A stretch of 64,000 nucleotides of DNA from an uncultured Planctomycetales bacterium (lineage in GTDB: Bacteria > Omnitrophota > Gorgyraeia > Gygaellales > Profunditerraquicolaceae). Positions 1 through 64,000 of this stretch are shown piece after piece; within the stretch, counting starts at the first letter, position 1, and each line of letters starts with the position of its first letter. The notes beneath the pieces were generated by a model, which had not been told where the DNA came from, did not search any database, and was given only the letters and a program-made list of their open reading frames with translations. A program made the position numbers and the translations under genes. The DNA lies in the NCBI GenBank assembly GCA_964542785.1, contig CAZIUK010000001.1:197115-261114 (forward strand), read 5' to 3'.

Positions 1-1
1 T

Positions 2-1093
2 ACAGCTTCACATAATCCGGCAGAATACAATGGATTTAAAATTAAAAATTCATCCGGAGGCGGGGCAAGTCTTGAATTAACCTCTCAGGTAGAAAGTCTT
101 TTAGGGAAAAGCCCGGTAAAGGATAACGTTGCCTTAGAAAGTATAAAACCAATAGATATAACAAAAGACTACATTAAGTTTATGCGCAATTACATAAACT
201 TAAAAAAAATAAAGAATAAAAAGTTTAAGGTCCTTGTTGATGCAATGTACGGCTCGGGAGATAGTTTTATCGCGCAGGTTTTAAAAGGGACAAATATTAG
301 AATAGAGTTTTTACGCAACAGCATAAACCCTTCTTTTGGGGGAGTAAGGCCTGAGCCTTTAGAGGAGAACTTAAGGGAGTTAAAGGAGCGGGTAAAAAAA
401 GAAAAGTTTGATTTAGGCGTTGCCTTAGATGGAGATGCAGATAGGATTGCCGCAGTTGCCCCGGGTGGGGTATTTATCCATCCGCAGAAGATATTAGGGC
501 TTTTAGCTCTTCATTTAAATCAAGGCCGCGGCTGGTCCGGAGGATTAGTCAAGACAATCTGCGGTACGACGATGATGGATAATATCGCAAAATATCTAGG
601 GATTAAGCTTTATGAAACACCAGTAGGGTTTAAATATATTTCTAACCTTATGCAGACAGAGGATATCATTGCAGGGGGGGAAGAAGCAGGCGGGATGGGG
701 GTAAAAAACTATATCCCTGAACGTGACGGAACAATGGCAGCACTTATACTTATTGAGATGATGGTTTACCGGAATAAAAATATCTTAAAGATACTCAATG
801 AAACCGAAAAGAAGTTTGGAAGATACTATTATGTGCGCAGGGATTTTCACTTGGCAAAAATGGTTATGCCCAAAAAAGAAAATCTGCCAAACAAACTATT
901 AGGCAAGAAGGTCATCGAGGTTAAAGATTACGACGGAATAAAGCTAATTTGTGAAGATGAAAGTTGGCTTATGTTTCGCGGTTCAGGCACAGAGCCTATA
1001 ATGCGTACTTATTCGGAAGCAAAAAGCCTAAATCAGGCGAATAAACTTTTAAATTTAGCTGAAGGTTTATTGAAAGATGCTTTATCGGTTTAG
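2..1093 (+). CDS. phosphoglucomutase/phosphomannomutase family protein (alpha-D-phosphohexomutase), 5'-partial
   Basis: Frame continues from window start; translation from nt 2 gives the TASHNPAEYNGFK active-site Ser motif, then the GDGDADR Mg-binding motif; C-terminal domain typical of PGM/PMM. Confidence 0.85.
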   Translation, partial: TASHNPAEYNGFKIKNSSGGGASLELTSQVESLLGKSPVKDNVALESIKPIDITKDYIKFMRNYINLKKIKNKKFKVLVDAMYGSGDSFIAQVLKGTNIRIEFLRNSINPSFGGVRPEPLEENLRELKERVKKEKFDLGVALDGDADRIAAVAPGGVFIHPQKILGLLALHLNQGRGWSGGLVKTICGTTMMDNIAKYLGIKLYETPVGFKYISNLMQTEDIIAGGEEAGGMGVKNYIPERDGTMAALILIEMMVYRNKNILKILNETEKKFGRYYYVRRDFHLAKMVMPKKENLPNKLLGKKVIEVKDYDGIKLICEDESWLMFRGSGTEPIMRTYSEAKSLNQANKLLNLAEGLLKDALSV

Positions 1094-1676
1094 CAGGTTT
1101 GTCCTTTTAATATTTTTAAAGTTATTTTTTAAGTTTAAGGTCGAAGGCACAGAGCATATCCCTAAGAGCGGCGGGTTTATCCTTGTTTGTAACCACGTAA
1201 GTTACCTTGACCCGGCTGTCTTAGGAGTTGCCTGTCCACGCCCGGTAAGTTTTATGGCACGCGATACGCTTTACCATAACCGTTTGCTTGGGTTATGGAT
1301 GAAGCTGGTTAATGTTATTCCTGTAAAAAGAGATAGCGCAGATTTTTCTGCGATAAAAAAAGGGTTGCGTGTAGTGCAAAAGGGGAAGGGTTTGGCTATC
1401 TTCCCTGAAGGCACGCGCCGCATCCCTGAAAAAGCATTTATAAACCCTGAGCCGGGAGCAGGTTTTTTAGCGGATAAAGGAAGGGTTCCGGTGATTCCTG
1501 CTTTTGTCTTAGGGACTTACGAGGCATTGCCAAAGGGAGTAAATAAAAAAATATTCTTTGGTAAAAAAATTCTGCTACGCTTCGGAGAAGAAATACACAT
1601 AGAAAGGGGGAAGCCTTATCATCAAATAGCAGAGATGATAATGGTCAGCATTAAAAATTTAGGGGACGGTTTTTAG
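1077..1676 (+). CDS. plsC: 1-acyl-sn-glycerol-3-phosphate acyltransferase
   Basis: NHVSYLDP (HX4D) and FPEGTR acyltransferase motifs; N-terminal TM helix. Confidence 0.75.
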   Translation: MLYRFSRFVLLIFLKLFFKFKVEGTEHIPKSGGFILVCNHVSYLDPAVLGVACPRPVSFMARDTLYHNRLLGLWMKLVNVIPVKRDSADFSAIKKGLRVVQKGKGLAIFPEGTRRIPEKAFINPEPGAGFLADKGRVPVIPAFVLGTYEALPKGVNKKIFFGKKILLRFGEEIHIERGKPYHQIAEMIMVSIKNLGDGF

Positions 1677-1722
1677 TTATACAACCATAATAATTGCAAA
1701 TAGTTACAAGGAGAGCAAGATA

Positions 1723-3264
1723 ATGTCAGAAAAAAGAGCAGAGTTAGAGAAGCTTTACAATGATAGCATCAAAGTAATTAAAGAAGGGGATATCGTAACA
1801 GGTAAAATCGTAGCGATAAAAACCAAAGAGGCCTTAGTGGATGTAGGGTTTAAATCTGAAGGGATTGTCCCTATATCCGAGTTTTCTACCCAAGACTTAG
1901 AGGTAGGGAAAGAACTTGAGTTTTTACTTGAGTCAATTGAAAATGACCACGGGAATATAGTCTTATCCCGCGAAAAGGCAATACGTGTAGCTGGTTGGGA
2001 TAAGATTGTTAAGTTCTCCCAAGATGGAACAATGGTAGAAGGCAGACCGGTTAAGAAGGTAAAAGGAGGATTCCTTATTGATGTTATGGGGATAGAGGGA
2101 TTTTTGCCTTTATCTTTATCAGCATTTAAGAATGTACCGGATAAGGAGATTTTATATAAACCTTATAGTTTTAAAATTGTGAAAATAAACAATTTAAGGC
2201 GTAGTATTATCTTAAGCCGCCGTGAAGCAGTCCAAAAAGAGAGGGATGTTGCTAAGGATAAGGTATGGTCAGAGCTTAAGATAGGAAATATCGCTACAGG
2301 CACAGTTAAGGCAATCACTGATTTTGGAGCTTTCATTGACTTAGGTGGGGTTGACGGGCTTTTACACATTACAGATATGTCATGGTCAAAGATAAGCCAC
2401 CCTTCAGAGGTTGTTGCTTTAGGCGATCGGATAGAGGTTATGATTCTTAACATGGATAAAGATTCAGGCAAAGTCTCTTTGGGCCTAAAACAGCGTATGC
2501 CTGATCCATGGGCAGATATCGCTGATAAATTTACCGTTGGTTTAAAGGTAAAGGGTAAAGTAGTTAATATCTTGCCCTATGGTGTTTTTGTTGAGCTTGA
2601 AAAGGGGGTAGAAGGGTTGATTCATGTCTCTGAGATTTCTTGGACTAAGCGCATTAATAACCCAGGAGAGATGTTTTCCGTCGGTGAAACCGTTGAGGCA
2701 CAGATAATTAGCGTTGACGCTGATTCGCGTAGGATTTCGCTTAGCTTAAAACAGCTTGAGCAGAATCCTTGGCTTGAGGCAGAAGAGAAATACAAAGAAG
2801 GCTCTAAGGTATCGGGCAAGGTGCGTGGGTTTACTGATTACGGAGCTTTTGTCGAGTTGGATTCTACCCTTGAAGGGATGATTCATGTCTCTGATATTTC
2901 CTGGACTAAGAGGATTAACCATCCGCAAGATGTCTTAAAGAAAGGGCAGGTAATTGATGTTGTTGTCCTTTCTGTTGATGCGCAAAACAGGCGTATATCT
3001 TTAGGGTTAAAACAATTAGAGGATAGTCCTTGGGAAAAGATTGCTGAAAAATATCCTTTGGACATGGTTCTTGAGGCAGAGGTTGTAAGCATAACTGATT
3101 TTGGTGTTTTTGTTAAGATAGAAGAGGATCTTGAGGGATTGGTTTACTCAAGCGAGATAGATAAAGAGGCAGTAGCGAATCTTAAACCCGGAGATAAGAT
3201 CCAAGTAAAGATAATCAAGGTGGATGTGGAGCAGGCCAAGATCGGCCTTACCGCCCGCCTCTAA
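1723..3264 (+). CDS. rpsA: 30S ribosomal protein S1
   Basis: Multiple tandem S1 domains (repeated G.V.G.V..I..FGAFV.L..G..GL.H.S.IS motifs). Confidence 0.9.
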   Translation: MSEKRAELEKLYNDSIKVIKEGDIVTGKIVAIKTKEALVDVGFKSEGIVPISEFSTQDLEVGKELEFLLESIENDHGNIVLSREKAIRVAGWDKIVKFSQDGTMVEGRPVKKVKGGFLIDVMGIEGFLPLSLSAFKNVPDKEILYKPYSFKIVKINNLRRSIILSRREAVQKERDVAKDKVWSELKIGNIATGTVKAITDFGAFIDLGGVDGLLHITDMSWSKISHPSEVVALGDRIEVMILNMDKDSGKVSLGLKQRMPDPWADIADKFTVGLKVKGKVVNILPYGVFVELEKGVEGLIHVSEISWTKRINNPGEMFSVGETVEAQIISVDADSRRISLSLKQLEQNPWLEAEEKYKEGSKVSGKVRGFTDYGAFVELDSTLEGMIHVSDISWTKRINHPQDVLKKGQVIDVVVLSVDAQNRRISLGLKQLEDSPWEKIAEKYPLDMVLEAEVVSITDFGVFVKIEEDLEGLVYSSEIDKEAVANLKPGDKIQVKIIKVDVEQAKIGLTARL

Positions 3265-3269
3265 TTTGA

Positions 3270-3374
3270 GGGACGCTTCCGAAGGTACCACTCTCCAACG
3301 GTTTTTGGCTAAAAACAGCTAAAAATTGTTAAAAATAATATATTTTTTAGCGGAGCGGCACCTCGGGAGGCGTC
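3270..3374. mobile_element. MITE-like inverted-repeat element, copy A (rpsA-tyrS intergenic)
   Basis: Left end GGGACGCTTCCGAAGGTACCACTCTCCAACGG, AT-rich core with AAAAACAGCTAAAAATTGTT, right end GGCACCTCGGGAGGCGTC is the reverse complement of the left end. Confidence 0.7.
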
Positions 3375-3383
3375 TTCAAGAAG

Positions 3384-4544
3384 ATGATGGAAGAGCAATT
3401 AGCTATAATTAAGCGCGGTGCAGTTGATATTATTTCTGAAGAAGAGTTGCGCAAGAAGCTTAAAGAAAGCATTAAAACCAAAAGGCCGCTTAAAGTAAAA
3501 GCAGGCTTTGACCCCACTGCTCCTGACTTACATTTAGGGCATACTGTTCTTTTACGTAAGCTCCGTCAATTCCAAGATTTAGGCCATGAGGTCTATTTTT
3601 TAATCGGAGATTTTACCGGAATGATTGGCGACCCTACTGGCCGCTCTGAGATAAGAAAGCAACTCACCCGACAAGAAGTTGCTCGCAATGCCTTAACTTA
3701 TAAAAAACAGGTTGCAAAGATTCTAAATTTACGCAAGTTAAAAATAGTCTTTAACAGCAGATGGTTTAGCCGTTTTTCAGGCACAGATATCTTAAAATTA
3801 ACTACTCACTCCTCAATCTCTCAGATTTTAGCCCGCGATGATTTTAAAAAACGCTATACCTTAGGAGAGAATATCTCTATGTTGGAGTTTATGTATCCTT
3901 TGCTGCAAGGTTATGATTCGGTTGTCTTAAAGGCGGATATTGAAATTGGCGGGACTGATCAGATATTCAACCTTCTTGTTGGACGCGATATGCAAAAGGA
4001 CTTTAACCAACCTCAGCAGGTAGTTTTGACTATGCCGCTTTTAGAAGGTACCGATGGTACCCAAAAGATGAGCAAATCCTATTGTAACTATATCGGTATT
4101 AACGAACCGGCAAAAGAGATATTTGGTAAGGTTATGTCTATCTCAGATAACCTGATGCTTAAGTATTACGAACTGCTTACCGATGAGGATTTGGATAAAA
4201 TTAAAGGGATGCATCCGCGCGAGGCCAAAGTTAACCTTGCTAAAATTATCATTACCCAGTATCATTCTAGCGAAGCAGCGCAAAAAGAGGCGGATGAGTT
4301 TACGCGCGTTTTTTCTTTAAAAGAAATCCCGCAGGATATTCCAACATTTAAGGCAGACGCTACAAAAAATATAATAACAATACTTACGGAAAGTAAGCTT
4401 GCCTTAAGCGGAAATGAAGCGCGCCGTTTAGTTAAGCAGGGGGCTGTAAGTTTTAATAACATAAAAGTAGAGAATGAGGATTTTATCCCTAAGGAATCAG
4501 GCGTATTAAAAGTCGGCTCCCGCCGCTTCCTCAAAATCCTCTAG
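3384..4544 (+). CDS. tyrS: tyrosine--tRNA ligase
   Basis: HLGH (HIGH) and KMSKS class-I motifs; C-terminal S4-like domain. Confidence 0.93.
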
Positions 4545-4576
4545 GGGACGCTCCCCAAGGTACCACTCTCCAAAGG
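4544..4576. repeat. solo MITE terminal repeat (left-end type)
   Basis: GGGGACGCTCCCCAAGGTACCACTCTCCAAAGG, identical to the left TIR of the full copies; ends 8 nt before the next ATG. Confidence 0.6.
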
Positions 4577-4584
4577 ATTTTAGC

Positions 4585-4875
4585 ATGTTTTGGACCATAA
4601 TTGGCTCAACAGCAGCAACTCTAACCATGCTTTCTTTTATCCCGCAGATAGTTCGCTCCTATAAAAGCAAGCATGTTAAAGATATCAGCCCGGTTATGCT
4701 CTTTCAGCTCTCTTTAGGTGTCTCTTTATGGATAGCCTACGGCATACACCGCAAAGACCCTATAATTATCATCGCAAACTCCACAACCCTGCTTACGCTC
4801 TTAATCCTCATCTCAATGTATTTTCAGTATGGGGGACGCTCCCCAAGGAGCCACTCTCCAAAGGATTTTGAGTAA
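4585..4875 (+). CDS. SemiSWEET (PQ-loop) sugar transporter; last ~14 codons encoded by MITE copy C
   Basis: 96 aa, 3 TM; the PQ motif (LSFIPQIVRSYKSKHVKDIS) and YGIHRKDPIIIIAN match bacterial SemiSWEETs closely; C-terminus GGRSPRSHSPKDFE is translated from the MITE TIR. Confidence 0.8.
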   Translation: MFWTIIGSTAATLTMLSFIPQIVRSYKSKHVKDISPVMLFQLSLGVSLWIAYGIHRKDPIIIIANSTTLLTLLILISMYFQYGGRSPRSHSPKDFE

Positions 4876-4943
4876 AATCGTATAAAAAAATGCAAAAAAT
4901 CGGTCATTTTCGAAGAAGAGTGGTACCTCGGAGAGCGTCCCCC
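4832..4943. mobile_element. MITE-like element, copy C
   Basis: GGGGACGCTCCCCAAGGAGCCACTCTCCAAAGG ... GAAGAGTGGTACCTCGGAGAGCGTCCCCC. Confidence 0.7.
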
Positions 4944-5711
4944 AGGAGCAGGTTTATTCTTGCTGAATCTGACGGGCTTGTCCTTGAAACTATTCAGACC
5001 TATAGCGCTAACCCTCCCCGCAGAGGCCAGCCTCCAATAGAAACAAAAGGCATTGCCTCCAAACAAGAGTTACGTCTTCTTAAACTCAAAGGCACTTGGC
5101 GCGCCAACCCCTACAACGAGCTTGTATTTGAAGCCTCCGGCCGCAAAGGGAAGCCTGAAAAATTTACCTTCAAAGGCGCTTGGAAGTTAAATAAAAACCA
5201 ACATATTGAATACAAGACTGAAAATAACCGCGATACTCTAACCTTCAAAGGCCATTGGAAAATCCTCTCAGATAAAAAGCTCGTCTATATTTTAGAGGGG
5301 AGCTCAAAGTCAAAATTTGAGTTTAAGGCCCAATTTGAATCTGCCTCAATGCACCCTAAAAAAGGCGCAATCCGTTATCGTATCGGCATTGGAGCGCGCA
5401 GGCGCAGTAGAATCTCTCCGCATAAACTTTTAATACTCTACGGCGAATGGAAATTCAGCCGCAACTTAGGCCTTCTCTTTAATATAGATTACGGGTACAA
5501 CAGAATACAAGCAATATCCCTTGGCGCAGTAGTAACCTTCAGCCCCAACAAAATCGAACTCGCCTTAAGAAATGAATTTGGCAAGCCAATAGGAATTACT
5601 CTTACCTTAACTCGCAAGCTCTTCAAATCCCTTAATGCAAAAGCCTATCTAAGGCTTACCCACCGCCGCCAAGAAAAAGCAATTGAATCCGGCATCACCA
5701 TCCCCTTTTAG
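4890..5711 (+). CDS. hypothetical protein, beta-rich with C-terminal Phe (possible outer-membrane beta-barrel remnant); start uncertain (ATG lies inside the MITE)
   Basis: Only long ORF here; alternating hydrophobic pattern and terminal ...GITIPF; no signal peptide; first ATG is inside MITE copy C; C-rich codon usage unlike neighbours. Confidence 0.4.
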   Translation: MQKIGHFRRRVVPRRASPRSRFILAESDGLVLETIQTYSANPPRRGQPPIETKGIASKQELRLLKLKGTWRANPYNELVFEASGRKGKPEKFTFKGAWKLNKNQHIEYKTENNRDTLTFKGHWKILSDKKLVYILEGSSKSKFEFKAQFESASMHPKKGAIRYRIGIGARRRSRISPHKLLILYGEWKFSRNLGLLFNIDYGYNRIQAISLGAVVTFSPNKIELALRNEFGKPIGITLTLTRKLFKSLNAKAYLRLTHRRQEKAIESGITIPF

Positions 5712-5740
5712 GGGGACGGTTCCTCGCTTCTCAACTCCAG
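5711..5740. repeat. degenerate solo MITE end
   Basis: GGGGACGGTTCCTCGCTTCTCAACTCCAG resembles the TIR with several mismatches. Confidence 0.25.
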
Positions 5741-5816
5741 TAATTACATTACCTTACAACAACATCAAAATATTAGCTGATCCAACCCTCAACAAAAGGA
5801 GGGGAAAATCCCTTAA

Positions 5817-6076
5817 ATGAAGCCTAATAAAATTTTAACCCTTCTCTTTCTCTTCAGCATCGCGTTCTTCCTGCCCAACGCCTCTGCTCAACCCTTATTC
5901 GGCAAAGACTACCTGCAAACCCTTGATAAACACCTAACCCAATCCAAAGACTCTATCACCGTAGCCATGTATTTTATTATAATCACCCCCGAAGACAACC
6001 CAACCCCGGCTAACCAACTCGTAAATTCCCTCATCGCCGCAAAGAATCGCGGAGTAAAAATAAAGGTAATCTTAAA
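5817..6076 (+). pseudogene. PLD-family Nuc-like endonuclease/phospholipase D gene truncated by MITE copy E
   Basis: Signal peptide then KDSITVAMYFI...ANQLVNSLIAAKNRGVKIKVIL matches the N-terminal half of Nuc-type PLD proteins; reading frame runs into the MITE just before where the HxK(x)4D motif would be. Confidence 0.6.
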
Positions 6077-6187
6077 GGGGACGCTCCCCAAGGTACCATG
6101 CTTCGGAGGTTTTTGCCCTAAAACCGCGTAATTTTTAATAAAAACAGTTGATTTTGGAGGGAGAGTGGCACCTCGGAGAGCGTCCCC
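6077..6187. mobile_element. MITE-like element, copy E
   Basis: GGGGACGCTCCCCAAGGTACCATGCTTCGGAGG ... AAAAACAGTTGATTTTGGAGGGAGAGTGGCACCTCGGAGAGCGTCCCC; 111 bp. Confidence 0.75.
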
Positions 6188-6212
6188 AAGGACTGAAGGA
6201 TACATAATTAAC

Positions 6213-6240
6213 TTGACAAATCATATTTGTATTGTATAAT
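6213..6240 (+). promoter_or_regulatory. sigma70-like promoter TTGACA-N16-TATAAT, -10 box ends 6 nt before the ATG (leaderless or near-leaderless)
   Basis: TTGACA at 6213-6218, TATAAT at 6235-6240, ATG at 6247. Confidence 0.5.
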
Positions 6241-6246
6241 TTAAGT

Positions 6247-7425
6247 ATGAAATACTTCAGCAGGAATATAGAAGGCGCGCTTAAGCAGGCAGTGAAGCAA
6301 TTCCGCGTTTTAGTTCTAACCGGGATGCGCCAGACAGGAAAATCCACGCTTCTTTGGCACCTTTTTAAAAAAACGCACCGTTATGTTTCTTTGGATAATC
6401 CCCGCGATTTAAAACTTGCCCAGGAAGACCCTGAGTTATTTTTTGATGAATACAGAGAGCCTTTGATAATAGATGAAATCCAGTATGCCCCGCAGCTTTT
6501 AGCGTATATTAAAATAAAAGTAGATAAATCCGCAAAAAGAGGCCAGTTTATTCTTACTGGTTCTCAACAGTTTACGATGACTTATAATCTGCAAGAGACT
6601 TTAGCGGGCAGAGCGGCGATCTTTAATCTTTTTCCTATGGCTATTACTGAGGCAAAAATCGCTACGCAGAATTATGTTTTTCGCGTCATCAATGGCTCAT
6701 ATCCGGAGTTGATTGTAAGGCGAAGCCATGACCCGCAGCGCTGGTTCGGGTCTTATGTGGCTACATATATTGAAAAGGATATCCAGCCTTTCTACCGGCT
6801 GGAGAAGGCGGCTTATTTTCGCAACCTTCTTTTTCTTTTAGCTGCCCGTTCATCTCAAGCATTAAATTACCAGTCTCTTTCTAATGATTTAGGCGTCTCA
6901 ATTCAAGCAGTAAAATTTTGGATTAATATTCTTGAAATATCGCAGGTTATATACTTGCTTAGGCCGTATCATAGCAATTTAGGAAGCCGTATTGTAAAAT
7001 CCCCAAAAGTCTATTTTACCGATGCCGGATTAGTGAATTATTTAATAGGCAATCAATCAAAAACCGCTTTGGTGCGCGGCGCGCAGGCAGGGGCTATCTT
7101 TGAAAATTTTGTAGTTCAGGAGTTATTAAAACATTATCATAACCTCGGGTTAACCCCGCCTCTTTACTATTACCGGACAAATAACGGGCTGGAAATAGAT
7201 ATAATTATTGAAGAAAGAGCAGGAGTAATCAGGCCTTGTGAAATTAAATTAACTAAAACGCCGAATTCAGGAATGGTTAATTCAATAGAGCGGTTTTGCA
7301 ATTTAAATAAAAGTAAGAAATTATCCATATTGGACGGTTGTGTTATATCGCTTGTTGATAAGTCTTTTCCTCTTACTAAAACTGTCAGGGCGTATAATTT
7401 AAAAGAGTTTCTGTCGGTTATTTAA
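6247..7425 (+). CDS. AAA+ ATPase with DUF4143 domain
   Basis: Walker A GMRQTGKST, Walker B LIIDEIQ; typical AAA_14/DUF4143 architecture. The ORF track starts at TTG 6232; ATG 6247 preferred. Confidence 0.8.
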   Translation: MKYFSRNIEGALKQAVKQFRVLVLTGMRQTGKSTLLWHLFKKTHRYVSLDNPRDLKLAQEDPELFFDEYREPLIIDEIQYAPQLLAYIKIKVDKSAKRGQFILTGSQQFTMTYNLQETLAGRAAIFNLFPMAITEAKIATQNYVFRVINGSYPELIVRRSHDPQRWFGSYVATYIEKDIQPFYRLEKAAYFRNLLFLLAARSSQALNYQSLSNDLGVSIQAVKFWINILEISQVIYLLRPYHSNLGSRIVKSPKVYFTDAGLVNYLIGNQSKTALVRGAQAGAIFENFVVQELLKHYHNLGLTPPLYYYRTNNGLEIDIIIEERAGVIRPCEIKLTKTPNSGMVNSIERFCNLNKSKKLSILDGCVISLVDKSFPLTKTVRAYNLKEFLSVI

Positions 7426-7436
7426 ATACGTCCCCT

Positions 7437-7547
7437 GGGGGACGCTCCCCAAGGTACCATGCTTCGGAGGTTTTGCCCTAAAACCGCGTAATTTTTAATA
7501 AAAACAGCTGATTTTGGAGGGAGAGTGGCACCTCGGAGAGCGTCCCC
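7437..7547. mobile_element. MITE-like element, copy F (near-identical to copy E)
   Basis: Differs from copy E by about 2 indels/substitutions; preceded at 7428-7435 by a CGTCCCC fragment of another right end. Confidence 0.75.
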
Positions 7548-7599
7548 AAGGTGGGGACTGTCCCTAAATTTAAGATAGTTATCCAACTTCCTTTAACTA

Positions 7600-7627
7600 T
7601 TGCCATATCTATAATTTATTGTATAAT
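7600..7627 (+). promoter_or_regulatory. candidate promoter TTGCCA-N16-TATAAT upstream of the glycan locus
   Basis: Sequence match only. Confidence 0.35.
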
Positions 7628-7710
7628 ATGGTTTTACAAAACTTAAGTAAAGTATTGCAGGGTATGTTCTATCTGCAAGGAAGTTAAAGTTTATCTAAAG
7701 GAGAAATAGA

Positions 7711-8478
7711 ATGAAAGTAGTTATATTAGCAGGAGGCAGGGGCACACGCATTAGCGAAGAGACAGAAGTTTTGCCAAAGCCGATGATTCAGATAGGAGGC
7801 AGGCCTGTGCTTTGGCATATAATGAAACTATACTCCCACTATGGCTTTAATGATTTTATTATCTGCTTAGGGTATAAGGGTTTTGTGATTAAAGAATATT
7901 TTGCAAATTACTTCCTGCACTCCTCTGACATAACCATAGACCTAAATAATAATAAAATAGAGGTTATCGGTTCAAAGGCAGAGCCTTGGAAGGTTACTCT
8001 TATTGATACGGGTTTAGAGACGATGACCGGAGGCAGGATTAAGCGGATAGAAAAATATACGCAAGATAAACCCTTTCTTTTAACTTACGGCGACGGGGTA
8101 GGGGATGTAAATATAAAAGAATTAGTAGAGTTCCATAAATCAAAAAACAAGCTTGCCACAGTAACTGCCGTACAATTAGAAGGAAGGTTCGGCGCTTTAA
8201 ATATTGAAAAAGAAGATGAGGTCTCTTCCTTTGCGGAAAAACCCCGCGGCGACGGAGCTTGGATAAACGGCGGATTTTTTGTTTTAGAGCCGGGGATATT
8301 CAAATATATCAAGGACGATACTATTATTTGGGAGCATGGGCCATTAGAAAAGCTAGCCAAAGACAATCAGCTAAACGCCTACAAGCATAAAGGTTTTTGG
8401 AAGTGTATGGATACCTTAAGGGATAAGGTTGAGTTTGATCTTCTATGGAGTGCCGGGAAAACCCCTTGGATAAAATAG
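7711..8478 (+). CDS. rfbF: glucose-1-phosphate cytidylyltransferase
   Basis: N-term MKVVILAGGRGTRISEETEVLPKPMIQIGGRPVLWHIM matches RfbF/DdhA; 255 aa. Confidence 0.9.
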   Translation: MKVVILAGGRGTRISEETEVLPKPMIQIGGRPVLWHIMKLYSHYGFNDFIICLGYKGFVIKEYFANYFLHSSDITIDLNNNKIEVIGSKAEPWKVTLIDTGLETMTGGRIKRIEKYTQDKPFLLTYGDGVGDVNIKELVEFHKSKNKLATVTAVQLEGRFGALNIEKEDEVSSFAEKPRGDGAWINGGFFVLEPGIFKYIKDDTIIWEHGPLEKLAKDNQLNAYKHKGFWKCMDTLRDKVEFDLLWSAGKTPWIK

Positions 8479-8489
8479 CAAGAGTATTT

Positions 8490-9461
8490 ATGAATAGAAA
8501 GTTTTGGGAAAATAAGAGAGTTTTAATTACTGGCTTTGAAGGATTTTTGGGCTCTAACCTTACAAAAGAACTTCTTAAGACAAAAGCCAAGATAGTAGGG
8601 TTAGATATTAAAACCTTCCGTAAGGAAACAATTTTATCCCGCGATGATTATAAAAGGTTTACCGTATATAAAGGTAGTGTAGCTAACTTTAACCTCGTTA
8701 AAAAGATACTCCGTAAGCACTCTATAAACGTAATTTTTCACTTAGCCGCAGAGGCGACTGTTGGCAGTAGCCACAGCCACCCTCGTAAGGCGTTTAAGTC
8801 CAATATAACCGGGACTTGGGAGGTATTAGAGTCAACGCGTAACCAAGGGAAGATAGAGGCAATAGTAGTCGCTTCAAGCGATAAGGCGTATGGAAGCCAT
8901 AAAAAACTCCCTTACCGCGAGGATGCGCCTTTAATAGCCAACCACCCTTATGACGTATCCAAAAGTTGCGCTGACTTGATAGCGCAAACTTATGCTTATA
9001 CCTATGATTTGCCGATAGCAGTTACCCGTTGTGGGAATATATTCGGCCCCGGGGACTTTAACTTTACCCGCCTTATACCGGATGCTATCCGCTCTGCGCT
9101 TAAAAACCGCTTCTTTTTTATCCGCAGTAACGGAAAGTTTATACGCGACTATATCTATGTAAGCGATATAGTAGATGGGTATATACTCTTAGCTGAAAAG
9201 ATAAGAAAACTAAAACTTAAAGGAGAGGCATTTAATTTTAGCGATGAGAAGCCAAAGAGGGTATTAGAGGTGGTAGAAAAAATTTATCAACTGATGAAGA
9301 AAGAAAAGCGCTATAAAATATTAAACAAAGCAGAGTATGAGATAAAGAATCAATACTTATCTTCTAAAAAATCCAAAAGGATATTAGGTTGGAAGCCGCG
9401 CTATTCCTTTGAGTCGGGGTTAAAAGAGACGATTAAGTTTCTGCGTAAGGAATTATTATGA
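8490..9461 (+). CDS. rfbG: CDP-glucose 4,6-dehydratase
   Basis: FWENKRVLITGFEGFLGSNL Rossmann motif, YDVSK catalytic motif; follows rfbF. ATG 8490 preferred over the track start 8445. Confidence 0.85.
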   Translation: MNRKFWENKRVLITGFEGFLGSNLTKELLKTKAKIVGLDIKTFRKETILSRDDYKRFTVYKGSVANFNLVKKILRKHSINVIFHLAAEATVGSSHSHPRKAFKSNITGTWEVLESTRNQGKIEAIVVASSDKAYGSHKKLPYREDAPLIANHPYDVSKSCADLIAQTYAYTYDLPIAVTRCGNIFGPGDFNFTRLIPDAIRSALKNRFFFIRSNGKFIRDYIYVSDIVDGYILLAEKIRKLKLKGEAFNFSDEKPKRVLEVVEKIYQLMKKEKRYKILNKAEYEIKNQYLSSKKSKRILGWKPRYSFESGLKETIKFLRKELL

Positions 9462-10504
9462 GTTTGATTGAACGGGATTTAGCCCACATATTAGATAAAA
9501 CTAAATTTTTATGGAGAGAAGTAAAGGGAAAGAAGATATTTGTTACCGGAGGCACGGGTTTTATCGGGCGCTGGCTCTTAGAGAGTTTTGCCTTTGCTAA
9601 TAAAGAGTTAAACCTTAATGCCTCTCTTGTGCTCCTTACAAGAGACCCAAGGCGTTTTGAAAAGAAAGCTAAAAATATTGTTGCTGATAAGTCTATAAAT
9701 TTGCTCAAAGGAGATGCCGTAAGTTTTACTTTCCCAAAAGGAAAATTTGATTTTGTCATCCACGCGGCAACAGAGGACAGGTATCCTTTAAATTCTTTAG
9801 AGTTGTATGAGAGTAATGTAAAAGGAACGCAGAGGGTTTTAGATTTTGCGGTAAGGTGCGGGTGTAAAAAGTTTTTATTTACCAGTTCCGGAGCTGTCTA
9901 TGGAGTTCAACCTATAAATATAGCTAATCTGCCTGAAGATTATCCGGGGGCGCCTAAGCCAAATGAAATAAATTATGCTTATGGGCATAGCAAGAGGATA
10001 TCTGAGTTTTACTGCGCGCAATATGCGAAAAAATTCGGCTTTGGGGTAAAGATTGCTCGCTGTTTTGCTTTTTTAGGGCCCTATCTTCCTTTAGACTTAA
10101 ACTACGCAGTAGGCAACTTTATAAGGGATGCCCTTACTAGGAAGAGCATAATCGTCAAGACAAATAACCGCGTGTATCGCTCTTATTTATACTCTGCTGA
10201 TTTGGCAATTTGGCTTTGGACTATTTTGTTTAAAGGTGAGAATAACTTGCCCTATAATGTCGGTTCTTCCAAGCCGATAACTATTTTAGATTTGGCTAAA
10301 AAGATAACCCGTATTTTAGGAGTATCAAAAAAGATTGTAATACTAAAGAAGGGTAAGCGCATAAAGACAGAGCGCTATATCCCGGATGTTAAATTAGCGC
10401 AAACTACCCTTAACTTAAAAGAGTTTATTGGTTTAGGCCAAGGCATCCGCAGGATGTCAGAGTTTTATTCAAGCGCAACTTGTATAAATAGCGGGTGTCA
10501 ATAA
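9458..10504 (+). CDS. NAD-dependent sugar epimerase/reductase (SDR family)
   Basis: VTGGTGFIGRWL and the YGHSK YxxxK motif. Confidence 0.8.
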   Translation: MSLIERDLAHILDKTKFLWREVKGKKIFVTGGTGFIGRWLLESFAFANKELNLNASLVLLTRDPRRFEKKAKNIVADKSINLLKGDAVSFTFPKGKFDFVIHAATEDRYPLNSLELYESNVKGTQRVLDFAVRCGCKKFLFTSSGAVYGVQPINIANLPEDYPGAPKPNEINYAYGHSKRISEFYCAQYAKKFGFGVKIARCFAFLGPYLPLDLNYAVGNFIRDALTRKSIIVKTNNRVYRSYLYSADLAIWLWTILFKGENNLPYNVGSSKPITILDLAKKITRILGVSKKIVILKKGKRIKTERYIPDVKLAQTTLNLKEFIGLGQGIRRMSEFYSSATCINSGCQ

Positions 10505-10518
10505 AAAAAGGAGAAGAT

Positions 10519-11388
10519 ATGAGTGAAGTCAAGATTGCTAATGTTTTAGTAGGGGATAATCATCCTTGTTATATTGTCGCTGAAATAGGGATTAACCATA
10601 ACGGAGATATTGATATAGCTAAGATGCTCATTGATGTTGCGATAAAGTTTGGATGTAATGCCGTTAAATTCCAAAAGAGGACCGTTGGTGTCGTCTATTC
10701 TGCTGAAGAGCTTGCCCGGCCAAGAGAGAGCCCTTTTGGCTCTACTAATGGCGATTTAAAATATGGGTTAGAGTTTGAATTAGAGGATTATCAGGAGATT
10801 GATAATTATTGTCGCCAAAAAGGCATTGTTTGGTTTGCTTCTTGCTGGGATGAGGCATCTGTTGATTTTATACAGCAGTTTGATGTCCCTTGTTTTAAGA
10901 TTGCCTCAGCTACCCTTACTGACAGCAAGCTCTTAAGCCACCACAGGTCTAAGGCAAAGCCCATCATATTAGGGACAGGGATGAGCACGATTGAACAGAT
11001 TGACCGCGCGGTAGAGGTTCTTGGCAAGAAGGACTTAATTATACTTCATTCTACAAGCACGTACCCTGCAAATTACGATGAACTAAACTTAAAAGTAATC
11101 AGCGTCCTTCAAAAAAGATACGGGGTTCCGATAGGTTATTCCGGCCATGAAACCGGCGTCCCTGCCTCTGTCGCAGCTGCGGCTTTAGGCGCTTGTATGA
11201 TTGAGCGCCATATAACTTTAGACCGGGCAATGTGGGGTTCGGATCAGGCAGCATCTTTAGGGCCTTCGGGAGTTGAGCAATTAATACGCGATATCAGGTT
11301 AGTAGAGATGTCTATGGGAGACGGAGTAAAGAAGGTTTATGAGAGGGAGTACCCAATCCTAAAAAAACTTCGCAGAGTCCACTCTTAA
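10519..11388 (+). CDS. NeuB-family (N-acylneuraminate/nonulosonate synthase-like) protein lacking the C-terminal SAF domain
   Basis: CYIVAEIGINHNGDIDIAKMLIDVA..GCNAVKFQ NeuB signature; ends about 50 aa short of canonical NeuB; RBS AAAGGAGAAG before ATG 10519. Confidence 0.75.
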   Translation: MSEVKIANVLVGDNHPCYIVAEIGINHNGDIDIAKMLIDVAIKFGCNAVKFQKRTVGVVYSAEELARPRESPFGSTNGDLKYGLEFELEDYQEIDNYCRQKGIVWFASCWDEASVDFIQQFDVPCFKIASATLTDSKLLSHHRSKAKPIILGTGMSTIEQIDRAVEVLGKKDLIILHSTSTYPANYDELNLKVISVLQKRYGVPIGYSGHETGVPASVAAAALGACMIERHITLDRAMWGSDQAASLGPSGVEQLIRDIRLVEMSMGDGVKKVYEREYPILKKLRRVHS

Positions 11389-11393
11389 AAAAA

Positions 11394-13187
11394 ATGATAA
11401 AGGTCTCAGATTACATAATGAAATTCTTGGTATCTAAAGGGGTACGCAATGTCTTTATGCTCCCGGGAGGAGGGGCTATGCATTTAGTTGACTCCCTTGG
11501 CAGGTGTAAAGAGCTAACCTATACCTCTTTTTTGCACGAACAGGCATTGGCTATTGCAGTAGAATCCTTTAGCCAATTCTCAGGTTTTGTTGGAGTAGGG
11601 CTGGTTACTTCTGGTCCCGGCGGGACGAATACGATTACCGGAGTAACTGCTGCTTATCTTGATTCTACCCCTTGCATCTTTATCTCCGGGCAGGTAAAGC
11701 GTTCGGACTTAAAGTTAAAGAGTAGGCTGCGTCAAAAAGGCCCGCAAGAAGTGGACATTATCTCGCTGGTTTCTCCTATTACAAAATATTCAGTTATGGT
11801 CTTAGAGCCAAAGGATATACGTTATCACTTAGAAAAGGCATGGGTATTAGCAACAACTGCAAGAAAAGGCCCTGTTTGGTTAGATATCCCTTTAGATGTC
11901 CAGTCTGCGCTTATTGATGAGGATAAGTTAAAGGGTTTTTCTCTTAGGCCCAAAGCAAGACAGAGGGGTTTGACTAATAAGGTTAAAAGAGTTATTTCTC
12001 TTCTAAATAAGTCAAAATGCCCTTTGATTTTAGCCGGCAATGGGGTGAGGCTTTCAGAAGCACAAGAGCTTTTAAGCAATTTTATAGAGGTTAATCAGAT
12101 ACCTGTTTTGCTTACTTGGAAGGCAATTGACTTTTTTGATAGCGCTCATACTTTAAATTTCGGCAGCCCCGGTATTATGGGCAGCCGTTTTGCTAACTTT
12201 ATAGTGCAAAATTGCGACCTTTTGCTTATATTAGGAAGCAGGTTAGATCCCAGTATTACTGCTTTTAATAGTAGGGAGTTTGGGAAGAATGCAACAAGGG
12301 TTATGGTTGATATTGATAGGAGAGAGATTTCTAAGATACCTAACCTTGATTTAGGCGTTGTAGCAGATATGGGCGAGTTTTTAACGACTTTACAAAATAA
12401 CCAGAGATTGATAAACCTTAAGCCCCGCTTAGAGTGGCTTTCATATTGTAAGGGGCTTAAAGAAAAATACCCGGTTGTCCTAAAGGATTATTCCGATAGT
12501 AAAGATAATATAAATCTTTATTATTTTATTGATACTCTTTTTAAGGAGTTATCTTCAGATGATGTTATTACGCCTGAGAGTTCAGGCTCTGCCGGAGAGG
12601 TTACTTATCAGGCAATTAACGTTAAAAAAGGGCAAAAAATAAGAAATGCCGCGGGTTTAGGGTCAATGGGTTTTGGCCTGCCTTATGCAATAGGCGCTTG
12701 TATTGCCACAGGCATTAAGCGCACTATACTCATAAATGGCGATGGGGCTTTTCAGTTAAATATCCAAGAGTTAGAGGTTGTTGCGCGCTTAAAATTGCCT
12801 ATTAAGATGTTTATACTGGAGAATAACGGATACGGTAGTATTATGGCTACACAAAGAAATATCTTTAATGGTTTTTATGTAGGCGCTCATCCTGAAAGCG
12901 GGCTTACCCTGCCTAATTTATCTAAAATTGCCAATACCTATGGGATTACTTATGTAGAAGCAACTAACCATAATGACTTAACCCCTGCCATAAAACGTTC
13001 TTTGCAGGCAGACGGCCCTGTTTTATGCGCGGTCAAGGCTAAAAATCACATAACTTCTCCAAGGGTTCAATCATTAAAACTTTCCAACGGCGGGATGATT
13101 TCAAAACCCTTAGAGGATATGTGGCCGTATTTATCGCCTGAGGAGATAAAAGAGAATATGTTAAAAAAGGACTATATATATGATTAA
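11394..13187 (+). CDS. thiamine-diphosphate enzyme, acetolactate-synthase-large-subunit-like (YerE-like candidate)
   Basis: GPGGTNTITGVTAAYLDSTPCIFISGQV and the ThDP motif GDGAFQLNIQELE..ILENNGYG. Confidence 0.85.
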   Translation: MIKVSDYIMKFLVSKGVRNVFMLPGGGAMHLVDSLGRCKELTYTSFLHEQALAIAVESFSQFSGFVGVGLVTSGPGGTNTITGVTAAYLDSTPCIFISGQVKRSDLKLKSRLRQKGPQEVDIISLVSPITKYSVMVLEPKDIRYHLEKAWVLATTARKGPVWLDIPLDVQSALIDEDKLKGFSLRPKARQRGLTNKVKRVISLLNKSKCPLILAGNGVRLSEAQELLSNFIEVNQIPVLLTWKAIDFFDSAHTLNFGSPGIMGSRFANFIVQNCDLLLILGSRLDPSITAFNSREFGKNATRVMVDIDRREISKIPNLDLGVVADMGEFLTTLQNNQRLINLKPRLEWLSYCKGLKEKYPVVLKDYSDSKDNINLYYFIDTLFKELSSDDVITPESSGSAGEVTYQAINVKKGQKIRNAAGLGSMGFGLPYAIGACIATGIKRTILINGDGAFQLNIQELEVVARLKLPIKMFILENNGYGSIMATQRNIFNGFYVGAHPESGLTLPNLSKIANTYGITYVEATNHNDLTPAIKRSLQADGPVLCAVKAKNHITSPRVQSLKLSNGGMISKPLEDMWPYLSPEEIKENMLKKDYIYD

Positions 13188-13650
13188 GCTCTTATTACTT
13201 GATATTGACGGCGTGTTAACAGACGGAAAGGTTACGGTTGATTCAAAAGGCAACGAATATAAAACCATAAGCTTTAAAGATATTGATGCAATATTTGAGG
13301 CAAAGCGCAAAAACATACTGGTAGGCCTTATTACCGGCGAAGATACCCCGGTTACGCTTTTTTTCCGCAGGCGTTTTAAGCCGGATTTTTTTTACAAGGG
13401 GTGTAAAGATAAGGTAAGAGCGCTTAAGGAGATTATGCGCAAAACCAAAATAGGGATTAATGAAATTTGTTATATCGGCGACTCTAAGCACGATATTCCT
13501 GTTATGAAATTGATAAAGTTCTCTGCTTGTCCGTCTGATGCTTTAACTGAAGTAAAAAGAATAGCAAAGATACGCCTTAAATCTACCGGAGGAGAGGGCT
13601 GTGTCCGGGAAGTTTTAACCTATATTTTTAACTTATATATTGAAAGGTAA
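13180..13650 (+). CDS. HAD-IIIA phosphatase, KdsC/YrbI-like (sugar-acid phosphate phosphatase)
   Basis: LLLDIDGVLTDGKV DxDG motif; GDSKHD; 156 aa. Confidence 0.7.
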   Translation: MIKLLLLDIDGVLTDGKVTVDSKGNEYKTISFKDIDAIFEAKRKNILVGLITGEDTPVTLFFRRRFKPDFFYKGCKDKVRALKEIMRKTKIGINEICYIGDSKHDIPVMKLIKFSACPSDALTEVKRIAKIRLKSTGGEGCVREVLTYIFNLYIER

Positions 13651-13655
13651 AGCCT

Positions 13656-14774
13656 ATGAAGATAAATTATAATGATATTCAACTAAAAAAATATCTTTTG
13701 AAGTTATTTAGAGAAAAGAGAAATTATAAAAAAGAGCTTAAGGGCTTAATAGATAAATATAATTTTGTGGTATTTTATGGTTGTGGAATGATTTTAAGTA
13801 GTATTATAGAAACATGGGACAAACAAATAAACAGGAAGATATCTTATTTGTGTGATAGCGATAGCAGAAAATGGGGAAAGTATTTTCACGGGATAAAGTG
13901 TTTATCGCCTAAAGAGTTGATTGCTATAAAAAACGACCCTGTGGTCTTTGTTACTATAGGAGATTACAAGGAGGTATTTAATTCTTTGAAAAAGAAGAAA
14001 TTTCCCTCGGTAAATTTATTATATAAATATGATTTAGAAGCATCGCGTTTTTTAATCAATTGCAATATTTTGGATGTGGTCGGCAAATTGATCAGGGTTT
14101 ATAGTTATTTATCCGACGCTCAATCTAAACGGGTGTTTTTATCTATAATTAACCGGGTTTTGGATGAAAAAGCTCCGGTAAATATAATGGCAGGTGTTTA
14201 CGAACCGGATCAGTATTTTCCTTCAGATGTAATTAACCTTACAAAAAATGAGAGCTTTGTTGATATTGGCGCTTTTGACGGAGATACTATCAGGGATTTT
14301 ATAAAGAGGGTTCGGGGAAGATTTGATAATATCTTTTCCTTTGAGGTTAATAAAAACAACTTTAAGTTATTAAGGAAGAGCATTGATAATATTCCTAATA
14401 ATTCTAAAATAAAGATTTATAACTTTGGCATTTCTGATAAAGAGTATGATATTAGGTATAGTTTTGGTGATTCTCAAAGCACTATAGGTGTTGGAACCGG
14501 TAAGGGGCATGTTAAGCCATTAGATAATGTTTTATCAAAGAAAAAAGTTACATTTATAAAGATGGATATAGAGGGAGCGGAGCTCAATGCCTTGCGTGGT
14601 TCAAAGGAGATAATTAAATCCCAAAAACCGAAATTGGCTATAAGCGTTTACCATGACTTTAAACATCTGTGGGAAGTTCCATTATATATAAAAAAACTTG
14701 TTCCGGATTACAAGATTTATTTTCGTCATCATACAAACTTAGAATATGAAACAGTTTGTTATGCTATTCTTTAA
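13656..14774 (+). CDS. FkbM-family methyltransferase
   Basis: FVDIGAFDGDT and IKMDIEGAELNAL FkbM motifs. Confidence 0.8.
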   Translation: MKINYNDIQLKKYLLKLFREKRNYKKELKGLIDKYNFVVFYGCGMILSSIIETWDKQINRKISYLCDSDSRKWGKYFHGIKCLSPKELIAIKNDPVVFVTIGDYKEVFNSLKKKKFPSVNLLYKYDLEASRFLINCNILDVVGKLIRVYSYLSDAQSKRVFLSIINRVLDEKAPVNIMAGVYEPDQYFPSDVINLTKNESFVDIGAFDGDTIRDFIKRVRGRFDNIFSFEVNKNNFKLLRKSIDNIPNNSKIKIYNFGISDKEYDIRYSFGDSQSTIGVGTGKGHVKPLDNVLSKKKVTFIKMDIEGAELNALRGSKEIIKSQKPKLAISVYHDFKHLWEVPLYIKKLVPDYKIYFRHHTNLEYETVCYAIL

Positions 14775-14798
14775 TTATATTTTTATTTTGGAGGGGTT

Positions 14799-15854
14799 AT
14801 GACTGAAAAAGAGATAGAACAGGCAAAGAGAGAGAAATTGCGGAGAGAAAAGCCATTTGTCTTTGAAAAGGTTATTAATATTGAAAAAAGGCATAAATTA
14901 GGGTTGGCTACGCCAATAATTGATATTGCCTATGATTACCTGTGCAATCTTAAGTGTAGTCATTGCACTGCTTCGCGCTTCTCAAGGAAGGGCGGCCGCA
15001 GTTTAACTGTTGCTGACTTAAGAAGAATCAGCAATGAAGCGCATAAATTAGGGTTCTGTCAATTTTGTATCTCCGGAGGAGAGCCGTTGATTTTCAAGGA
15101 TTTAGATAAGGTGATATTGGCTTTACAGCCGGATAAGTTTCATCTAACTATGAGTACTAACGGGCATTTCTTGACCTTGGAAAGGGCGCGGCATCTAAAA
15201 AATCTTGGTTTGGATAAGGTAAAGATAAGTTTGGATGATTTTCGTGTTGAAGAACACGAAAAGAACCGCAAGAGTAAGGGAGCATATCAAAAAGCAATAG
15301 ATGCCTTATTTAATGCTAAAGAGGCGGGTTTAAGTGTAGTGGTTCAAACAGTTGTAACTCATCAAAATTGCATGAACGGCCAATTAATTGAGATGGCAGA
15401 GTTCGCTACGAAGAACAATTTTATTCTTGATGTTTTAATTGCCCGCGCTTTGGGAGCGTGGGAAGGAAAGCACGAAGTTTTAATTGATGCCAAAGATTCT
15501 GAATATCTTTTAGAATTGCATAAAAAATACCCGTGTTTACACCGTGATACTTTTCCTTCTTATGGGATGGATAAGGGGTGTAGCTGTGTAGATTCAACCT
15601 TGCATATTACAAAATATGGGGATGTTATGCCTTGTGCTTATATTCATATTGCTATAGGCAACATATTCCAAGAGACTTTAGAGGAGATTGTTAAAAGAGG
15701 CCAAAGTATTAAGCATTTTAAGAAATATAGTAGATTATGCCTCTCAGGGGAAGACAGGGATTTTATTAATAATTATATGACCAAGTTTTACGGCAAGCCA
15801 TTGCCTATACATTGGTCAGAAGCTTTTAAAGGAGAGGATTTTTGTGAAGATTAA
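14799..15854 (+). CDS. radical SAM protein with C-terminal SPASM/twitch domain
   Basis: CNLKCSHC CX3CX2C; C-terminal Cys-rich CSCVDS...GDVMPC. Confidence 0.8.
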   Translation: MTEKEIEQAKREKLRREKPFVFEKVINIEKRHKLGLATPIIDIAYDYLCNLKCSHCTASRFSRKGGRSLTVADLRRISNEAHKLGFCQFCISGGEPLIFKDLDKVILALQPDKFHLTMSTNGHFLTLERARHLKNLGLDKVKISLDDFRVEEHEKNRKSKGAYQKAIDALFNAKEAGLSVVVQTVVTHQNCMNGQLIEMAEFATKNNFILDVLIARALGAWEGKHEVLIDAKDSEYLLELHKKYPCLHRDTFPSYGMDKGCSCVDSTLHITKYGDVMPCAYIHIAIGNIFQETLEEIVKRGQSIKHFKKYSRLCLSGEDRDFINNYMTKFYGKPLPIHWSEAFKGEDFCED

Positions 15855-16866
15855 ATATACTGCCCTTAAATCAACTAACCGGCAAAACCTAAAGGAGATC
15901 CTGCCCCTTAAAAAGCCGTTTACCCTTTTGATAGAGCCATCTAGTTTATGTAATTTTAGATGCATCCAATGCTTTCAGTCTCTTACAATAGATAACTACT
16001 TTACAAGGACTAAGATGAATATGCCCATTAATCGCTTTAAGCAGATATTAGGGCAATTAAAAATCTGGAAAGGGCCTAATCTTAAAGTTCTTAAATTAAA
16101 CTTGTATGGCGAGCCATTTATGAGCCCTGATTTTTACGCTATGCTTAAACTTGCCAAAGAAGCGGATATCGCAGAGCGGATAGAGACAACCACTAATGCT
16201 TTTTTATTAAATGAGCGTATAGCCGAAGAGTTAGTGCGTCTTCAACTTGATTATGTCAGGGTATCTATCTATGCTGTTGACCAGAAGACGCATGAAGAGC
16301 GCACAGGGGTAAAGGCGGATTTCCGTATTATTTATGAAAACCTAAAAGCCCTTAAAAATATAAAAAGAAGGGTTAATTCTTTAAGCCCGTTTGTTAGTTG
16401 CAAGATGTTGGATTCTTTTGGAGAGGAGAATAAACGTTTTGAAGATACATACAGAGAGGTTTGTGATGAAGTTTACATAGAAAAGCCGCATAATTGGCTT
16501 AAGGTAGAGGGTGTAAACTTTATGCAAAACTATTATCAAGATGATATTAATAAGGCAGTTAATGATTTTACGGCTCATACCTCAAGAAGGATTGCTTGCC
16601 CTATGCCTTTTACTACTATGGCTGTGCGCTCTAATGGGGATGTATCTCCTTGTTGTGTGGATTTTATCGGCGGGACTAACTTAGGTAATGTTGATAAAAA
16701 CTCTTTAGAAGAGATATGGAACTCAGATAAATGGTTTGAGTTTCAAAAGATGCAGTTAGAGGATAGAAAGCAGGAGAATTACTCTTGCGCAAGATGCGAT
16801 ATCTATCTAAATGACTACTACACCTTAGATAATATTGATGGTTTTCCCGTTGAAAAATTAAGGTAA
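15844..16866 (+). CDS. radical SAM protein with C-terminal SPASM domain (GTG start)
   Basis: CNFRCIQC motif; C-terminal CPMPF...GDVSPCC...; overlaps the previous stop. Confidence 0.8.
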   Translation: MKIKYTALKSTNRQNLKEILPLKKPFTLLIEPSSLCNFRCIQCFQSLTIDNYFTRTKMNMPINRFKQILGQLKIWKGPNLKVLKLNLYGEPFMSPDFYAMLKLAKEADIAERIETTTNAFLLNERIAEELVRLQLDYVRVSIYAVDQKTHEERTGVKADFRIIYENLKALKNIKRRVNSLSPFVSCKMLDSFGEENKRFEDTYREVCDEVYIEKPHNWLKVEGVNFMQNYYQDDINKAVNDFTAHTSRRIACPMPFTTMAVRSNGDVSPCCVDFIGGTNLGNVDKNSLEEIWNSDKWFEFQKMQLEDRKQENYSCARCDIYLNDYYTLDNIDGFPVEKLR

Positions 16867-16901
16867 GTAAATAGGGTTATTTTTCTTAAGGAGGATACTT
16901 A

Positions 16902-17843
16902 ATGACTAATAAGTTGTTAATAAGCATAGTAAGCGGATGTTACAACGAAGAGGGGAATCTCCAGGAGTTTTATGACCGAATTATAAAGATTTTAAGAGGA
17001 TTCCCGCACTATTCGTATGAAATAATTATCGCAGATAATTACTCTACGGATAAGAGCAAGGAAATATTAAGACGGATTGCTTTAAAAGATAAAAACTTTA
17101 AGGTAATTTTTAATTCTAATAATTTTGGGCATATCCGCTCAGGATATAATGCGTTATTGCAGGCAACCGGGGATGCGGTTATTTTGTTAAGTTCTGATTT
17201 ACAAGACCCGATAGAACTTATACCGTCTTTAATTAAAAAGTGGGAAGAGGGATTCCAGGTAGTTGTGGCTTTAGGAAAGAAAAAATACGGAAACCCTCTT
17301 ATTCTCTTATTAAAGAAGGCCTATTATTACTTGCTCTCTAAAGATTCCAAAGAAACTGATGTTATACCGAATTTTTATGGTTTTGGTTTATACGGTCGTA
17401 AATTTATGCAGGCATTGCGTAAGTATAATGAGCCGGAGCCGTATTTCCGTAATTTAATCAGTGAAATTGGTTTTCGGCGTGCTGAGATTGAATTTGTTCA
17501 ACCGCCTAGAAAATGCGGGAACTCAAAGTACAACTTCTTTACTCTATATGATTTAGCCATGCTTGGGTTTATTAATCAATCTAAATTGTTGTTGAGATTG
17601 CCGGTTTTTCTTGCTTTTTTACTGGGGGGCATTAGTTTATTTTCAATTTCTATTATTATGATATATAAACTTATACATTGGGGGTGGGTTTTACCGGGAT
17701 CAATTTTATTTTTCTTAATCTTTTTATTTGCTTTTTCTGTGCAGATAATATTTATCGGTGTTATCGGAGAATACTTATCTGTTATTTTGTCTCAAGTTAA
17801 AAATAAGCCCCTTGTAATAGAGGAGGAGAGGATTAATTTTTAA
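16902..17843 (+). CDS. GT2 glycosyltransferase, polyprenyl-phosphate sugar synthase-like (ArnC/GtrB type) with C-terminal TM helices
   Basis: SIVSGCYNEEGNL, DNYSTDKS, DLQDP motifs; two C-terminal TM helices. Confidence 0.8.
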   Translation: MTNKLLISIVSGCYNEEGNLQEFYDRIIKILRGFPHYSYEIIIADNYSTDKSKEILRRIALKDKNFKVIFNSNNFGHIRSGYNALLQATGDAVILLSSDLQDPIELIPSLIKKWEEGFQVVVALGKKKYGNPLILLLKKAYYYLLSKDSKETDVIPNFYGFGLYGRKFMQALRKYNEPEPYFRNLISEIGFRRAEIEFVQPPRKCGNSKYNFFTLYDLAMLGFINQSKLLLRLPVFLAFLLGGISLFSISIIMIYKLIHWGWVLPGSILFFLIFLFAFSVQIIFIGVIGEYLSVILSQVKNKPLVIEEERINF

Positions 17844-17857
17844 AAAAGGAGAATGAA

Positions 17858-18997
17858 GTGCCGGTTTTTGCCTGTCGGGTTTGTAAAAATAATTTTTTTG
17901 ATAAGCCGTTATTATCTTATAAAGATATGCCTAAGGGAGCGCAGAACTTTCCGGATTCTTGCTCCTTAAAATCAGATGCAGGTGTTGATATATCAATTTA
18001 TCAATGCTCCGGGTGCGGGCTTGTGCAATTAAGCAATGACCCTGTTCCCTATTATAGGGAGGTAATAAGGGCTGTGGCTTTTTCAGATGTTATTAAGGCC
18101 GCAAAAACCAAACAATTTATGGATTTTATCAATAAATATTCTCTTAAGGATAAGAAAATCATAGAGATTGGTTGCGGCCGCGGGGAGTTTCTTTCTTTAT
18201 TAAAGCCTTTAGATGTAATGGCTTATGGTTTAGAGTTTTCAGATAATTCTGTTGGCTATTGTAAAAAAAACGGGCTTAATGTGCAAAAAGGATATTTAGA
18301 TGATAGCAATATTAAATTAAAGAATAGCCCATTTGACGCTTTTTTATTACTGATGTTTTTAGAGCATATGCCTGACCCGAACACTGCGTTAAGAGCGGTG
18401 TATAATAATTTATCAGAAGGCGGGGTGGGTATAGTTGAAGTCCCGAATTTTGATATGTTTTTAAGGAATAAGCTCTTTTCAGAGTTTGTGATTGACCATT
18501 TGCTTTATTTTGTCAAGGATACTTTAAGGGTAACTTTATTTTTAAATGGATTTGAGGTCCTTGAAAGCAATGAATTGCGCGATGATTATGTTATCTCTTT
18601 TGTCGTTAAAAAAAGAGCAAAAACAGATATTAAGCAATTTTATGATTACCAGTTAAAAATAACTTCAGAGATTAACGAATATATAAACCGTTTTGGAAAA
18701 AAGAGAATTGCTATATGGGGGGCAAGCCATCAGGCGCTTTTTATTATTTCTTTGACAAAAATATCCGATAAAATTAAATATGTCATAGATTCGGCTCTTT
18801 TTAAGCAGGGAAAATATACCCCTGCTACCCATGTGCCTGTTGTTTCTCCTGACCTTCTTGATTCTGACCCGGTTGATGCGGTTATCATTATGGCGGCTAG
18901 CTATTCTGATGAGGTATTGGGCATAATACGGCAGCGTTTTAGCAAAGATATATCCATAGCTATATTGCGGGATTTTGGGCTGGAGATATGTAATTAA
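17858..18997 (+). CDS. NDP-sugar C-methyltransferase (TylCIII-like: Zn-ribbon + SAM MTase + C-MT C-terminal domain); GTG start
   Basis: CRVCKNN...CSGCG zinc ribbon, IIEIGCGRGEFL SAM motif; length and architecture of sugar 3-C-methyltransferases. Confidence 0.7.
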   Translation: MPVFACRVCKNNFFDKPLLSYKDMPKGAQNFPDSCSLKSDAGVDISIYQCSGCGLVQLSNDPVPYYREVIRAVAFSDVIKAAKTKQFMDFINKYSLKDKKIIEIGCGRGEFLSLLKPLDVMAYGLEFSDNSVGYCKKNGLNVQKGYLDDSNIKLKNSPFDAFLLLMFLEHMPDPNTALRAVYNNLSEGGVGIVEVPNFDMFLRNKLFSEFVIDHLLYFVKDTLRVTLFLNGFEVLESNELRDDYVISFVVKKRAKTDIKQFYDYQLKITSEINEYINRFGKKRIAIWGASHQALFIISLTKISDKIKYVIDSALFKQGKYTPATHVPVVSPDLLDSDPVDAVIIMAASYSDEVLGIIRQRFSKDISIAILRDFGLEICN

Positions 18998-19006
18998 GTT
19001 TTTTAA

Positions 19007-20542
19007 ATGGATAATACATTTTTAACTAACCAAAAAAGAGTCAATTTCTTTCCTAAAGCATTGGTAATTATATCTATTTTCCTTATTACTTTTATTATCT
19101 TTGGTTTTTTTTCTACTATTGGCGTTGATCCGCATCATGATGGATTAATGTTTAAGACGGCATTGGATGTTGCTAAGGGTAAGATGTTATTTAGGGATAC
19201 CTTTACTCAATATGGAGTGCTTGTTCATATAATTCATGCTTTATTACTGAATATTTTAGGGGAGTATTTAATTGTCATAAAAATTGCTACTGTTTTTTTC
19301 TATGCTTTGATATTTGTTTTTTTATTTTTAGTCCTAAAAAGAATTATACCGCGGATACTTACGGTTATTTCTATCGTAGTTTGGCTATTATTAGCCCCAT
19401 TTTATATTATGATTTTTTTGCCTTGGCCTTCGGTTTACGCGCTTTTTTTCCAATTATTATGCGTATGGCTTTTGATGCGTTGGTTAGAAACAAGGTTGAG
19501 TTTATATATTTTTTTAACAGGTATTACTACGGCTTTAGTTTTTTTATGCCGGCAGCCGGTAGGTTTTTTTACCTTTACTGCTATGGCCTTTTTTTATCTC
19601 TATCTTTTTTTACAAAGAGAAATCAGCATATTTGAATTTAGAAAGATTCTTTTAAATTATGCAGCAGCTTATTTTGCGATTTTTTCAATTTTTTTAATCT
19701 GGTTATTAATTAACAACGCTTTGATAGATTGGTGGAAGCAATCCATTATTATGCCTTTTCTTTGGGCGGTTAAACAGCCAGCCGGTATTAACATAGGAAG
19801 TTCTTCTGCAGCTGTTTCTCAGCCCTTTATTGGGCTTGATAACCTTGGCATTGGTTTAGTTAGCACTAGGGGGTTTTATGTTGAAAGAGCTGGATTATTT
19901 TTATACTTAGCCCGGGCAATTGTTTATTTTTGGTTTTTACTTCCTTTTTTATCATTTATAAGGAACCGTAAGAACATCCCTATAGTTTTATTTTCTATTA
20001 TTTGTATTGCTTCTGGTTTACAAATTTATCCGGTTCGCGATATTCGTCATATTTATTGGTCATTTGTTTTGATGCCGGGTATAATTGCCCTATTGGTTTA
20101 TCAGTTTACCGGAAAGTTCTTTAAGTATAACCCTAAAGTTTCAAAAAAGGCAGTACTTTTCATAAGTGCTAGTATTTTTATACTCATTTTTTTGCTTCTC
20201 ACCGCAGTATATCTTATAAGGGGCATAGACAAGGCAAAGGATGAGTATTATTTTGCTGATAAACCCCTTGTTTTAAAAGGCATGCGTTTAACTAAAAAAG
20301 AGAGGGATTTTTACCAGCGGGTCTACCAAAAAATAGAAAAATATTTTATGGGTAATCCTTCAGGTAATGTCCTTATTGATAGTGGAAATATGATTTTTTT
20401 AACCTTTGATAACAGGATAAAAAATATACATCCTATATATTTTAATTTATCTTATTCTCCTTGCTATCCGGAGTATCAAAAAATAAGAAATGAATATATC
20501 TTATCTAATAACCCTTTAATACTTCTTGATAATTTAGAATGA
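19007..20542 (+). CDS. polytopic membrane protein (>=10 TM), possibly a GT-C type glycosyltransferase or polymerase
   Basis: Hydrophobicity only; no recognisable motif. Confidence 0.5.
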   Translation: MDNTFLTNQKRVNFFPKALVIISIFLITFIIFGFFSTIGVDPHHDGLMFKTALDVAKGKMLFRDTFTQYGVLVHIIHALLLNILGEYLIVIKIATVFFYALIFVFLFLVLKRIIPRILTVISIVVWLLLAPFYIMIFLPWPSVYALFFQLLCVWLLMRWLETRLSLYIFLTGITTALVFLCRQPVGFFTFTAMAFFYLYLFLQREISIFEFRKILLNYAAAYFAIFSIFLIWLLINNALIDWWKQSIIMPFLWAVKQPAGINIGSSSAAVSQPFIGLDNLGIGLVSTRGFYVERAGLFLYLARAIVYFWFLLPFLSFIRNRKNIPIVLFSIICIASGLQIYPVRDIRHIYWSFVLMPGIIALLVYQFTGKFFKYNPKVSKKAVLFISASIFILIFLLLTAVYLIRGIDKAKDEYYFADKPLVLKGMRLTKKERDFYQRVYQKIEKYFMGNPSGNVLIDSGNMIFLTFDNRIKNIHPIYFNLSYSPCYPEYQKIRNEYILSNNPLILLDNLE

Positions 20543-20558
20543 AGCATATATTTATGTT

Positions 20559-21875
20559 ATGAGCAAAGCCAATGAAGTTAAGAGCAGGATTTTTAGGTTA
20601 GTTAAAGAGTTTTATTGTAAGCAGAAATGTAATAAACCCTTTTCCTTCGGAGAAAGTAGGGTTGAATACGGGGGAAGGGTCTATGATGAAAAAGAGATTA
20701 TTAACCTTGTTGATTCTGCGCTTGAGTTTTGGTTAACTGCCGGCCGTTATACAAAGGAGTTTGAAAGCGCGTTAGCAAGGTTTATTAAAATTAAGCATTG
20801 CCTTTTGACAAACTCCGGCTCTTCAGCCAACCTTTTAGCCATGACTGCCCTAACCTCGCCCTTATTAAAAGAAAGGCGCCTTAAGCCAAAGGACGAGGTT
20901 ATAACTACTGCCTGTGGTTTTCCTACTACGCTTAACCCTATTTTGCAAAATAATCTTACTCCTATATTTATTGATATAGAGTTAGGAAATTATAATATTG
21001 ATGTAAATAAAATTAAAAGAGCTATCTCTAAGAGGACAAGGGCAATTTTTACTGCGCATACTTTAGGTAATCCCATAAACATTGATGAGATAAAAAAATT
21101 AGTAAAAAAACATAAACTCTGGTGGATTGAAGATAATTGCGATGCCTTGGGCTCAAGGTATCGCGGTAAATATACAGGCGGCTTTGGCGATATTTCTACC
21201 TGCAGTTTTTATCCTCCGCATCATATTACTATGGGAGAAGGGGGAGCGGTTTTAACAAACAATCCTCTTTTAAGAAGAATTGTATTATCTTTGCGTGATT
21301 GGGGTAGGGATTGCTGGTGTGAGCCAGGCAAGGATGATACCTGTAAAAGAAGGTTTAGCCAAAAATTCGGCACCCTACCCTATGGGTATGACCATAAGTA
21401 TGTATATTCACATATCGGCTATAATTTAAAAGTTACTGATATGCAGGCGGCAATAGGTTGCGCGCAATTAGATAAACTGCTTAAGTTTATTTTAGTAAGA
21501 AAGGCTAATTTTAAGGCCATATACGGGTTCTTTAAGAAATACGAAGATTATTTTATACTGCCTCAAGCGCAAGAATATTCAAGCCCAAGTTGGTTTGGTT
21601 TTCCAGTGTTAGTTAAAGAAGGCGCGCCTTTCAAAAGAAATGATATAGTTAATTATTTAGAGTCGCATAAGATTGCTACAAGGATGCTTTTTGGGGGGAA
21701 TTTATTAAGACAGCCGGCTTATAAGGGTATAAAATGCCGCATAGTTGGAAACTTAAAGAATACTGACTTAGTTATGAATAATCTTTTTTGGATTGGCGTT
21801 TATCCGGGGTTAACTAAAGAAAAACTTTGCTATATAGAAAAAACTTTATCTGATTTTATGAGGAGGCATAGATGA
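20559..21875 (+). CDS. rfbH: CDP-4-keto-6-deoxy-D-glucose-3-dehydrase (E1, RfbH/DdhC type)
   Basis: DegT-fold protein; His-His (FYPPHHITMGEGG) replaces the PLP lysine; CWCEPGKDDTC fits the CXCX7C 2Fe-2S motif of E1; 438 aa. Confidence 0.85.
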   Translation: MSKANEVKSRIFRLVKEFYCKQKCNKPFSFGESRVEYGGRVYDEKEIINLVDSALEFWLTAGRYTKEFESALARFIKIKHCLLTNSGSSANLLAMTALTSPLLKERRLKPKDEVITTACGFPTTLNPILQNNLTPIFIDIELGNYNIDVNKIKRAISKRTRAIFTAHTLGNPINIDEIKKLVKKHKLWWIEDNCDALGSRYRGKYTGGFGDISTCSFYPPHHITMGEGGAVLTNNPLLRRIVLSLRDWGRDCWCEPGKDDTCKRRFSQKFGTLPYGYDHKYVYSHIGYNLKVTDMQAAIGCAQLDKLLKFILVRKANFKAIYGFFKKYEDYFILPQAQEYSSPSWFGFPVLVKEGAPFKRNDIVNYLESHKIATRMLFGGNLLRQPAYKGIKCRIVGNLKNTDLVMNNLFWIGVYPGLTKEKLCYIEKTLSDFMRRHR

Positions 21876-22567
21876 AGCTTAGCATAATTATAGCTTGCCT
21901 AAATGAAAAGCCCACTATAGCAGAAGTTATCAAAGAAGCAAAGGCATCGCCTATAGATAAAGAGATAATAGTCATAGATAATTATTCTACTGACGGAACA
22001 AGGGAGATATTAGAAGGCTTTAAGGAAGATAAGGAGTTAAAAATTATACTCCATTCAAGGAATATGGGCATAGGGTATTCTGGGCGCGAAGGTCTTCAGT
22101 TAGCACAAGGAAAATATTTTTATGGCATAGGAGCTGATAAGGAATACAGATTAGCCGATGCTATTAAAATGGTAGATAAGGCAGAGGCAGAAGGGCTGGA
22201 TGCAGTATTTGGCTCGCGGCTTTTAGATAGGAAGAATGTCTCTAAATTAGAACTTGTTAGAGAAAGGCATTTTTGGTTAGGCAGTATTATCTCAACTGCT
22301 TTAGTAAACTTCTTATATCAAAGAAAGTTTACGGATATTATAGGCAGTAAGATAATAAAAGCAGATGTTATGAGGAGCTTGGAATTAAAATCTGATACAC
22401 ATACTGTTGATTTTGAATCGGTAAGTAAATTATGCAAGAGAAGGTATAAAATAGGTGAAGTTCCTGTTTGGTATAAGCCGCGCACGCATAAGGAAGGCAA
22501 GACAATCAGGGCTTTAGATATTATCCCTGCCCTATGGGCAATTATTAAGGTGAAGTTTTTTAATTAG
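21872..22567 (+). CDS. GT2 glycosyltransferase (short)
   Basis: SIIIACLNE...IVIDNYSTDGT GT2 N-terminal motifs. Confidence 0.7.
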   Translation: MKLSIIIACLNEKPTIAEVIKEAKASPIDKEIIVIDNYSTDGTREILEGFKEDKELKIILHSRNMGIGYSGREGLQLAQGKYFYGIGADKEYRLADAIKMVDKAEAEGLDAVFGSRLLDRKNVSKLELVRERHFWLGSIISTALVNFLYQRKFTDIIGSKIIKADVMRSLELKSDTHTVDFESVSKLCKRRYKIGEVPVWYKPRTHKEGKTIRALDIIPALWAIIKVKFFN

Positions 22568-22607
22568 ATATAAGATTTTATTGCAAGATTATAGAGGAAG
22601 GGTTTTA

Positions 22608-23417
22608 ATGGCGCAAAGGAATAAATTAAGATTAGTTCTTTTGGCAGTATTGTTGCTTGGTATATTTATATTAGGCGCGTATTATTTTTGGCTCGCCCCA
22701 AAATACACAGTTCCGATATTAATGTATCATTCAATAGGGTATGAAGAGGGTAGTTTCTTTGTTTCGCCTGAAAACTTTAACCGTCAGATGAGGTATTTGA
22801 AGGATAAGGGTTATGAGGTGATATCTTTAGATGAATTGGTTAAAAGTATAGAGAGTAAAAAAAGAGTAAGAAGAAACAAGGTCGTAATTACCTTTGATGA
22901 CGGGTATAAAGATAATTTTACTTATGCTTATCCTGTTCTTAAGCGTTATAATTTCCCTGCGACTATTTTTTTGATAACGGATTATATAGGGACAAAATCT
23001 AATCCCGGCGAAAAGGAGTTTATGTTATGGGAAGATGTGGTGGTTATGTCTAATAATGGTATAAGCTTTGGTGGCCATACTAAGTCTCATATTACTCTTG
23101 GGTTAATGGTAGATGAAAAGCAGGCATTTGAGGAGATAGCCGGCTCAAAGGAAGCGCTTGAAAAAAAGATAGATGGAAGAGTTGACTATTTTTGTTATCC
23201 GGTAGGTGCTTTTAACGAAAGAATAAAGGAGTTAGTAAGAAAAGCTGGTTATAAGGGTGCCTGCGCAACGAACCGTGGATATGTAAAGTATAACCGTGAT
23301 GTTTATGAGTTAAAGAGGATTAAGGTAACTAACTCTGATACAAATAAGCCTTTTAGTTTTTGGGCAAAATTATCAGGATATTATATGCTTTTTGATAGAG
23401 AAAGGAGTCCTTACTAA
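22608..23417 (+). CDS. polysaccharide deacetylase (NodB-domain) with N-terminal TM anchor
   Basis: VITFDDGYKDNF NodB motif 1, HTKSH motif; ATG 22608 with RBS GAGGAAG preferred over the track start. Confidence 0.8.
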   Translation: MAQRNKLRLVLLAVLLLGIFILGAYYFWLAPKYTVPILMYHSIGYEEGSFFVSPENFNRQMRYLKDKGYEVISLDELVKSIESKKRVRRNKVVITFDDGYKDNFTYAYPVLKRYNFPATIFLITDYIGTKSNPGEKEFMLWEDVVVMSNNGISFGGHTKSHITLGLMVDEKQAFEEIAGSKEALEKKIDGRVDYFCYPVGAFNERIKELVRKAGYKGACATNRGYVKYNRDVYELKRIKVTNSDTNKPFSFWAKLSGYYMLFDRERSPY

Positions 23418-24658
23418 TGCAAAAAGTACTCAAAATTGTAACTGCGGTTAATTATTGGGCGATTGTTTTATTGCCTTTTTCAGTAGGTATTGCTCCGGGT
23501 TTTGCAAATACAGTTATTGGGGTTATATTTGCTTCGTTTTTTATTGAAAAGATTATCAAGAAAGAGAAGATATTTAATTTTTCATTACCAGTGGCGTTAT
23601 TTTTACTTTTTATCTTGATTAGTTTACTTTCTTTTTTTAATACGTCTAATTTAAAGGATAGTGTTCACGGCATAACAAAACTGTTAAAGTTTTTCTTTTT
23701 ATTTACTATTTGTAGCCAAAACATTAAGGATAAAAAGCATTTTGAGAGGATAGCAATATCTATAGCGTGTGCCGTATCTCTTTTGGGTATTGATGCTATT
23801 TGGCAGATTATAACCGGTAAGGATTTCATTCGAGGTAATGCTTTACAGGATCGTATAGGGTTGGTAAGAGCTACAGCGGCATTTCCGGGATGTAATGGAT
23901 TGGGAGTTTACCTTACGGGGTTAACTCCGATTATTGCAGGTATAGCGTTATTTGTAAAAGAGAAGAGGTGGAGGGTTATTTTTGCTTTAGTCGCTTTAAT
24001 TGGAAGTATTGGGGTTTATCTTACTTTATCGCGTGGAGCAGGGATAGGTTTATTTGTAAGTGTTTTATTTTTAAGCATTGTTAGGAGGAATAAGCTTGTA
24101 ATTACTGCGTTAATCTTTTTAATCATAGCGTATCCATTTATTATGCCAAAGAATATTAAGGACTGGGTAAGAAGTGTTAATTATAATCCGGTAGTTGTAC
24201 TGCTTAACGAGGACAGGATAGGTATTTATAGAAACACGATTCGCATGATAAAAAAACATCCTTTTGTAGGGATAGGAATAAATACTTTTTCTAAAAAATA
24301 TAGTGATTATAGGGATCCAGAAGTAGAAAGAACCAATCCTACAGCTGATGGGTATTATGCGCATAATAACTTTTTACATATGGCTGGAGAGGTTGGGCTT
24401 TTTGGGTTGGGTGTTTTCTTGTTATTTTTGTTTTTTGTATTTAAGTCTATTTGGGCGGCTTTTAAGAAAAACACAGATTATTGTTTAAAAGCTTTTGCTG
24501 TTTCTATTTTTGCAGGGCTTTTAGCGTATCTTATAAACGGGCTTACTGAAACCAGCCTTTATTATTCACGTATTGTTATGATTTTTTACTTTATGGTAGG
24601 CTTAGGCCTTGCGCTTACAAAACTTACCGATAAAAATGAAACTGCAAAAAATCAGTAA
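23417..24658 (+). CDS. O-antigen ligase / Wzy_C-family membrane protein
   Basis: About 10 TM; HNNFLHMAGEVGLFG Wzy_C-type motif in a periplasmic loop. Confidence 0.7.
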   Translation: MQKVLKIVTAVNYWAIVLLPFSVGIAPGFANTVIGVIFASFFIEKIIKKEKIFNFSLPVALFLLFILISLLSFFNTSNLKDSVHGITKLLKFFFLFTICSQNIKDKKHFERIAISIACAVSLLGIDAIWQIITGKDFIRGNALQDRIGLVRATAAFPGCNGLGVYLTGLTPIIAGIALFVKEKRWRVIFALVALIGSIGVYLTLSRGAGIGLFVSVLFLSIVRRNKLVITALIFLIIAYPFIMPKNIKDWVRSVNYNPVVVLLNEDRIGIYRNTIRMIKKHPFVGIGINTFSKKYSDYRDPEVERTNPTADGYYAHNNFLHMAGEVGLFGLGVFLLFLFFVFKSIWAAFKKNTDYCLKAFAVSIFAGLLAYLINGLTETSLYYSRIVMIFYFMVGLGLALTKLTDKNETAKNQ

Positions 24659-24852
24659 AGATATATAATCTTTCTGGTTGTTAACGTTTGAATTTTAAGT
24701 CTGCTGATAGTAGTTTTATTTAGAAATGATTTGTCGGGAAAGACAGCTAAGAGGTGGGGGCCGTGGGGAGAGGGGCATAAGGTGATTGAAGGAAGTAAGT
24801 TAGAAGATGTAAGTGTGGACCGAGTAATGGAGGCTATTTCAGGGGGATAAGT

Positions 24853-25628
24853 ATGACATACGCAGTTATATTAGCAGGCGGGGTAGGGAGCAGGTTTTGG
24901 CCATTTTCGCGGGAGCTTGAGCCAAAGCAGTTTATGAAGATAGTAGGCGAAGAGAGCCTCTTGCAATCTACTATTAAGCGCGTAGAGGGAGTAGTTCTTC
25001 AGAAGAATATCTTTATAGTTACAAATAGTATCTACTTTTATGAGGTTTTAAATCAGATAAAAGGATTTAAGATTCCTGAGCAGAATATAATCTTAGAGCC
25101 GGAAGGAAAAAATACAGCCCCGGCTGTTGGGTTGTGCGCTCGTTTGATACTTAAAAAAGACAAAGATGCGGTTTTACTGGTTTTGCCTGCAGACCACTAT
25201 ATTAAAGATAATCTTAAATTCAGGCAGGTTATTAATAAGGCGGTTGAATGCGCGCGTAAGGATTTATTAAACGTAAAGAGCGTGTTACACATTTAACAGA
25301 AAGAAGGCCTTGGGGGTCTTTTACAGTCCTGCAGGCAGGATTGGGTTTTAAGATAAAGTTAATTGAGATTAGCCCGGGCAAGCGCTTAAGCTTGCAGAGG
25401 CATCAAAAGAGAGCAGAGCATTGGGTGGTTGTCTCCGGGGTAGCTAAGGTTATAAGTGGGAATAAGGTTAAGCTAGTGCGCAGCAATGAGAGTATCTATA
25501 TACCAAAGGGAATTAAACATAGGCTTGAAAATAAAGGAAGGGTTCCGTTAAAGATAGTTGAGGTTCAGACCGGCTCTTATCTTGAGGAAGATGATATAGA
25601 GCGGTTTGATGATGATTTTAGGCGGTAA
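24853..25628 (+). pseudogene. manC: mannose-1-phosphate guanylyltransferase gene with central ~200-codon deletion
   Basis: N-term AVILAGGVGSRFWPFSRELEPKQF (24853-25296) and the C-terminal cupin IEISPGKRLSLQRHQKRAEHWVVVSG...VQTGSYLEEDDIERF (25341-25628) are both ManC-like but are separated by a stop; about 220 aa of the middle are missing. Confidence 0.75.
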
Positions 25629-25683
25629 AAAACATTTCTTATTAGTGTTATTTTTAGCACTTTAGAGAAATACATAAATTATA

Positions 25684-26769
25684 ATGATTAATAGGATTCT
25701 TATTATTAATCCCTTTGGCATAGGGGATGTTCTTTTTACTGCACCGGTTATTAGGGCATTAAAAGAAGTATATCCTGAGAGTTTTATCGGGTTTTGGTGT
25801 AATCTAAGGGTAAAGCCGTTACTGGAAAATACTCTTAAGATTAACAAAGTGTTTGCCTTATCGCGAGGAGATATTAAAAAATTATACAAGGAGTCGTTTT
25901 TTAAAGGGTTTTTAGGTTCCTTAAACCTTATCTTGGCCCTTAAAAAAGAGCGTTTTAATCTTTGTCTTGATTTTTCCCTTGACCACCGTTATGGCTTATT
26001 AGCAAAATTAATTGGCATAAAAAAACGGATTGGTTTTAACTATAAAGGCAGGGGTAGGTTTTTAACTGATAAAATTGATATTATCGGTTATAATGATAAG
26101 CACGCTGTAGAGTATTATCTTGATTTATTGCGTTTTTTGGATATAGCCCCTAAAAGGAAAGATTTGGATTTAAATATCCCTGCTTCTTTAAAAGCAAAAG
26201 CCAAGGATATGCTTAGTAAGGCAGGGGTAAGAGATGGTGATTTATTAGTTGGCATTGCGCCCGGAGCAGGCGGGAGTTGGGGCAAGGACGCAGTTTATAA
26301 GCACTGGCCGGTATTAAATTTTGCGCAGATAGCTGATAGATTGGCTGAAAGGTTTAAGGCAAGGATATTATTGCTTGGCGATGAGAGCGATAAACATTTA
26401 GCAGATATAATTACTAATACTATGCGTAGTAAGCCTATAGATTTTACAGGTAAGATAGGGCTTAATTTATTGCCGGCAATAATAAATAATTGCGGGCTTT
26501 TTATTAGTAATGACGGTGGGCCAATGCATATTGCAGTTGGCTTGGGAATTAAGACAGTAACAGTTATGGGACCTGCGGATGAAAAGGTTTATGGGCCATT
26601 TCCTTTAGATAATAATCATAAAGTTTTAACGTGGGGGGGGGATTGTAGGCCGTGTTATAGGAATTTCAGGCTGCCTGTGTGCGAGCGGGATAGGGAGTGT
26701 TTGAAGGGGATAAGCGTTGATGAGGTTTATGAGGCAGCAGCTCAATTATTGAATGAAGGGGCTGTATAG
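25684..26769 (+). CDS. ADP-heptose:LPS heptosyltransferase (GT9)
   Basis: ILIINPFGIGDVLFTAP N-term, DGGPMHIAVGLG C-terminal motif. Confidence 0.85.
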   Translation: MINRILIINPFGIGDVLFTAPVIRALKEVYPESFIGFWCNLRVKPLLENTLKINKVFALSRGDIKKLYKESFFKGFLGSLNLILALKKERFNLCLDFSLDHRYGLLAKLIGIKKRIGFNYKGRGRFLTDKIDIIGYNDKHAVEYYLDLLRFLDIAPKRKDLDLNIPASLKAKAKDMLSKAGVRDGDLLVGIAPGAGGSWGKDAVYKHWPVLNFAQIADRLAERFKARILLLGDESDKHLADIITNTMRSKPIDFTGKIGLNLLPAIINNCGLFISNDGGPMHIAVGLGIKTVTVMGPADEKVYGPFPLDNNHKVLTWGGDCRPCYRNFRLPVCERDRECLKGISVDEVYEAAAQLLNEGAV

Positions 26770-26800
26770 GGACAGTCCCCATAAAAAGGGGACAGTCCCT
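26762..26800. repeat. pair of GGGACAGTCCC(C) hairpin motifs
   Basis: TAGGGACAGTCCCCATAAAAAGGGGACAGTCCCTAAAGG; the same motif recurs at 7551-7566. Confidence 0.4.
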
Positions 26801-26811
26801 AAAGGAGAAGA

Positions 26812-27933
26812 ATGAAAATACCGGCATTAAATTTAAAAAGGCAGATTTCTCCGATTCGCAAAGAAATTGATAAAGCGATAGCAGAAGTTATTAATAATGC
26901 TTCGTTTATTTTAGGTAAGGCAGTTGAGGAGTTTGAGGAGAGTGTTGTTAAATACTGCGGTTGTAATTATGCCTTAGGCGTATCTAATGGGACTGATTCA
27001 ATCTCTTTAAGTTTGCTTTCTTTAGGGATAAATCCGGGGGAGGGTGTGATTTGTCCGGCGTTTACTTATTATGCTACTGCAGGAGCAATTTCAGCTATTG
27101 GGGCTATACCGGTCTTTACGGATATTGACCCGGATACTTATAATATTTCCCTTGATAGTGTAGAGAAGATATTAAAGAGAAAGAATAAAATAAAAGCCAT
27201 TATTTCCGTTCATCTTTATGGCCAATGCGCGGATATGGGTGGGGTTATGAAGATAGCGCGTAAGTATAAATTAAAGGTTGTTGAAGATACAGCGCAGGCA
27301 TTCGGAGCGGAATATTGTGGAAAAAAAGCCGGGACAATCGGAGACTGCGGGAGCGTTAGTTTTTATCCGGGGAAGAACTTAGGCGCATTTGGGGATGCAG
27401 GAATGGTTTTGACTAATAGTAAAACTATAGCAGAGAAGATAAGGATATTGTGCAATCAAGGGAATAAAGATAAATACATTCATCTTTTATTAGGGCGCAA
27501 TAACCGTATGGATGGAATTCAAGGCGCGGTTCTTAATCTTAAGTTAAAGTATTTGGATAAATGGAATAAAGAGAGGCAGGCGTTGGCAGGGTATTATAAT
27601 AAAGGTTTGGCGGGTTTACCGGTAACAACACCTTTTGTTAGCAACTACTCAACGCACATTTATCATCAGTATGTATTAAGGGTAGCTAAAAATAGAGACG
27701 AATTGCTTAAATTTCTTAAAAGCAAAGGCATTGACTCGCGGGTGTTTTATCCGATTCCCTTACATTTACAGAAGTGTTTTGCTTATTTAGGATACAGAAG
27801 AGGAGATTTTCCTGAGGCAGAGAAGGCTTCAAGCCAAACGCTTACTTTGCCTATAGGCCCTGAGCTTACCTTGAAAGAAAGAAAATATATTATTTGTTCA
27901 GTAAGAGGATATTATGAAAAAGAAGAAACGTAA
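26812..27933 (+). CDS. DegT/DnrJ/EryC1/StrS family sugar aminotransferase
   Basis: SFYPGKNLGAFGDAGMV with PLP lysine. Confidence 0.85.
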   Translation: MKIPALNLKRQISPIRKEIDKAIAEVINNASFILGKAVEEFEESVVKYCGCNYALGVSNGTDSISLSLLSLGINPGEGVICPAFTYYATAGAISAIGAIPVFTDIDPDTYNISLDSVEKILKRKNKIKAIISVHLYGQCADMGGVMKIARKYKLKVVEDTAQAFGAEYCGKKAGTIGDCGSVSFYPGKNLGAFGDAGMVLTNSKTIAEKIRILCNQGNKDKYIHLLLGRNNRMDGIQGAVLNLKLKYLDKWNKERQALAGYYNKGLAGLPVTTPFVSNYSTHIYHQYVLRVAKNRDELLKFLKSKGIDSRVFYPIPLHLQKCFAYLGYRRGDFPEAEKASSQTLTLPIGPELTLKERKYIICSVRGYYEKEET

Positions 27934-28196
27934 TTTTCTTTTAGAGTCAGTAGTTCGTATTTTTAGCGATATTTCTAGCGGTATCAAGAATTGGAGTATT
28001 TATTGGTTCAAAGCAAATTGGAGGTTATACGTTTCTTTACCGATAAGAGAAAGGTCAACTTTTATTTTCTATTATTTCCTATTATGTTCTTTTAGTCTAA
28101 ATTAAAAGAAAGGCGTTTTAAGGAAATTAGCGGTCCTTGTGCTACGATTAATTGTTGTTACTAACTATTACTTTTTCCTAAGGGCAATAAAACAAA

Positions 28197-28718
28197 ATGA
28201 AAAAAGTTAAAAAACTGATTATTGGCAGTGCAGGGAAAAAGCATTTAGACGCGGTTACTCTTGATATTGAAGAAGCGCACAATCCTGATGTAGTTCATAA
28301 TTTAATGAATGCGCCGTATCCGTTTGAAGATAATGCTTTTGATGAAATTGTAGCTCACCATGTTTTAGAGCACATGGATGACATTTCTTGCGTTATGAGC
28401 GAGCTTCATCGGACATGTTCACCTCAGGGTAAAATATTTATTGAAGTGCCTCATCATACTTCGTGCTATGCCCACAATCCTTTCCATAAGATTTATTTTA
28501 GTTCTTTTTCTTTTGATGGGTTTATAGAAAACAATCAAACTTGGATTGTCGGAAAGAAATATCGCTGCTTAAAAAAAGAAGTAACTTTTCATAAGTATTA
28601 CCGTATGTTATTTTTGCATAAATTGTTTAACAGGTATCCGTTAATGTATGAAAGGTTTTTCTGTTATATATTTCCTGCTGAACATTTTAAGATTTGCTTA
28701 CAGCCTTTGAAAAAATGA
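28197..28718 (+). CDS. class I SAM-dependent methyltransferase (Methyltransf_11-like)
   Basis: VAHHVLEHMDD motif. Confidence 0.6.
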   Translation: MKKVKKLIIGSAGKKHLDAVTLDIEEAHNPDVVHNLMNAPYPFEDNAFDEIVAHHVLEHMDDISCVMSELHRTCSPQGKIFIEVPHHTSCYAHNPFHKIYFSSFSFDGFIENNQTWIVGKKYRCLKKEVTFHKYYRMLFLHKLFNRYPLMYERFFCYIFPAEHFKICLQPLKK

Positions 28719-28989
28719 TATTTTATTAGGGTTAGGCAGCAGCGCGGATAAAAAACAAGCATATTATCTGGTAAGGTAAGGGATAAGGAATATGGCAAAA
28801 AAGAAGAATTATTTATTAGAAAAGGTCGTTGAGATTATATTATGTTTTTTCAGTCTAAATTAAAAGAAAGGCGTGTTCGGAAAAAAGGCGGGGTTGGTTT
28901 TTCTCGGATGAATAAAATAATCTTGTCTAAAGATATGCTGTTGGGGAGGCATTTGATTATTAAAGCAAATAAGCAACAGGGGGAATAAA

Positions 28990-29790
28990 TTGATGAATAA
29001 GATAAAGTTATCAGTAGTGGTTATAACAAAGAATGAGGAGGCGCGTATTAGAGCGTGTCTTGAGTCTGTTAAATGGGCAGATGAAATTATAGTAGTTGAT
29101 GATGAGAGTACGGATAAGACAGTAGAGGTTGTTAAGGGGTTTGGGGCTAAGGTTTTTGTAAGGATGATGGATGTTGAAGGAACTCATAGGAATTGGGCGT
29201 ATGCGCAGGCAAAGAATGAGTGGGTGTTAAGTTTAGATTCGGATGAGCAGGTTACAGAGGAGCTAAGAGAAGAGATTGGTAGGGTATTAGCCAACAAGCC
29301 GAGGAAGTTACTGTGCATCCACGCGCATTTTTAGATGGAACCTGCGGCCATTTAAAGTCAGATATTATTCATTATTCCTATCGGAGTTTTGAAGATTTTT
29401 TAGCTAAGCTTAACCGCCAGACTACTTGGGAGGCGCAAAAGTGGTATAATGCGAATAAACCAATGACATTAGGCCGCTTTTTATGGCGGACTTATGACCG
29501 CTTTATGCGTTCTTATTTTGGTAAAAAAGGATACAAGATGGGATTTATGGGTTTTGTGATTGCTTATTTTGCCGCGTTGTATCAATTTGTAAGCTACTTG
29601 AAATACCGCGAAATAATCCTTAATGGCGGACTTATGACCGCTTTATGCGTTCTTATTTTGGTAAAAAAGGATACAAGATGGGATTTATGGGTTTTGTGAT
29701 TGCTTATTTTGCCGCGTTGTATCAATTTGTAAGCTACTTGAAATACCGCGAAATAATCCTTAACAGGGACACCCAATCTGCTAAAGCTGC
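28990..29790 (+). pseudogene. waaE/kdtX-like GT2 LPS-core glycosyltransferase paralog, frameshifted, internally deleted and carrying a tandem duplication
   Basis: About 80% identical to the intact copy at 31021; frame breaks after ...LANKPRK; about 45 codons missing; same 3' end CTTAACAGGGACACCCAATCTGCTAAAG. Confidence 0.75.
29484..29763 (+). repeat. tandem direct duplication, 2 x 140 bp
   Basis: TGGCGGACTTATGACCGCTTTATGCG...GAAATAATCCTTAA repeated exactly; the period is not a multiple of 3. Confidence 0.85.
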
Positions 29791-29876
29791 GGGTGTCCCC
29801 AAATAGAAAGGAACGGGGACAGCCGTCCGATTGGCAAGTTGGGTGTCCCTAATATGAGGGTTGTGTTTTGGTCTTG

Positions 29877-29987
29877 GGGACATCCTCCAAGGTGCCAGGC
29901 TCCTTGTAAAAAAGGGGAATTTTGAAGAAAAATCCTTCAAAAACAGCCAAAAATCGTTGGAGAGTGGATACTTGGAGAGCGTCCCCC
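29877..29987. mobile_element. MITE-like element, copy G
   Basis: GGGGACATCCTCCAAGGTGCCAGGCTCC ... AAAAACAGCCAAAAATCGTTGGAGAGTGGATACTTGGAGAGCGTCCCCC; ends 7 nt before ATG 29995. Confidence 0.7.
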
Positions 29988-29994
29988 AGGTTTT

Positions 29995-31020
29995 ATGAAG
30001 AAAATAGAAGATAAAAAGATTAAAAAGATTTTAATAATTGGGCATCGTAATATCGGTGATGCCTGTTGCGACCTTGTTGTGGTCGGGCCGCTGCGCCGTA
30101 AGTTTAAGAACGCGGAGATTGTTTTCTTAACTTCTGCGGTTTCACAAGATATAGTTGAGGGATATAAGGGGTTAGACAGGGTTATTGTCTTTGACAAATA
30201 TGGCGTAGATAAAGGTATCCGGAGGCGTTTGCGCCTGTTATTGTTATTGAGAGGTGAGCGTTTTGACCTTGTGGTGGCACTATCTTCCACCTGGATGTAT
30301 AAATATGTCGGAGGCACATATCAATGGAGCGTTAGAAAGTATCTTGGGTGTTTGCCGCAAGATAAAAAAATGCATATCGCTGATATATATCTTGAATTCC
30401 TGCGCTCCTTTGGCGTGGAAACAGAAAGGGAACACTGGGATTTTAATGTGGAAGGGGAAGATAATTTTTGCGATGAGTTTTTAAGAAAAGCTGGCGTAAA
30501 CAATGGGGACAGAATAGCCGGGATTTTACCCTATAGCGGTTGGCTTTTAAAGGACTGGCCGGTTGAAAGATGGAACGAGCTGGCTAATTTATTAAACAGT
30601 AAGTATAATATTAAAGTTATTGCTTTTGGCAGGGTTGCCGATGATATTAAAGGGAAAGAGAAATTAATACAACTGTCACCTTTGATTATATCCGCGGTTA
30701 ATAAGACCACTTTAAAGCAGGCACTATCTTTAATTAAGCGCTGTAATCTTTTTATAGGGGTAGATTCCAGCCTTCTGCATTTAGCAAGCTGTGTGGGGGT
30801 GGAAACAATCGGTTTATTCGGGGCAACTTCAAAAGAATATATTTACCCGTATTTTCATTATTCTAATGTAATTACCCCTGCGCAAAAGCGCTATTGCATG
30901 CCTTGTTATCCCGGGTTAAATCCTTGTCCATGTATGAAGAATAAGCTCGTCCGCAGCCCTTGTATGGAAGATATTTCTGTGGAAAGTGTAATGCAATTAG
31001 TAAAACAAAGGAGTATGTAA
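29995..31020 (+). CDS. ADP-heptose:LPS heptosyltransferase (GT9)
   Basis: KILIIGHRNIGDACC, GVDSSLLHLASCVG. Confidence 0.85.
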   Translation: MKKIEDKKIKKILIIGHRNIGDACCDLVVVGPLRRKFKNAEIVFLTSAVSQDIVEGYKGLDRVIVFDKYGVDKGIRRRLRLLLLLRGERFDLVVALSSTWMYKYVGGTYQWSVRKYLGCLPQDKKMHIADIYLEFLRSFGVETEREHWDFNVEGEDNFCDEFLRKAGVNNGDRIAGILPYSGWLLKDWPVERWNELANLLNSKYNIKVIAFGRVADDIKGKEKLIQLSPLIISAVNKTTLKQALSLIKRCNLFIGVDSSLLHLASCVGVETIGLFGATSKEYIYPYFHYSNVITPAQKRYCMPCYPGLNPCPCMKNKLVRSPCMEDISVESVMQLVKQRSM

Positions 31021-31788
31021 ATGGCTAATTTATCGGTAGTAGTTTTAACAAAGAATGAAGAGGCATGTATTGCAGAGTGTCTTGAGTCGGTGAAGTGGGC
31101 GGATGAAATAATCGTAGTAGATGATGAGAGTACTGATAAAACTTTAGAGATTGTTAAGCAATTTAACGCGAAGGTTTTTGTAAGGAAGATGGATGTTGAA
31201 GGAACTCATAGGAATTGGGCGTATGCGCAGGCGCGTAATCCTTGGGTTTTAAGTTTAGACGCGGATGAGTCTGTAACACCTGAGTTAAAGACAGAGATTG
31301 AACAAGCAATGAAGTCTGAGGAGTTTGTGGCGTTTAGTATTCCGTTACGTAATTATATTAGTAATTATTGGGTAAGGTATGGGGGGTGGTATCCTGCTTC
31401 TAAGGTACGGTTATTTAGGAGAGATAAGTTTAGGTATGAAGAAGTTGAGGTGCACCCTAGGGCTTTTATTGAAGGGAAGTGTGGGCATTTAAAATCGGAT
31501 ATAATTCATAAAGGATACCCTGATTTAGAGCACTTTCTTAATAGCGTTAATCGTCAGTCCACTTTGGAGGCAAAAAAGTGGATTAATACAGGGCGTAAGA
31601 TGAGCTTGGGGCATATAATTTGGAGGGCAGTAGATCGTTTCTTCAGGCGTTACCTGCGCAAGAAGGCCTATAAAGACGGGATGTACGGGTTTATAATCGC
31701 ATTTTTTGATACTTTATATCAAATATTAAGTTACGTAAAATACAAAGAAATGCTTAACAGGGACACCCAATCTGCTAAAGATATATGA
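31021..31788 (+). CDS. waaE: LPS core biosynthesis glycosyltransferase WaaE/KdtX-like (GT2)
   Basis: LSVVVLTKNEE...DEIIVVDDESTDKT...SLDADE matches KdtX/WaaE; 255 aa. Confidence 0.8.
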   Translation: MANLSVVVLTKNEEACIAECLESVKWADEIIVVDDESTDKTLEIVKQFNAKVFVRKMDVEGTHRNWAYAQARNPWVLSLDADESVTPELKTEIEQAMKSEEFVAFSIPLRNYISNYWVRYGGWYPASKVRLFRRDKFRYEEVEVHPRAFIEGKCGHLKSDIIHKGYPDLEHFLNSVNRQSTLEAKKWINTGRKMSLGHIIWRAVDRFFRRYLRKKAYKDGMYGFIIAFFDTLYQILSYVKYKEMLNRDTQSAKDI

Positions 31789-32348
31789 GGGTTGCGTTTT
31801 TGGATAGAGACGGGGTTATAAATAAATATCCGGGAGATAAGGCTTATGTAACATCTCTGCGGAAGTTTAAATTTTTACCCGGGGCAAAGAAGGCGATAGC
31901 GCTGTTAAGCAGGGGAGGGTATAAGATATTTGTTGCCTCTAATCAGGCAGGGGTTGGCAGGGGCATATATAGCCAAAAGACTTTAGACAAAATAACCTCT
32001 TTTATGCTTTTAGAGGTTAAAAAAGCAGGCGGGCATATTGATAAGGTTTATTACTGCACCCACCATAAGAAAGCAGGTTGCTCTTGCCGTAAGCCAAGGC
32101 CGGGGATGCTTAAGAAAGCTAAGCGCGAGTTTAAGATTAACCTTAAAAACGCTTATTTTATCGGCGATACAATCCGCGATGTGCTTGCCGCTAAAAACGC
32201 CGGGTGTAAGTCTATTCTTGTCTTCTCAGGGAAAGAGAAATTAAGGAATAAACTTAAGTGGGAGGTTGCCCCTGATTTTACCTTTAAGGACCTCTATAGC
32301 GCGGCAAAACACCTCTTAAAAGTTAAAAAAACTTTAATTAAATCTTGA
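31785..32348 (+). CDS. gmhB: D-glycero-D-manno-heptose 1,7-bisphosphate phosphatase
   Basis: FLDRDGVIN HAD motif; zinc motif C-x-H...C-x-C (CTHHKKAGCSCRKP). Confidence 0.9.
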   Translation: MRVAFLDRDGVINKYPGDKAYVTSLRKFKFLPGAKKAIALLSRGGYKIFVASNQAGVGRGIYSQKTLDKITSFMLLEVKKAGGHIDKVYYCTHHKKAGCSCRKPRPGMLKKAKREFKINLKNAYFIGDTIRDVLAAKNAGCKSILVFSGKEKLRNKLKWEVAPDFTFKDLYSAAKHLLKVKKTLIKS

Positions 32349-32406
32349 CAGGGGCTAGAATATCAGGTATAGTTAATTAACATAAATGTTAACTAACTAT
32401 GCTTAG

Positions 32407-33000
32407 ATGAATTACCTTAAAATCAGTAGATTAAGCAAGTTTTACTTTTCTTACCGCGATATCGCCAAGGCCCGCTGTATATCCTTGCCCTCAGCGCGGG
32501 TTGCCTTAAGCCGCCTTGTAAAAAGCGGAAGCATTATCCGCCTTAAAAGGGGCTTGTATGTTTTAGCCCAAAGGTTAAATTACTCTTCTCTTGAAGAGAA
32601 GTTTTTATTAGCCAACCTTATTCAGCCTGCTTCTTATATTTCTTTTATGACTGCTTTGAGTTTTTACGAAGTTACAACGCAACTTCAACGCAACTTTATA
32701 GAATCAGCAGGTTACCTAAGGACTAAGGAGGTAGAGGCAGGAGGGAATCTTTTTAACTATGTTAAGATAAAAAAAGATATTTACTTTGGGTTTATAAAGA
32801 CAAGCGGGTATTTTATCGCTACCCCGGAAAAGGCGTTCTTAGACGCTTTTTATCTAAAATCTTTAAAAAGGTATAACTTTGACCTTGCTTCAATTAATTT
32901 TAAGCGGCTTAATAAGGATAAACTTTTTCAGTTATCCCGCAAATACCCTTTACTAGCCCGCAAACTCTTATTAAAATATGGATACATTAAGAAGGCATGA
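32407..33000 (+). CDS. AbiEi-like antitoxin / transcriptional regulator (type IV TA)
   Basis: N-terminal wHTH-like (...ALSRLVKSGSIIRLKRGLYVL); overlaps the downstream AbiEii gene by 23 nt. Confidence 0.5.
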   Translation: MNYLKISRLSKFYFSYRDIAKARCISLPSARVALSRLVKSGSIIRLKRGLYVLAQRLNYSSLEEKFLLANLIQPASYISFMTALSFYEVTTQLQRNFIESAGYLRTKEVEAGGNLFNYVKIKKDIYFGFIKTSGYFIATPEKAFLDAFYLKSLKRYNFDLASINFKRLNKDKLFQLSRKYPLLARKLLLKYGYIKKA

Positions 33001-33625
33001 GATATTTGAGATAGAGGTTTTAAAGAAGCTTAAAGATAGGCAGCTTCTCTTGCCGCTCGTCTTTGTCGGCGGGACAATGCTTCGGCTCTGTTATGACCTT
33101 AATAGGTATTCAACGGATCTTGATTTTTGGTTTTTAAAAAAAGTAGAGCAAAGAGGGTATTTTAAAAAATTAAAAGATGCCTTAAGCGGCTATCAGATAA
33201 CTGATTCTAAATTAAAATTCAATACTATTCTCTTGGAGGTTCGGAGTAAAAATTATCCTAAACGGCTTAAGATAGAGATAAGAAGGCAGGTTAAAGATTT
33301 AGACCTTCAGGAGAGGATTGCCTTTTCTAAGTTTACTACTCTTCAGGTTGCGTTAAAGGCGCTTACTTTGCAGGGGGCAATGAAAGCTAAGATTGAGGCA
33401 GGGTTAGATAGAAAAGATATCAGGGATTTTTATGATATGGAGTTTTTGTGCCGTCAGGGAGCAGAGGTTAAGGCAGGAGAGAAGGAGTTAGAGAAGTTAA
33501 AGGAAATTATCTTAAGTTTTAAGGCGCAAGATTACAAGGTTGCCTTAGGCTCACTCCTTGAAGAGGAAGAACGAAAGTATTACGTAAAGAATGGGTTTGA
33601 GTATCTATTAAGCAGGCTATCCTAG
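32978..33625 (+). CDS. AbiEii-family nucleotidyltransferase toxin (DUF1814)
   Basis: LVFVGGTMLRLCYDLNRYSTDLDFW matches the KGGTAL..RFSEDLDF NTase motif. Confidence 0.75.
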   Translation: MDTLRRHEIFEIEVLKKLKDRQLLLPLVFVGGTMLRLCYDLNRYSTDLDFWFLKKVEQRGYFKKLKDALSGYQITDSKLKFNTILLEVRSKNYPKRLKIEIRRQVKDLDLQERIAFSKFTTLQVALKALTLQGAMKAKIEAGLDRKDIRDFYDMEFLCRQGAEVKAGEKELEKLKEIILSFKAQDYKVALGSLLEEEERKYYVKNGFEYLLSRLS

Positions 33626-33735
33626 GGGACGCTCCCCAAGGTACCACTCCGCTTTCAAAAATGCCTGTTTTTGATAAAAATTATTCAATTTTTGCCCAAA
33701 AGTCAATGGAGAGTGGCTCCTCAGGGAGCGTCCCC
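33625..33735. mobile_element. MITE-like element, copy H
   Basis: GGGGACGCTCCCCAAGGTACCACTCC ... GTCAATGGAGAGTGGCTCCTCAGGGAGCGTCCCC; starts at the AbiEii stop codon. Confidence 0.75.
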
Positions 33736-33754
33736 AAGGTTAAAGGATAGGCGT

Positions 33755-34846
33755 ATGAGGGTATTGATTGTTTATGCTTCAGCAGGCGCGGGGCACAGGC
33801 GCGCAGCAGAGGCAGTTTATGATTATTTAAAGGCTAATCGTCCGGATTTATCTTTAAAGATTATTGACGCCTTAGATAGGACGAATGCTCTGTTTAGGTT
33901 TGATTATACCGTAGGGTATTCTTTTCTTGTTAGGTATGCGGTTGGGCTTTGGAGGTTTGCTTTTTGGTTGACAGAGTTTAAGGCCTTTCGTTTTTTAAGC
34001 GCGCCGATTGCTACATTTGTAAATAATATCAACTCTTTAAGCTTTATCCGCTACCTTATCCGCAAAAACCCCGACTATATTATCTCTACTCATTTTCTCT
34101 CAGCGGATATTGCCGCGTTATTAAAGCGCAAGAAAAAGATTACCTCAAAGTTGATAACGATTATTACTGACTTTGGCGTTCATCCTTATTGGATTGCCCA
34201 AGGGACTGATTTTTATGTTGTGGCGTCTGATTTTACTAGAAGGCGGCTTTTAAGCGAGGGGGTTAGGGAAGAAAGGATAAAAGTATTCGGCCTTCCTTTT
34301 CATCAGAAGTTTTTGAAAGACTTTGACCGCAAGGCGCTGGCAGAGAAAATCGGGATTAATCCGGATAAGTTTACGGTTATGCTTATGACCGGAAGTTTTG
34401 GCACTGGGCCGTTAAAGAAGATTGCCCGGATGCTTTCTTTTAAGGCGCAGGTGTTGGTGGTTTGCGCGTCTAATGAGAAGTTGCGCAAGGGGTTTTTAAG
34501 GGAGAGATTGCCAAATGTGAAGGCCTTTGGGTATATAAATAATACTGAAGAGCTTATGGCGGTTTCTGATTGCATTGTGACAAAGGCAGGGGGCTCTACT
34601 ATAGCTGAGATTATTAATATGGGGTTAGTCCCGATTTTTATCTCTATTATCCCGGGACAGGAGTCTGGAAATGTTGAAGCAATGCAGGATATGGGGGTTG
34701 GTTTTGTCCCGAAAAACCTTAAAGAGTTAAGGGATATAATTATAGTTTTGAAGAATAACCCTGCCAAACTTGAAGAGATGCAAGAGAGGATAGAGGGGGT
34801 AAAAAAACCTTTTGTCTGCCAGGAGATATCTAATGTTATACGTTAA
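33755..34846 (+). CDS. MGDG-synthase/UgtP-like glycosyltransferase (GT28)
   Basis: MRVLIVYASAGAGHRRAAEAV N-term; C-terminal GT28 motif TKAGGSTIAE. The ORF track start 33671 lies inside the MITE; ATG 33755 preferred. Confidence 0.75.
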   Translation: MRVLIVYASAGAGHRRAAEAVYDYLKANRPDLSLKIIDALDRTNALFRFDYTVGYSFLVRYAVGLWRFAFWLTEFKAFRFLSAPIATFVNNINSLSFIRYLIRKNPDYIISTHFLSADIAALLKRKKKITSKLITIITDFGVHPYWIAQGTDFYVVASDFTRRRLLSEGVREERIKVFGLPFHQKFLKDFDRKALAEKIGINPDKFTVMLMTGSFGTGPLKKIARMLSFKAQVLVVCASNEKLRKGFLRERLPNVKAFGYINNTEELMAVSDCIVTKAGGSTIAEIINMGLVPIFISIIPGQESGNVEAMQDMGVGFVPKNLKELRDIIIVLKNNPAKLEEMQERIEGVKKPFVCQEISNVIR

Positions 34847-36644
34847 GGTTGTTTTAGGGTTGCCGTTGGATTGTTCTTTTGATTATTTTGTGCCGAAAGA
34901 ATTAGAAAAGGAGGTTTCTGTTGGCGCAAGGGTCTGGGTTAATTTCCGTAATAAAAAGTCAGTCGGGTATATAGTTGGATTAGCAAAGAGGACAAAGATA
35001 AAGAAGGTTAAAGAGGTTTTAGGGTTGATTGATAAGAGTCCTTTGTTAAGCAAGAATTTGCTTAAGCTCGCTCGTAATTTAGCTGATTATTACTGCTCTT
35101 CTTACGGCGAAGCGATAGAGGCAATGTTGCCTCAACCATTCCGTCAAGGTAAGCCGGGGGACGCTCTCCAAGGTGCCAGGCTTCCTTTGTCGGAGAGTGG
35201 TTCCTTAGGGAGCGTCCCCCAGGTATTAGAGGGGAGAGAGCCGAGTAAGAGGTGGGAGTTTTATATAAAAGAGTTAAAGAAGGCAGAAAGCGAAGGCAAC
35301 TCCGCAATAGTACTATTCAGCGATATGCAGACACTCTTAAAAGCAAAAGACATTTTTGAGAAAGCCCAAATTAAAGATATCTTCATTTTTCACCGCAAAG
35401 AGAAAGATGAGTCTTTGATTTGGCAGGAGGCGCGCCTTAAACAAAGGTGTGTTGTTTTAGGGACTCGCTCGGCTATCTTTGCTCCGCTTAATAACTTAAA
35501 ATTAATTATCATAGATCGTGAGGAAGATTCAGTTTATAAACAGGAGCAATCTCCTCATTATCATGCCCGCCAAATAGCCTTTATGCGCGCAAAAATAGAG
35601 GATGCCCAAGTTATTTTAGAAAGCACAAGCCCTTCTGTGGAAAGTTTTTTTCTTACACAAGAAAAGAAAGCTATCTATCAAATCTTAAACAGATTAAAGC
35701 CGTATCCACAGATATCTATAGTAGATACCAAGCGTATGCCCTATGCTGAGCGAAGAAGTAAGGCGATATTTCCAAGGGTACTAACAGATGCTATATTTTC
35801 TACTCTCTCCCAAGAGGGTAAAGTGCTTGTTTTTATAAACCGCAGGGGTTTTGCAACTTTTTCTGCTTGCCATAACTGTGGTAAGGCATTAAAATGCCCG
35901 GCGTGCAATACAAGCTTAGTCTATCACTATGACCAGAGTTTGTTAAAATGTCGTCATTGCGCTTTTAAAATGGCGCTTCCTGATATCTGTCCAAACTGTA
36001 ATGCCGGCTATATTAAGTATTCTGGTTTAGGGACGGATAAAGTTGAAAGCGAGCTTGCGCGCATATTCCCTCAAGCGCGTATTGGAGATGATATTATTGC
36101 CTCAGCAAGCGCAATACTAAAGGAAGAGGATAAGGATTTTGACTTAATCTGTGTCTTAAATATTGACAATGCCTTAAACCGCGTTGATTTTATGGCTGCA
36201 GAGAAGGTTTTTTATTTATTATCAGGGTTAGTTGCCTTAACATCTAAAAAAATAATTATCTTAACAACTTACCCCCGGCACCATATTTTTAAGTCTTTAG
36301 AAAAAAAAGACCCGCAGATTTTTTACGCGCAGGAGTTAAAGTTTAGGAAACAACTTAAATACCCTCCTTTTAGAAGTATGGCACTCTTAAAGCTTCGTGG
36401 AAGGGCTGAAGATAAGGTTAAAAAAGCAGCAGAAGGTCTATTTGAAAAGTTAAAAGAAGGTAGCAGAGGCATAGAAGCTCTCTCTGTAAATCCGGGGGAG
36501 CCCCCAAAACTGCGCAGTAATTATTACTGGCAGATATTATTTACCGCCTCAAGCCCGCTAACCTTAAGCAAGTTCTTAAAAAATAATTTAAAGGATGTAA
36601 AGTATTCGGGTATAATAGTTACGATTGATATAAACCCAATCTAG
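34833..36644 (+). CDS. priA: primosomal protein N' (PriA) homolog with degenerate helicase motifs and an in-frame MITE insertion
   Basis: N-term ...LPLDCSFDYFVP (3' DNA-binding domain), Cys-rich zinc region CHNCGKALKCPACN...CRHCAF...CPNCN; Walker A reads GREPSKRW and DEEH reads DREE. Confidence 0.8.
   Translation: MLYVKVVLGLPLDCSFDYFVPKELEKEVSVGARVWVNFRNKKSVGYIVGLAKRTKIKKVKEVLGLIDKSPLLSKNLLKLARNLADYYCSSYGEAIEAMLPQPFRQGKPGDALQGARLPLSESGSLGSVPQVLEGREPSKRWEFYIKELKKAESEGNSAIVLFSDMQTLLKAKDIFEKAQIKDIFIFHRKEKDESLIWQEARLKQRCVVLGTRSAIFAPLNNLKLIIIDREEDSVYKQEQSPHYHARQIAFMRAKIEDAQVILESTSPSVESFFLTQEKKAIYQILNRLKPYPQISIVDTKRMPYAERRSKAIFPRVLTDAIFSTLSQEGKVLVFINRRGFATFSACHNCGKALKCPACNTSLVYHYDQSLLKCRHCAFKMALPDICPNCNAGYIKYSGLGTDKVESELARIFPQARIGDDIIASASAILKEEDKDFDLICVLNIDNALNRVDFMAAEKVFYLLSGLVALTSKKIIILTTYPRHHIFKSLEKKDPQIFYAQELKFRKQLKYPPFRSMALLKLRGRAEDKVKKAAEGLFEKLKEGSRGIEALSVNPGEPPKLRSNYYWQILFTASSPLTLSKFLKNNLKDVKYSGIIVTIDINPI
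35157..35219. mobile_element. 63-bp mini-MITE (two TIRs, no core) inserted in-frame in priA
   Basis: GGGGACGCTCTCCAAGGTGCCAGGCTTCC-TTTGTC-GGAGAGTGGTTCCTTAGGGAGCGTCCCC; translated as GDALQGARLPLSESGSLGSVP. Confidence 0.7.
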
Positions 36645-36667
36645 TAAACTGTAAGATAGTATATAGC

Positions 36668-37612
36668 ATGAAAATAGCATTTTTCGGCAGTTCATATTTC
36701 GCTGTCCCGGCACTTGAGGCGCTTATTAAAAATAAGCATAAAGTTTTTTGCGTTGTTACCCAGTCGGATAAGAAAAAGGGTAGGTACTTGCGTTTAGGGT
36801 ATACTGATATTAAGGCGAAAGCATTAGAGGCAAACCTAAAGGTTTTTCAACCAGAGAACGTCAATACCCCTAAGTCAGTTGAGTATTTAAAAAAGCTTAA
36901 CGTGGATATTTTTGTAATAGTCTCCTATGGCCAGATTTTGTCGCAGGAAGTTTTAGATATTCCAAAGGTATTCCCTTTAAATATTCACGCTTCACTCTTG
37001 CCTAAATACCGTGGTGCAGCGCCTATAAATTGGGCAGTGATAAATGGCGAAAAGGTTACGGGTGTAACTATTATGCAGGTAACTAAAAAGATGGACTCCG
37101 GCCCGATAATCTTACAGCAAAAAATAGATATTTTAAATACGGATGATTCTTGTTCTTTGGAATTTAAACTGCGTGATTTAGGCGCGGATTTGTTGTTAAA
37201 AGCTCTTTCCTTGATAAAGGGTAAGAATTATAAATTAATAGAACAGGATGAAAGAGAGGTTGTCTTTGCCCCTAAGCTTAAAAAAAGCGACGGGCTTATT
37301 AATTGGGAGATGCCTGCGCAAGAGATAGCCAATCTTATCCGCGGGGTTCAGCCTTGGCCGGGAGCTTCTACATGTTATAACGGAAAACTATTAAAGATTT
37401 ATAAAGCAAAGCCTCTTGACTGTAAGTTACCTCAAGTCGATTCTTGTTCTTTTGGAGGAATAGTGTTGGTGGGTAAAGAAGGGATAACCGTAAAAACAGG
37501 AAAAGGATTTTTACTGATTGAGGAGTTACAGCTTGAAGGCAAAAAAAGGCTGACCGCAGGAGAGTTTCTCTTAGGCCACGAGATTAAAATGGGGACAGCG
37601 ACTTTTTTTTAA
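36668..37612 (+). CDS. fmt: methionyl-tRNA formyltransferase
   Basis: N-term MKIAFFGSSYFAVPAL; formyltransferase SLLP/HASLLPKYRG motif; C-terminal domain. Confidence 0.92.
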   Translation: MKIAFFGSSYFAVPALEALIKNKHKVFCVVTQSDKKKGRYLRLGYTDIKAKALEANLKVFQPENVNTPKSVEYLKKLNVDIFVIVSYGQILSQEVLDIPKVFPLNIHASLLPKYRGAAPINWAVINGEKVTGVTIMQVTKKMDSGPIILQQKIDILNTDDSCSLEFKLRDLGADLLLKALSLIKGKNYKLIEQDEREVVFAPKLKKSDGLINWEMPAQEIANLIRGVQPWPGASTCYNGKLLKIYKAKPLDCKLPQVDSCSFGGIVLVGKEGITVKTGKGFLLIEELQLEGKKRLTAGEFLLGHEIKMGTATFF

Positions 37613-37629
37613 AAAAAGTCGCTGTCCCC
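37591..37629. terminator. perfect 19-bp-stem palindrome GGGGACAGCGACTTTTTTT/AAAAAAAGTCGCTGTCCCC (repeat family, cf. 60304)
   Basis: Inverted repeat with A/T tracts; overlaps the last 7 codons and stop of fmt; a partial third arm follows at 37632-37650. Confidence 0.6.
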
Positions 37630-37703
37630 CTGTCAAAAGTCGCTGTTCCCAAAAAAGCAAAAAAGGATTGCATAATTAATAGCTTGTGCTATAATTTTTT
37701 TCT

Positions 37704-38729
37704 ATGCCAGAACTTAGAAAAGATCCGGTTATTGGTAGGTGGGTTATAATCGCTACAGAAAGGGCGCGTAGGCCTGATTATTTTAACGGCGAGAGTCATG
37801 AGCCTGTAGTAGAGAAGTCTTGCCCATTTTGTGAAGGGTTAGAAGAGCAGACCCCTAAAGAGATTTATGCCTTAAGGCCGCGGGGGACTGCGCCTAATAG
37901 CCCTGGGTGGGATTTAAGGGTTGTACCGAGCATAGCCCCTTTTTTAAAGGTAGAAGGAGAGTTAGACCGCCAAGGAAAAGGCCTTTATGACATAATGAGC
38001 GGGATTGGCGCTCATGAGATAATTATTGAAACTAACAAGCATATTGCTAATATAGCTGATTTAACCTTAGATCAGATTACTAAGGTTTTAAAGTGCTATA
38101 CGGATAGGATTTTAGATTTAGAGAAGGATGAGCGTTTTAAATATGTTTTGGCTTTTAAGAATTATGGCGGGGCTGCAGGTGGAAGCAAGATAAGGCATGC
38201 GCGTTCGCAGTTGATAGCTACTCCTGTAAACCCTAAGAGGGTAAAAGAAGAACTTGCTGGAGCAAGACGTTACTTTGATCACCATGAAAGGTGTGTTTTT
38301 TGCGACCTTATCAGGCAGGAGCTTGAACAGAAGTCGCGTTTAATTTTAGATCTAGACGGGTTTGTTGCGGTTAGCCCATTTGCCGCAAGGTTTCCTTTTG
38401 AGACTTGGATACTTCCAAAAAAACACAGCCCTGATTTTACTTCTCAGGATAGTAAGTCCTTAGAAAATCTTGCTAAAATGATGAAGATCGTACTTTTAAA
38501 ATTAAAGAAGGGTTTAAATGACCCGTCTTATAATTATATTATTCATACTGCTCCTTTTAGGCGTAAAAAAGTCGGCTATTGGAAGACGATTGAGCATGAT
38601 TATCATTGGCATATTGAGATTATGCCACGCCTTACACGCATCGCAGGTTTTGAATGGGGGACAGGGTTTTACATTTGCCCGATAGCTCCAGAGGAAGCGG
38701 CTAAATTTTTAAGAGAGGTAGAAGTATAA
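37704..38729 (+). CDS. galactose-1-phosphate uridylyltransferase-like (GalT/HIT family) paralog 1, HPH motif changed to HAR
   Basis: DPVIGRWVII..RP, CPFCEG zinc motif; IRHARSQLIA where GalT has HPHGQ. Confidence 0.75.
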   Translation: MPELRKDPVIGRWVIIATERARRPDYFNGESHEPVVEKSCPFCEGLEEQTPKEIYALRPRGTAPNSPGWDLRVVPSIAPFLKVEGELDRQGKGLYDIMSGIGAHEIIIETNKHIANIADLTLDQITKVLKCYTDRILDLEKDERFKYVLAFKNYGGAAGGSKIRHARSQLIATPVNPKRVKEELAGARRYFDHHERCVFCDLIRQELEQKSRLILDLDGFVAVSPFAARFPFETWILPKKHSPDFTSQDSKSLENLAKMMKIVLLKLKKGLNDPSYNYIIHTAPFRRKKVGYWKTIEHDYHWHIEIMPRLTRIAGFEWGTGFYICPIAPEEAAKFLREVEV

Positions 38730-38730
38730 A

Positions 38731-39726
38731 ATGGGAGAGTTAAGGCGTGATCCTATTGTTGGCAGGTGGGTGATTGTAGATAAAAGTAATACCCCAGCCA
38801 TAAAAGATTTTCAATATGAGAAGAATACCTCTAAAGGTGGGGTATGCCCTTTTTGTTACGGTAATGAAGCTATGGTTCCTCCTGAAGTAGAGTGTTTTAG
38901 AGAACCTGGGACAAGCCCTAATACCTCAGGCTGGTATGTAAGGACTGTGCCGAATAGGTTTCCTGCTTTGCAGATAGAAGGAGATTTAGACAAAAGGCCG
39001 GTAGGGCTTTATGATATGTCTAATGGAGTTGGCGCCCATGAGATAATTATTGAAAGCCCTTATCATGCTAAAGATATTTCAGACCTATTGCCCCATGAAG
39101 TAGAAAATTATATAAGGATGTGCCGTAACCGCGCCTTTGATTTGGCTAAGGATAAGCGTTTTAAATACTTAATGTTTTTCAGGAATTTTGGGCATGGAGC
39201 AGGCGCTTCTTTAGAGCATCCGCATACACAGTTAATCGCTCTGCCTATGGTCCCAAAAAATGTGGCAGAGGAGATTATTGGAGCAAAGAGTTATTTTGAT
39301 TATAAGGAGCGTTGTATCTTCTGTGATATGATAAGGCAAGAGATGCAGGAGAAAGAGCGCATAATATTTGAGAATAAGTATTTTTTGTCCTTTTGCCCTT
39401 TTGTTTCACGTTTTCCTTTTGAGATTTGGATTATGCCTAAAAAGCACAACGCTTACCTTCGTTTTGTTTCAGATGAAGAGATAAAGCTCTTAGCTGAAAT
39501 TTTAAAAGATACGGTAAGCAGGGTAAAAAATATTTTTCCGGATATTTCTTATAATTATATACTTCATGTTGCACCCATTAACGGAGATGTTGATGTAGAG
39601 TATTATCATTGGCATATTGAGTTTATGCCTAAATTAACACAAGTTGCAGGTTTTGAATGGGGGACGGGGTTTTATATTAGCCCGATTACGCCTGAGCGAG
39701 CTGCAAAATATTTAAAAGGAGGGTAA
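38731..39726 (+). CDS. galT: galactose-1-phosphate uridylyltransferase-like paralog 2 (canonical HPH)
   Basis: [17 protein letters not shown]. Confidence 0.8.
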
Positions 39727-39730
39727 TAGA

Positions 39731-40783
39731 ATGGCAGTAAAGGTAGGTATCAATGGTTTTGGGAGGATTGGCAGATTAGTTGCCCGAGCGATATTAGAGA
39801 GAGGCTCTAAAGATATAGAGTTGGTGGCGGTAAATGACTTAACAGATGCAAAGTCAAACGCATACCTTTTTAAATATGACTCCGTACACGGAAGGTTTAA
39901 TGGAGAGGTTAATGCTATTTCGGGTGATACAATCTCAGTCAACGGAAAAGAGATTAAGGTTTTAAGTAAGAGAGACCCTTCAGAGTTACCTTGGAAGGAT
40001 TTAGGGGTTGAGATAGTGGTTGAGTCAACCGGGCTTTTTACCGTCAAAAAAGATGGAGTGAATAAAAAGGGTAAGGAGGTAAAGGGCGCTGAGAATCATA
40101 TAACTAAAGGTGGGGCAAAGAAGGTTATTATTTCTGCTCCGGCTGAAGGCGAGGATATAACTATTGTTATGGGGGTGAATGAGGGTAAGTATGACCCTAA
40201 GAACCATAATGTTTTATCTAACGCCTCTTGTACGACTAATTGCTTAGCACCGGTTGCTAAGGTTATCAATGATAATTGGGGGATAGTAAAGGGATTGATG
40301 ACTACTATCCATGCTTATACTAATGACCAGAAGATTCAGGATATGGCGCATTCGGATTTACGCCGCGCGCGCGCTGCCGCAGTCTCGATGATACCTACTT
40401 CTACGGGTGCGGCTAAGGCGATATCATTGGTTATTCCGGAGCTAAAAGGTAAACTTGATGGTTTTGCAATCCGGGTACCGACACCTAATGTTTCTGTGGT
40501 GGATTTAACCCTTTCTTTAGCAAAGAAAGCTACGGCTGAAGAGTTAAACGCAGCACTTAAGGCAGCTTCAGAAGGTGCCATGAAAGGTATTTTAGGTTAT
40601 ACCGAAGACCCTGTAGTTTCAATTGACTTTAATCATTGCCAATTAAGTTCAGTAGTTGATGCTAAGAGTACCAAGATTATACAGGATGATTTTGTAAAGG
40701 TACTTTCTTGGTATGATAATGAGTGGGGTTATTCAAACCGCGTAGTTGACCTTTGCGAATACATCATCCGCAAAGGCCTCTAA
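39731..40783 (+). CDS. gap: glyceraldehyde-3-phosphate dehydrogenase
   Basis: [22 protein letters not shown] active-site motif. Confidence 0.95.
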
Positions 40784-40795
40784 AACCTAATCTTG

Positions 40796-40835
40796 GGGGA
40801 CAGGCACTTGGAGAGCGTCCCCTAGGGGACAGGTT
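40796..40835. repeat. MITE fragment (right-end type) plus GGGGACAGG motifs
   Basis: GGGGGACAGGCACTTGGAGAGCGTCCCCTAGGGGACAGG. Confidence 0.4.
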
Positions 40836-40860
40836 TGGTTTTGGGATGAGGGGGTAAGGA

Positions 40861-42042
40861 ATGGGTAAGTTAACGCTAAGGGATTTAGAGTTAAAAGGAA
40901 GAGTTGTTTTGATGCGCGCTGATTTTAATGTGCCGCAGGACAAAGAGCTGAAGATAACTGATGATACGCGTATAAGGGCAACCCTTCCGACAATAAAGTA
41001 TATATTAGAAAACAGCGCAAAAAAACTTATTCTTATAAGCCATTTAGGCAGGCCTGAGGGGAAAGTAGTAGAAAAGTATAGTCTAAAACCGGTATCTTTG
41101 CGTTTAACAGAGCTTTTAGGCGAAGAGGTCTTGTTTTTAAATGATTGCGTAGGGGTAAGTATTAAAGAGTCGGTTCAGTCTGCTAAGGAGCGGGTAATCC
41201 TTTTAGAGAATCTTCGTTTCTATCCACAGGAAGAGGCAAATGATCCTAATTTTGCTAAAGAGTTAGCTTCTTTAGCTGAGGTATTTGTTAATGATGCCTT
41301 TGGTACTGCCCACCGCGCCCATGCTTCTACTGAAGGGGTAACGCATTTTTTAAAATCAGCCGCAGGTTTTCTTTTAGAAAAAGAGATAGAATATTTAGGC
41401 AGGGTAATCATAAATCCGGCAAAGCCATTTATGGTTATTTTAGGAGGGGCAAAGGTTTCAGACAAAATCGCTATGATTGAGAACCTTCTGCCTAAGGCAG
41501 ATGCGTTTATTATTGGCGGCGGGATGGCATACACATTTTTAAAAGCACAAGGAAAAGAGATAGGCAATTCAAAGCTTGAAAAAGAAAGGATAGATTTAGC
41601 AAAGAGTATCCTTAGCCAAGCAAAAGAACAGGGTAAAGATATACTCTTGCCGGTTGATAATATTGTAGTAGAATCAATTGATGCAAATGCCAAGAGTGAA
41701 TTAGTAGGAGAGGATATCCCTGATGGGAAGATAGCCGTTGATATTGGTCCAAAGACAGTAGAGCTTTTTAGCGCAAAGCTAAAAAATGCAAAAACTATAG
41801 TTTGGAATGGGCCTTTAGGGATTTTTGAGATGGATGCCTTTGCCAAAGGCACAAGAGAAGTTGCTAAATTTATTTCAGGGTTAGACTGCATCTCTATTAT
41901 TGGAGGCGGGGATACTGCAGCAGCAATAGCTAAGTTTAGATTAGAAGATAAGATGACGCATATCTCAACTGGAGGCGGAGCAAGCTTAGAATACTTGGAA
42001 GGTAAAATCCTTCCCGGGGTAGCAGCGCTCACAGACAAATAA
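40861..42042 (+). CDS. pgk: phosphoglycerate kinase
   Basis: RADFNVP, GGGASLE motifs. Confidence 0.95.
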   Translation: MGKLTLRDLELKGRVVLMRADFNVPQDKELKITDDTRIRATLPTIKYILENSAKKLILISHLGRPEGKVVEKYSLKPVSLRLTELLGEEVLFLNDCVGVSIKESVQSAKERVILLENLRFYPQEEANDPNFAKELASLAEVFVNDAFGTAHRAHASTEGVTHFLKSAAGFLLEKEIEYLGRVIINPAKPFMVILGGAKVSDKIAMIENLLPKADAFIIGGGMAYTFLKAQGKEIGNSKLEKERIDLAKSILSQAKEQGKDILLPVDNIVVESIDANAKSELVGEDIPDGKIAVDIGPKTVELFSAKLKNAKTIVWNGPLGIFEMDAFAKGTREVAKFISGLDCISIIGGGDTAAAIAKFRLEDKMTHISTGGGASLEYLEGKILPGVAALTDK

Positions 42043-42043
42043 G

Positions 42044-42817
42044 ATGAGAAGGACGATTATCGCTGGAAACTGGAAGATGTATAAGACAATTAAAGAAGCG
42101 ATTGAATTAACCAATGGCTTAAAAAGGGAACTGTTTAAGATTAATAGCGATGCCTTGGATATAGTCCTATGCCCGTCTTTTACTGCGCTTTCTGATGTTG
42201 CGGAGGTAATTAATGAAACGGGGATAAAATTAGGAGGGCAGGATTTATACTGGGTAGATGAGGGTGCTTTCACCGGAGAGGTATCGGGTAAGATGTTAAA
42301 AGATGTTGGGTGTAGTTATGTTATTATTGGGCATTCTGAGCGCAGGCAATTTTTTGGCGAAACTAACGAGAGCGTGAATAGGAAGATTAAAAGTGCTCTT
42401 TCCAATGGGTTAATTCCTATAGTCTGTGTGGGCGAGATGCTTGCTGAGCGTGAGGCAGGGAAAACCTTCGATATCCTTAAAAACCATGTAGAGGGCGCAT
42501 TAAGCGGGCTCTTAGAGGAAGATGTTTTAAAAATAGTTATTGCTTATGAACCGGTTTGGGCAATAGGCACAGGTAAGACAGCAACCCCTCAACAGGCGCA
42601 AGAGGTGCATAAATATATCCGTCAGTTATTGTGTAAGTTGTATAATCAAGAGGTTGCCTCTGAGGTAAGGATACAATACGGAGGCAGTGTCAAGCCTGAT
42701 AATATAGTAGAATTAATGAGAGAGCCTGATGTTGACGGCGCATTAGTGGGGGGTGCTAGCCTTAAAGTCGATACATTTTCAGAGATAGTTACTAAAGCTT
42801 CCGAGGTGTTAAAATGA
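42044..42817 (+). CDS. tpiA: triosephosphate isomerase
   Basis: AGNWKM, IGHSERR, AYEPVWAIGTG. Confidence 0.95.
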   Translation: MRRTIIAGNWKMYKTIKEAIELTNGLKRELFKINSDALDIVLCPSFTALSDVAEVINETGIKLGGQDLYWVDEGAFTGEVSGKMLKDVGCSYVIIGHSERRQFFGETNESVNRKIKSALSNGLIPIVCVGEMLAEREAGKTFDILKNHVEGALSGLLEEDVLKIVIAYEPVWAIGTGKTATPQQAQEVHKYIRQLLCKLYNQEVASEVRIQYGGSVKPDNIVELMREPDVDGALVGGASLKVDTFSEIVTKASEVLK

Positions 42818-43143
42818 TGGGATTAGTTATTACAATTCATATTATTGCATGTTTACTTCTTATTATTTTAGTTTTGATTCAAAGGGGTAGAGGTAGTGGT
42901 TTAGTTGAAAGCTTTGCCGGTGTTGAGTCAATGTTTGGGACTAAGACGAGCGATTTTTTGACGCGCGCAACTACTATTTGCGCTATAATATTTTTTCTTA
43001 CTTGTTTAGTGCTTGCTATTCTATCCGTCAGGCAGAGTAAGTCCTTATTAGCCAAAGTTAAGCCCCCAGCTACTAGTGTTAAAGAGAGCAAACTTCCTGC
43101 TGTAGATCAATCAACGCCTATTACAGGTGCAGCTGAAGAATAA
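42814..43143 (+). CDS. secG: preprotein translocase subunit SecG
   Basis: Two TM helices; LIQRGRGSGL motif. Confidence 0.85.
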   Translation: MMGLVITIHIIACLLLIILVLIQRGRGSGLVESFAGVESMFGTKTSDFLTRATTICAIIFFLTCLVLAILSVRQSKSLLAKVKPPATSVKESKLPAVDQSTPITGAAEE

Positions 43144-44284
43144 AAAACTATTCTGGATATATGCTTTAAGTAGTTCTGTTTATTTTACTCAAGGCATTGA
43201 AGCGCTTCCTTCCCAAGGTTTATTTTACTATCTTAAAGAAACCCTTAATTTTTCTCCACAAAAAATAATGGTTATCTTAAGTATCCCAGCCTTTGCTTGG
43301 ATGGTTAAGCCTTTTATCGGTTATGTAATTGATAATTTTTTTAGCAAGAGAAGATGGATTTTTATCTCTCTTGTTTTGGATATTTTAATGGTTTTGGCTT
43401 TAGGGTTAATACAGATGCCTTTGATGACGTTAATTATTTTGTTAGCCATTAACTCCGCTGATTCTGCTTTTCGTGATGTGGCGGTTGACGGGGTTATGTG
43501 CGTTGAAGGGAAAAAATATAATGCCACGGGAAAAATTCAGAGTATTCAATGGATTGCTTTATCCGTAGCAGGGATTATTACCGGGACTGGCGGAGGCTAC
43601 CTTGCGCAGATATGGGGGTACAGGGGCGCGTTTCTTTGCCTTATACCAATTTATATTATAGTTATGCTGCCTGCTTATTTTTATCGTGAGACGATAGTAA
43701 GGCAAGAGAGTAAGCGCAGAAGTTTAATCGATGATTTAAAAACACTTATTTATGATAAATACCTTTTAGCGGTAGCGCTCTTTATTTTTCTTTATAAATT
43801 TTCTCCTTCTTTTGGGGCTCCGCTCTTTTTTATTCAGCGCGATAATTTTGGCTGGGGGAAGGTTTGGATAGGAACTTTGAGTACTATCGGGACTATTTTT
43901 GCTATTATCGGCTCAATATTTTATTTTAAATTAAGCGAGAAGATCAATATAAAAAAGTGGTTATTTGTCTCGGTATTCTTAGGCGCGGTTACTACTTTAA
44001 GTTATCTTTATTATACGCCGGTTACTGCGGTTATTTACGATGTAGTTTATAGCTTTATCGGCATGTTTATTTTTATTATGGTGATGGATTTTATGGCGAG
44101 GAGTTCTATTAAGGGCTTAGAGGCGACTTCTTTTGCGCTTTTATGCAGTGTAAGTAATTTAGCGCTTGTTTTAAGTAACCTCTCTGGCGCATATCTATTA
44201 CCTAAAACAGGTTTAAGCTGGCTTATTATAATTTCTTCGCTTGCTAGTTTTCTTTGCCTTCCTTTAATCCGTAAGATAAGATAG
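43127..44284 (+). CDS. MFS-type transporter (BT1/AmpG-like); GTG start
   Basis: About 12 TM; family assignment tentative. Confidence 0.55.
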   Translation: MQLKNKKLFWIYALSSSVYFTQGIEALPSQGLFYYLKETLNFSPQKIMVILSIPAFAWMVKPFIGYVIDNFFSKRRWIFISLVLDILMVLALGLIQMPLMTLIILLAINSADSAFRDVAVDGVMCVEGKKYNATGKIQSIQWIALSVAGIITGTGGGYLAQIWGYRGAFLCLIPIYIIVMLPAYFYRETIVRQESKRRSLIDDLKTLIYDKYLLAVALFIFLYKFSPSFGAPLFFIQRDNFGWGKVWIGTLSTIGTIFAIIGSIFYFKLSEKINIKKWLFVSVFLGAVTTLSYLYYTPVTAVIYDVVYSFIGMFIFIMVMDFMARSSIKGLEATSFALLCSVSNLALVLSNLSGAYLLPKTGLSWLIIISSLASFLCLPLIRKIR

Positions 44285-44345
44285 GCTAGGAGTGTGGAAT
44301 GTGTTACAATAAGTAAGGATAAAGCTAAAGTATAAAGGAGGAGAG

Positions 44346-44474
44346 ATGGCAAATGTAAAAAGTGTCGGAGAGGTTTATAAATGTAGTATCTGTGGGAATG
44401 TAGTTGAGGTAAAAGAAGTTGGCGGAGGGGAATTAGTTTGTTGCGGTAAGCCGATGGAGAAGATTGTAGGGTAA
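44346..44474 (+). CDS. desulforedoxin (42 aa), absent from the ORF track
   Basis: [42 protein letters not shown]; C-x2-C...CC FeS4 motif close to D. gigas desulforedoxin; strong RBS AAAGGAGGAG. Confidence 0.85.
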
Positions 44475-44477
44475 GGG

Positions 44478-45422
44478 TTGGGCAAAGACATTAAGATACT
44501 TGTTACTGGGGCGACAGGCTTTATCGGAAGGTATCTTATCCTTGAATTGTTGTCGCGCGGATATACTAATATAACTGCCTTAGTGCGGCACACTTCCGAT
44601 GTATCTTTTTTAAAAACGAATAGGATAAAGATTGCCTTTGGGGATATAACAGATAAGATTTCCATTGATTCTTTAGGAGATTATTACGAAGTTTTATTTC
44701 ACTGCGCTGGATTTGTAGCTGATGAGGATTTAGAGGCTTTACATAGGGTAAATGTTTTAGGAACCCAAAATTTATGCTCTTGGGCTTTAGAAAATAAGCT
44801 TAAAAAAGTTGTTTATACCAGTTCAGTTGCGGTTAATTCCGGGAATCTCCAAACTCCCCTTACAGAGGATAAACCCTATTTAGCTACTAATAGATACGGG
44901 GAATCAAAATTAGAAGCAGAGAAGATTGCAGTTGAGTTTCAGGGTAAAGGGTTGCCTCTTGTTATTGTCCGGCCTTGCATGGTTTATGGAGAAGGGGAGC
45001 CGCATATGCTTTCTCTTTTAGTCCGGCTCTTAAGGTTAAGGCTACTTATTTTACCTGGCTTAGGAGAGCCTAAGTTGCATCTTGTTTCTGTGCGTAATGT
45101 TGCCGCTTTCTTAGCGCATTGTATGGAGGATGAGCGGGCTGTGGCAGGGGTATTTCATATAGCGGATAAAGAGGTCCTAAGCCTTAAAGATATTTTTAGT
45201 ATATTTGCTAAAAGTTTAGAGTTAAAAGAACCGCTCTTACTTTCGCCTTTCTTGACAAAGATCCTCTCCTTTCTTCCTTTTATCGGAAAGAGAATTAGGT
45301 TTCTATCCAAGGGGAGAGTTTATAGTTTAGAGAGGATAGAAAAAATCCTTAATTTTATTCCTCCTTATTCAGCCTATCAAGAATTAAGGCTTTCAGTAAA
45401 AAATTTTTCAAAAAAACCTTGA
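44478..45422 (+). CDS. NAD-dependent epimerase/dehydratase family protein (TTG start)
   Basis: ILVTGATGFIGRYL. Confidence 0.75.
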   Translation: MGKDIKILVTGATGFIGRYLILELLSRGYTNITALVRHTSDVSFLKTNRIKIAFGDITDKISIDSLGDYYEVLFHCAGFVADEDLEALHRVNVLGTQNLCSWALENKLKKVVYTSSVAVNSGNLQTPLTEDKPYLATNRYGESKLEAEKIAVEFQGKGLPLVIVRPCMVYGEGEPHMLSLLVRLLRLRLLILPGLGEPKLHLVSVRNVAAFLAHCMEDERAVAGVFHIADKEVLSLKDIFSIFAKSLELKEPLLLSPFLTKILSFLPFIGKRIRFLSKGRVYSLERIEKILNFIPPYSAYQELRLSVKNFSKKP

Positions 45423-45464
45423 CAACCCTTATAAAGGGTGTATACTTGTAAATGGAAACCATTT
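45419..45464 (+). promoter_or_regulatory. TTGACA-N16-TATACT promoter followed by the 7-1-7 palindrome AAATGGAAACCATTT (candidate Fur-family operator)
   Basis: Promoter at 45419-45446; palindrome at 45450-45464, immediately upstream of the Fur-family gene. Confidence 0.45.
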
Positions 45465-45480
45465 TCATTTAGAGGGAATA

Positions 45481-45951
45481 ATGTATAGAGAGGATTGGGG
45501 CAGACACGGTTGGTGGCAAGGGAAATTTAGAGGTTGTGGCTATAGAATTACCTTAGGCAGGGAAGCTGTCTTAGATGTCCTCTCTAAATCAGATAAACAT
45601 TTAAGCGCAGAAGAGATATATAAAAAAATCCGCGCAAGGTTCCCAAGTGTCGGCTTAACTACCGTTTATAGGACGCTGGATGTTTTAGTAAACTTAGGGC
45701 TTGTCTTTAAGTTTGACTTCGGCGATAAAAGGGCACGTTTTGAGTTAGCAGAAGGCCCTAAGGGGGTAAGACATCATCACCATTTAATCTGTACTAACTG
45801 TAAGCGTGTTATAGATTATACTGATTTTATTGATGAAGAGGTTGAATTATTAAACCAGACAGAGAGAGGCTTAAGCGAAAAATACGGGTTTAAAATTACT
45901 AATCATCTGATTCAATTTTATGGCTTATGCGGTACTTGCAGAAAGCCTTAA
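45481..45951 (+). CDS. Fur-family transcriptional regulator (Fur/PerR/Zur type)
   Basis: wHTH ...LDVLSKSDKHLSAEEIYKKI..., HHHHLIC-x-C and CGTC metal sites. Confidence 0.85.
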   Translation: MYREDWGRHGWWQGKFRGCGYRITLGREAVLDVLSKSDKHLSAEEIYKKIRARFPSVGLTTVYRTLDVLVNLGLVFKFDFGDKRARFELAEGPKGVRHHHHLICTNCKRVIDYTDFIDEEVELLNQTERGLSEKYGFKITNHLIQFYGLCGTCRKP

Positions 45952-45965
45952 AAAATTTTAATTAT

Positions 45966-45980
45966 AAATGAAAATCATTT
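45966..45980 (+). promoter_or_regulatory. second copy of the 7-1-7 palindrome AAATGAAAATCATTT upstream of the DUF5320/NifX cluster
   Basis: One mismatch from the site at 45450. Confidence 0.4.
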
Positions 45981-46015
45981 CCAGTAAAACTATTTTTTTT
46001 AGGAGGAGTTAAATT

Positions 46016-46525
46016 ATGCCGAGGTTTGACGGAAGCGGGCCTTTAGGTAAAGGGCCTTTTACAGGCAGGGGAAAAGGATTCTGTGTTTTGAAATTAACAG
46101 ATAAAGAGAAGGGTAAGGTTAATAATGGAAAGGGGGTGGCTGATATGCCAAGAGGAGACGGAACAGGCCCAATGGGGCAGGGACCAATGACAGGAAGAGG
46201 TGGTGGGTATTGCGCTGGTTTTTCTACTCCTGGGTATGCTAATCCTATTGCTGGTAGGGGTTATTTTGGCAGGGGGATGGGTTTTGGCCGGGGAGCTAGA
46301 AGAGGATGGCGTAATTGGTATTACGCTACAGGCCTTGCCGGTTGGCAGAGGGCTTCAATGGGTATGCCTGCTTTTGGCGGAGCATATCCTTATGCGCCTG
46401 AGATAACTCCGGAAGAAGAGGTGAATATCTTAAAGAGCGAAGCTGAAGTTTTAAAAAGAGAGCTTGAAGATATTCAAGGGCGTATTGAAAGCTTAGAGAA
46501 AGCACAGGCAAACAAGGCTAAATAG
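46016..46525 (+). CDS. DUF5320-like glycine-rich protein (two MPRxDGxGPxGxGPxTGRGxGxC motifs) with C-terminal coiled coil
   Basis: MPRFDGSGPLGKGPFTGRGKGFC and MPRGDGTGPMGQGPMTGRGGGYC. Confidence 0.6.
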   Translation: MPRFDGSGPLGKGPFTGRGKGFCVLKLTDKEKGKVNNGKGVADMPRGDGTGPMGQGPMTGRGGGYCAGFSTPGYANPIAGRGYFGRGMGFGRGARRGWRNWYYATGLAGWQRASMGMPAFGGAYPYAPEITPEEEVNILKSEAEVLKRELEDIQGRIESLEKAQANKAK

Positions 46526-46537
46526 CCATTTCTGTTA

Positions 46538-46572
46538 AAAAAAAGGGGGGGGTAGAATCCCTCCCTTTTATA
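46538..46572 (+). terminator. candidate rho-independent terminator
   Basis: AAAGGGGGGGG-TAGAAT-CCCTCCCTTTT hairpin then a T-rich tract. Confidence 0.35.
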
Positions 46573-46598
46573 AAAATTTATAATTAAAGGGAGAGAAG

Positions 46599-46991
46599 AT
46601 GCGAATCGCTATATCTACAGACGGAGACTTTGTTTCCGCACATTTTGGGAGATGCCCGTTTTTTACCATCGTTGATATTGAGGGAGAGAAAATAGTAAAA
46701 AAAGAGAAGGTAGCTAATCCCGGGCATATGCCGGGGGCTATACCGCAATTCTTACACCAAAAAAATGTAGAGTGTATAATCGCCGGCGGGATGGGTATGC
46801 GTGCCAGCGGCTTTTTTGAAGATTTTGGAATAAAAGCAGTTATGGGTATAAGCGGTAGAGTCGATGATGTTATTGGACAGATTCAAAAAGGGACCTTACA
46901 GGGAGGGGAGAGCCTTTGTAAGCCGGGGTCGGGCAAAGGGTATGGATTAGATAAAGGGGTTTGTGACCACCCGGAAGAAAAGAACTGTTAA
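46599..46991 (+). CDS. NifX/NifB-C-terminal-like (dinitrogenase FeMo-cofactor-binding domain) protein
   Basis: MRIAISTDGD..VSAHFGRCPFFTIVDIE... signature. Confidence 0.8.
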   Translation: MRIAISTDGDFVSAHFGRCPFFTIVDIEGEKIVKKEKVANPGHMPGAIPQFLHQKNVECIIAGGMGMRASGFFEDFGIKAVMGISGRVDDVIGQIQKGTLQGGESLCKPGSGKGYGLDKGVCDHPEEKNC

Positions 46992-47011
46992 GAAAAGGAG
47001 AGTAAAAAGAG

Positions 47012-47389
47012 ATGAAGATATGTGTTACTTCAGAGGGAAAGTCTTTAGATTCTAATGTTGACTTGCGTTTTGGAAGGTGTCAGTATTTTATAATTGCGGA
47101 TATTGATTCTTTAGAGTTTGAAGTTTTAGAGAATCCGAATATTGATACTATGGGAGGCGCAGGTATCCAGTCTGCGCAGTTAGTAGCTTCAAAGCAGGTA
47201 ACGGCAGTTTTAACCGGTAATGTAGGGCCGAATGCATTTCAAACCTTACAGGCAGCAGGGGTAGAGGTTTTTATTGGCGCTTCAGGAACGATTAAGGAAG
47301 CGATAGAGAGATATAAGAAGGGTGAATTTCAGTCAGTTAAAAGCGCAAATGTAGGTTCAAAATTCGGAATGCCGGGTAAAAGTAATTAG
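47012..47389 (+). CDS. NifX/NifB-like domain protein (second paralog)
   Basis: DLRFGRCQYFIIADI signature. Confidence 0.8.
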   Translation: MKICVTSEGKSLDSNVDLRFGRCQYFIIADIDSLEFEVLENPNIDTMGGAGIQSAQLVASKQVTAVLTGNVGPNAFQTLQAAGVEVFIGASGTIKEAIERYKKGEFQSVKSANVGSKFGMPGKSN

Positions 47390-47396
47390 GAGGTGG

Positions 47397-47624
47397 GTGA
47401 TGCCAAGAGGAGATGGAACAGGACCTGCCGGAAGAGGCAGGGGTTTAGGTAGAGGGATGGGTAGAGGTTTAGGCCGGGGCCGTATGGGTGGGAATAGAGC
47501 TGGAGCTGGGCCAGGGGGAGATTGCATTTGTTTAAGTTGCGGAATAAAAGTAGCGCATAAGGCAGGCGTGCCTTGTGCTACGATTAGTTGCCCAAAGTGC
47601 GGGATGAATATGGTAAGAGGATAG
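47397..47624 (+). CDS. DUF5320-like protein with C-terminal CxxC...CxxC zinc ribbon
   Basis: MMPRGDGTGPAGRGRGLGRG...CICLSCG...CPKCG. Confidence 0.6.
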   Translation: MMPRGDGTGPAGRGRGLGRGMGRGLGRGRMGGNRAGAGPGGDCICLSCGIKVAHKAGVPCATISCPKCGMNMVRG

Positions 47625-47639
47625 GGTTCTTAAAAAAAA

Positions 47640-48257
47640 TTGGAAAGCAAGGTTTTAGAGAATCATAAACTATATTTAGAGAGAGTTAACTTTTATCGCA
47701 GTTTCGGTTATGACTTAGAATTAGAGAGGGATTTTATAATTGATAAATCCCTCCCTATTCTTGGGGAGATTTTAGAGATAGGAACTGGTAAAGGCCATTT
47801 TGCGCTCGCCTTAGCAAAGAGGGGGTATATTTTTAGAAGTATTGATATTTCAAAAGAAGGCCAGGAGATCGCCTTACTTAATTTAAAGTATTTTAAGTTA
47901 GAGAAGAATGTAGATTTAAGTATTGAGGATGCCCGTTTTTTAAGTTTTAGAAGCAAAAGTTTTGATACGATATTTTCCATAAACGTATTTCACCATTTAG
48001 AAGAGCCTTTAAAAGTATTAAAAGAGATAACCCGGGTTTTAACTCCTTTTGGCAAGGTTATTTTAAGCGATTTTACGGATAAAGGTTTAGGGGTGATTAA
48101 TACCTGCCATACCCAAGAGAACCGTAGGCATGATTATTTCAAGCACAATTTAGACGAGGCTAAAGAGTATTTTTTTGCCTTAGGTTTTGAAGTTAAAGAG
48201 TTTGAAAGCCAACTTCAAAGAGTCCTTGTGGTCAAAAAGGAAGAGAAAGGTAAGTAA
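47640..48257 (+). CDS. class I SAM-dependent methyltransferase (TTG start)
   Basis: LEIGTGKGHFALALAKRG. Confidence 0.65.
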   Translation: MESKVLENHKLYLERVNFYRSFGYDLELERDFIIDKSLPILGEILEIGTGKGHFALALAKRGYIFRSIDISKEGQEIALLNLKYFKLEKNVDLSIEDARFLSFRSKSFDTIFSINVFHHLEEPLKVLKEITRVLTPFGKVILSDFTDKGLGVINTCHTQENRRHDYFKHNLDEAKEYFFALGFEVKEFESQLQRVLVVKKEEKGK

Positions 48258-49111
48258 TGATTATTTCTATTGCCAGCGGTAAAGGCGGCACTGGTAAAAC
48301 AACAGTAGCGGTTAACCTCGCTTTATCTATAGATAACACACAGCTCATTGACGCGGATGTAGAAGAGCCGAATGCCCATATCTTTCTTAATCCTAAGATA
48401 TCCTTCCAAGAGAAAGGTTATATCCCCGTTCCTAGAATAGATGAGTCAAAATGTGATTATTGCGGTAAGTGCGCTAAGGTTTGCGTTTATAATGCGATAG
48501 CTGTTTTGCCCGGGAAAGACAAAAAAGATAAGGGAAAGGTTTTAGTCTTTGATCAACTTTGTCATGGTTGCGGGGCTTGTAGCGCTCTTTGTCCTAAAGG
48601 AGCTATTTATGAAGAGGATAGAGAAATTGGGGTTGTAGAAAAAGGGGAGAGTAATGACATGGAGTTTATCCATGGCAGGCTTAATATTGGTGAAGCTATG
48701 TCTCCGCCTTTAATACGCAAGGTTAAAAGTTTTATTAATGATAAAAAGAATGTGATTATTGACGCTCCTCCAGGGACTTCTTGTCCGGTTGTTGCCTCTT
48801 CAAAAAAGAGCGATTATGCTATTTTAGTTACAGAACCTACACCTTTTGGGTTAAATGATTTAATTTTGGCTGTAGAGGTATTAAGGAAGATGCAAATTCC
48901 TTTTGGCGCGGTGATTAACCGTTCGGATTTAGGAAATAAAGAAACAGAAGAATACTGCTTAAAAGAAGCTATACCTGTTTTAATGCGCATACCTTTTAAC
49001 AGGGATATAGCAGTTGCCTATTCTAAGGGGATTCCTTTGGTTGATGCCTTTCCTGCTTATAAAAAAGAGTTTAGGGAGCTTTTTGATAAAATAATCCAAA
49101 GCAAGGGCTAA
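48257..49111 (+). CDS. MinD/Mrp-superfamily P-loop ATPase with inserted 2x[4Fe-4S] ferredoxin domain
   Basis: IASGKGGTGKTT; CDYCGKCAKVC and CHGCGACSALC. Confidence 0.85.
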   Translation: MIISIASGKGGTGKTTVAVNLALSIDNTQLIDADVEEPNAHIFLNPKISFQEKGYIPVPRIDESKCDYCGKCAKVCVYNAIAVLPGKDKKDKGKVLVFDQLCHGCGACSALCPKGAIYEEDREIGVVEKGESNDMEFIHGRLNIGEAMSPPLIRKVKSFINDKKNVIIDAPPGTSCPVVASSKKSDYAILVTEPTPFGLNDLILAVEVLRKMQIPFGAVINRSDLGNKETEEYCLKEAIPVLMRIPFNRDIAVAYSKGIPLVDAFPAYKKEFRELFDKIIQSKG

Positions 49112-49135
49112 TCAGGGTTTTTTAATGGAGCTATT

Positions 49136-50002
49136 ATGATGAAGGTAAAGCAGATAGTGGTTATTAGCGGTAAGGGCGGGACAGGGAAGACTGTAATTAC
49201 AGGCGCTTTTGCGGCATTGGCAAGAAATAAGGTTATGGCTGATTGCGATGTAGATGCGGCTGATTTGCATTTGTTGCTTAAGCCAAAAATTAAAGAACGT
49301 CATGATTTTAAAAGCGGCTTAAGCGCTATCATAGATAAAAAAGCTTGTATTGAGTGTGGGAAGTGTGTTTCTATTTGTAGATTCTCTGCCATAAGTAATG
49401 ATTATGTAGTTGACCCTATAGCATGCGAGGGGTGCGCTTTCTGTAGCCACGTCTGCCCGGTAGGCGCAATAAAGATGGAAGAGTGTTTGGCAGGAGAGTG
49501 GTTTATATCAGAGACACGCTTTGGGCCCTTGGTGCATGCAAAATTAGGCATTGCCGAAGAGAATTCCGGGAAGTTAGTATCTTTGGTAAGAAAGCAGGCA
49601 AAAGATTTAGCTAAGAAGAATAACTGCGATTGGGTGATTATTGACGGGGCTCCGGGGATAGGTTGCCCTGTAATAGCTTCTCTTTCGGGGATAGATTATG
49701 CAGTAGTAGTTACTGAACCGACTTTATCAGGTTTGCATGATGCTTCAAGGGTGATAGAAGTAACTAAGCATTTTAAGGTTAAACCGGCGATGGTAATTAA
49801 TAAGCACGATTTGAATTGTGAGGTAACCAAAAGAATAGAAGAGTATTGCCAAAAGAAAGATATACCTTTATTGGGAAAGGTTTCTTTTGATAAAGCTGTT
49901 GTGGAGGCCATGGTAGAGGGCAAGACTATTATTGAATATCAAGATTCTTTAGCAAAAGAGGAGGTTAAGAGAATCTGGGCTAATCTACAGGGGTATTTAT
50001 GA
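49136..50002 (+). CDS. MinD/Mrp-superfamily P-loop ATPase with ferredoxin domain (paralog)
   Basis: ISGKGGTGKT; CIECGKCVSIC, CEGCAFCSHVC. Confidence 0.85.
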   Translation: MMKVKQIVVISGKGGTGKTVITGAFAALARNKVMADCDVDAADLHLLLKPKIKERHDFKSGLSAIIDKKACIECGKCVSICRFSAISNDYVVDPIACEGCAFCSHVCPVGAIKMEECLAGEWFISETRFGPLVHAKLGIAEENSGKLVSLVRKQAKDLAKKNNCDWVIIDGAPGIGCPVIASLSGIDYAVVVTEPTLSGLHDASRVIEVTKHFKVKPAMVINKHDLNCEVTKRIEEYCQKKDIPLLGKVSFDKAVVEAMVEGKTIIEYQDSLAKEEVKRIWANLQGYL

Positions 50003-50838
50003 AAAGAGGAGTAAAAAAAGACCTGCATATCTTAAGGTATTGTTCCTCTTTGGTAAGCGTTTCTTTTGGAAAGGTTGTTTATGTCTCTATGCCTAGGATA
50101 GATTTTTGTCCGATGGCAAGGCGTTTTTACAAAGATATCATTAAAAAAGATATTAATAAAAAACAGCAACAAAAAGCGATAAAAAAAATAATAGAGTTTA
50201 AGATTAAGAGGTTTGGTTTTTTTACAGATAAGAGAAGTTTTAGTCTACAAAGAACGCAGGTTCCTTTCGGGGCATCTGAGATGCTCATGCGCGCTTTAGA
50301 GAATAAAATTATTGACGCTGCAGTGATAGTATGCGATGGAGCAGGGACAGTTATTACTGATTCAGCTAAGGCGCTGCAGGGTATTGGTGCTAGAATGCAT
50401 AATATAGTAATGACTTCTCCTATAGATAAAGTTATGCGTAAGCTTGATTCATTAGGATGCTTTGTATTGTCCAAAGATGCTCTTATTGATCAACTTTTAG
50501 GAGTACGCAAGGCGATAGATTTAGGGTATAAGTCTATAGGAGTTACTTTAAATAGCAGTAGCGCTTTAAAGTTAGAGAGTTTAAGGGCAATAGAGAAAGT
50601 TAAGGCAGTTAAAATAACCGCACTTATTACCTGCACTAGCGGGATAAGGGAGGGAGCGGTAGTAAAGATAAAGCGGTATGGAGATTTAGTCTGGAGTTGT
50701 TCGTCTAAAGAGGTCCGTATGTTGATAGCTCCTATTGCTAAAAAGCAGTTATCCGAACTTATGCCTGTTTATGTTATTAGCAAGAAGGGTTTAAAGTTTG
50801 CCACTGCAAGCGATAATATCTTAAAAAAGAGGAGGTAA
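49999..50838 (+). CDS. hypothetical protein, possibly DUF2099-like
   Basis: PRIDFCP and VIVCDGAGTVITD are reminiscent of DUF2099; weak. Confidence 0.35.
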   Translation: MKRGVKKDLHILRYCSSLVSVSFGKVVYVSMPRIDFCPMARRFYKDIIKKDINKKQQQKAIKKIIEFKIKRFGFFTDKRSFSLQRTQVPFGASEMLMRALENKIIDAAVIVCDGAGTVITDSAKALQGIGARMHNIVMTSPIDKVMRKLDSLGCFVLSKDALIDQLLGVRKAIDLGYKSIGVTLNSSSALKLESLRAIEKVKAVKITALITCTSGIREGAVVKIKRYGDLVWSCSSKEVRMLIAPIAKKQLSELMPVYVISKKGLKFATASDNILKKRR

Positions 50839-50844
50839 GATTCG

Positions 50845-51723
50845 GTGAGGACTTATTTAGAGTGTATTCCTTGTTTTTTCCGTCAGGCGCTGGAAGGAAG
50901 TAGGCGCGCAGGATTATCCGTAAAGAAGCAGAAAAAAGTTTTGGATGGCTTTGCTGCGCTAATCCCTAAGTCCTCTTTAAAATTACCCCCGCCACAGATA
51001 GCCCGCGCAGGCTATTCTATCCTAAATAAATATTCTTCTATACCTGACCCATACAAAAAGATAAAAAGAGAAAGCAATAGGCTTGCCTTAAGATTATTAG
51101 GTAAATTAAAAAATAAGGTGGATAGGTCAAAGGACAGCCTTTTGGCGGCAGTAGAGCTGGCTATTGCAGGGAATATAATAGATTTTGGGGTTAAGAACCG
51201 CCTAAACATTAAAGAAGAGCTAAAGAGGTTAACCGCAGAAAAGGTTAAGGCTAAAAGAAGGAATCAGATATTTCGTTATCCTGCATTTAAGAAGAGTTTA
51301 AAGAGAGCTAAGAGCATCTTATATTTAGCGGATAATGCCGGAGAAGTTGTCTTTGACCGTATCTTGATAGAAGAGATAAAAAATAAATACCCGGAAAAAA
51401 TTATTTTTTATGCGGTTAAAGAAAAGCCGATTATTAATGATGCTTTATTAGAAGATGCTTTATTCTGTGGGATTGATAGGGTAGCAAGGATTATTTCTAA
51501 TGGTGCGGATGCACCTGGGACTATATTGAGTTTATGTTCTTTGGATTTTAAAAAGATTTATAAGAGTGCGGATATGGTTATCAGCAAGGGGCAGGGAAAC
51601 TTTGAGTCGCTCTCAAAAGCAAAAAAAAAGATCTTCTTTTTGTTTATGGTTAAATGTCCAGTTGTTGCAAGAGAGGTTAAAGGAAGAATGGGAGATTACG
51701 TGTTGCTATATAACAAGGCTTAA
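50845..51723 (+). CDS. DUF89 (ARMT1-like damage-control phosphatase) family protein; GTG start
   Basis: ADNAGEVVFD and SKGQGNFE motifs. Confidence 0.7.
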   Translation: MRTYLECIPCFFRQALEGSRRAGLSVKKQKKVLDGFAALIPKSSLKLPPPQIARAGYSILNKYSSIPDPYKKIKRESNRLALRLLGKLKNKVDRSKDSLLAAVELAIAGNIIDFGVKNRLNIKEELKRLTAEKVKAKRRNQIFRYPAFKKSLKRAKSILYLADNAGEVVFDRILIEEIKNKYPEKIIFYAVKEKPIINDALLEDALFCGIDRVARIISNGADAPGTILSLCSLDFKKIYKSADMVISKGQGNFESLSKAKKKIFFLFMVKCPVVAREVKGRMGDYVLLYNKA

Positions 51724-51743
51724 CTTAAAAAAAGGTTAAAGTT

Positions 51744-52457
51744 ATGAAAGTAAAGGTATTATTTGATAAGGTTGCGGGAAAGAAAGAATTGATTACTGGC
51801 TGGGGGGTTTCTTTTTTAATAGGAGACGAGGTATTATTTGATACTGGAGAAAATGGAGAGTGGCTTGTTAAGAATATTAGGGAGTTAAAAGTAGATATAG
51901 ATAAGATTAAGGCAGTAGTTATTTCTCATGACCATTGGGATCATACAGGAGGGCTTAAAGCGATATTTAATTTGAATCCTAATATAAAGATATATTCTCC
52001 TTTTAGGTTTAGCAAGGAGTTTGAAGAAGAGTTAGGTTCTTTAAAAAAGAACTTAATAGAGGTAGAAGAGCTTCTAGAGATTTCTAAGGGTATTTTTATA
52101 ACTGGTAAAATTCCCGGAGAATACCGTGGTAAAGATATGCCGGAACAGGCAGTAGTATTAGATACAGATAAAGGACTTGCGATTATTACCGGATGCGCAC
52201 ATCCGGGGGTAATAAAAATAATAGAAAAGGTAAGAGATAGGTTTTTAGGAAAGAGCATTTATGCTGTTTTCGGCGGTTTCCATATGATAGAATCAAGCAA
52301 AGATGATGTAGAGAGCGTGGTAAAAAAATTTAAGGCATTAGGCGTAATAAAAGCAGGGCCTACTCATTGTTCAGGAGATTTAGCTGAAGAAGAGTTTAGA
52401 AGAGAATATAAAGACAACTTTATAGATGTAGTAGTAGGAAAAGAGTTGGAGGTTTAA
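51744..52457 (+). CDS. MBL-fold metallo-hydrolase
   Basis: SHDHWDHTGG. Confidence 0.75.
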   Translation: MKVKVLFDKVAGKKELITGWGVSFLIGDEVLFDTGENGEWLVKNIRELKVDIDKIKAVVISHDHWDHTGGLKAIFNLNPNIKIYSPFRFSKEFEEELGSLKKNLIEVEELLEISKGIFITGKIPGEYRGKDMPEQAVVLDTDKGLAIITGCAHPGVIKIIEKVRDRFLGKSIYAVFGGFHMIESSKDDVESVVKKFKALGVIKAGPTHCSGDLAEEEFRREYKDNFIDVVVGKELEV

Positions 52458-52459
52458 TT

Positions 52460-52777
52460 ATGGCTGACTTTAAGCAGATAGATGAGGCTAGGAGATTGTT
52501 AGGTTTAGATGAAGAGGCTACTATGGGAGAGATCAAGGAAGCCTTCCGGGGTTTGGCGGTTAAATACCATCCTGATAAGCATAGGGGAAAAGAAAAGAAA
52601 GAGCATGAGGAGTCTTTTAAAAAGATAAGTGACGCAAAGGATATAATCTTAAATTATTGCGCAAGTTACCGCTTTTCCTTTAGAGAAAAAGACGTTAAGA
52701 AGAATACGATGTCTAGAGAAGAGTATGAATACCTAAAAAGATTTTACGGCGGGTTTTTTGATGATTTGGGGATATGA
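52460..52777 (+). CDS. J-domain (DnaJ-like) protein
   Basis: KYHPDKH HPD motif. Confidence 0.65.
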   Translation: MADFKQIDEARRLLGLDEEATMGEIKEAFRGLAVKYHPDKHRGKEKKEHEESFKKISDAKDIILNYCASYRFSFREKDVKKNTMSREEYEYLKRFYGGFFDDLGI

Positions 52778-53391
52778 AAAGGGTATTTGATAAATATTAC
52801 AAGAAGTTCGATGCTTGGTATGACAAGAATAGGTTTGTTTTTCTCTCGGAGGTAAGGGTTTTAAAAAAAGCCCTTCCTAAAAGAGGGGAGGGTTTGGAGA
52901 TAGGTGTTGGCACAGGGAGGTTCGCGTCATCTTTAGGGATTAAAAATGGCATAGATCCTTCTTTGAATATGCTTAAAGTTGCTAAAAGAAGGGGCGTTAA
53001 TGTTCGCTTAGGCAAGGGAGAGAAGGTTTCCTTTAAGGATGAGTCTTTTGATTACGTTGCGATCATAATTACTCTATGTTTTGTTAGGGATGTAAATAAA
53101 GTAATAAGCGAGGCAAGACGGGTTTTAAGGCCTAAGGGAAAGATAATTATCGCTATTGTAGATAGGGAGAGCTTTTTAGGGGTTTATTATAGAAATAAAA
53201 AGAGCATTTTTTATAAGAAGGCTAAGTTTTTTAGCGTAGGCGAGGTTAAGATGATCTTAAGTAGGATAGGTTTTAAGAAGTTTTCTTTTTATCAAACCCT
53301 CTCTAAATTACCCCAAGATTTAACTTCTGTAGAAGCCCCAAAAGAAGGATACGGCAGAGGTGGATTTGTAGTGATATCTGCCGTAAAATAA
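52774..53391 (+). CDS. class I SAM-dependent methyltransferase
   Basis: LEIGVGTGRF. Confidence 0.7.
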   Translation: MKRVFDKYYKKFDAWYDKNRFVFLSEVRVLKKALPKRGEGLEIGVGTGRFASSLGIKNGIDPSLNMLKVAKRRGVNVRLGKGEKVSFKDESFDYVAIIITLCFVRDVNKVISEARRVLRPKGKIIIAIVDRESFLGVYYRNKKSIFYKKAKFFSVGEVKMILSRIGFKKFSFYQTLSKLPQDLTSVEAPKEGYGRGGFVVISAVK

Positions 53392-53409
53392 TCCCTTTAG
53401 CTTTTCTCA

Positions 53410-53437
53410 TTGTAAGACGTGTATTTTATGTTACAAT
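53410..53437 (+). promoter_or_regulatory. candidate promoter TTGTAA-N16-TACAAT upstream of hldD
   Basis: Sequence match only. Confidence 0.3.
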
Positions 53438-53486
53438 AGTAAAGCCCATTTTAATAATTTGTTTAATTTTAAGTTAGAGGTATTAA

Positions 53487-54449
53487 ATGGTTATTTTAAC
53501 CGGTGGTGCCGGATTTATCGGGAGCTGTTTTTTATGGAAGTTGAACCAAGAGGGTGTTAAGGATATTATAATCGTAGATAACCTTGACTCTGAACTTAAA
53601 GAAAAAAATCTTTTAGGGAAAAAATATACTGATTACATCAAAAAAGAGGATTTTTTAAAGTTATTAGAGTCCGGCAAGTTCCTTAAAGTGAATAAGATTA
53701 TCCATATGGGAGCTTGCAGCTCAACGATATTGGATGATGCCGATTACTACCGTCAAAATAATTACGAGTATTCAAAACGCCTTGCTAAGTGGGCGGTTAA
53801 TAATAGGATATATTTTATTTATGCTTCATCTGCGGCAACCTATGGAGATGGAGTTTTAGGGTATGATGATGCCGAAAACCTTATTCCGTCTTTAAAGCCA
53901 TTAAACTTATACGGAGAATCAAAGCAGCAGTTTGACCTTTGGGTTTTAGAACAGGGTTTGTTTAAGGAATTTGTGGGATTAAAGTTCTTTAATGTCTTTG
54001 GGCCTAATGAGTATCATAAGGAAGAGATGATGAGTGTAATTTGTAAGCGCTTTGATGATTTAAAAAGCGGCAAGCCCATGCGCTTATTTAAATCTTACCG
54101 CGATGATTTTAAAGACGGAGAGCAGAAACGGGATTTTATCTACGTGAAAGACGCTGTAGAGGTTATGTATTTTTTTTATCAGGATCAAACTAAGGCAGGG
54201 ATATATAATTTAGGTACAGGAAGGGCTCGTAGTTGGAATGATGTGGCAAAGGCTATGTTTTCTTCGTTAGGGATAGATGTAGCTATAGAGTATATTCAGA
54301 TGCCTGAGGCGATAAAAGGGCAGTATCAGTATTTTACGCAGGCTAAGATGGAGAAATTAAGGTCCGTAGGTTGTTTGTATAGGTTTACTTCTTTAGAAGA
54401 GGCAGTTAGAGATTATTCAACATACCTAAAAGATAAAGTACACCTGTAA
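53487..54449 (+). CDS. hldD: ADP-L-glycero-D-manno-heptose 6-epimerase
   Basis: MVILTGGAGFIGS; YASSAATYG; near collinear with E. coli HldD. Confidence 0.92.
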   Translation: MVILTGGAGFIGSCFLWKLNQEGVKDIIIVDNLDSELKEKNLLGKKYTDYIKKEDFLKLLESGKFLKVNKIIHMGACSSTILDDADYYRQNNYEYSKRLAKWAVNNRIYFIYASSAATYGDGVLGYDDAENLIPSLKPLNLYGESKQQFDLWVLEQGLFKEFVGLKFFNVFGPNEYHKEEMMSVICKRFDDLKSGKPMRLFKSYRDDFKDGEQKRDFIYVKDAVEVMYFFYQDQTKAGIYNLGTGRARSWNDVAKAMFSSLGIDVAIEYIQMPEAIKGQYQYFTQAKMEKLRSVGCLYRFTSLEEAVRDYSTYLKDKVHL

Positions 54450-54471
54450 AGGTAAATTTTTTAAAAGCAAA

Positions 54472-55566
54472 GTGGAGAATAGTAGTAACCTTAAATTAAC
54501 CCCCATTATAGAGAAGCATAAGGAATTAGGCGCAAGATTAGCTCCTTTTGGTGGATGGCTTATGCCTATACAGTATAGCGGTATTATTGAGGAGCATAAT
54601 TGGGTGCGTTCTTTTGCCGGGGTATTTGATACCTGCCATATGGGGATTCTTGAGGTTGAGGCGGATTTAGATAATAGCAATATTGAAGAGCTTGTTACGG
54701 TTAATCTTAAAAACTTAAGTTTAAATAGTTGTGGGTATGGTTTTATATTAAATGAGGATGCAGGGGTTATAGATGACTTGATAGTCTATAAGCTCTCTTT
54801 AAATAAGTGGCTCTTTGTGGTCAATGCCGCAACAACTGAAGGGGATTTAAATTACCTGCAGGGTAAATTTAAGGGGAGTGTGAGTATAAAGAATATATCC
54901 GGTAATTTAGGTAAGGTTGATTTGCAAGGGCCTTTATCAAGGGATGTGTTGCAAGGGTTGCTTAAAAAAGATATTGGCCTTAAATATTTTCATTTTGATT
55001 ATTTTAATCTTTTGGGTGAAGAGATAATTATAAGCCGCACCGGATACACAGGAGAATTAGGGTTTGAGTTTTATATGCCTAAGACAAAGATACCTTTACT
55101 TTGGGATGAGATACTAAAAGATAAAAGGGTAAAACCTGCTGGTCTTGGCGCGCGCGATACATTACGCCTTGAGATGGGGTATAGTTTATACGGGCAGGAT
55201 ATAGATAGCAAAACTACTCCTTTAGAAGCCGGATTAAAATTATTTATTGATTGGGATAAGGAGTTTATCGGTAAGGAAGCTTTATTAAAAGATAAGGAGA
55301 GTGGGCTAAAGCGTAGGTTAGTTTCTTTTGAGGCAAACTCACGCCGCGCTCCCCGCCACAATTACCGTATAAATTATAAAGATAAAGATATAGGTTTTGT
55401 AACGAGCGGTTCTTTTTCTCCGAGCTTAGGGGTTGGTATAGGCTTAGGCTATATTACTGAAAAATTGGCAGTTGGGGAAGATATAACCCTTACTGATAAT
55501 GCTGTTAAAATAGAAGCAAAGATAGTTAAGAGGCCTTTTTATAAAAAAGGGAGTGTTAAAAATTAA
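54472..55566 (+). CDS. gcvT: glycine cleavage system T protein (aminomethyltransferase); GTG start
   Basis: TPL...H..LGA....FGGW.MP.QY N-term. Confidence 0.9.
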   Translation: MENSSNLKLTPIIEKHKELGARLAPFGGWLMPIQYSGIIEEHNWVRSFAGVFDTCHMGILEVEADLDNSNIEELVTVNLKNLSLNSCGYGFILNEDAGVIDDLIVYKLSLNKWLFVVNAATTEGDLNYLQGKFKGSVSIKNISGNLGKVDLQGPLSRDVLQGLLKKDIGLKYFHFDYFNLLGEEIIISRTGYTGELGFEFYMPKTKIPLLWDEILKDKRVKPAGLGARDTLRLEMGYSLYGQDIDSKTTPLEAGLKLFIDWDKEFIGKEALLKDKESGLKRRLVSFEANSRRAPRHNYRINYKDKDIGFVTSGSFSPSLGVGIGLGYITEKLAVGEDITLTDNAVKIEAKIVKRPFYKKGSVKN

Positions 55567-55580
55567 AAAAAGAGGAGTTG

Positions 55581-55964
55581 ATGATGGATAGTCTTTTGTT
55601 TACTAAGGAGCATGAGTGGGTAAGAATAACAGGAGAGAGTGCTACTGTAGGGATAACGGATTTTGCGCAAGAGTCATTGGGGGATATAACTTTTATAGAT
55701 TTACCTAAGCCAGGTCAAGAGTTAGCGCAGTTTGGCTTGTGTGCAACAGTGGAATCAGTTAAGGCAGCCTCTGATATATATTCTCCTTTATCCGGCGAGG
55801 TTGTAAAGATAAATGAAGAGTTGGTTAATAAGCCTGAGCTAATCAATAAATCCCCTTATAATTTAGGCTGGTTGGTAGAGATTAAGATAAAAGACTTAAA
55901 AGAAAAAGATAATCTTTTAGATGCAGAAAAATATAAAGGATATTTAAGCACCCTTTCTAAATGA
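55581..55964 (+). CDS. gcvH: glycine cleavage system H protein
   Basis: Lipoyl-lysine motif VESVKAASD. Confidence 0.9.
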   Translation: MMDSLLFTKEHEWVRITGESATVGITDFAQESLGDITFIDLPKPGQELAQFGLCATVESVKAASDIYSPLSGEVVKINEELVNKPELINKSPYNLGWLVEIKIKDLKEKDNLLDAEKYKGYLSTLSK

Positions 55965-57298
55965 ATTACTCCCCGCATACTAACGAAGATAAGAAGAAGA
56001 TGCTTGAAGTAATAGGAGTCAAGAGTATTGATGAGCTTTTTAAGGTTATCCCCGAGTCTTTAAAGCCTAAATCATTTAATATTCCTTTCGGTAGGTCAGA
56101 GTTTGAAGTAATGGAGCACTTAAGAGTTTTGGCGGGCAAGAATAATGTCTCGCTTGTTAATTTTATAGGAGGGGGGTTTTACGACCATTATATTCCCGCA
56201 GCAGTAGATGCCTTATCTATTCGCTCTGAATTTTATACTGCTTATACCCCCTATCAGCCGGAATGTTCTCAGGGTTGGCTTCAGGCAATTTATGAATATC
56301 AGACGGTGATATGCGAATTAACCGGTTTAGATGTTTCCAATGCCTCTTTATATGACGGAGGAACTGCCTTGTATGAAGCAGTGATGATAGCGCTAAGGCA
56401 TACTAAAAGAAAAAAGATTGTTCTAGATAGCGGGGTAAACCCAATCTACCGCATTATGCTTTATACTCATATTTCAAATCTTGATATTGAATTAGTTGAA
56501 ACACCGGTTACCCATGGGCAAAGCTCTCGTGAAGATATATATAAGGTTTTAGATGATAAGACAGCAGCAGTAGTCTTACAGAACCCTAATTTTTTCGGGG
56601 GAGTTGATGATTTCTCTGACATTGCAAAAGAGGCGCAAAGAGTTGGCGCTTTAACAATAGCCTCAGTTTATCCGGTTTCCTTAGGGCTTTTAAAGACTCC
56701 TTCAGAGATGGGGTTTGATATAGCTACTGGAGAAGGCCAGAGCTTGGGGATTCCATTGTCTTTTGGAGGGCCGTATTTAGGTTTTATAGCCCTTAAAGAG
56801 AAGTTTATGCGTCAGATGCCGGGCAGGGTTGTAGGAGTAACAGAGGATAAAGATAAAAAAAGGGGGTTTGTCCTTACTTTACAAGCACGTGAACAGCATA
56901 TCCGTAGGGAGAGGGCAACTTCTAATATTTGTTCAAATGAATCACTCTGTGCTTTAAGGGCTTTAATTTTTACTTGCCTGTTGGGCAAAAAAGGTATTCA
57001 TGATTTAGCGGTTATGAATTATCAAAAGGCAGAGTTTGCTAAATCGCTATTTGAAAAGATACCCGGGGTAAAAGTAAAGAAAAGTGCTCCGACATTTAAT
57101 GAGTTTACAATAGAGCTTCCTCAAACCGCTGAAAGGGCTGTCTCTTTAATGATTGATAGGGGATTTACCTGCGGTTTGCCATTAGGGAAGTTCTATAAAG
57201 ATATGGAGAATTTTCTTTTAGTTGCGGTAACTGAAAAGCGCACAAAGCAAGAGATAGTTAAGTTTGCAGAGAACCTGGAGTCAGCCTTATGCAGTTAA
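55961..57298 (+). CDS. gcvPA: glycine dehydrogenase (decarboxylating) subunit 1
   Basis: TAYTPYQPE..SQG. Confidence 0.93.
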   Translation: MNYSPHTNEDKKKMLEVIGVKSIDELFKVIPESLKPKSFNIPFGRSEFEVMEHLRVLAGKNNVSLVNFIGGGFYDHYIPAAVDALSIRSEFYTAYTPYQPECSQGWLQAIYEYQTVICELTGLDVSNASLYDGGTALYEAVMIALRHTKRKKIVLDSGVNPIYRIMLYTHISNLDIELVETPVTHGQSSREDIYKVLDDKTAAVVLQNPNFFGGVDDFSDIAKEAQRVGALTIASVYPVSLGLLKTPSEMGFDIATGEGQSLGIPLSFGGPYLGFIALKEKFMRQMPGRVVGVTEDKDKKRGFVLTLQAREQHIRRERATSNICSNESLCALRALIFTCLLGKKGIHDLAVMNYQKAEFAKSLFEKIPGVKVKKSAPTFNEFTIELPQTAERAVSLMIDRGFTCGLPLGKFYKDMENFLLVAVTEKRTKQEIVKFAENLESALCS

Positions 57299-58737
57299 TA
57301 TTTGAGAAGAGTGTTGATAATAGAAGAGGTTTTAGCCTCCCTAAGTTAGATGTCCCTATATCTTCGGGGTTACCTAAAGAATATTGCAGAAAAGAATTAG
57401 CTAATTTACCTGAAGTATCAGAGTTGGATGTAGTGCGTCACTTTTCAAATTTATCAAGGATGAATTTTTCTGTTGATACTAATTTTTATCCTTTAGGTTC
57501 TTGCACGATGAAGTATAACCCTAAGTTTACAGAAAAGGTGGCTTCTTTAGAAGGTTTTTTAAATCTTCATCCCTTAATCCCGCAGCTGCCTTTTGGCGCT
57601 GGCCTTACACAGGGAGCGCTTGAGATTTTATACAATATAGAGCAGTTGCTTGCGGAGATAACCGGTATGCATGCTTTTACCTTGCAACCTTTAGCAGGCG
57701 CGCATGGTGAGTTAACCGGAGTTATGCTTATCTTCGCGTATCATAAATTAAGGGGAGAAAAAAGAAAGTTTGTTATTATTCCAGACTCTTCCCACGGGAC
57801 AAACCCGGCGAGCGCGGCAATTGCCGGATATGAAGTAGTTGTTATCCCGACGGATAAAGAAGGGTATCTGGATATGGAAGAATATAAAAAAGCGTTAAAT
57901 AAAGATACGGCTGCGGTTATGCTTACCTGCCCGGATACTTTAGGGTTATTTAACCTGAAGATAAAAGAGATAGCGGATTTAGCTCATAAAGTAGGCGCCT
58001 TGATGTATTATGATGGAGCGAATTTAAATGCTATTATGGGTAAGTGTCGGCCTGGAGATATCGGTTTTGATATAGTCCATCTAAATTTACATAAGACTTT
58101 CGGAACTCCGCATGGAGGAGGCGGACCCGGAGCAGGGCCGATAGGGGTTTGTAAAGAATTAGTTGATTTTCTTCCTATACCTTGTGTTATGCGTAAAGAT
58201 GACGGGACGTATTACCTTGACTATCAAAAGAAGAATACTATTGGTTATATAGCTCCATTTTATGGAAACTTTGGAGTAATTCTAAAAGCATATGCATATA
58301 TTTTAGCTTTAGGCAAAGAGGGTTTAATCGAGGCAAGCGAGAGCGCAGTCTTAAGTGCAAATTATTGTTTAAGTAGGTTAAAAAAATATTTTGTAGTACC
58401 ATTTGATAAGATTTGTATGCATGAGTGTGTCTTATCTGCTCTGCGTCAGGTAAAAAATGGAGTGCATGCTTTAGATATCGCTAAATATTTAATAGATAAA
58501 GGTTTCCATCCGCCTACTATATATTTTCCTCTTATTGTTAAAGAAGCGATGATGATAGAGCCTACGGAAACAGAGAGTAAGGAGATTATTGATAGTTTTA
58601 TTGAGGCGATGATTGAGGCAGCTAATTTTGCCGAAAGTAACCCTGAAGTTTTGCGTTCGTCTCCTGCCAAAATGCCTGTTAAAAGGCTTGATGAGACTAA
58701 AGCAGCACGGGAGCCAAACCTTCGCTGGAAGTCTTAA
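57289..58737 (+). CDS. gcvPB: glycine dehydrogenase (decarboxylating) subunit 2
   Basis: HLNLHKTF PLP-lysine motif. Confidence 0.93.
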   Translation: MQLIFEKSVDNRRGFSLPKLDVPISSGLPKEYCRKELANLPEVSELDVVRHFSNLSRMNFSVDTNFYPLGSCTMKYNPKFTEKVASLEGFLNLHPLIPQLPFGAGLTQGALEILYNIEQLLAEITGMHAFTLQPLAGAHGELTGVMLIFAYHKLRGEKRKFVIIPDSSHGTNPASAAIAGYEVVVIPTDKEGYLDMEEYKKALNKDTAAVMLTCPDTLGLFNLKIKEIADLAHKVGALMYYDGANLNAIMGKCRPGDIGFDIVHLNLHKTFGTPHGGGGPGAGPIGVCKELVDFLPIPCVMRKDDGTYYLDYQKKNTIGYIAPFYGNFGVILKAYAYILALGKEGLIEASESAVLSANYCLSRLKKYFVVPFDKICMHECVLSALRQVKNGVHALDIAKYLIDKGFHPPTIYFPLIVKEAMMIEPTETESKEIIDSFIEAMIEAANFAESNPEVLRSSPAKMPVKRLDETKAAREPNLRWKS

Positions 58738-58743
58738 AAAATA

Positions 58744-59487
58744 ATGAAAAAATTTAAACTTATCCGTTCAAAACCTGCTAATGCCTCTTTTAATATGTCT
58801 ATGGATGAGGGGATATTTTTGCGCTATCTTGAAGATAGGGTGCCGGTATTTCGTATTTATAGTTGGAGTACCCCTTCATTTACCTATGGGTTTTCACAAA
58901 AACCAAAAGAAGAGTTGGACATCTCTTTGTGCAATAAAGACGGGATAGGCATTGCTAAGAGGTTAACCGGAGGCGGGATATTGTTTCATAATAATGAAGT
59001 TACTTATAGTATTGCCTGCTCAAAGTCAGATATAGAAGAAGATGAGGGTGTTTTTGTCTCTTACCGGAAGACCTGCGCATTTTTGATAAACTTCTATAAG
59101 TCTTTAGGTCTAAACCCTATTTTTGCGCTTGAGTCCGTGGGATTTAAGCTTAAGGCTTCTCCTTCTAGGCTCTGTGCAGCCTCTTACGAAAAGTTTGATA
59201 TTACTATAAACGGCAAAAAGATAGGGGGTAATGCGCAAAAGAGAAGGCGGGACGTGATATTTCAGCACGGTTCAATACCTATAGATATGGATTTTAATCT
59301 TATGCGAAAGTATCTGCGTTATTTTTCTGAAAGCGTAGCTTCGGGGGTTACTTTTTTAGCTAAAGAGTTAAAAGGTAATTTAGATAAAGATGCTATTGAA
59401 GAAAAGCTAATAGAATCGTTTAAAAAGACTTTTAATGTTGAGTTTATCAAAGATGAGAGTTTAAATGAAACCGTCTTGGTTAGATAA
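58744..59487 (+). CDS. lipoate-protein ligase / octanoyltransferase family (LplA/LipM-like catalytic domain)
   Basis: RLTGGGILFHNNE; INGKKIGGNAQKR lysine motif. Confidence 0.8.
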   Translation: MKKFKLIRSKPANASFNMSMDEGIFLRYLEDRVPVFRIYSWSTPSFTYGFSQKPKEELDISLCNKDGIGIAKRLTGGGILFHNNEVTYSIACSKSDIEEDEGVFVSYRKTCAFLINFYKSLGLNPIFALESVGFKLKASPSRLCAASYEKFDITINGKKIGGNAQKRRRDVIFQHGSIPIDMDFNLMRKYLRYFSESVASGVTFLAKELKGNLDKDAIEEKLIESFKKTFNVEFIKDESLNETVLVR

Positions 59488-60298
59488 AAAAATCTCCTTA
59501 AAAGATTGCGCTACTCTTAAGGAGATATTAAAGAGAAGGTCTTTACATACTGTATGCGAGGAAGCGCAGTGTCCTAATATAGGGGAATGTTTTGCTAAGA
59601 AGCAGGCGACTTTTTTAATTTTAGGGGATACCTGCACGCGCGGATGTAGTTTTTGCGGGGTAAAAAGAGGAGTTCCGCCTGCAGTAGATTCAAACGAGCC
59701 TTTTAGAATAGCAGAGTGTATAGTTGAATTAGGATTAAAACATGTTGTGATTACTAGTGTCACAAGAGATGATCTGTTTGATTATGGGGTGAGTGGGTTT
59801 GTTAATACCATCAAAGCTATAAGGGCTTTCAATGATAAGGTGAAGATAGAAGTGCTTATTCCTGACTTTAATGCGGATAAAAAAGCGTTAATAGGGTTAT
59901 TAGAGAGCAAGCCGGATATTATCGCTCATAACGTAGAGACTGTGCCAAGTTTATATAAAAAGGTGCGCAAAGGCGCTTCCTATAATAGGTCTTTGGAAGT
60001 TTTTAAAATAATTAAATCATTGAATTTAGATATACCTTTAAAGTCTGGGTTAATGTTAGGTTTAGGAGAAAGAAAGGAAGAGGTTTATCAGGTTTTTGAG
60101 GATTTGGTTGAGGTAGGGTGTATTTATTTAAGTATTGGCCAGTATTTATCGCCGAGTAAATCGCATTATCCGGTGAAAGAGTATATTCGGCCTGAGATTT
60201 TTGAGGAGTATCGCCTAAAAGCTTTATGCGTGGGATTTTCTTTTGTTAAAAGCGCTCCTTATGTGCGTAGTTCTTATCTTGCACATGAATATAAATAG
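59465..60298 (+). CDS. lipA: lipoyl synthase
   Basis: CPNIGEC and CTRGCSFC cluster motifs. Confidence 0.93.
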   Translation: MKPSWLDKKISLKDCATLKEILKRRSLHTVCEEAQCPNIGECFAKKQATFLILGDTCTRGCSFCGVKRGVPPAVDSNEPFRIAECIVELGLKHVVITSVTRDDLFDYGVSGFVNTIKAIRAFNDKVKIEVLIPDFNADKKALIGLLESKPDIIAHNVETVPSLYKKVRKGASYNRSLEVFKIIKSLNLDIPLKSGLMLGLGERKEEVYQVFEDLVEVGCIYLSIGQYLSPSKSHYPVKEYIRPEIFEEYRLKALCVGFSFVKSAPYVRSSYLAHEYK

Positions 60299-60303
60299 GT
60301 AAA

Positions 60304-60344
60304 TAGGGGACAGCGACTTTTTATAAAAAGTCGCTGTCCCCTAT
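60304..60344. terminator. palindrome GGGGACAGCGACTTTTTAT/AAAAAGTCGCTGTCCCC after lipA (same family as 37591)
   Basis: 19-bp perfect stem, 6 nt after the lipA stop. Confidence 0.65.
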
Positions 60345-60366
60345 TAAAAAGCCTGTTTAATATTCC

Positions 60367-60394
60367 TTGCTAAAATAGGCTATTGTTATATAAT
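60367..60394 (+). promoter_or_regulatory. candidate promoter TTGCTA-N16-TATAAT for rubrerythrin
   Basis: Sequence match only. Confidence 0.35.
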
Positions 60395-60446
60395 TAATTG
60401 GAATTTATCTATTCTTTAAAATAAAAGTAAAAGGAGGTAACAGAAG

Positions 60447-61025
60447 ATGAGTAAGTCAGTAAAAGGAACCCAGACAGAAAAAAATCTTTTAGCGGCTTTT
60501 GCCGGAGAATCACAGGCAAGAAACCGCTATACTTATTTTGCCAGTGTAGCAAAAAAAGAAGGATATGAGCAGATTTCGCGCTTTTTTATAGAGACTGCGG
60601 ATAATGAAAAAGAGCATGCTAAGGTATTTTTTAAATATTTAGAGGGTGGAGAGGTAGAGATAACCTCAAGTTATCCGGCGGGGATGATTAAAGATACTAA
60701 GACTAACCTAGATGAAGCGGCTAAGGGAGAAAACTTAGAGTGGACAACCCTTTATCAGGATTTTGCAAAGACCGCTAAAGATGAAGGTTTCCCTGAGATA
60801 GCCCGTTCATTTGAGCAAATTGCTAAGGTAGAGAGATTTCATGAGGAGCGTTACCGAAAACTGCGCAGTAATATGGATAAGAGCGAGGTCTTTAAAAAGA
60901 AATCTACTACAAAATGGCACTGTTTAAATTGCGGTTATGTGCATGAGGGGGATGAGGCGCCTAAAGAGTGTCCTGCTTGCAAGCACCCGCAGGTATTTTT
61001 TGAGGTATTGGCTGAGAATTATTAA
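60447..61025 (+). CDS. rbr: rubrerythrin
   Basis: Ferritin-like diiron E..H motifs; C-terminal rubredoxin [10 protein letters not shown]...CPACKHP. Confidence 0.9.
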
Positions 61026-61059
61026 TACTAAATTATAAGTAAATTAAAAATTAGATAGG

Positions 61060-61599
61060 TTGTTAATAGTGAAAAAATATACTATTTTTATTCTTTTATT
61101 GAGCCTATTTATTATAAAGGGCTCTTTTGCTGAAGAAACTGCACAGGATTACTTTAATCAAGGAGTCTTTTATCGTAATAGCAATGAATTAGACCGGGCT
61201 ATATTAGCTTTTACTAAGGCTATTGAAATTGACCCTAATTATTCTGAGGCCTATCTTAAGCGTGGGATTACCTATCGTAATAGGGGTAAGTTTGATGAAG
61301 CTATCGCCGACTTTACTAAGGCAAGCCACCTTGATCTTAGTAACGATCAGATATATAGCAACCGAGGAAGCGCTTATGCTGTTAAAAATAATTATACTCA
61401 AGCCGAATTAGATTATAGTAAGGCTATTGAGCTTAATCCTAATAACGCAGAAATTTATTTCAACCGCGCAAATGCTTATTATTATCAGCAAAAATACGAT
61501 AAGGCTTGGGAGGATGTACGTAAGGCGCAGGGGTTAGGTTATAGCGTTAATATGCGTTTTCTTGATATGTTAAGAGAATCTTCAGGAGTAGATAAATGA
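61060..61599 (+). CDS. TPR-repeat protein with signal peptide
   Basis: Three to four TPR units (..AI..F.KAIE.DPNY..AY..RG..Y). Confidence 0.7.
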   Translation: MLIVKKYTIFILLLSLFIIKGSFAEETAQDYFNQGVFYRNSNELDRAILAFTKAIEIDPNYSEAYLKRGITYRNRGKFDEAIADFTKASHLDLSNDQIYSNRGSAYAVKNNYTQAELDYSKAIELNPNNAEIYFNRANAYYYQQKYDKAWEDVRKAQGLGYSVNMRFLDMLRESSGVDK

Positions 61600-62033
61600 G
61601 GGGTATTTTAGCCAATAGAGGGTTTACCTTTATAGAGTTGATTTTTGCAATCGCAATTTTTGCTTTTGCTATGGCAGGGATATTGCTTCTATTTATAAAC
61701 TGTGCTTTCCTTGATACGGCAAACCGTGAAAAGGCCATTGCAATAAGCCATGCTGAAACTGCGATGGAATATATAAAATATGAAGCAACCAAGAATTTTA
61801 ACAATAAAGCGATAGAACTTTGTTCCGGGGGCAGCGGCATTTATTTGCTTCCCGTAGATTTAGGATTAGATAACAGCTTGACAGAAGAAGTCATTAGCGT
61901 TGTTCCTACTTTAAATTCTTGTAATGCAGTCCCTTTAAATTTATTAGATGTGACTCTTGAAGTTGTTTGGCGCGATGGCAGGCAAAGGGATAGAAGCGTA
62001 TCTTTAAAGACATTGATTTCAAAACCTAAATAG
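61596..62033 (+). CDS. prepilin-type N-terminal cleavage/methylation domain protein (pseudopilin)
   Basis: RGFTFIELIFAIAIF. Confidence 0.6.
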   Translation: MRGILANRGFTFIELIFAIAIFAFAMAGILLLFINCAFLDTANREKAIAISHAETAMEYIKYEATKNFNNKAIELCSGGSGIYLLPVDLGLDNSLTEEVISVVPTLNSCNAVPLNLLDVTLEVVWRDGRQRDRSVSLKTLISKPK

Positions 62034-62036
62034 AAA

Positions 62037-62531
62037 ATGAAGAGAGGTTTTACTTTAATTGAGACATTAGTAATTGTTTTAGTTTTTAGCCTCATCGTAT
62101 CAGGCATGCTTGGACTTTTAAATTATGCGAAAGTTAATTATAATACTAATTTAATTAGACTTAGTCTTCAACAGCAAACAAGGCGAGCTATGGATTTATT
62201 AAGTAGGGAGATAAGAGAAGCCTCTTGGGATTCTATCCCAAATAGTTTCAGTTTTAATAAAGATGATTCTTTTGATACTTTTAAATTTAAAAAAGTCAGT
62301 TATTTTGTTGAAAAAAATACTGCTTCAAGCAAGTCCTTATCTCAGTTAGTCCGTACTTGTTTGACTTGTCCAAAAAAAGTAGTGGCCAACGATATAACAA
62401 AATTAGAAGCTGAGAAAGAAGACCGGACTATTAAAATTACGGTAGAAGCAAGCAAGGATTTTAAGGTTTTTGGGGAAGAGAAAAATATTAGCTTTGCTCT
62501 TGTTGAAAAAGTATTTGTAAGGAACCTTTAA
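62037..62531 (+). CDS. prepilin-type N-terminal cleavage/methylation domain protein (pseudopilin)
   Basis: MKRGFTLIETLVIVLV. Confidence 0.65.
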   Translation: MKRGFTLIETLVIVLVFSLIVSGMLGLLNYAKVNYNTNLIRLSLQQQTRRAMDLLSREIREASWDSIPNSFSFNKDDSFDTFKFKKVSYFVEKNTASSKSLSQLVRTCLTCPKKVVANDITKLEAEKEDRTIKITVEASKDFKVFGEEKNISFALVEKVFVRNL

Positions 62532-62535
62532 GATA

Positions 62536-63786
62536 ATGAATAACCGCGGCGCAGTATTAATTATCAGTTGGATAGTAATAGTAGTTTCTAGTATTTTAGG
62601 GGCTGCTTTTTTGACGCGTAGCATTACTGAAAATAACCTTGCTGGCAAATATTATGATTCCACGCAGGCCTTTTGGTTGGCAGAAGCCGGAATTCAAGGC
62701 GCTCTTTGGGAGTTGAATTATAATGATTGCAAAGGTTGCGTGAAAGAGTGCTATGAGGCAGAAGAGGGAAAAAGTAAATGCATATTTAAACTAACCCTTA
62801 AGCCTTATGGTTATGATGCAGATGTAATTATAGATAAGAATACTAATATCCTTACTTCAACCGGCTCTATCCTTAGAGTAGGAAACTTTAAGCCTGTAGT
62901 TAGGACTCTGGAGGTTAAATTAAGATTGGATAGTCCTTTTAGGGGCGCGGCGTTTGCCCGCAGTAAAATAAGACTCTTAAATAATGCTATGACTGATAGC
63001 TATGATTCTTCACTCGGGCTTTATGGAGTAAATGGCAATGTAAGCCAATATGGCGATGTGGGTACTAATAGTGGATTAGAAAACGATATTACCTTAGGGA
63101 ATAATGCAATAGTAAAAGGAGATGCATCAACGGGTCCAGGCGGAACAGTGCAGATGAATAATAATGCTACAGTTACTGGAGATATAACTCATAGCAACAA
63201 TGTCAGCATCCCCCCGGTAGAAATACCTCCTGACTTAACTAAATTGCCTAATTTAGGAGCTATGAATATAGCTAATAATGGTTCTCGGGAAATTTCTGAA
63301 GATTCTCATTATACTTCTATAAATATGGCTAATAATTCTACGTTAATAATAAACGGTACTGTTAATCTTTATCTCTCAAGTATAACTGATGCGATTACTA
63401 CGCAGAATAACAGTAAGATAATTTTATCAGAAGGGGCTAAGCTTAATCTTTATGTAGGTGGGGTTGTATCTATAAGCAATAATTCTGCTATTAATAATAA
63501 AACCAAGATTCCGGCTAATTTTCAGCTATATAGTGCTTATACAGGATCAAATGGAGTAAGAATATCCAATAATGGTAATTTTTATGGGGCTGTTTATGCT
63601 CCGGGTACAGATATAATTTTAGCTAATAATTCAGATAGTTTTGGCTCATTTGTAGGTAAGACCATTGATCTATCAAATAATGGAAATATTCATTATGATT
63701 TAGCCCTTCAGCAGCTTAGTGCTCCTGGTTTTTCAGGAGGTAGCGGGGTAGCTTCTTATATTTTGGAAAAATGGCAAGAAGTGTGA
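62536..63786 (+). CDS. PilX-N-terminal-domain-like pilus/T2SS-associated protein with Asn-rich beta-helix-like repeats
   Basis: MNNRGAVLIISWIVIVVSSILGAAFLTRS; repetitive NN..V.GD segments. Confidence 0.5.
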   Translation: MNNRGAVLIISWIVIVVSSILGAAFLTRSITENNLAGKYYDSTQAFWLAEAGIQGALWELNYNDCKGCVKECYEAEEGKSKCIFKLTLKPYGYDADVIIDKNTNILTSTGSILRVGNFKPVVRTLEVKLRLDSPFRGAAFARSKIRLLNNAMTDSYDSSLGLYGVNGNVSQYGDVGTNSGLENDITLGNNAIVKGDASTGPGGTVQMNNNATVTGDITHSNNVSIPPVEIPPDLTKLPNLGAMNIANNGSREISEDSHYTSINMANNSTLIINGTVNLYLSSITDAITTQNNSKIILSEGAKLNLYVGGVVSISNNSAINNKTKIPANFQLYSAYTGSNGVRISNNGNFYGAVYAPGTDIILANNSDSFGSFVGKTIDLSNNGNIHYDLALQQLSAPGFSGGSGVASYILEKWQEV

Positions 63787-63824
63787 GATGGCAAAGTAGC
63801 AAGAATAAAAAGAAAACTTATATA

Positions 63825-64000
63825 ATGAAAAATGGCTTTACTTTAATTGAAATTTTGTTAGTGGTTGCAATAATAATAGCATTAACAGGCGTAGCTATAC
63901 CTAATTTACTACAAATTCGTTTAATCTCAAATGAACAAAATGCAATTTCTAATATTCAAGCAATTTCTGTAGCATCCCAGACTTTTTCTTCTATTGAAGG
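63825..64000 (+). CDS. type IV pilin-like protein, 3'-partial
   Basis: MKNGFTLIEILLVVAIIIALTGVAIPNL. Confidence 0.65.
   Translation, partial: MKNGFTLIEILLVVAIIIALTGVAIPNLLQIRLISNEQNAISNIQAISVASQTFSSIE

Follow-up and report, generated by a model that had tools for sequence, protein, structure and literature searches.

Within 64,000 nucleotides of an uncultured Omnitrophota bacterium (the window analysed here), short elements of ~111 bp with inverted ends recur between and across genes. Two important questions to address for this locus are (i) what kind of element is being repeated, and by what enzyme it is moved, and (ii) whether the orientation of the copies relative to the genes carries a biological signal, as a first-pass annotation of the same DNA had proposed. 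On the first question, these are very probably REPIN-like non-autonomous elements, mobilised in trans by a chromosomally fixed and apparently single-copy tyrosine transposase of the RAYT-type Y1/HUH class. The second we answer in the negative. The repeats occupy the following positions:

3265-3379, plus strand: REPIN c3270, full, with decayed outer ends; fills the rpsA-tyrS spacer
4540-4576, no strand assigned: solo REP end, whose CTAGGGGAC overlaps TAG, the stop codon of tyrS
4828-4946, plus strand: REPIN c4832; covers the end of the SemiSWEET ORF (15 codons) and the start of ORF 4890-5711 (~18 codons)
6073-6191, plus strand: REPIN c6077, twin of c7437; ends a truncated PLD-like ORF (5817-6131)
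7434-7551, plus strand: REPIN c7437, twin of c6077; a window-specific 1.78-kb segment has its right border at the outer edge of this copy
29873-29990, minus strand: REPIN c29877; within a 3.1-kb segment specific to the window and 5 nt upstream of a GT9 gene
33621-33739, minus strand: REPIN c33625; 15 nt upstream of position 33755, where the MGDG-synthase-like gene starts
35157-35219, no strand assigned: mini-REPIN of 63 bp, in frame inside priA
40788-40840, no strand assigned: short, degenerate REP hairpin with GGGGACAGGTTTGG; paralogous to the 3′ flank of the RAYT gene in this lineage

The six full copies of the first-pass annotation are all present, with element boundaries at 3269-3375 (degenerate ends), 4832-4942, 6077-6187, 7438-7547, 29876-29986 and 33625-33735, as are the 63-bp mini-copy and the solo left end at 4544-4576. 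The partial ends fared unevenly. Besides 4544-4576, the one at 40788-40826 holds up as a weak but real family relative (E 0.0014 in a profile search), and those given as 5711-5740 and 7428-7435 were missed by the profile and have only GGGGGACG and CGTCCCC in common with the family. The 28-mer end finds 10 matches in the window at three or fewer mismatches, against none in 100 shuffles. Contigs from five other samples, which are independent metagenome assemblies, reproduce the repeat regions at 99.5-100% identity, and the repeats are therefore no assembly artefact. Nor is the family confined to the window, since the same ends occur in many Omnitrophota MAGs. A metagenome DNA scan with the lineage-specific 21-mer (GGYACCTCGGAGAGCGTCCCC) returned one short contig and no further copies, and a scan of viral contigs with the generic end gave no match.

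The REP unit is a palindrome of ~21 nt, CCTTGGGGA-CGC-TCCCCAAGG, followed by GGTRCCAC or GGGACAC. A full element places two such units in inverted orientation on either side of a ~55-nt spacer that is AT-rich and semi-palindromic, and the whole can fold as one long hairpin. This agrees with the earlier description of ~30-bp inverted ends that each carry their own small GGGGA-CGC-TCCCC hairpin. The ends read CCTNGGGGACGC, with a CT dinucleotide 1 nt outside GGGGAC at most of them, and the GTAG tetranucleotide of classical REPs is absent. The sub-motif AAAAACAGCnAAAAATnGTTGGAGAG, singled out previously as a shared feature, arises in part because the spacer is internally palindromic: the instance in c29877 corresponds to the left-hand CTCTCCAACGGTTTTTGGCT of c3270, read as its reverse complement. 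The RNA folding that the first-pass annotation called for yields a long hairpin for every copy (-41 to -62 kcal/mol, z-scores -4.2 to -9.6), and folding as DNA gives z-scores of -2.8 to -7.8. Double-sided changes that preserve the pair are seen at 7 of the 23 consensus pairs, and the terminal 12 pairs are nearly invariant. Stem mismatches comprise 24 A.C and 15 G.T, a difference too weak to interpret as strand bias (A.C on the plus strand being G.U on the antisense RNA), in a count that leaves out the twin c7437 and takes in sister-genome orthologues and the mis-registered c3270.

That the repeats are a dispersed family of small non-autonomous mobile elements is supported; the label MITE attached to them is not. 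Classical MITEs are internally deleted derivatives of insertion sequences with a DDE transposase, which move by cut-and-paste through 30-bp terminal inverted repeats, and the elements seen here do resemble them in having inverted ends of ~30 bp, a length of ~111 bp and a core rich in AT. The solo ends of the same sequence that lie beside other genes in other phyla (L006, L015, L017) may point the same way. Every end, however, is itself a palindrome, which is the signature of a REP, and no consistent target-site duplication is found under either definition of the element boundary (flank matches of 0-2 nt). The only gene enclosed by such ends, in seven loci, encodes a Y1/HUH transposase of RAYT type, and no DDE enzyme was found in these loci. 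We therefore regard a MITE origin as very improbable.

Near-identical ends surround the transposase gene as inverted repeats in five of the seven Omnitrophota loci (L011, L016, L035, L039 and L042). A sixth, L040, encodes a 56%-identical paralogue and has a co-varying variant, GGGGACGTTCCCC, on both sides of the gene; in L041 this variant lies upstream only, and the downstream end was not found. In L011 (1845-2597) and L016 (4652-5404) the ends delimit a 753-bp unit containing an ORF of 196-199 amino acids. Its single Pfam domain is Y1_Tnp (E 1e-15 to 3e-17), at residues 12-127 of 196-199, with no C-terminal HTH domain. Among NCBIfam models the top match is REP-associated tyrosine transposase (NF047646), at 69-74 bits and thus below the equivalog cut-off of 80, and the IS200 model scores 26-27 bits. 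The protein aligns to Escherichia coli TnpA_REP (4ER8) over the HUH motif (NHLHLL), the catalytic YIERNP, QNRF and WPW(N/S)S. Homologues number 316 at E<=1e-10; among the best 120 of these, most are 195-197 amino acids long, most are found on 1-3 contigs per cluster, and those bearing a source name are all labelled Omnitrophota or Omnitrophica. Because the gene has the same neighbours in five loci, a pseudopilin operon on one side and a tRNA gene on the other, we take it to be a fixed locus and not a multi-copy insertion sequence.

The 64-kb window itself contains no RAYT gene (tblastn), and a tRNA scan found no tRNA gene. Its genome very probably carries the transposase, as we infer, rather than read directly, from two observations. 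For RAYT P0016, as for P0121, the exact PriA of the window, the longest contig is 646,370 bp, and JGI sample 3300076594 contains the two. The flanks of P0016 carry the window's own arm variants together with its 40811-40839 sequence.

On the model of E. coli TnpA_REP and IS608, REP hairpins in single-stranded DNA, such as that at replication forks, would be bound by the RAYT protein, which would cleave beside the hairpin and then rejoin the strands. Such cleavage and rejoining could excise, insert and rearrange copies without creating a target-site duplication, and insertion would be possible in either orientation, as both strands carry a REP together with an inverted one. Y1 transposases are known to work on single-stranded DNA at forks (PMC3333891, PMC6006769). 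The coupling to replication suggested in the first-pass annotation is mechanistically reasonable in this light, but the orientation data give no evidence for it.

Those data do not bear out the statement that all six full copies are co-oriented. Four lie in one orientation (c3270, c4832, c6077 and c7437) and two in the other (c29877 and c33625). The same 4:2 split is obtained from core-only pairwise alignments and from an independent HMM built solely from four non-orthologous elements of other genomes, in which the opposite orientation is preferred for c29877 (35.5 vs 22.5 bits) and for c33625 (66.3 vs 44.2 bits). Moreover, c6077 and c7437 are twins with 99% identity, other pairs of copies being ~65% identical, so that the two represent one event and the independent count is 3:2. 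The probability of 1/32 and the selection on transcript orientation that it was thought to indicate need not be invoked, and the supposed orientation bias is not real. Nor is one expected, because each strand of the REP doublet shows both a REP and its inverted counterpart. In other genomes, orientation relative to genes, judged from the a and b arm types, is 5:1, which with n=6 is not significant.

The mixed orientation also bears on whether the repeats are host-selected RNA elements (terminators, attenuators or mRNA-stabilising hairpins) held in one orientation relative to transcription. Transcription would be expected to cover every copy, all being placed in or between co-directional genes; their RNA folds are strong, and REPs are described as stabilising mRNA in E. 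coli (PMC3733652). Orthologous copies are also kept at 92% identity, in blocks that include short flanks, with compensatory changes, but template switching can yield such changes in DNA palindromes as well. Besides the 4:2 split, several copies fold better on the antisense strand, one lies in frame within priA and others overlap ORF ends. There is no U-tract, the tails being CAGG or AAGG; no REPIN was called as a terminator, and the whole window has no Rfam match at the gathering threshold. A primary role as RNA is therefore improbable. For elements mobilised by a RAYT, a copy between co-transcribed genes would still form a stable mRNA hairpin and may secondarily affect mRNA stability or translation.

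In a sister genome of ~89% identity, three copies are found at the same positions, half of a fourth remains and the others are absent. The orthologue of c3270 occupies the same site (L010 6129-6239) and is 92% identical over an aligned block that includes short flanks. That of c33625 is likewise 92% identical over a block including its flanks, of which the left is divergent, and differs by one compensatory change from T-A to C-G. Only the right half of c4832 is present in the sister, consistent with a microhomology deletion, and c6077 is missing. At the site of the solo end (4540-4576) the sister has, in its place, hairpins of GGGGACAGC type that occupy 230 bp. Such presence/absence and half-copy differences count as signs of mobility, as do the near-identical twins and the lack of target-site duplication, but recombination rather than transposition could be the source of the twin copies and the indels.

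Three segments of the window are specific to it relative to the sister genome, at 5770-7553, 27895-31007 and 32322-33621, and all of them abut or contain a repeat end. Two of the three end exactly at a REPIN edge, one carrying AbiEi/AbiEii and the other, between the twins, a PLD fragment and a DUF4143 ATPase; the third is a glycosyltransferase block with a REPIN inside. The two cassettes are as follows:

6247-7425, plus strand: DUF4143/AAA_14 ATPase gene, bracketed by the twin REPINs in the 5770-7553 segment
32345-33625, plus strand: AbiEi/AbiEii toxin-antitoxin cassette with its own promoter, lying exactly against the left edge of c33625 and absent in the sister

The ATPase gene also has its own promoter (6213-6240), which matches the consensus at 12 of 12 positions. 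In other genomes, a VapBC pair and a second DUF4143 ATPase adjoin REP ends; the ATPase next to RAYT in L016 is only 40% identical to that of the window. We considered the ATPase as cargo of a composite transposon and found this not supported, as the other sites encoding the same protein represent the same locus only.

These associations, and the promoters that the ATPase and the AbiE pair bring with them, would be expected if the repeats did not move themselves but were attachment-type sites used in cassette integration, or recombination scars that it left behind; REPs are known as insertion targets (PMC1525189). Yet c3270, c33625 and the priA mini-copy stand at conserved positions with no cargo, no integrase is seen beside the cassettes, and a transposase of the kind that mobilises REPs lies between such repeats, so that this reading is very improbable. 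A further proposal is that REPIN ends in this lineage serve as entry points for accessory gene cassettes, or even as their carriers, which we think doubtful. Should RAYT cut at the feet of REPs and attach foreign single-stranded DNA at the cut, the RAYT/REPIN pair would amount to a cassette-capture system, in contrast to a purely selfish or domesticated repeat.

The mini-REPIN corresponds to priA codons 116-136 (GDALQG...LGSVPQ), in the linker that follows the 3'BD domain. Near-perfect REP ends are kept in this linker across PriA proteins that are only 60-67% identical, and a role connected with replication restart might conceivably be what maintains the in-frame REPIN. This old in-frame copy is a natural case in which to study the persistence of such repeats within essential genes.

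Most work on REPIN-RAYT systems concerns Proteobacteria, in which they are discussed as long-lived, vertically inherited replicators within genomes. Relative to those of Pseudomonas and Enterobacteria (Bertels & Rainey 2011, PMC3116915; Nunvar 2010, PMC2817692; Ton-Hoang 2012, PMC3333891), the elements described here share the inverted doublet of short palindromes that forms a hairpin of ~110 bp, the REPtron arrangement of an apparently single-copy Y1/HUH transposase gene flanked by the same repeats, the lack of target-site duplication, solo REPs as decayed halves and the persistence of copies at orthologous sites. They differ in the missing GTAG tag, an unrelated REP sequence (GGGGACGC...), a transposase that scores just under the NCBIfam RAYT cut-off and a host in the phylum Omnitrophota. 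A literature search found no paper linking REPIN-RAYT systems to this phylum, and a REP doublet family with a syntenic RAYT in an uncultured, deep-branching lineage would widen the known range of the system.

TIRtrons or TIRYTs (Di Nocera et al. 2013, PMC3733652; subclass 2.1 of Quentin et al. 2018, PMC6006769) are RAYT-like genes with longer inverted repeats beginning GGGGWSAS, and their dispersed dimers are moderately abundant. In the present family the ends start with GGGGACGC and match that consensus at seven of eight positions; a second, neighbouring family begins GGGGACAG and matches at all eight. Subclass 2.1 proteins, however, have a C-terminal HTH (DnaA_C/HTH_23/HTH_28-like), whereas the 196-amino-acid protein has Y1_Tnp only, and each repeat end is here a REP-like palindrome. 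With IS200/IS605 elements (IS608, ISDra2), the RAYT protein shares the catalytic fold and motifs, and probably the single-strand, hairpin-guided, duplication-free mode of transposition, but those elements are multi-copy and strand-specific and have no inverted ends, and the match to the IS200 model is poor.

Other short repeats show narrower likenesses. Correia elements (NEMIS) of Neisseria are ~100-150 bp long with ~26-bp inverted ends and are co-transcribed with neighbouring genes, but they generate a TA target duplication, of which there is no sign here, and are not known to have an associated Y1 transposase. The Rickettsia palindromic elements (RPE), like intragenic REPs, resemble the priA copy as in-frame palindromic insertions tolerated in an essential gene; their sequence is unrelated, and no dedicated transposase is known for them. 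Intragenic REPs are often located in replication and repair genes, according to Di Nocera et al. (PMC3733652), and priA is the instance here.

The repeats also have practical consequences. Metagenome assemblies of this organism break into contigs of 2-4 kb at these sites because of them. Since sister genomes differ at the repeats they are useful for strain typing, and since several ORF start and stop codons fall inside REPINs they are useful for annotation as well.

The repeat family is real and was correctly spotted by the first-pass annotation: reading the sequence at 3200–7700 and the other cited sites locates all six full copies of about 111 bp, named here by their starts (c3270, c4832, c6077, c7437, c29877 and c33625). 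A 28-nt end, GGGGACGCTCCCCAAGGTACCACTCTCC, has 10 matches in the window with ≤3 mismatches versus none in 100 dinucleotide shuffles, and a long hairpin, far stronger than in shuffled controls, is predicted for all copies. Contigs from five other samples are 99.5–100% identical to the window over the repeat regions, so the repeats are not an assembly artefact. A profile made from the six full copies finds 6/6 of them, the solo end (4540–4582) and both arms of a 63-bp mini-copy at 35157–35219. Of the partial sites originally proposed, the solo end near 4544 and the mini-copy therefore stand, 40788–40826 is a weak match, and 5711–5740 and 7428–7435 are not matched by this profile. No copy has a match in Rfam. 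The inverted repeat extends 4 nt past the boundaries first drawn (CCTNGGGGAC...GTCCCCNAGG), and each end is thus a palindrome of ~21 nt, CCTTGGGGA-CGC-TCCCCAAGG.

A degenerate 21-mer of the end, scanned against one genome per species, identified 31 loci, the majority in Omnitrophota MAGs. In two of these (L011, 1845–2597 and L016, 4652–5404) the ends bracket a single-ORF unit of 753 bp; the ORF matches Pfam Y1_Tnp (E = 1e-15 and 3e-17). Its best NCBIfam model is the REP-associated tyrosine transposase (RAYT), at 69 and 74 bits (below the cut-off of 80), versus only 26–27 bits for the IS200 model. P0016, the RAYT protein of the window's lineage, aligns to E. coli TnpA_REP (4ER8) with the HUH motif, the catalytic Tyr and the QxRF and WPW motifs. 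At E ≤ 1e-10 the transposase has 316 homologues; of the best-scoring 120, most are 195–197 aa and lie on 1–3 contigs per cluster. We examined five further RAYT loci (L035, L039, L040, L041 and L042). In L011, L016, L035, L039 and L042 the transposase gene has the last pseudopilin gene of a type II secretion-like operon on one side and a tRNA gene on the other, and inverted CCTGGGGGACGCTCCCCAAGGT.CC and GTGTCCCTTTGGGGAGCGTCCCCCAGG flank it. The L040 gene, a 56%-identical paralogue, has a co-varying end variant, GGGGACGTTCCCC; L041 carries this variant upstream only, with no matching end downstream of the transposase gene. All five syntenic loci share a conserved motif, GCGTTAGATTT...CTTGCGTCTATTA, in the stretch from the upstream REP to the RAYT start codon; it may serve transposase expression as a promoter or operator.

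The transposase gene with its flanking ends has a REPtron architecture (REPIN and REPtron as defined in PMC3116915, PMC5581495 and PMC3333891), so the dispersed elements are most likely REPIN-like doublets of its ends. The mechanism is best explained by the 111-bp elements being REPIN-like elements of a RAYT-type Y1 transposase, a known type of system (REPIN–RAYT), here in a little-studied phylum. A classical MITE nature is disfavoured, because neither boundary definition examined gives a target-site duplication at the copies and no DDE transposase is seen between such ends. As to subclass, TIRtrons are RAYT-like genes with flanking inverted repeats starting GGGGWSAS (Di Nocera et al., PMC3733652), a class tied to a C-terminal HTH domain (Quentin et al., PMC6006769). 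The ends here fit this consensus at 7/8 positions, but the 196-aa protein has no such domain, and, unlike classical REPs, the ends lack the GTAG tag. The system therefore appears REPIN–RAYT-like in its working, with no clean fit to either described subclass.

The first-pass annotation had all six copies co-oriented, with a probability of 1/32. The spacer is semi-palindromic, which misled that motif-based call. In pairwise alignments of the cores alone, c3270, c4832, c6077 and c7437 fall together, with c33625 reversed and c29877 reversed more weakly; placed in this 4 versus 2 arrangement, copies from the window and from other genomes also line up at the left spacer CCACTCTCCAAYGRTTTTTGGCTAAAAA. 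As a non-circular test, an HMM trained on four non-orthologous elements from other genomes also splits the six full copies 4:2. The twins c6077 and c7437 are 99% identical; counted once, they leave an independent split of 3:2, and neither the claimed co-orientation nor the 1/32 argument holds. Mixed orientation is the prediction for a REP doublet.

Copies and window-specific segments, with orientation HMM scores by strand and state in the sister genome
c3270: 56.6 (+) vs 13.7 (−); kept at the orthologous site, 92% identical over an aligned block including short flanks
Solo end 4544: window-specific; sister has GGGGACAGC-type hairpins there
c4832: 75.8 (+) vs 26.7 (−); half kept, sister with right arm only
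5770–7553: window-specific; PLD-like fragment, c6077, DUF4143 ATPase with 12/12 promoter, c7437
c6077: 49.7 (+) vs 30.9 (−)
c7437: 51.0 (+) vs 32.9 (−)
27895–31007: window-specific; glycosyltransferase duplicates, c29877, GT9 gene
c29877: 35.5 (−) vs 22.5 (+)
32322–33621: window-specific; AbiEi/AbiEii pair with own promoter, abutting the left edge of c33625 exactly
c33625: 66.3 (−) vs 44.2 (+); kept at the orthologous site, 92% identical over an aligned block with diverging left flank
priA mini-copy: kept, 63 nt vs 66 nt, both in frame, paired changes in arms

The sister genome is represented by contig JBASUY010000030.1 (loci L010 and L012), ~89% identical to the window; the differences between c33625 and its ortholog there include one compensatory pair, T-A to C-G. 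With the solo end and three segments window-specific, REP ends mark where the two genomes differ. These differences fit REP-targeted insertion, which is already known (PMC1525189). A cargo-capture role of the ends is unlikely, and there is a small chance that their link to accessory cassettes reflects something more unusual.

The 64-kb window holds no RAYT gene. P0121, a PriA protein 100% identical to that of the window, occurs together with P0016 in JGI sample 3300076594. The arm variants flanking P0016 are those of the window: GGGGACGCTCTCCAAGGTGCCAGGCTCC also forms the left arm of the mini-copy in priA, and GGAGAGCGTCCCCCAGGGGACAGGTTTGG equals 40811–40839 except for one base. The source genome thus very likely encodes P0016. 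The organism is an Omnitrophota bacterium: besides the sister contig, the PriA and transposase homologues whose source is named bear the label Omnitrophota or Omnitrophica.

The mini-copy forms priA codons 116–136, directly 3′ of the 3′BD domain, at a site corresponding to the winged-helix domain position of enterobacterial PriA. The peptides that the REP ends encode, LGDAPQG and LGSVPQ, are found again in many Omnitrophota PriA proteins of 60–67% identity, with variable interiors, one of full REPIN length, and are absent from homologues at ≤56%; in L005 the ends in priA are also seen at the nucleotide level. This distribution suggests either an old insertion kept homogeneous or a linker hit repeatedly. 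That REPs can lie within genes for replication and repair has been noted before (Di Nocera et al., PMC3733652). The 610-aa PriA (34812–36644) lacks the winged-helix region and has LEGREPSKRWEFY at the Walker A position versus LAGITGSGKTEVY in Klebsiella PriA; this loss is common to homologues across Omnitrophota and suggests that the ATP site of the helicase is degenerate.

All sizeable ORFs are on the + strand and GC skew is +0.15 to +0.34, except at 4001–8000 (−0.05, the sole negative stretch), which places the whole window on a single replichore, its genes running in the direction of replication. Copies take up nearly all of the short spacers that separate co-transcribed genes. The tyrS and abiEii stop codons overlap CTAGGGGAC, and REPINs contain the last codons of the SemiSWEET and truncated PLD ORFs and the first ~18 codons of ORF 4890–5711, whose start is kept in frame in the sister. 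This 273-aa ORF, without a Pfam match, takes its N-terminus from the right arm of the REPIN in both genomes. No copy resembles an intrinsic terminator. Copies may affect mRNA.

Several neighbouring features deserve mention. The AbiEi antitoxin–AbiEii toxin pair (32345–33625), absent from the sister, has an 11/12 consensus promoter. In 5770–7553 a REPIN cuts the PLD-like ORF off after 104 aa; the DUF4143/AAA_14 ATPase follows, with a perfect TTGACA-16-TATAAT promoter ending 6 nt before the ATG, so its mRNA would be nearly leaderless. Directly 3′ of the RAYT unit in L016 is another DUF4143 ATPase, with 40% identity to this one. The degenerate second GT2 glycosyltransferase copy (28990–29869; 81–87% identical to 31007–31788) contains a 99% identical 140-bp tandem duplication (29480–29759), which looks like a recent local rearrangement adjoining c29877. 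Loci L006 (4385–5300), L015 (6119 onward) and L017 (1–1671), from MAGs labelled Desulfaltia, Aminicenantales and 'Eubacteriales', share the REP end and a near-identical stretch beside a HAD hydrolase gene; a VapBC-like pair follows in L006 and L017, and L017 also has a RAYT C-terminal fragment. This sharing points either to a larger REP-bounded unit that moved horizontally or to binning errors.

A second hairpin family begins GGGGACAG (e.g. GGGGACAGCGACTTTTT...AAAAAGTCGCTGTCCCC, 18-bp stem) and fits the TIRtron consensus exactly. It occurs at 7553–7565, 26769–26800, 29766–29850, 37591–37629 and 60306–60341, and in L010 (reverse strand) at 3053–3110. It lies at operon ends, before promoter-like sites, and resembles a terminator; in the sister this family takes the place of the solo REP that the window has between tyrS and the SemiSWEET gene. 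Finally, 37704–38729 and 38731–39726 are adjoining paralogous genes, ~75–79% identical over several blocks (families D8, D14, D18 and D19).

Follow-up and report, generated by a model that had tools for sequence, protein, structure and literature searches.

We found that positions 7711-24658 of the window (the whole 64 kb stretch of DNA analyzed) probably form one operon-like glycan locus for a CDP-activated 3,6-dideoxyhexose branched at C-4 with a long polyhydroxyalkyl chain, as in caryophyllose and gastriose, and destined for a surface glycolipid, probably lipopolysaccharide (LPS). The branch precursor seems to be supplied by a sialic-acid-synthase-like enzyme and a phosphatase instead of the usual aldolase. 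Most likely the pathway type is a known one, and what sets this locus apart is the proposed use of a phosphoenolpyruvate (PEP)-dependent NeuB-family synthase with a phosphatase as the donor module. The array is far from chance, since its 16 same-strand (+) genes are tightly packed (overlapping or at most 35 nt apart) and their order recurs in about 90 unrelated loci; these are not all independent, the metagenome loci having been picked by NeuB similarity (67%-81% identity), and one horizontally spread cassette is possibly over-represented. The genes are as follows:

7711..8478, +, RfbF/DdhA, glucose-1-phosphate cytidylyltransferase (TIGR02623; Pfam NTP_transferase)
8445..9461, +, CDP-glucose 4,6-dehydratase of a non-canonical subfamily, "rfbG" role (extended SDR with S-D-K/Y-x3-K signature)
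9458..10504, +, second extended SDR, proposed YerF-like branch-carbonyl reductase (Pfam Epimerase)
10519..11388, +, SAF-less NeuB-family PEP-condensing synthase (PF03102 NeuB, 256 bits; alternative GTG start at 10495)
11394..13187, +, YerE-like ThDP-dependent carboligase, predicted to branch the sugar at C-4 (three TPP domains)
13180..13650, +, KdsC/KDN-9-P-phosphatase-type C0 HAD phosphatase (3E81 match; D8-x-D10 nucleophile motif)
13656..14774, +, FkbM-family methyltransferase, probable O-methylation of the sugar or branch (PF05050/TIGR01444)
14799..15854, +, radical SAM/SPASM enzyme 1, predicted accessory sugar modification (Radical_SAM and SPASM; CX3CX2C at 49-56)
15844..16866, +, radical SAM/SPASM-twitch enzyme 2, predicted accessory sugar modification (SPASM and Radical_SAM; CX3CX2C at 36-43)
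16902..17843, +, GT2 polyprenyl-phosphate glycosyltransferase, ArnC/PgfS/GtrB-like (Glycos_transf_2; two C-terminal TM segments)
17858..18997, +, TylC3/TcaB9-type sugar C-methyltransferase with N-terminal 4-Cys ribbon (Methyltransf_23 and Methyltransf_14)
19007..20542, +, GT-C membrane glycosyltransferase, GT39/ArnT-like by the naming of its homologs (about 11 TM segments)
20559..21875, +, RfbH/DdhC, E1 CDP-6-deoxy-L-threo-D-glycero-4-hexulose-3-dehydrase (PRK15407; 3BCX alignment; hallmark residues)
21872..22567, +, soluble GT2 of the DPM1/PpgS/AglJ-like polyprenyl-phosphate sugar synthase type (Glycos_transf_2; no TM segment)
22581..23417, +, polysaccharide deacetylase (PF01522, 97 bits; same operon)
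23417..24658, +, Wzy_C-family O-antigen ligase-like membrane protein, last gene of the array (PF04932, 66 bits; multiple TM segments)

A first-pass annotation had read the locus as a CDP-3,6-dideoxyhexose branched-sugar pathway, and the five genes it named (RfbF, the CDP-glucose 4,6-dehydratase-type SDR, RfbH, the ThDP enzyme, and the C-methyltransferase) are all where it had placed them. Its inventory missed eight others: the second SDR, the NeuB-like and phosphatase genes, FkbM, the two radical SAM/SPASM enzymes, the ArnC-like GT2, and the 11-TM GT-C. The E1 dehydrase and the YerE-type carboligase bear out the pathway; as to the branch, a long polyhydroxyalkyl chain is favored over the two-carbon unit it had suggested.

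RfbF, which also heads the cassette in related loci, passes the TIGR02623 equivalog (413.5 bits, cut-off 300), and its signature predicts that it forms CDP-glucose. The adjoining SDR contains SSDKAYG ... YDVSK, an instance of the [ST]DK..Yx3K motif; S-D-K ... Y-x3-K is listed in a review table as the CDP-Glc 4,6-dehydratase signature. Its top PDB matches are dTDP- and CDP-glucose 4,6-dehydratases. The earlier assignment of CDP-4-keto-6-deoxyglucose synthesis to rfbF and rfbG therefore holds on the TIGR02623 pass and this signature, though "rfbG" is below the TIGR02622 equivalog cut-off (207.5 bits against 278.45), and the signature-bearing SDR would make that intermediate. RfbH matches PRK15407 at 700 bits and aligns without gaps to the Yersinia pseudotuberculosis E1 (3BCX, E = 1e-156). 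Its cysteine pattern is C194-X57-C252-X1-C254-X7-C262, and His221-His222 stands at the aminotransferase lysine column, where the 3BB8 H220K chain has K. The E1 hallmarks described before (His-His and CXCX7C) are thus present, and realignment to 3BCX shows no PLP lysine. With His for Lys and a [2Fe-2S] motif, RfbH would remove the 3-OH.

The E3 reductase reported as missing from the locus is missing from all 64 kb of the window as well. Pfam searches of about 70 ORFs (most of at least 90-100 aa) found no protein combining Fer2 with FAD_binding_6/NAD_binding_1, and a six-frame motif scan of every open frame of at least 70 codons found no E3. E3 was likewise not found in about 96 related loci. 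E1 without a linked E3 is what these loci normally show, and not an anomaly of the window, so the idea that it marks this locus as odd is dropped, the more so as SpnQ, an E1-type dehydrase that works with general ferredoxin or flavodoxin reductase pairs, provides a precedent (PMC8987622). A reductase not linked to the locus, be it a housekeeping ferredoxin/flavodoxin system or an E3 encoded elsewhere, would supply the electrons for E1.

The ThDP enzyme has GDG-X24-NN at 449-478 and Glu49. It matches JanthE (8RPH, 5e-100) and PpYerE (5AHK, 5e-82), both ketone-accepting carboligases (PMC12188165, PMC12247030), better than the best AHAS-deposited chain (4.5e-71). Its homologs lie in 13 genome loci (Nitrospiraceae, Clostridia, Bacteroidales, Alphaproteobacteria, and Absconditabacterales), all of them glycan loci, and in 12 of these they adjoin rfbF, rfbH, or both. 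These sequence comparisons support a YerE-type sugar-branching carboligase, in agreement with the first-pass annotation. Automatic pipelines name the protein "acetolactate synthase I/II/III large subunit," and TIGR00118, the ALS equivalog, is its best NCBIfam match. However, a genuine biosynthetic acetolactate synthase present by chance in a glycan locus is extremely improbable, and effectively refuted: the score (355.6 bits) is far under the cut-off (538), ilvN and ilvC were not found in the 64 kb window, the homologs sit in glycan loci, and JanthE and PpYerE are closer than any AHAS-deposited chain.

The NeuB-like and phosphatase genes directly flank the ThDP gene in the window. The NeuB-like protein falls under both the NeuB and PseI equivalog cut-offs; its top PDB match is 6NCS (290 aa), and its His-containing motifs "GYSGHE" and "ERHIT" are common to the aligned 6NCS and 1VLI chains. 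For the phosphatase the top PDB match is the KDN-9-P phosphatase BT1713 (3E81, 3.6e-28), with scores under the cut-offs of the NCBIfam KDN-9-P phosphatase (123.5 bits, cut-off 180) and TIGR01670 KdsC-family (104.7, cut-off 106.95) models. A search seeded with the NeuB-like protein alone gave at least 582 metagenome relatives, of which 80 loci were taken (67%-81% identical). A downstream stretch of at least 1.5 kb was available for 47 of these, and 42 of the 47 have a ThDP homolog, usually in the order NeuB-like, HAD phosphatase, ThDP behind RfbF, RfbG, and RfbH; in most cassette loci the phosphatase gene separates the NeuB-like gene from the ThDP gene.

In the published scheme for acyl-branched sugars, an aldolase makes a 2-keto acid that a YerE-like enzyme adds to CDP-4-keto-3,6-dideoxyglucose (Steitz 2022, PMC9306805). 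One or two positions upstream of the ThDP gene we observe an HpcH aldolase (L008 and L012), an HMGL-type aldolase (L007), a NeuB-cupin fusion (L005, L006, and L011), or a SAF-less NeuB (the window, L004, and L014); by analogy, the NeuB-like gene is at what corresponds to the aldolase position of that scheme. The NeuB-linked ThDP enzymes form a cluster separate from the aldolase-linked ones and from those of two loci without an adjacent donor gene. Because the NeuB-like and phosphatase genes fit the published scheme, a long-branched sugar resembling caryophyllose or gastriose is likely, and not the two-carbon yersiniose. The donor-making role of the pair is proposed from gene neighborhood. A PEP-dependent synthase with a phosphatase implies a phosphorylated aldose substrate: the NeuB-family enzyme would condense PEP with an aldose phosphate to a 3-deoxy-2-ulosonate phosphate, the phosphatase would strip the phosphate, and the ThDP enzyme would decarboxylate the 2-keto acid and attach the acyl-anion equivalent at the ketone carbon C-4 of CDP-4-keto-3,6-dideoxyglucose. 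The ulosonate is apparently consumed in this way instead of being activated as a glycosyl donor. Neither the window nor any ThDP-containing locus has a KdsB/NeuA-type cytidylyltransferase, whereas L035, L042, and L045, three of the five NeuB-like loci that lack a ThDP gene, do; the ulosonate therefore appears to have two alternative fates, activation with CMP or use by the ThDP enzyme. Counting against the proposal, 3-deoxy-2-ulosonic acids are mostly cyclic hemiketals, and we know of no demonstrated case of a ThDP enzyme using one.

The two-carbon model of the first-pass annotation ignored the NeuB-like and phosphatase genes that accompany ThDP genes in those 42 of 47 loci. In an extended form, the ThDP enzyme would add a two-carbon branch from pyruvate as for yersiniose, the NeuB-like and phosphatase proteins would contribute a separate KDN/Kdo-like acid to the same glycan, and a methyl branch would come from the C-methyltransferase. 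YerE with pyruvate is indeed the sole fully characterized case on a native CDP-sugar (PMC9306805), MyGE and JanthE also take pyruvate, and in the three cytidylyltransferase-bearing loci a member of this NeuB-like subfamily (70% identity) belongs to a classical CMP-ulosonate pathway. We nevertheless consider this unlikely: a separate acid could not be activated locally, no CMP-ulosonate cytidylyltransferase being present in the window or the ThDP-containing loci, the order of NeuB-like, phosphatase, and ThDP genes is kept in most of the ThDP-carrying loci, the pair lies at the pyruvate-aldolase position of other YerE-like loci, and the NeuB-linked ThDP enzymes form their own cluster.

Less probable again is a pathway without CDP-sugar branching, in which the ThDP protein acts on the ulosonate simply as a decarboxylase or carboligase (giving, for example, a 2-deoxy-aldose or another keto-sugar) and the E1 product is converted separately to an ordinary 3,6-dideoxyhexose. 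In its favor, ThDP-dependent decarboxylation of 2-keto acids is common, and the second SDR could serve as a 4-ketoreductase. Among the proposed long-donor enzymes ketone acceptance is reported for ErwE only, and MyGE did not accept ketones in vitro under the conditions tested (PMC12247030). Against these points stand the near-universal linkage of ThDP genes to rfbF/rfbH across phyla, the ketone-accepting activity of the nearest solved relatives, and the absence of a second nucleotidyltransferase that could activate a separate sugar.

In the branching pathway that we favor, the branch carbonyl would be reduced by the second SDR. This YerF-like role is proposed by elimination: the protein has GGTGFIG, Y175-x3-K179, and SSGAVYG, shows no Asp-Lys/Glu dehydratase couple, and has UDP-glucuronate decarboxylase as its top PDB match (1e-26). 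In many cassette loci the gene just before the NeuB-like gene encodes a homolog (43%-65% identity).

The product would then be decorated by the FkbM methyltransferase, whose gene comes after the ThDP gene in many related loci, and in this strain probably also by the C-methyltransferase and the two radical SAM enzymes. Homologs of radical SAM enzyme 1 (53%-73% identity) occur in cassette loci L004, L017, L018, L037, and L056, and those of enzyme 2 in L004, L018, L005, and L006; the weak top PDB matches of enzyme 2 are the sugar-acting radical SAM enzymes BtrN and DesII. The C-methyltransferase has an N-terminal CRVC...CSGC (CxxC...CxxC) and matches TylC3-like 4RV9 (1e-15) and TcaB9 (3e-12) best. 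Comparison with a near-identical sister strain (L001) shows that the C-methyltransferase and both radical SAM genes are an optional, strain-variable decoration module: all three are missing from it. The C-methyltransferase had been assigned to the branching pathway itself. Its TylC3-like character and a pathway link in a subset of loci stand (homologs of 59%-68% identity beside the cassette in L004, L054-56, and L078), but because it lies within a five-gene segment missing from the sister strain, it is an accessory decorating enzyme outside the core. Between the two strains the FkbM protein is only 73% identical and the polysaccharide deacetylase 99.6%.

For delivery, gene neighborhood and published schemes suggest that the ArnC/GtrB-like GT2 would load the sugar on undecaprenyl phosphate and the GT-C protein would transfer it in the periplasm. 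The GT2 scores under both NCBIfam cut-offs (PgfS 144.6 bits, ArnC 99.3 bits), and 16 loci, among them L008, L009, L014, L034, L052, L053, L065, and L087, have a homolog (41%-54% identity) next to the cassette. The GT-C protein itself has no Pfam or NCBIfam match; many of its 217 homologs have PF13231 (PMT_2) and are named "glycosyltransferase family 39" or "ArnT-like." The route is uncertain, because the sister strain retains the sugar genes yet lacks the ArnC-like GT2; in the place of the GT-C it has an unrelated GT87-like GT-C. The soluble GT2 matches NCBIfam AglJ and PpgS under cut-off, and in L004 a homolog (60%) follows RfbH, with a GtrA-like flippase gene before RfbH. Downstream of the Wzy_C gene are GT9 heptosyltransferase genes (25684-26769 and 29995-31020).

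The arrangement resembles ArnC/ArnT and GtrA/B/C periplasmic modification in having a GT2 with C-terminal TM segments adjoining the region of a polytopic GT-C, but here the sugar would be a CDP-derived branched dideoxyhexose, and no GtrA-like gene was found in the window. SpnQ of spinosyn forosamine synthesis is likewise a PMP/[2Fe-2S] 3-dehydrase whose cluster encodes no cognate E3. Its substrate is a dTDP-2,6-dideoxy sugar and its setting an antibiotic cluster of an actinomycete, whereas the window has a close E1 ortholog in a surface-glycan locus, with a CDP-sugar as its expected substrate. In Bacteroides thetaiotaomicron, a NeuB-family KDN-9-P synthase is paired with the KDN-9-P phosphatase BT1713. 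The window has the same combination of NeuB-family synthase and C0-type HAD phosphatase, but both are under the equivalog cut-offs, the synthase lacks a SAF domain, and there is no CMP-transferase; the classical CMP-linked arrangement is found instead in L035, L042, and L045.

Krug et al. are said to have surveyed more than 200 YerE-like clusters in silico in 2024. In the literature covered, with that survey (Krug et al., Angew. Chem. e202403535) outside its scope, we found no NeuB paired with YerE or branched sugars, and a 2025 review mentions neither "NeuB" nor "phosphoenolpyruvate." The yersiniose A cluster of Y. pseudotuberculosis (DdhA-D, YerE, and YerF) shares RfbF, the CDP-Glc 4,6-dehydratase, identical E1 hallmark residues, a YerE-type ThDP enzyme, and a reductase with the window. 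It differs in its two-carbon branch from pyruvate, its dedicated E3 (DdhD/AscD), and its lack of NeuB-like and phosphatase genes. Closest are the acyl-branched systems for erwiniose (ErwE/F/I/J, Pectobacterium atrosepticum), caryophyllose (MMAR_2331/2332, Mycobacterium marinum), and gastriose (MygE/F/I, M. gastri) (PMC9306805). These too have DdhA/B/C-type genes leading to CDP-4-keto-3,6-dideoxyglucose and, adjoining the gene of their YerE-like ThDP enzyme, a dedicated gene for the synthesis of a functionalized 2-keto acid; a reductase using NAD(P)H completes the set, methyltransferases being optional, and the product enters LPS or LOS. The window differs from them in its additional radical SAM and C-methyltransferase genes and its lack of a linked E3, and its proposed donor enzymes are a PEP-dependent NeuB-family synthase and a KdsC-type phosphatase, whereas the described clusters use a class II pyruvate aldolase (BphI/HMGL-like or HpcH/citrate-lyase-like).

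The glycan locus consists of 16 genes on one strand (7711-24658), which overlap or are separated by no more than 35 nt. In order, and with families from Pfam and NCBIfam, they are:

7711 onward, same strand: RfbF
8445-9461, same strand: 4,6-dehydratase-type SDR ('rfbG')
9458-10504, same strand: SDR2, a second extended SDR
10519-11388, same strand: NeuB-family protein without a SAF domain (NeuB-like)
11394-13187, same strand: ALS-like ThDP enzyme
13180-13650, same strand: KdsC/KDN-9-P-type HAD phosphatase
next, same strand: FkbM methyltransferase
next two, same strand: radical SAM/SPASM proteins (rSAM1 and rSAM2)
next, same strand: ArnC/PgfS-like GT2
17858-18997, same strand: C-methyltransferase, CMT (Methyltransf_23 + Methyltransf_14)
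next, same strand: 511-aa membrane protein, no family match
20559-21875, same strand: RfbH (PRK15407, 700 bits)
next, same strand: soluble GT2
next, same strand: polysaccharide deacetylase
up to 24658, same strand: Wzy_C ligase-like protein

The first-pass annotation had read 7711-21875, the first 13 of these genes, as a branched deoxysugar locus; the features it named are present, but it overlooked eight genes in that stretch. Downstream, heptosyltransferase, aminotransferase, and more GT genes continue to ~32.3 kb, and the remaining window holds housekeeping genes (PriA, Fmt, gap-pgk-tpi-secG, Fur, the glycine cleavage system, and rubrerythrin). The G+C content is 0.34-0.37 over 12-26 kb, compared with 0.39-0.43 in the flanks up to 12 kb. 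At the upstream edge of the glycan locus lies a DUF4143 AAA ATPase gene (6232-7425), and its downstream edge coincides exactly with an AbiEi/AbiEii type IV toxin-antitoxin pair (32407-33625). The 286-nt gap before rfbF holds a near-consensus sigma-70-like match (TTGCCA-16-TATAAT, 11/12; 7600-7627), which is a consensus match only. In a scan of the window, promoter-like sites do not exceed shuffled sequence (71 vs. 63.9 ± 8.3), and terminator-like sites reach about twice the shuffle mean (31 vs. 15.7 ± 3.8).

Several side features lie near the array. Two manC-type fragments (24853-25296 and 25341-25628), comprising the first 147 aa of a mannose-1-P guanylyltransferase and then a 95-aa cupin/PMI tail, probably remain from a gene of ~470 aa that suffered an internal deletion; the near-identical sister strain L001 has both, at 100% and 99% identity. 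Short fragment-like ORFs at 28197-29699 (a 173-aa C-terminal part of a methyltransferase domain, a 114-aa GT2 N-terminal half, and an overlapping 128-aa ORF without a match) are possible pseudogenes inside the LPS locus. Just upstream of gap-pgk-tpi-secG are two tandem paralogous GalT/HIT-like (DUF4921/DUF4931-type) nucleotidyltransferase genes (37704-39726).

Signatures in the core enzymes indicate that CDP-glucose would be converted to CDP-4-keto-6-deoxyglucose and then deoxygenated at C-3 by an E1-type dehydrase. RfbF scores 413.5 bits with the glucose-1-phosphate cytidylyltransferase model TIGR02623 (cut-off 300.25). The 'rfbG' SDR carries SSDKAYG and YDVSK, and thus the Asp-Lys couple of the [ST]DK ... 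Yx3K signature that has been tabulated for CDP-Glc 4,6-dehydratases, dTDP-Glc enzymes having [ST]DE (PMC8987622). Its TIGR02622 score is under the cut-off (207.5 vs. 278.45 bits), so it belongs to a divergent subfamily; about half of the dehydratases in related loci are of this SSDKAYG subfamily, the others being canonical T[ST]DKCYEN enzymes. The roles first proposed for these two genes hold for RfbF, which exceeds its equivalog cut-off, and for 'rfbG' by signature but not by equivalog score.

RfbH, already assigned to the E1 type from a histidine at the PLP-lysine position and an iron-sulfur cysteine motif, fits that assignment closely. It aligns without gaps to the Yersinia pseudotuberculosis E1 (3BCX; E = 1e-156), no PLP lysine appears on alignment, and its PRK15407 score is far above the cut-off of 423. 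H221 falls on E1 H220, the residue that is K in the 3BB8 H220K chain. The cysteines are arranged C194-X57-C252-X1-C254-X7-C262, which we take to be the spacing of the E1 [2Fe-2S] motif, and 34 of 41 RfbH homologues keep it strictly. A four-cysteine motif and the His-for-Lys change are both described for E1-type dehydrases (PMC8987622).

An E1 without a linked E3 (the DdhD/RfbI/AscD-type reductase) had also been reported here, and our searches agree: none of the ~70 Pfam-scanned ORFs of the 64-kb window combines Fer2 with an FNR-type FAD/NAD domain, and a six-frame scan of the window for Fer2/FNR motifs found no E3. Nor was an E3 found in ~96 related loci (~0.8 Mb), where the single candidate, in L011, is an FNR-like ORF of 229 aa that lacks a Fer2 domain. 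An E1 without a linked E3 is thus normal for this cassette and should not be treated as an anomaly. An E3 gene may lie outside the 64-kb window. As candidates for a dedicated E1 flavodoxin we rejected two 148-aa ORFs, one upstream of RfbH in L004 (GtrA-like) and one in L014 (a GT2 fragment). The E1-type dehydrase SpnQ works with general ferredoxin or flavodoxin reductase pairs (PMC8987622). The host looks anaerobic from the rubrerythrin and Fe-S-rich proteins encoded in the window, and reduced ferredoxin should therefore be plentiful. An anaerobe is likewise suggested by rubrerythrin (60447-61025) taken together with a tandem pair of MinD/ParA-type P-loop proteins that have 4Fe-4S dicluster domains inserted and lie ahead of a DUF2099 protein (48257-50838).

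Motif criteria for a YerE-like carboligase were a three-domain ThDP fold, GDG-X(24-27)-NN, and a catalytic Glu. The ThDP enzyme has TPP_enzyme_N, M, and C domains, GDG at 449-451 leading to NN at 477-478 (GDG-X24-NN), and a catalytic Glu49 that is invariant in 49 homologues. Its best PDB matches are 8RPH (5e-100) and 5AHK (5e-82), compared with 4.5e-71 for the best chain deposited as an AHAS. We take 5AHK to be PpYerE (Hampel et al. 2018, cited in PMC12247030). The chain 8RPH is JanthE, a YerE-like aldehyde-ketone carboligase (PMC12188165).

We weighed the possibility that this is a bona fide acetolactate synthase. The enzyme is under the TIGR00118 cut-off (355.6 vs. 538.35 bits), and the window contains no ilvN or ilvC. 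A scan of a genome collection with the ThDP protein gave 13 loci, from Nitrospiraceae, Clostridia, Lachnospiraceae, Bacteroidales, Alphaproteobacteria, and Absconditabacterales; rfbF, rfbH, or both are near the ThDP homologue in 12 of these and ilvN/ilvC in none. The nearest named relative (66% ThDP identity) is in a Nitrospiraceae MAG locus, and in most metagenome loci of sufficient length the ThDP gene likewise accompanies genes for CDP-4-keto-3,6-dideoxyglucose. The equivalog score, the greater closeness to JanthE and PpYerE, the glycan-gene neighbors, and the lack of ilvN/ilvC together lead us to reject an acetolactate synthase. What had been labeled YerE/ALS-like is, as judged from PDB matches and cut-off, YerE-like rather than IlvB and has no neighboring ilvN/ilvC, so that the outcome that would have refuted the first-pass proposal did not occur; it is a putative sugar-branching carboligase.

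What surprises in the locus is its donor module, rather than the missing E3 or the CMT. Steitz et al. (2022) put forward a unifying scheme for acyl-branched sugars, part of which they demonstrated: The neighbor of the ThDP gene codes for an aldolase whose product is a functionalised 2-keto acid, YerE-like enzymes (ErwE, MMAR_2332, MyGE) add this acid to CDP-4-keto-3,6-dideoxyglucose, and a YerF-like reductase, sometimes with a methyltransferase, completes the product, the branch being C4 in erwiniose, C6 in caryophyllose, and C7 in gastriose (PMC9306805). A class II pyruvate aldolase (BphI/HMGL-like or HpcH/citrate-lyase-like) is missing beside the ThDP gene of the window, its position being taken by a NeuB-family synthase and a HAD phosphatase.

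The NeuB-like protein (289-297 aa) has a PF03102 NeuB domain (256.4 bits), the only domain detected by Pfam, which found no C-terminal SAF (antifreeze-like) domain. It shares the motifs GYSGHE and ERHIT with the aligned 6NCS and 1VLI chains, and the histidines of these motifs would be the metal ligands. The NeuB-like protein scores under the NeuB/PseI equivalog cut-offs (TIGR03569, 255 vs. 399.65; TIGR03586, 201.6 vs. 340.25). The HAD phosphatase has the D8-I-D10 motif and is also under cut-off (TIGR01670, 104.7 vs. 106.95; KDN-9-P phosphatase equivalog, 123.5 vs. 180). Its closest match is the KDN-9-P phosphatase BT1713 (3E81; 3.6e-28), which implies a phosphorylated aldose as substrate for the synthase.

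Across the related genome loci and the window, the first or second gene upstream of the ThDP gene is an HpcH/HpaI aldolase in L008 and L012, an HMGL-type aldolase in L007, a NeuB-cupin fusion in L005, L006, and L011, and a SAF-less NeuB in the window, L004, and L014. Since four gene types share this slot, the NeuB-like gene occupies the 'aldolase' position. In a test independent of the ThDP gene, the query against metagenome contigs was an alignment of the NeuB-like protein alone, and at least 582 stretches encode relatives. We examined 80 loci (67%-81% identity); 47 have at least 1.5 kb downstream and were used for the count, and 42 of these carry a ThDP homologue. The usual order is RfbF, RfbG, RfbH, (SDR2), NeuB-like, HAD phosphatase, ThDP, FkbM. 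In a neighbor-joining tree of 49 ThDP homologues, NeuB-linked sequences, most of them picked by the NeuB query, stand apart from aldolase-linked ones and from two loci without a donor gene beside the ThDP gene.

In these metagenome loci, identity to the window is 67%-81% for the NeuB-like protein, mostly 42%-50% for the ThDP enzyme, and mostly 30%-41% for the phosphatase. This suggests that the NeuB-like gene may be under strong constraint or have spread recently by horizontal transfer.

A NeuB product might also be activated as a CMP-ulosonate. We found no CTP_transf_3 cytidylyltransferase in the window (Pfam; tblastn and phmmer with KdsB) or in the ThDP-containing loci; across all ORFs, phmmer with E. 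coli KdsB detects such enzymes only in L035, L042, and L045, all without a ThDP gene (downstream sequence in L042 is too short for it to count among the 47). With KdsB matches confined to these three loci, a CMP-ulosonate route in the window locus is rejected. Because the cytidylyltransferases occur only in loci lacking the ThDP gene, the same NeuB subfamily would feed either CMP activation or, far more often, ThDP branching. L035 (5921-8885) places a NeuB-like gene (~70% identity) beside two CTP_transf_3 cytidylyltransferases, one fused to the HAD phosphatase, which is a classical CMP-ulosonate pathway. A SAF-less NeuB without a ThDP gene is also present in L042, L045, and L080, and extra NeuB paralogues in L035, L045, and L080.

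The cupin is fused C-terminally to NeuB in L005 (8460-9998), L006 (8474-9988), and L011 (5349-6857), from Clostridia and Bacteroidales, and has a weak D-lyxose-isomerase-like match. No KdsC-type phosphatase was found in these three loci, consistent with a non-phosphorylated route there, and the fused cupin may act as an aldose-ketose isomerase that provides a substrate without a phosphate.

From the conserved neighborhood and the published acyl-branched sugar scheme, we infer roles for the NeuB-like protein, phosphatase, and ThDP enzyme. The NeuB-like synthase would condense PEP with an aldose phosphate to a 3-deoxy-2-ulosonate phosphate, the HAD phosphatase would remove its phosphate, and the ThDP enzyme would decarboxylate the ulosonate and add the acyl unit to the C-4 ketone of the CDP-sugar. 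SDR2, which has Y-x3-K, lacks the dehydratase couple, and is kept in the cassette of related loci, would reduce the branch carbonyl, and FkbM would O-methylate the branched sugar. We predict a branch whose length, five to eight carbons, would be set by the aldose: a 1,3,...-polyhydroxyalkyl chain that has a methylene at 2' and ends in CH2OH. Gastriose likewise carries a hydroxyl at the end of its branch.

Our joint reading, which we hold tentatively and with doubt slightly ahead of belief, is of an undescribed acyl-branched sub-class that, to judge by the number of NeuB-like metagenome relatives, is widespread. The SAF-less NeuB and KdsC-type phosphatase would turn PEP and a sugar phosphate into a 3-deoxy-2-ulosonic acid donor (KDO/KDN/DAH-like), which the YerE-like ThDP enzyme would fuse to CDP-4-keto-3,6-dideoxyglucose. 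The result would be a 12-14-carbon sugar with a polyol branch ending in CH2OH, here C-methylated and radical-SAM-modified, with E1 relying on non-dedicated reductases and the NeuB subfamily serving CMP activation in some loci and ThDP branching in others. The earlier suggestion of a possibly novel branched sugar was reasonable.

The CMT, first described as TylCIII-like, is of the TylC3/TcaB9 type, with a CRVC...CSGC N-terminal Cys4 zinc ribbon, a Rossmann SAM domain, and a C-terminal Methyltransf_14 domain (50.6 bits vs. cut-off 23.5; Methyltransf_23, 56.8 bits); its PDB matches, TylC3-like 4RV9 (1e-15) and TcaB9 (3e-12), are distant relatives. TylC3-type enzymes methylate the carbon adjoining a keto group, which on chemical grounds makes C-3 and C-5 of the 4-keto sugar, and C-2' in the acyl branch, all plausible targets. 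CX3CX2C is intact in both rSAM1 and rSAM2. We set aside solved structures as a guide to their reactions, as they gave weak and uninformative matches only (MoaA, BtrN, DesII, BlsE).

The sister strain L001 is colinear with the window over 8385-14778 (96.2%) and 20574-27059 (96.9%). Between these, 14779-20573 (rSAM1, rSAM2, GT2, CMT, and GT-C) corresponds to a single GT87-like GT-C gene in L001 (6398-8317). Replacement of the whole segment in so close a relative makes CMT, rSAM1, and rSAM2 accessory, and the swap looks like a serotype-type cassette exchange. The L001 flanks are 96%-100% identical, and the junction genes are mosaic (FkbM 73% at the amino acid level, RfbH 92%, the following GT2 83%). 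In other loci the CMT and radical SAM genes do belong to the pathway: rSAM1-rSAM2-CMT follow FkbM in L004, a CMT homologue (59%-60%) immediately precedes SDR2 and the NeuB-like gene in L054-56 and L078, and rSAM1 homologues occur in L017, L018, L037, and L056.

The 511-aa protein has ~11 TM segments and 217 homologues, many with PMT_2 and named GT39 or ArnT-like, on which basis we consider it a GT-C enzyme. Homology to the 609-aa L001 protein was rejected, BLASTP giving no match. Homologues of the ArnC/PgfS-like GT2, which has two C-terminal TM segments, stand beside the cassette in 16 loci, and L004 has a GtrA-like gene before RfbH. Together these make an ArnC/ArnT- or Gtr-type route via undecaprenyl phosphate our best guess for delivery; judging from the Wzy_C and heptosyltransferase genes, the target would be LPS.

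Caryophyllose, gastriose, and erwiniose are rare long-branched 3,6-dideoxy surface antigens whose biosynthetic logic was proposed only in 2022. These results suggest a second route to the branch donor, in which PEP-dependent NeuB-type condensation and dephosphorylation replace the pyruvate aldolase. The terms 'NeuB' and 'phosphoenolpyruvate' are both absent from a 2025 review (PMC12247030), and the literature searched did not yield NeuB paired with YerE or branched sugars; a 2024 survey of >200 YerE-like clusters may list such neighbors. Metagenomes from soil, peat, and sediment contain the cassette in abundance, and pipelines name its key genes there 'acetolactate synthase' or 'N-acetylneuraminate synthase'. 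Should the reading be true, hundreds of loci could be given corrected annotations, very long-chain sugars that are new would be predictable from sequence, and ThDP carboligases that take polyhydroxylated keto acids would become available for biocatalysis.

In working logic the locus resembles the erwiniose, caryophyllose, and gastriose clusters, and its core is common to the yersiniose pathway. It differs in that its donor chemistry is of the PEP-dependent NeuB type with a phosphatase and not that of a class II pyruvate aldolase; it has no linked E3, and it adds a radical SAM/C-methyl module and GT-C delivery genes.

Follow-up and report, generated by a model that had tools for sequence, protein, structure and literature searches.

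Gene organization of the radical-SAM locus

The window analyzed here is a 64,000-nucleotide stretch of DNA from an uncultured Planctomycetales bacterium that contains a run of closely packed, co-directional genes (Table 1). Within it, positions 14,799–16,866 are covered exactly by two open reading frames, rSAM1 and rSAM2, with the start of rSAM2 overlapping the end of rSAM1 by 11 nt. An earlier note had described this segment as an adjacent pair of radical-SAM/SPASM enzymes plus an FkbM methyltransferase; the pair and its Pfam domains are confirmed, as is the methyltransferase, whose gene lies directly upstream of rSAM1 and slightly outside the segment. The gaps of 24 and 35 nt between genes, the 11-nt overlap, and the GGAGG sites fit an operon, which the run containing rSAM1 and rSAM2 probably is. 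Homologues of rSAM1 and of rSAM2 number in the hundreds each, at 62–81% identity, which places the pair far beyond chance.

Table 1 Features of the cassette, in coordinates of the window.
Feature	Coordinates	Strand	Length	Evidence
Glucose-1-phosphate cytidylyltransferase (RfbF/DdhA type)	7711..8478	+		TIGR02623, 413.5 bits (cut-off 300)
Extended SDR, CDP-glucose 4,6-dehydratase-like	8445..9461	+		TIGR02622, 207.5 bits (below the cut-off of 278); Pfam GDP_Man_Dehyd, Epimerase
SDR2, extended SDR, candidate YerF-like acyl-branch reductase	9458..10504	+		Pfam Epimerase, 119.7 bits
NeuB-like PEP-condensing synthase, without SAF domain	10495..11388	+		PF03102, 256 bits; below the NeuB and PseI equivalog cut-offs
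YerE-like ThDP-dependent carboligase	11394..13187	+		Three TPP_enzyme domains
KdsC/KDN-9-P-phosphatase-like HAD phosphatase	13180..13650	+		NF058599, 123.5 bits; TIGR01670, 104.7 bits (cut-off 106.95)
FkbM-family methyltransferase	13656..14774	+		PF05050, 45.9 bits; TIGR01444, 58.6 bits; both above cut-off
rSAM1, core radical-SAM enzyme, 3-Cys twitch-like auxiliary site	14799..15854	+	351 aa	Pfam Radical_SAM, SPASM
rSAM2, BtrN-type twitch radical-SAM enzyme, accessory and variable	15844..16866	+	340 aa	Pfam Radical_SAM, SPASM; GTG start
GT2 polyprenyl-phosphate glycosyltransferase (ArnC/GtrB/PgfS-like)	16902..17843	+		PF00535; PgfS 144.6 bits and ArnC-type 99 bits, both below cut-off
Sugar C-methyltransferase type	17858..18997	+		PF13489 (Methyltransf_23) and PF08484 (C-methyltransferase C-terminal domain)
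Polytopic membrane protein	19007..20542	+	511 aa	Strongly hydrophobic sequence; 30% homologue in related locus L035
E1, CDP-6-deoxy-L-threo-D-glycero-4-hexulose 3-dehydrase (RfbH/DdhC)	20559..21875	+		NF011936, 699.8 bits (cut-off 423)

The best PDB match of the carboligase is the YerE-like enzyme JanthE (8rph; E = 5e-100, 339 bits), with acetolactate synthases ranking behind it. E1 carries the sequence C-x57-C-x-C-x7-C, and a histidine replaces the aminotransferase lysine (PPHH). The polytopic membrane protein has zero Pfam or NCBIfam matches; we infer, at most, that it is possibly a periplasmic transferase for a lipid-linked sugar. The branching logic of NeuB-like synthase, phosphatase, and YerE-like enzyme, which defines the locus, had been missed in the earlier note.

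Two radical-SAM enzymes with single-cluster auxiliary domains

The Pfam Radical_SAM domain scores 90 bits in rSAM1 (E = 2.5e-25) and 56.9 bits in rSAM2 (cut-off 29.5), and the SPASM domain 31.5 and 61.5 bits, respectively (cut-off 21.5). The CxxxCxxC motif is formed by C49/C53/C56 in rSAM1 and C36/C40/C43 in rSAM2 and is invariant or 97–100% conserved among the homologues of both enzymes. An invariant GGE-type, SAM-binding motif follows strand 2 in rSAM1 (S92-G93-G94-E95-P96), and its counterpart in rSAM2 (Y88-G89-E90-P91) is likewise invariant. The full seven-cysteine SPASM motif is the part of the earlier description that does not stand. Neither protein contains CX2CX5CX3C, and the auxiliary cysteines are only C261, C279, and C314 in rSAM1 and C252, C270, C271, C315, and C318 in rSAM2, a count that rules out a full SPASM assignment for both. 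Judged by these cysteines, both auxiliary domains are predicted to be twitch-like and to hold a single cluster.

In rSAM2, residues 246–319 align with residues 163–236 of BtrN, the 2-deoxy-scyllo-inosamine dehydrogenase of the butirosin pathway, in a gap-free HMMER alignment (E = 9e-9). C252, C270, C315, and C318 fall, with the same spacing, on the four aligned cluster cysteines of BtrN (C169, C188, C232, and C235), and the four-cysteine twitch pattern also occurs in paralogue groups R2b and R2c. The similarity is confined to the twitch domain, the core scoring 5 bits, and the proteins differ in length (340 residues in rSAM2 versus 250 in BtrN). Unlike BtrN, the rSAM2 family has an extra invariant cysteine, Cys271, and a near-invariant one, Cys98, which is present in at least 90% of homologues and is a tyrosine in the rSAM2 of this window. 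BtrN and HygY act in carbohydrate pathways, where rSAM2 is also placed, but the putative substrate of rSAM2 is a CDP-linked branched sugar rather than an aminocyclitol as in BtrN.

The N-terminal core of rSAM2 (residues 25–175) matches DesII, a TDP-4-amino-4,6-dideoxyglucose deaminase/dehydrogenase (E = 8e-7), which ranks second in a Foldseek search between BlsE and BtrN; AprD4 ranks 48th. DesII acts on a nucleotide-6-deoxyhexose, as is predicted for rSAM2. It differs in being about 490 residues long, and the cassette core is devoid of a 4-aminotransferase step. DesII also lacks an auxiliary cluster. The structure model of rSAM2 is of low confidence (pLDDT 64), too poor to name the enzyme, and these fold matches are a hint at most.

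In rSAM1, C261 (98% conserved), C279, and C314 (both 100%) occupy the first three twitch columns, and the fourth is glycine in 52 of 52 family members and in a sister family. rSAM1 is thus a three-cysteine variant, lacking the full BtrN set of four. Another cysteine, C191, is conserved in just 88%. The rSAM1 model is better (pLDDT 79.7), with nearest structures that are generic (SkfB, SuiB, MoaA, PqqE, and viperin; TM 0.45–0.6), SkfB and SuiB being best. The search revealed no close structural relative, and AprD4 is outside the top 50 fold matches, so naming rSAM1 through its structure was abandoned. Curated families were equally unsuitable for naming, since no NCBIfam model reaches its cut-off for either enzyme. 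The best scores are 108.7 bits for NirJ2 (cut-off 500), 100 for MoaA (325), 74.8 for PqqE (381), and 106.3 for W_rSAM_matur (380), and the whole-protein cut-offs of the NirJ/AhbC/AhbD, MoaA, PqqE, and tungsten-cofactor maturase equivalogs are not reached.

Recurrence of the cassette in anaerobic bacteria

Cassettes of this kind that include rSAM1 occur in 52 species, mostly anaerobic bacteria, from more than 10 phyla. We compared 53 rSAM1-derived loci and six sister-family loci; one, L055, belongs to both sets, leaving 58 distinct loci. All lie amid sugar or acyl-pathway genes, which, together with the rSAM2 twitch cysteines that align to BtrN, bears out the earlier proposal that these are radical enzymes of a sugar pathway. 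The nearest related loci are from Omnitrophota and one unclassified MAG. In a representative search, scores fall smoothly with no gap, so this search draws no sharp boundary around the family.

Of the 53 loci, 44 contain a ThDP-enzyme gene. Among the remaining nine, eight end within 4.5 kb upstream of rSAM1, and the ninth, L055, is of the sister family and carries a transketolase instead. The NeuB-like synthase is found across 40 related loci at 41–78% identity, an extended-SDR family in 41, the KdsC-like phosphatase in 37, and the sugar C-methyltransferase type in 42. FkbM methyltransferases occur in 37 loci, with up to four copies in Syntrophus buswellii, and the GT2 glycosyltransferase in 34, usually with GtrA after it. 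The 4,6-dehydratase-like SDR, the cytidylyltransferase, and E1 are found together in 19–20 loci.

rSAM1 is a core gene of the cassette, and rSAM2 is a variable accessory, present in zero to four copies per locus. A pair formed by a GFO/IDH/MocA oxidoreductase and a short SDR is found in eight of eight loci without an rSAM2-type gene and in zero loci with rSAM2. The swap is visible among the loci of Terrimicrobiaceae/Verrucomicrobia (L026 versus L022, L023, and L025). This complementarity covers about two independent lineages only, and the pair sits elsewhere in the cassette than rSAM2. Replacement of rSAM2 by a GFO/SDR pair fits an alcohol oxidation or epimerization of the BtrN/HygY type. BtrN is itself the radical counterpart of an NAD-dependent dehydrogenase, and the relation of BtrN to NeoA parallels that of rSAM2 to the NAD-type oxidoreductases in these eight loci.

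Proteins of the sister family share about 36% identity with rSAM1, have three cysteines as well, and adjoin a split transketolase and an SDR in six of six loci. Their cassettes are E1-free and set in an acyl-carrier context; an 80-residue ORF encodes a carrier protein with an EWDS motif.

A proposed pathway to an acyl-branched sugar

The scheme proposed for erwiniose, caryophyllose, and gastriose combines an aldolase, a YerE-like enzyme, and a YerF-like enzyme (PMC9306805). By its gene content, the locus fits a version of this scheme for an acyl-branched 3,6-dideoxyhexose in which a NeuB-like synthase and a phosphatase would replace the aldolase. Among the YerE-pathway parts, the cytidylyltransferase and E1 score above their cut-offs and the ThDP enzyme is nearest to JanthE; the dehydratase scores below its cut-off, E3 is absent, and the NeuB-like synthase and phosphatase are found rather than an aldolase. 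The YerE, ErwE, MMAR_2332, and MyGE clusters, for yersiniose, erwiniose, caryophyllose, and gastriose, share a backbone with the cassette, consisting of the CDP-4-keto-3,6-dideoxy route, a YerE-like ThDP enzyme, a reductase, and methyltransferases (PMC9306805). They differ in drawing the keto-acid donor from a pyruvate aldolase, the NeuB-like synthase and phosphatase being the proposed source here. The cassette also lacks E3, adds one to five radical-SAM enzymes, uses an ArnC/GtrB-like GT2 enzyme that would hand the sugar to polyprenyl phosphate, and occurs mostly in anaerobes.

The product is predicted to be a 3,6-dideoxyhexose that is CDP-activated, methylated, and extended by a long acyl branch. 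The cytidylyltransferase, the 4,6-dehydratase-like SDR, and E1 would generate CDP-4-keto-3,6-dideoxyglucose, with a general ferredoxin or flavodoxin supplying the electrons for E1. The NeuB-like synthase is proposed to make the phosphate of the 4-hydroxy-2-keto-acid donor by joining PEP to a phosphorylated aldehyde, and the KdsC-like phosphatase would release the 4-hydroxy-2-keto acid. The YerE-like ThDP enzyme would then decarboxylate the keto acid and attach the resulting acyl anion at C4 of the keto sugar. An SDR would reduce the branch ketone, for which SDR2 is a candidate YerF-like reductase by reference to the published scheme (PMC9306805), and FkbM and C-methyltransferases would methylate the product. 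Once complete, the sugar would be loaded onto polyprenyl phosphate by the GT2 enzyme, ready to be transferred outside the membrane. We infer the order of these steps, as well as the form in which the radical-SAM enzymes would meet their target (CDP-sugar, free keto acid, or lipid-linked sugar).

It is rather probable that rSAM1 and rSAM2 are sugar-tailoring radical enzymes of this branched-sugar cassette, a weighting that applies to this general statement only. Oxidation, epimerization, and deoxygenation, as listed in the earlier note, are still the right candidate reactions. rSAM2 would abstract hydrogen at the carbinol of a secondary alcohol. The fully cysteine-ligated twitch cluster could accept an electron to yield a ketone, as in BtrN, or the radical could be re-quenched from the opposite face to give an epimer, as in HygY. 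We regard the proposal that rSAM2 performs one of these two reactions as evenly poised between right and wrong.

The target of rSAM1 may be the ketol or diol junction made by the ThDP enzyme, where a radical dehydration like that of AprD4 or viperin could take place with the leaving hydroxyl bound by the free iron of the three-cysteine cluster; an SDR would complete the deoxygenation. AprD4 and AprD3 are a radical dehydratase and reductase pair. The apramycin enzymes and rSAM1 with a neighboring SDR would follow the same proposed logic, radical dehydration of a vicinal diol and then NAD(P)H reduction, the likeness of AprD4 to rSAM1 going no further than the proposed mechanism. Dehydration at the branch junction is the reaction that we favor for rSAM1, tentatively, as a possible rather than a probable one.

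Alternative roles for the radical-SAM enzymes

Both proteins match Pfam SPASM, rSAM1 has SkfB and SuiB as top Foldseek matches, and there are weak matches to NCBIfam peptide-maturase models, all of which could suggest RiPP maturases that lie by chance inside a sugar locus. These models score far below their cut-offs, though, and the two hallmarks that we looked for, an RRE (PqqD-like) domain at the N terminus and a precursor peptide encoded alongside, were not found. The stretch ahead of CxxxCxxC is only 48 residues long in rSAM1 and 35 in rSAM2, which is not enough to hold an RRE domain, and neither protein matches PqqD. The short intergenic gaps leave no space for a precursor gene, no conserved small ORF recurs in the 53 loci, and the small ORF of the sister cassette encodes the carrier protein described above. 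The earlier note, which had named an adjacent precursor as the mark of peptide-modifying maturases and had seen none, is borne out, and we dropped this reading as extremely improbable. The idea that the two enzymes substitute for the missing E3, by passing electrons to E1 or by deoxygenating C3 themselves, is appealing. An E1 with a [2Fe-2S] motif is present, the 64-kb window is without an E3-like gene, and no E3-like family recurs (0 of 53 related loci), the lone candidate from a regex scan of all loci being a non-recurrent ORF in L041 (14315-15475). Aerobe clusters with E3 lack these radical enzymes, so the distributions are formally complementary. Nevertheless, both proteins retain the full SAM-cleavage machinery, and the hallmarks of E3 (AscD/DdhD), the CDP-6-deoxy-delta-3,4-glucoseen reductase, are missing: Pfam shows no FNR-type flavin/NAD(P)H domain in either, and the plant-type [2Fe-2S] ferredoxin motif C-x4-C-x2-C-x20-45-C is absent from all frames of the window. 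rSAM1 comes after the ThDP, NeuB, and HAD genes rather than E1, many loci have no E1 within 10 kb, and the sister family sits in cassettes that are E1-free. The E1 homologue SpnQ, an E1-type dehydrase, works with general ferredoxin or flavodoxin reductases (PMC8987622), and the host is an anaerobe rich in Fe-S proteins. The motifs, the gene position, the E1-free sister cassettes, and the SpnQ precedent together make E3 substitution, which the earlier note had advanced, very unlikely.

Other chemistries have to be weighed for rSAM1. It could be a cyclase that forms a C-C bond by a radical route, as MoaA, Cds, HpnJ, and PtmC do, and thereby tie the branch made by the ThDP enzyme onto the hexose or turn the polyol chain into a ring, either way yielding a carbocyclic or bicyclic sugar akin to caryose or bradyrhizose. 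MoaA is its best PDB sequence match (E = 1e-9), MoaA families are among its best NCBIfam matches, and the auxiliary cluster of MoaA, the GTP 3',8-cyclase, has three cysteine ligands and binds the substrate, recalling the three-cysteine site of rSAM1. As a core gene, rSAM1 could define the product. Radical-SAM enzymes have been proposed to turn sugars into carbocycles, and how caryose arises is not known (PMC9092360). The similarity to MoaA is, however, limited to the common core, with about 20% identity and about 100 bits against cut-offs of 231–325, and NirJ/AhbD or PqqE are equally similar. The three cysteines of MoaA are at other positions, the context of rSAM1 is not that of molybdopterin, a carbocyclic sugar is known from no host, and the acyl-carrier context of the sister family offers no evident cyclization of this kind. 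A cyclase role is therefore unlikely. A little less likely still is its boldest form, in which rSAM1 represents a new radical-SAM class with a three-cysteine, substrate-binding cluster, a dedicated partner of thiamine-dependent carboligases. In this cassette it would couple the polyol branch installed by the ThDP enzyme to the hexose through a new C-C bond and so make a higher-carbon sugar of the same carbocyclic or bicyclic kind, resembling caryose or bradyrhizose. If true, many anaerobes would display such a sugar on their surface, one of a class whose biosynthesis is not known. Alternatively, rSAM1 may act before branching, on the keto acid that NeuB supplies or on the aldehyde preceding it, by deoxygenation, epimerization, or decarboxylation of the ThDP donor. 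It strictly co-occurs with NeuB, the HAD phosphatase, and the ThDP enzyme, the aldolase-type clusters (erwiniose, caryophyllose, and gastriose) have been described without a radical enzyme, the side-chain-processing enzymes NirJ/AhbD are its best NCBIfam matches, and the radical decarboxylase BlsE is among its structural matches. In the sister family, by contrast, a ketose, and not a NeuB product, serves as the transketolase donor, and a NeuB gene is usually not adjacent; the gene order of ThDP enzyme, methyltransferase, rSAM1, and then glycosyltransferase also argues weakly against an early step, which we consider just as doubtful as a cyclase. The three auxiliary cysteines and the presence of AbmM (8wm2) in both the sequence and the fold matches would also suit a cluster sacrificed as a sulfur donor, as in AbmM, BioB, and LipA, to yield a thio-sugar. 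AbmM is weakly matched (E = 2e-6, TM 0.46), genes for sulfur carriers or cluster repair were not seen in the cassettes, and thio-sugars are not known in surface glycans of such organisms, which makes this role highly improbable.

Implications for surface-sugar biosynthesis

Yersiniose, erwiniose, caryophyllose, and gastriose are acyl-branched higher-carbon sugars that serve as rare surface antigens, and a biosynthetic scheme unifying them was put forward only in 2022. Literature searches pairing radical SAM with FkbM/NeuB, YerE/yersiniose, CDP-4-keto/twitch, caryophyllose, or HygY retrieved no description of the cassette, and no surface glycan structure from any cassette host was found. The most likely product of the cassette is a cell-surface sugar, methylated and long-branched, that is as yet undescribed. 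It extends the scheme with the proposed NeuB-like synthase and phosphatase as the source of the donor, with up to five radical-SAM enzymes, and with delivery on a polyprenyl-phosphate carrier. It also brings to light two uncharacterized radical-SAM subfamilies, that of rSAM1 standing out by its unusual three-cysteine auxiliary site and by its repeated association with thiamine enzymes. Since the cassette is carried by anaerobes of more than 10 phyla, the cultured Syntrophus buswellii and Victivallis vadensis among them, a family of surface sugars is predicted that has yet to be described.

Two radical-SAM genes in a probable branched-sugar locus

Two neighbouring radical-SAM genes, rSAM1 and rSAM2, lie beside an FkbM-family methyltransferase gene, as the earlier note had read them; exact reading-frame coordinates, Pfam matches and hundreds of homologues of each (62–81% identity, from metagenomes and MAGs) bear this out. 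The two reading frames overlap by 11 nt, and gaps of 24 and 35 nt containing GGAGG sites flank the pair. From 7711 to ~24658 every gene lies on the + strand in close packing, which fits one transcription unit.

Genes of the probable branched-sugar locus
Product	Position	Strand	Remarks
Glucose-1-phosphate cytidylyltransferase	7711–8478	+	equivalog passed
CDP-glucose 4,6-dehydratase-like SDR	8445–9461	+	score below cut-off
Second extended SDR	9458–10504	+	
NeuB-like synthase	10495–11388	+	no SAF domain
ThDP enzyme	11394–13187	+	
KdsC/KDN-9-P-phosphatase-like HAD	13180–13650	+	
FkbM-family methyltransferase	13656–14774		24 nt upstream of the rSAM pair
rSAM1	14799–15854	+	351 aa; Pfam Radical_SAM 90 bits, SPASM 31.5 bits (cut-off 21.5)
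rSAM2	15844–16866	+	340 aa, GTG start; Pfam Radical_SAM 56.9 bits, SPASM 61.5 bits (cut-off 21.5)
ArnC/GtrB/PgfS-like GT2	16902–17843	+	
Sugar C-methyltransferase type	17858–18997	+	
Membrane protein	19007–20542	+	511 aa, no family match
E1 (RfbH)	20559–21875	+	699.8 bits vs cut-off 423

E1, a CDP-6-deoxy-L-threo-D-glycero-4-hexulose 3-dehydrase, carries the pattern C-x57-C-x-C-x7-C and a histidine where the aminotransferase lysine is expected. Among PDB sequences the ThDP enzyme comes closest, above all acetolactate synthases, to JanthE (8rph; E 5e-100), a YerE-like enzyme (PMC12188165). A single scheme fits erwiniose, caryophyllose and gastriose: an aldolase makes a 4-hydroxy-2-keto acid, a YerE-like carboligase adds that acid to CDP-4-keto-3,6-dideoxyglucose, and a YerF-like reductase finishes the branch (Steitz et al., PMC9306805). 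This locus encodes candidates for all elements of the scheme except the aldolase, in whose place stand a NeuB-like enzyme, of the type that condenses PEP, and a phosphatase. These would convert a phosphorylated aldehyde into the same type of 4-hydroxy-2-keto acid, and we infer that they supply the keto-acid donor.

Auxiliary cluster sites of rSAM1 and rSAM2

Both proteins keep the CxxxCxxC and GGE-type motifs and lack the seven-cysteine SPASM signature; they share only 21% identity. In an alignment of 113 radical-SAM proteins drawn from related loci, C261, C279 and C314 of rSAM1 occupy the first three twitch cysteine columns. Because the fourth column is glycine in 52/52 family members and the other candidate ligand, C191, is only 88% conserved, the auxiliary site of rSAM1 is predicted to be a three-cysteine site, one iron being either left open or bound by something other than cysteine. 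The rSAM1 model (pLDDT 79.7, pTM 0.82) matches SkfB, SuiB, MoaA, PqqE, viperin, EpeE, BlsE and AbmM at TM 0.45–0.6 and identity ≤21%; the structure search with it returned no solved structure of a close relative. Of the NCBIfam models none approaches its cut-off (best, NirJ2 at 109 bits vs 500 and W_rSAM_matur at 106 vs 380). Among 1.84 billion cluster representatives searched, 229 clusters matched at E ≤ 1e-30, with scores falling smoothly.

Residues 163–236 of BtrN align gap-free with rSAM2 246–319, and BtrN's four cysteines are matched by C252, C270, C315 and C318. In BtrN, these cysteines ligate a single auxiliary cluster. The N-terminal core of rSAM2 matches DesII. The sugar-acting enzymes BlsE, DesII and BtrN are the three best PDB matches of the rSAM2 AlphaFold model, itself poor (pLDDT 64).

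A cassette shared across distant genomes

Scanning one genome per species for rSAM1 relatives yielded 53 loci, 52 of them at 54–74% identity. Hosts include Syntrophus buswellii DM-2 (complete genome), Victivallis vadensis, Smithella, Geobacter, Accumulibacter, Omnitrophota, Riflebacteria, Elusimicrobia, Planctomycetia, Saganbacteria, Fibrobacterota, Oscillospiraceae and Acetatifactor. By tblastn and ORF clustering, the shared order is [cytidylyltransferase – dehydratase – E1] – SDR – NeuB – HAD – ThDP – (FkbM) – rSAM1 – (rSAM2 types) – GT2 – GtrA – C-methyltransferase. Of the 53 loci, 44 encode the ThDP enzyme; eight of the nine others are cut off within 4.5 kb upstream of rSAM1, and the ninth, L055, belongs to a sister family. 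rSAM1 thus belongs to the core of the cassette.

Between 0 and 4 rSAM2-type genes occur per locus; they fall into three paralogue groups, each with four twitch cysteines. All eight loci that have none (L009, L011, L013, L014, L015, L019, L021 and L026) carry a GFO/IDH/MocA oxidoreductase and a short-chain SDR, a pair found in no rSAM2-bearing locus among the 53. One such swap occurs inside the Terrimicrobiaceae/Verrucomicrobia loci, where L026 has the pair and L022, L023 and L025 have rSAM2. This looks like non-orthologous replacement of rSAM2; with only about two independent lineages behind it, the complementarity is a hint and does not prove the point. Only L009 among the eight was annotated in detail, and there the pair is followed by a gene for a TylF O-methyltransferase.

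The sugar seems to be heavily decorated, to judge from other variable genes: more FkbM copies, TylF, B12-dependent radical-SAM enzymes, carbamoyltransferases and GDSL esterases. In the S. buswellii locus (L030; NZ_CP175563.1 881864–902904), rSAM1 is preceded by four FkbM paralogues together with a carbamoyltransferase and a GDSL esterase; downstream lies a gene for a 1996-aa protein that combines several GT2 domains with a GT1-like domain and TPR repeats. Because its host is in culture, this locus lends itself well to experiments. Four loci (L035, L037, L048 and L050) encode an extra ~547-aa protein (ORF cluster c43, e.g. L035:14260–15903) that, judged by sequence alone, resembles a B12-binding radical-SAM enzyme, probably a C-methyltransferase; with it, radical-SAM genes reach as many as five per locus.

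A sister family beside another ThDP enzyme

The Prochlorococcus match in L055 (L055:7512–8594), 36% identical to rSAM1, opens a second large family with 695 matches, of which the 120 listed are 57–100% identical to the query. The three-cysteine site recurs here. In 6/6 loci (L055–L060) the gene lies beside a split transketolase, another ThDP enzyme, in a cassette with a short-chain SDR, a FabA-like dehydratase and AMP-ligase/LuxE/LuxC genes. An ORF of ~80 aa adjoins the radical-SAM gene in 4/6 loci, and both of those translated carry an EWDS carrier-protein motif. The product of the sister cassette may be an unusual acyl group destined for a surface sugar. Frequent extras are a B12-radical-SAM enzyme, TauD or MBOAT; in L059 the gene adjoins NeuB(+SAF) and a CMP-sugar synthetase. 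Two different pathways thus combine an rSAM1-type enzyme, a ThDP C–C enzyme and an SDR, an argument for rSAM1-type enzymes acting at the ThDP-made ketol or close beside it.

Proposed reactions and alternatives

The earlier note's general class, sugar radical chemistry, holds up as a class through the twitch cysteines, the sugar-enzyme matches and the cassette. Directly established are the domains, the cysteine patterns, the order of the genes and their co-occurrence; the reactions that follow are proposals. For rSAM1, we tentatively favour a radical dehydratase acting at the ThDP-made junction. The ThDP product would be a tertiary alcohol beside a ketone, and SDR reduction would turn it into a vicinal diol, on which radical dehydratases classically act. 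rSAM1 would abstract a hydrogen and the adjacent hydroxyl would then leave, perhaps with help from the open iron of the three-cysteine cluster. The ketone so formed would be reduced by an SDR in the manner of AprD4/AprD3, where radical dehydration precedes ketone reduction. MoaA-like C–C cyclisation to a carbocyclic sugar is less probable, as is, to the same degree, action on the keto-acid donor ahead of branching; sulfur insertion is very improbable.

rSAM2 would take the carbinol hydrogen from a secondary alcohol, located either on the sugar itself or on the branch; that it works in this way, whether as a BtrN-type dehydrogenase or as a HygY-type epimerase, we rate at about an even chance. 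In a BtrN-like outcome, an electron would pass to the fully ligated cluster, leaving a ketone; in a HygY-like outcome, a cysteine would supply hydrogen on the opposite face, as happens in HygY, giving the epimer. The swap for a dehydrogenase/reductase pair is compatible with either. Candidate hydrogen-atom donors are Cys271, which is invariant, and Cys98, which is nearly so. The window copy has Tyr98 (16135–16137; PDFYAML), and cysteine (DFCEML) occupies this position in at least 90% of 20 aligned homologues, the closest included; if Cys98 is the donor, this copy could differ in outcome, e.g. dehydrogenase vs epimerase.

The suggestion that these enzymes substitute for E3, the glucoseen reductase partner of E1, is not supported. 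E3 itself really is missing: no plant-type [2Fe-2S]/FNR ORF occurs in any frame of the 64-kb window, and no such family recurs across the 53 loci. Substitution is nonetheless highly unlikely, because both proteins are complete SAM-cleaving enzymes with no flavin domain, rSAM1 follows the ThDP/NeuB/HAD genes and not E1, the sister family operates without E1, and the E1 homologue SpnQ runs on general ferredoxin or flavodoxin reductases (PMC8987622). The host also looks anaerobic, judging from a rubrerythrin-like ORF at 60447 recognised by sequence only. A role as peptide maturases is close to excluded: the adjacent precursor gene that would have pointed to one was looked for and not found, nor was an RRE domain or a conserved small ORF.

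Other features of the window

Two short ORFs at 24853–25628 (147 and 95 aa) resemble the N-terminal nucleotidyltransferase and C-terminal cupin parts of mannose-1-phosphate guanylyltransferase, a gene probably split or frameshifted here. Overlapping ORFs at 28990–29699 (114 and 128 aa) jointly resemble the intact 255-aa GT2 protein at 31021–31788 and look like its frameshifted duplicate. Each GT2 copy has a GT9 heptosyltransferase-like gene, at 25684–26769 (Pfam Glyco_transf_9) and at 29995–31020, the latter judged so by its resemblance to the former. The only 2-kb block with negative GC skew (−0.15) is 4001–6000, the rest of the window being uniformly positive; it contains an arginine-rich 273-aa ORF (4890–5711). 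Adjacent paralogous ORFs at 37704–39726 (341 and 331 aa) share the N-terminus RKDPV/IxGRWVI, with gap-pgk-tpi glycolytic genes directly downstream.

Significance

Sugar tailoring by radical-SAM enzymes and branched sugars of the YerE type are already known; our literature search turned up no description of this cassette or of the two radical-SAM subfamilies. New are the apparent combination of a YerE-type route with a NeuB/phosphatase donor route, a putative polyprenyl-phosphate hand-off, the predicted three-cysteine rSAM1 class with its recurring link to ThDP enzymes, and the broad distribution among anaerobes.
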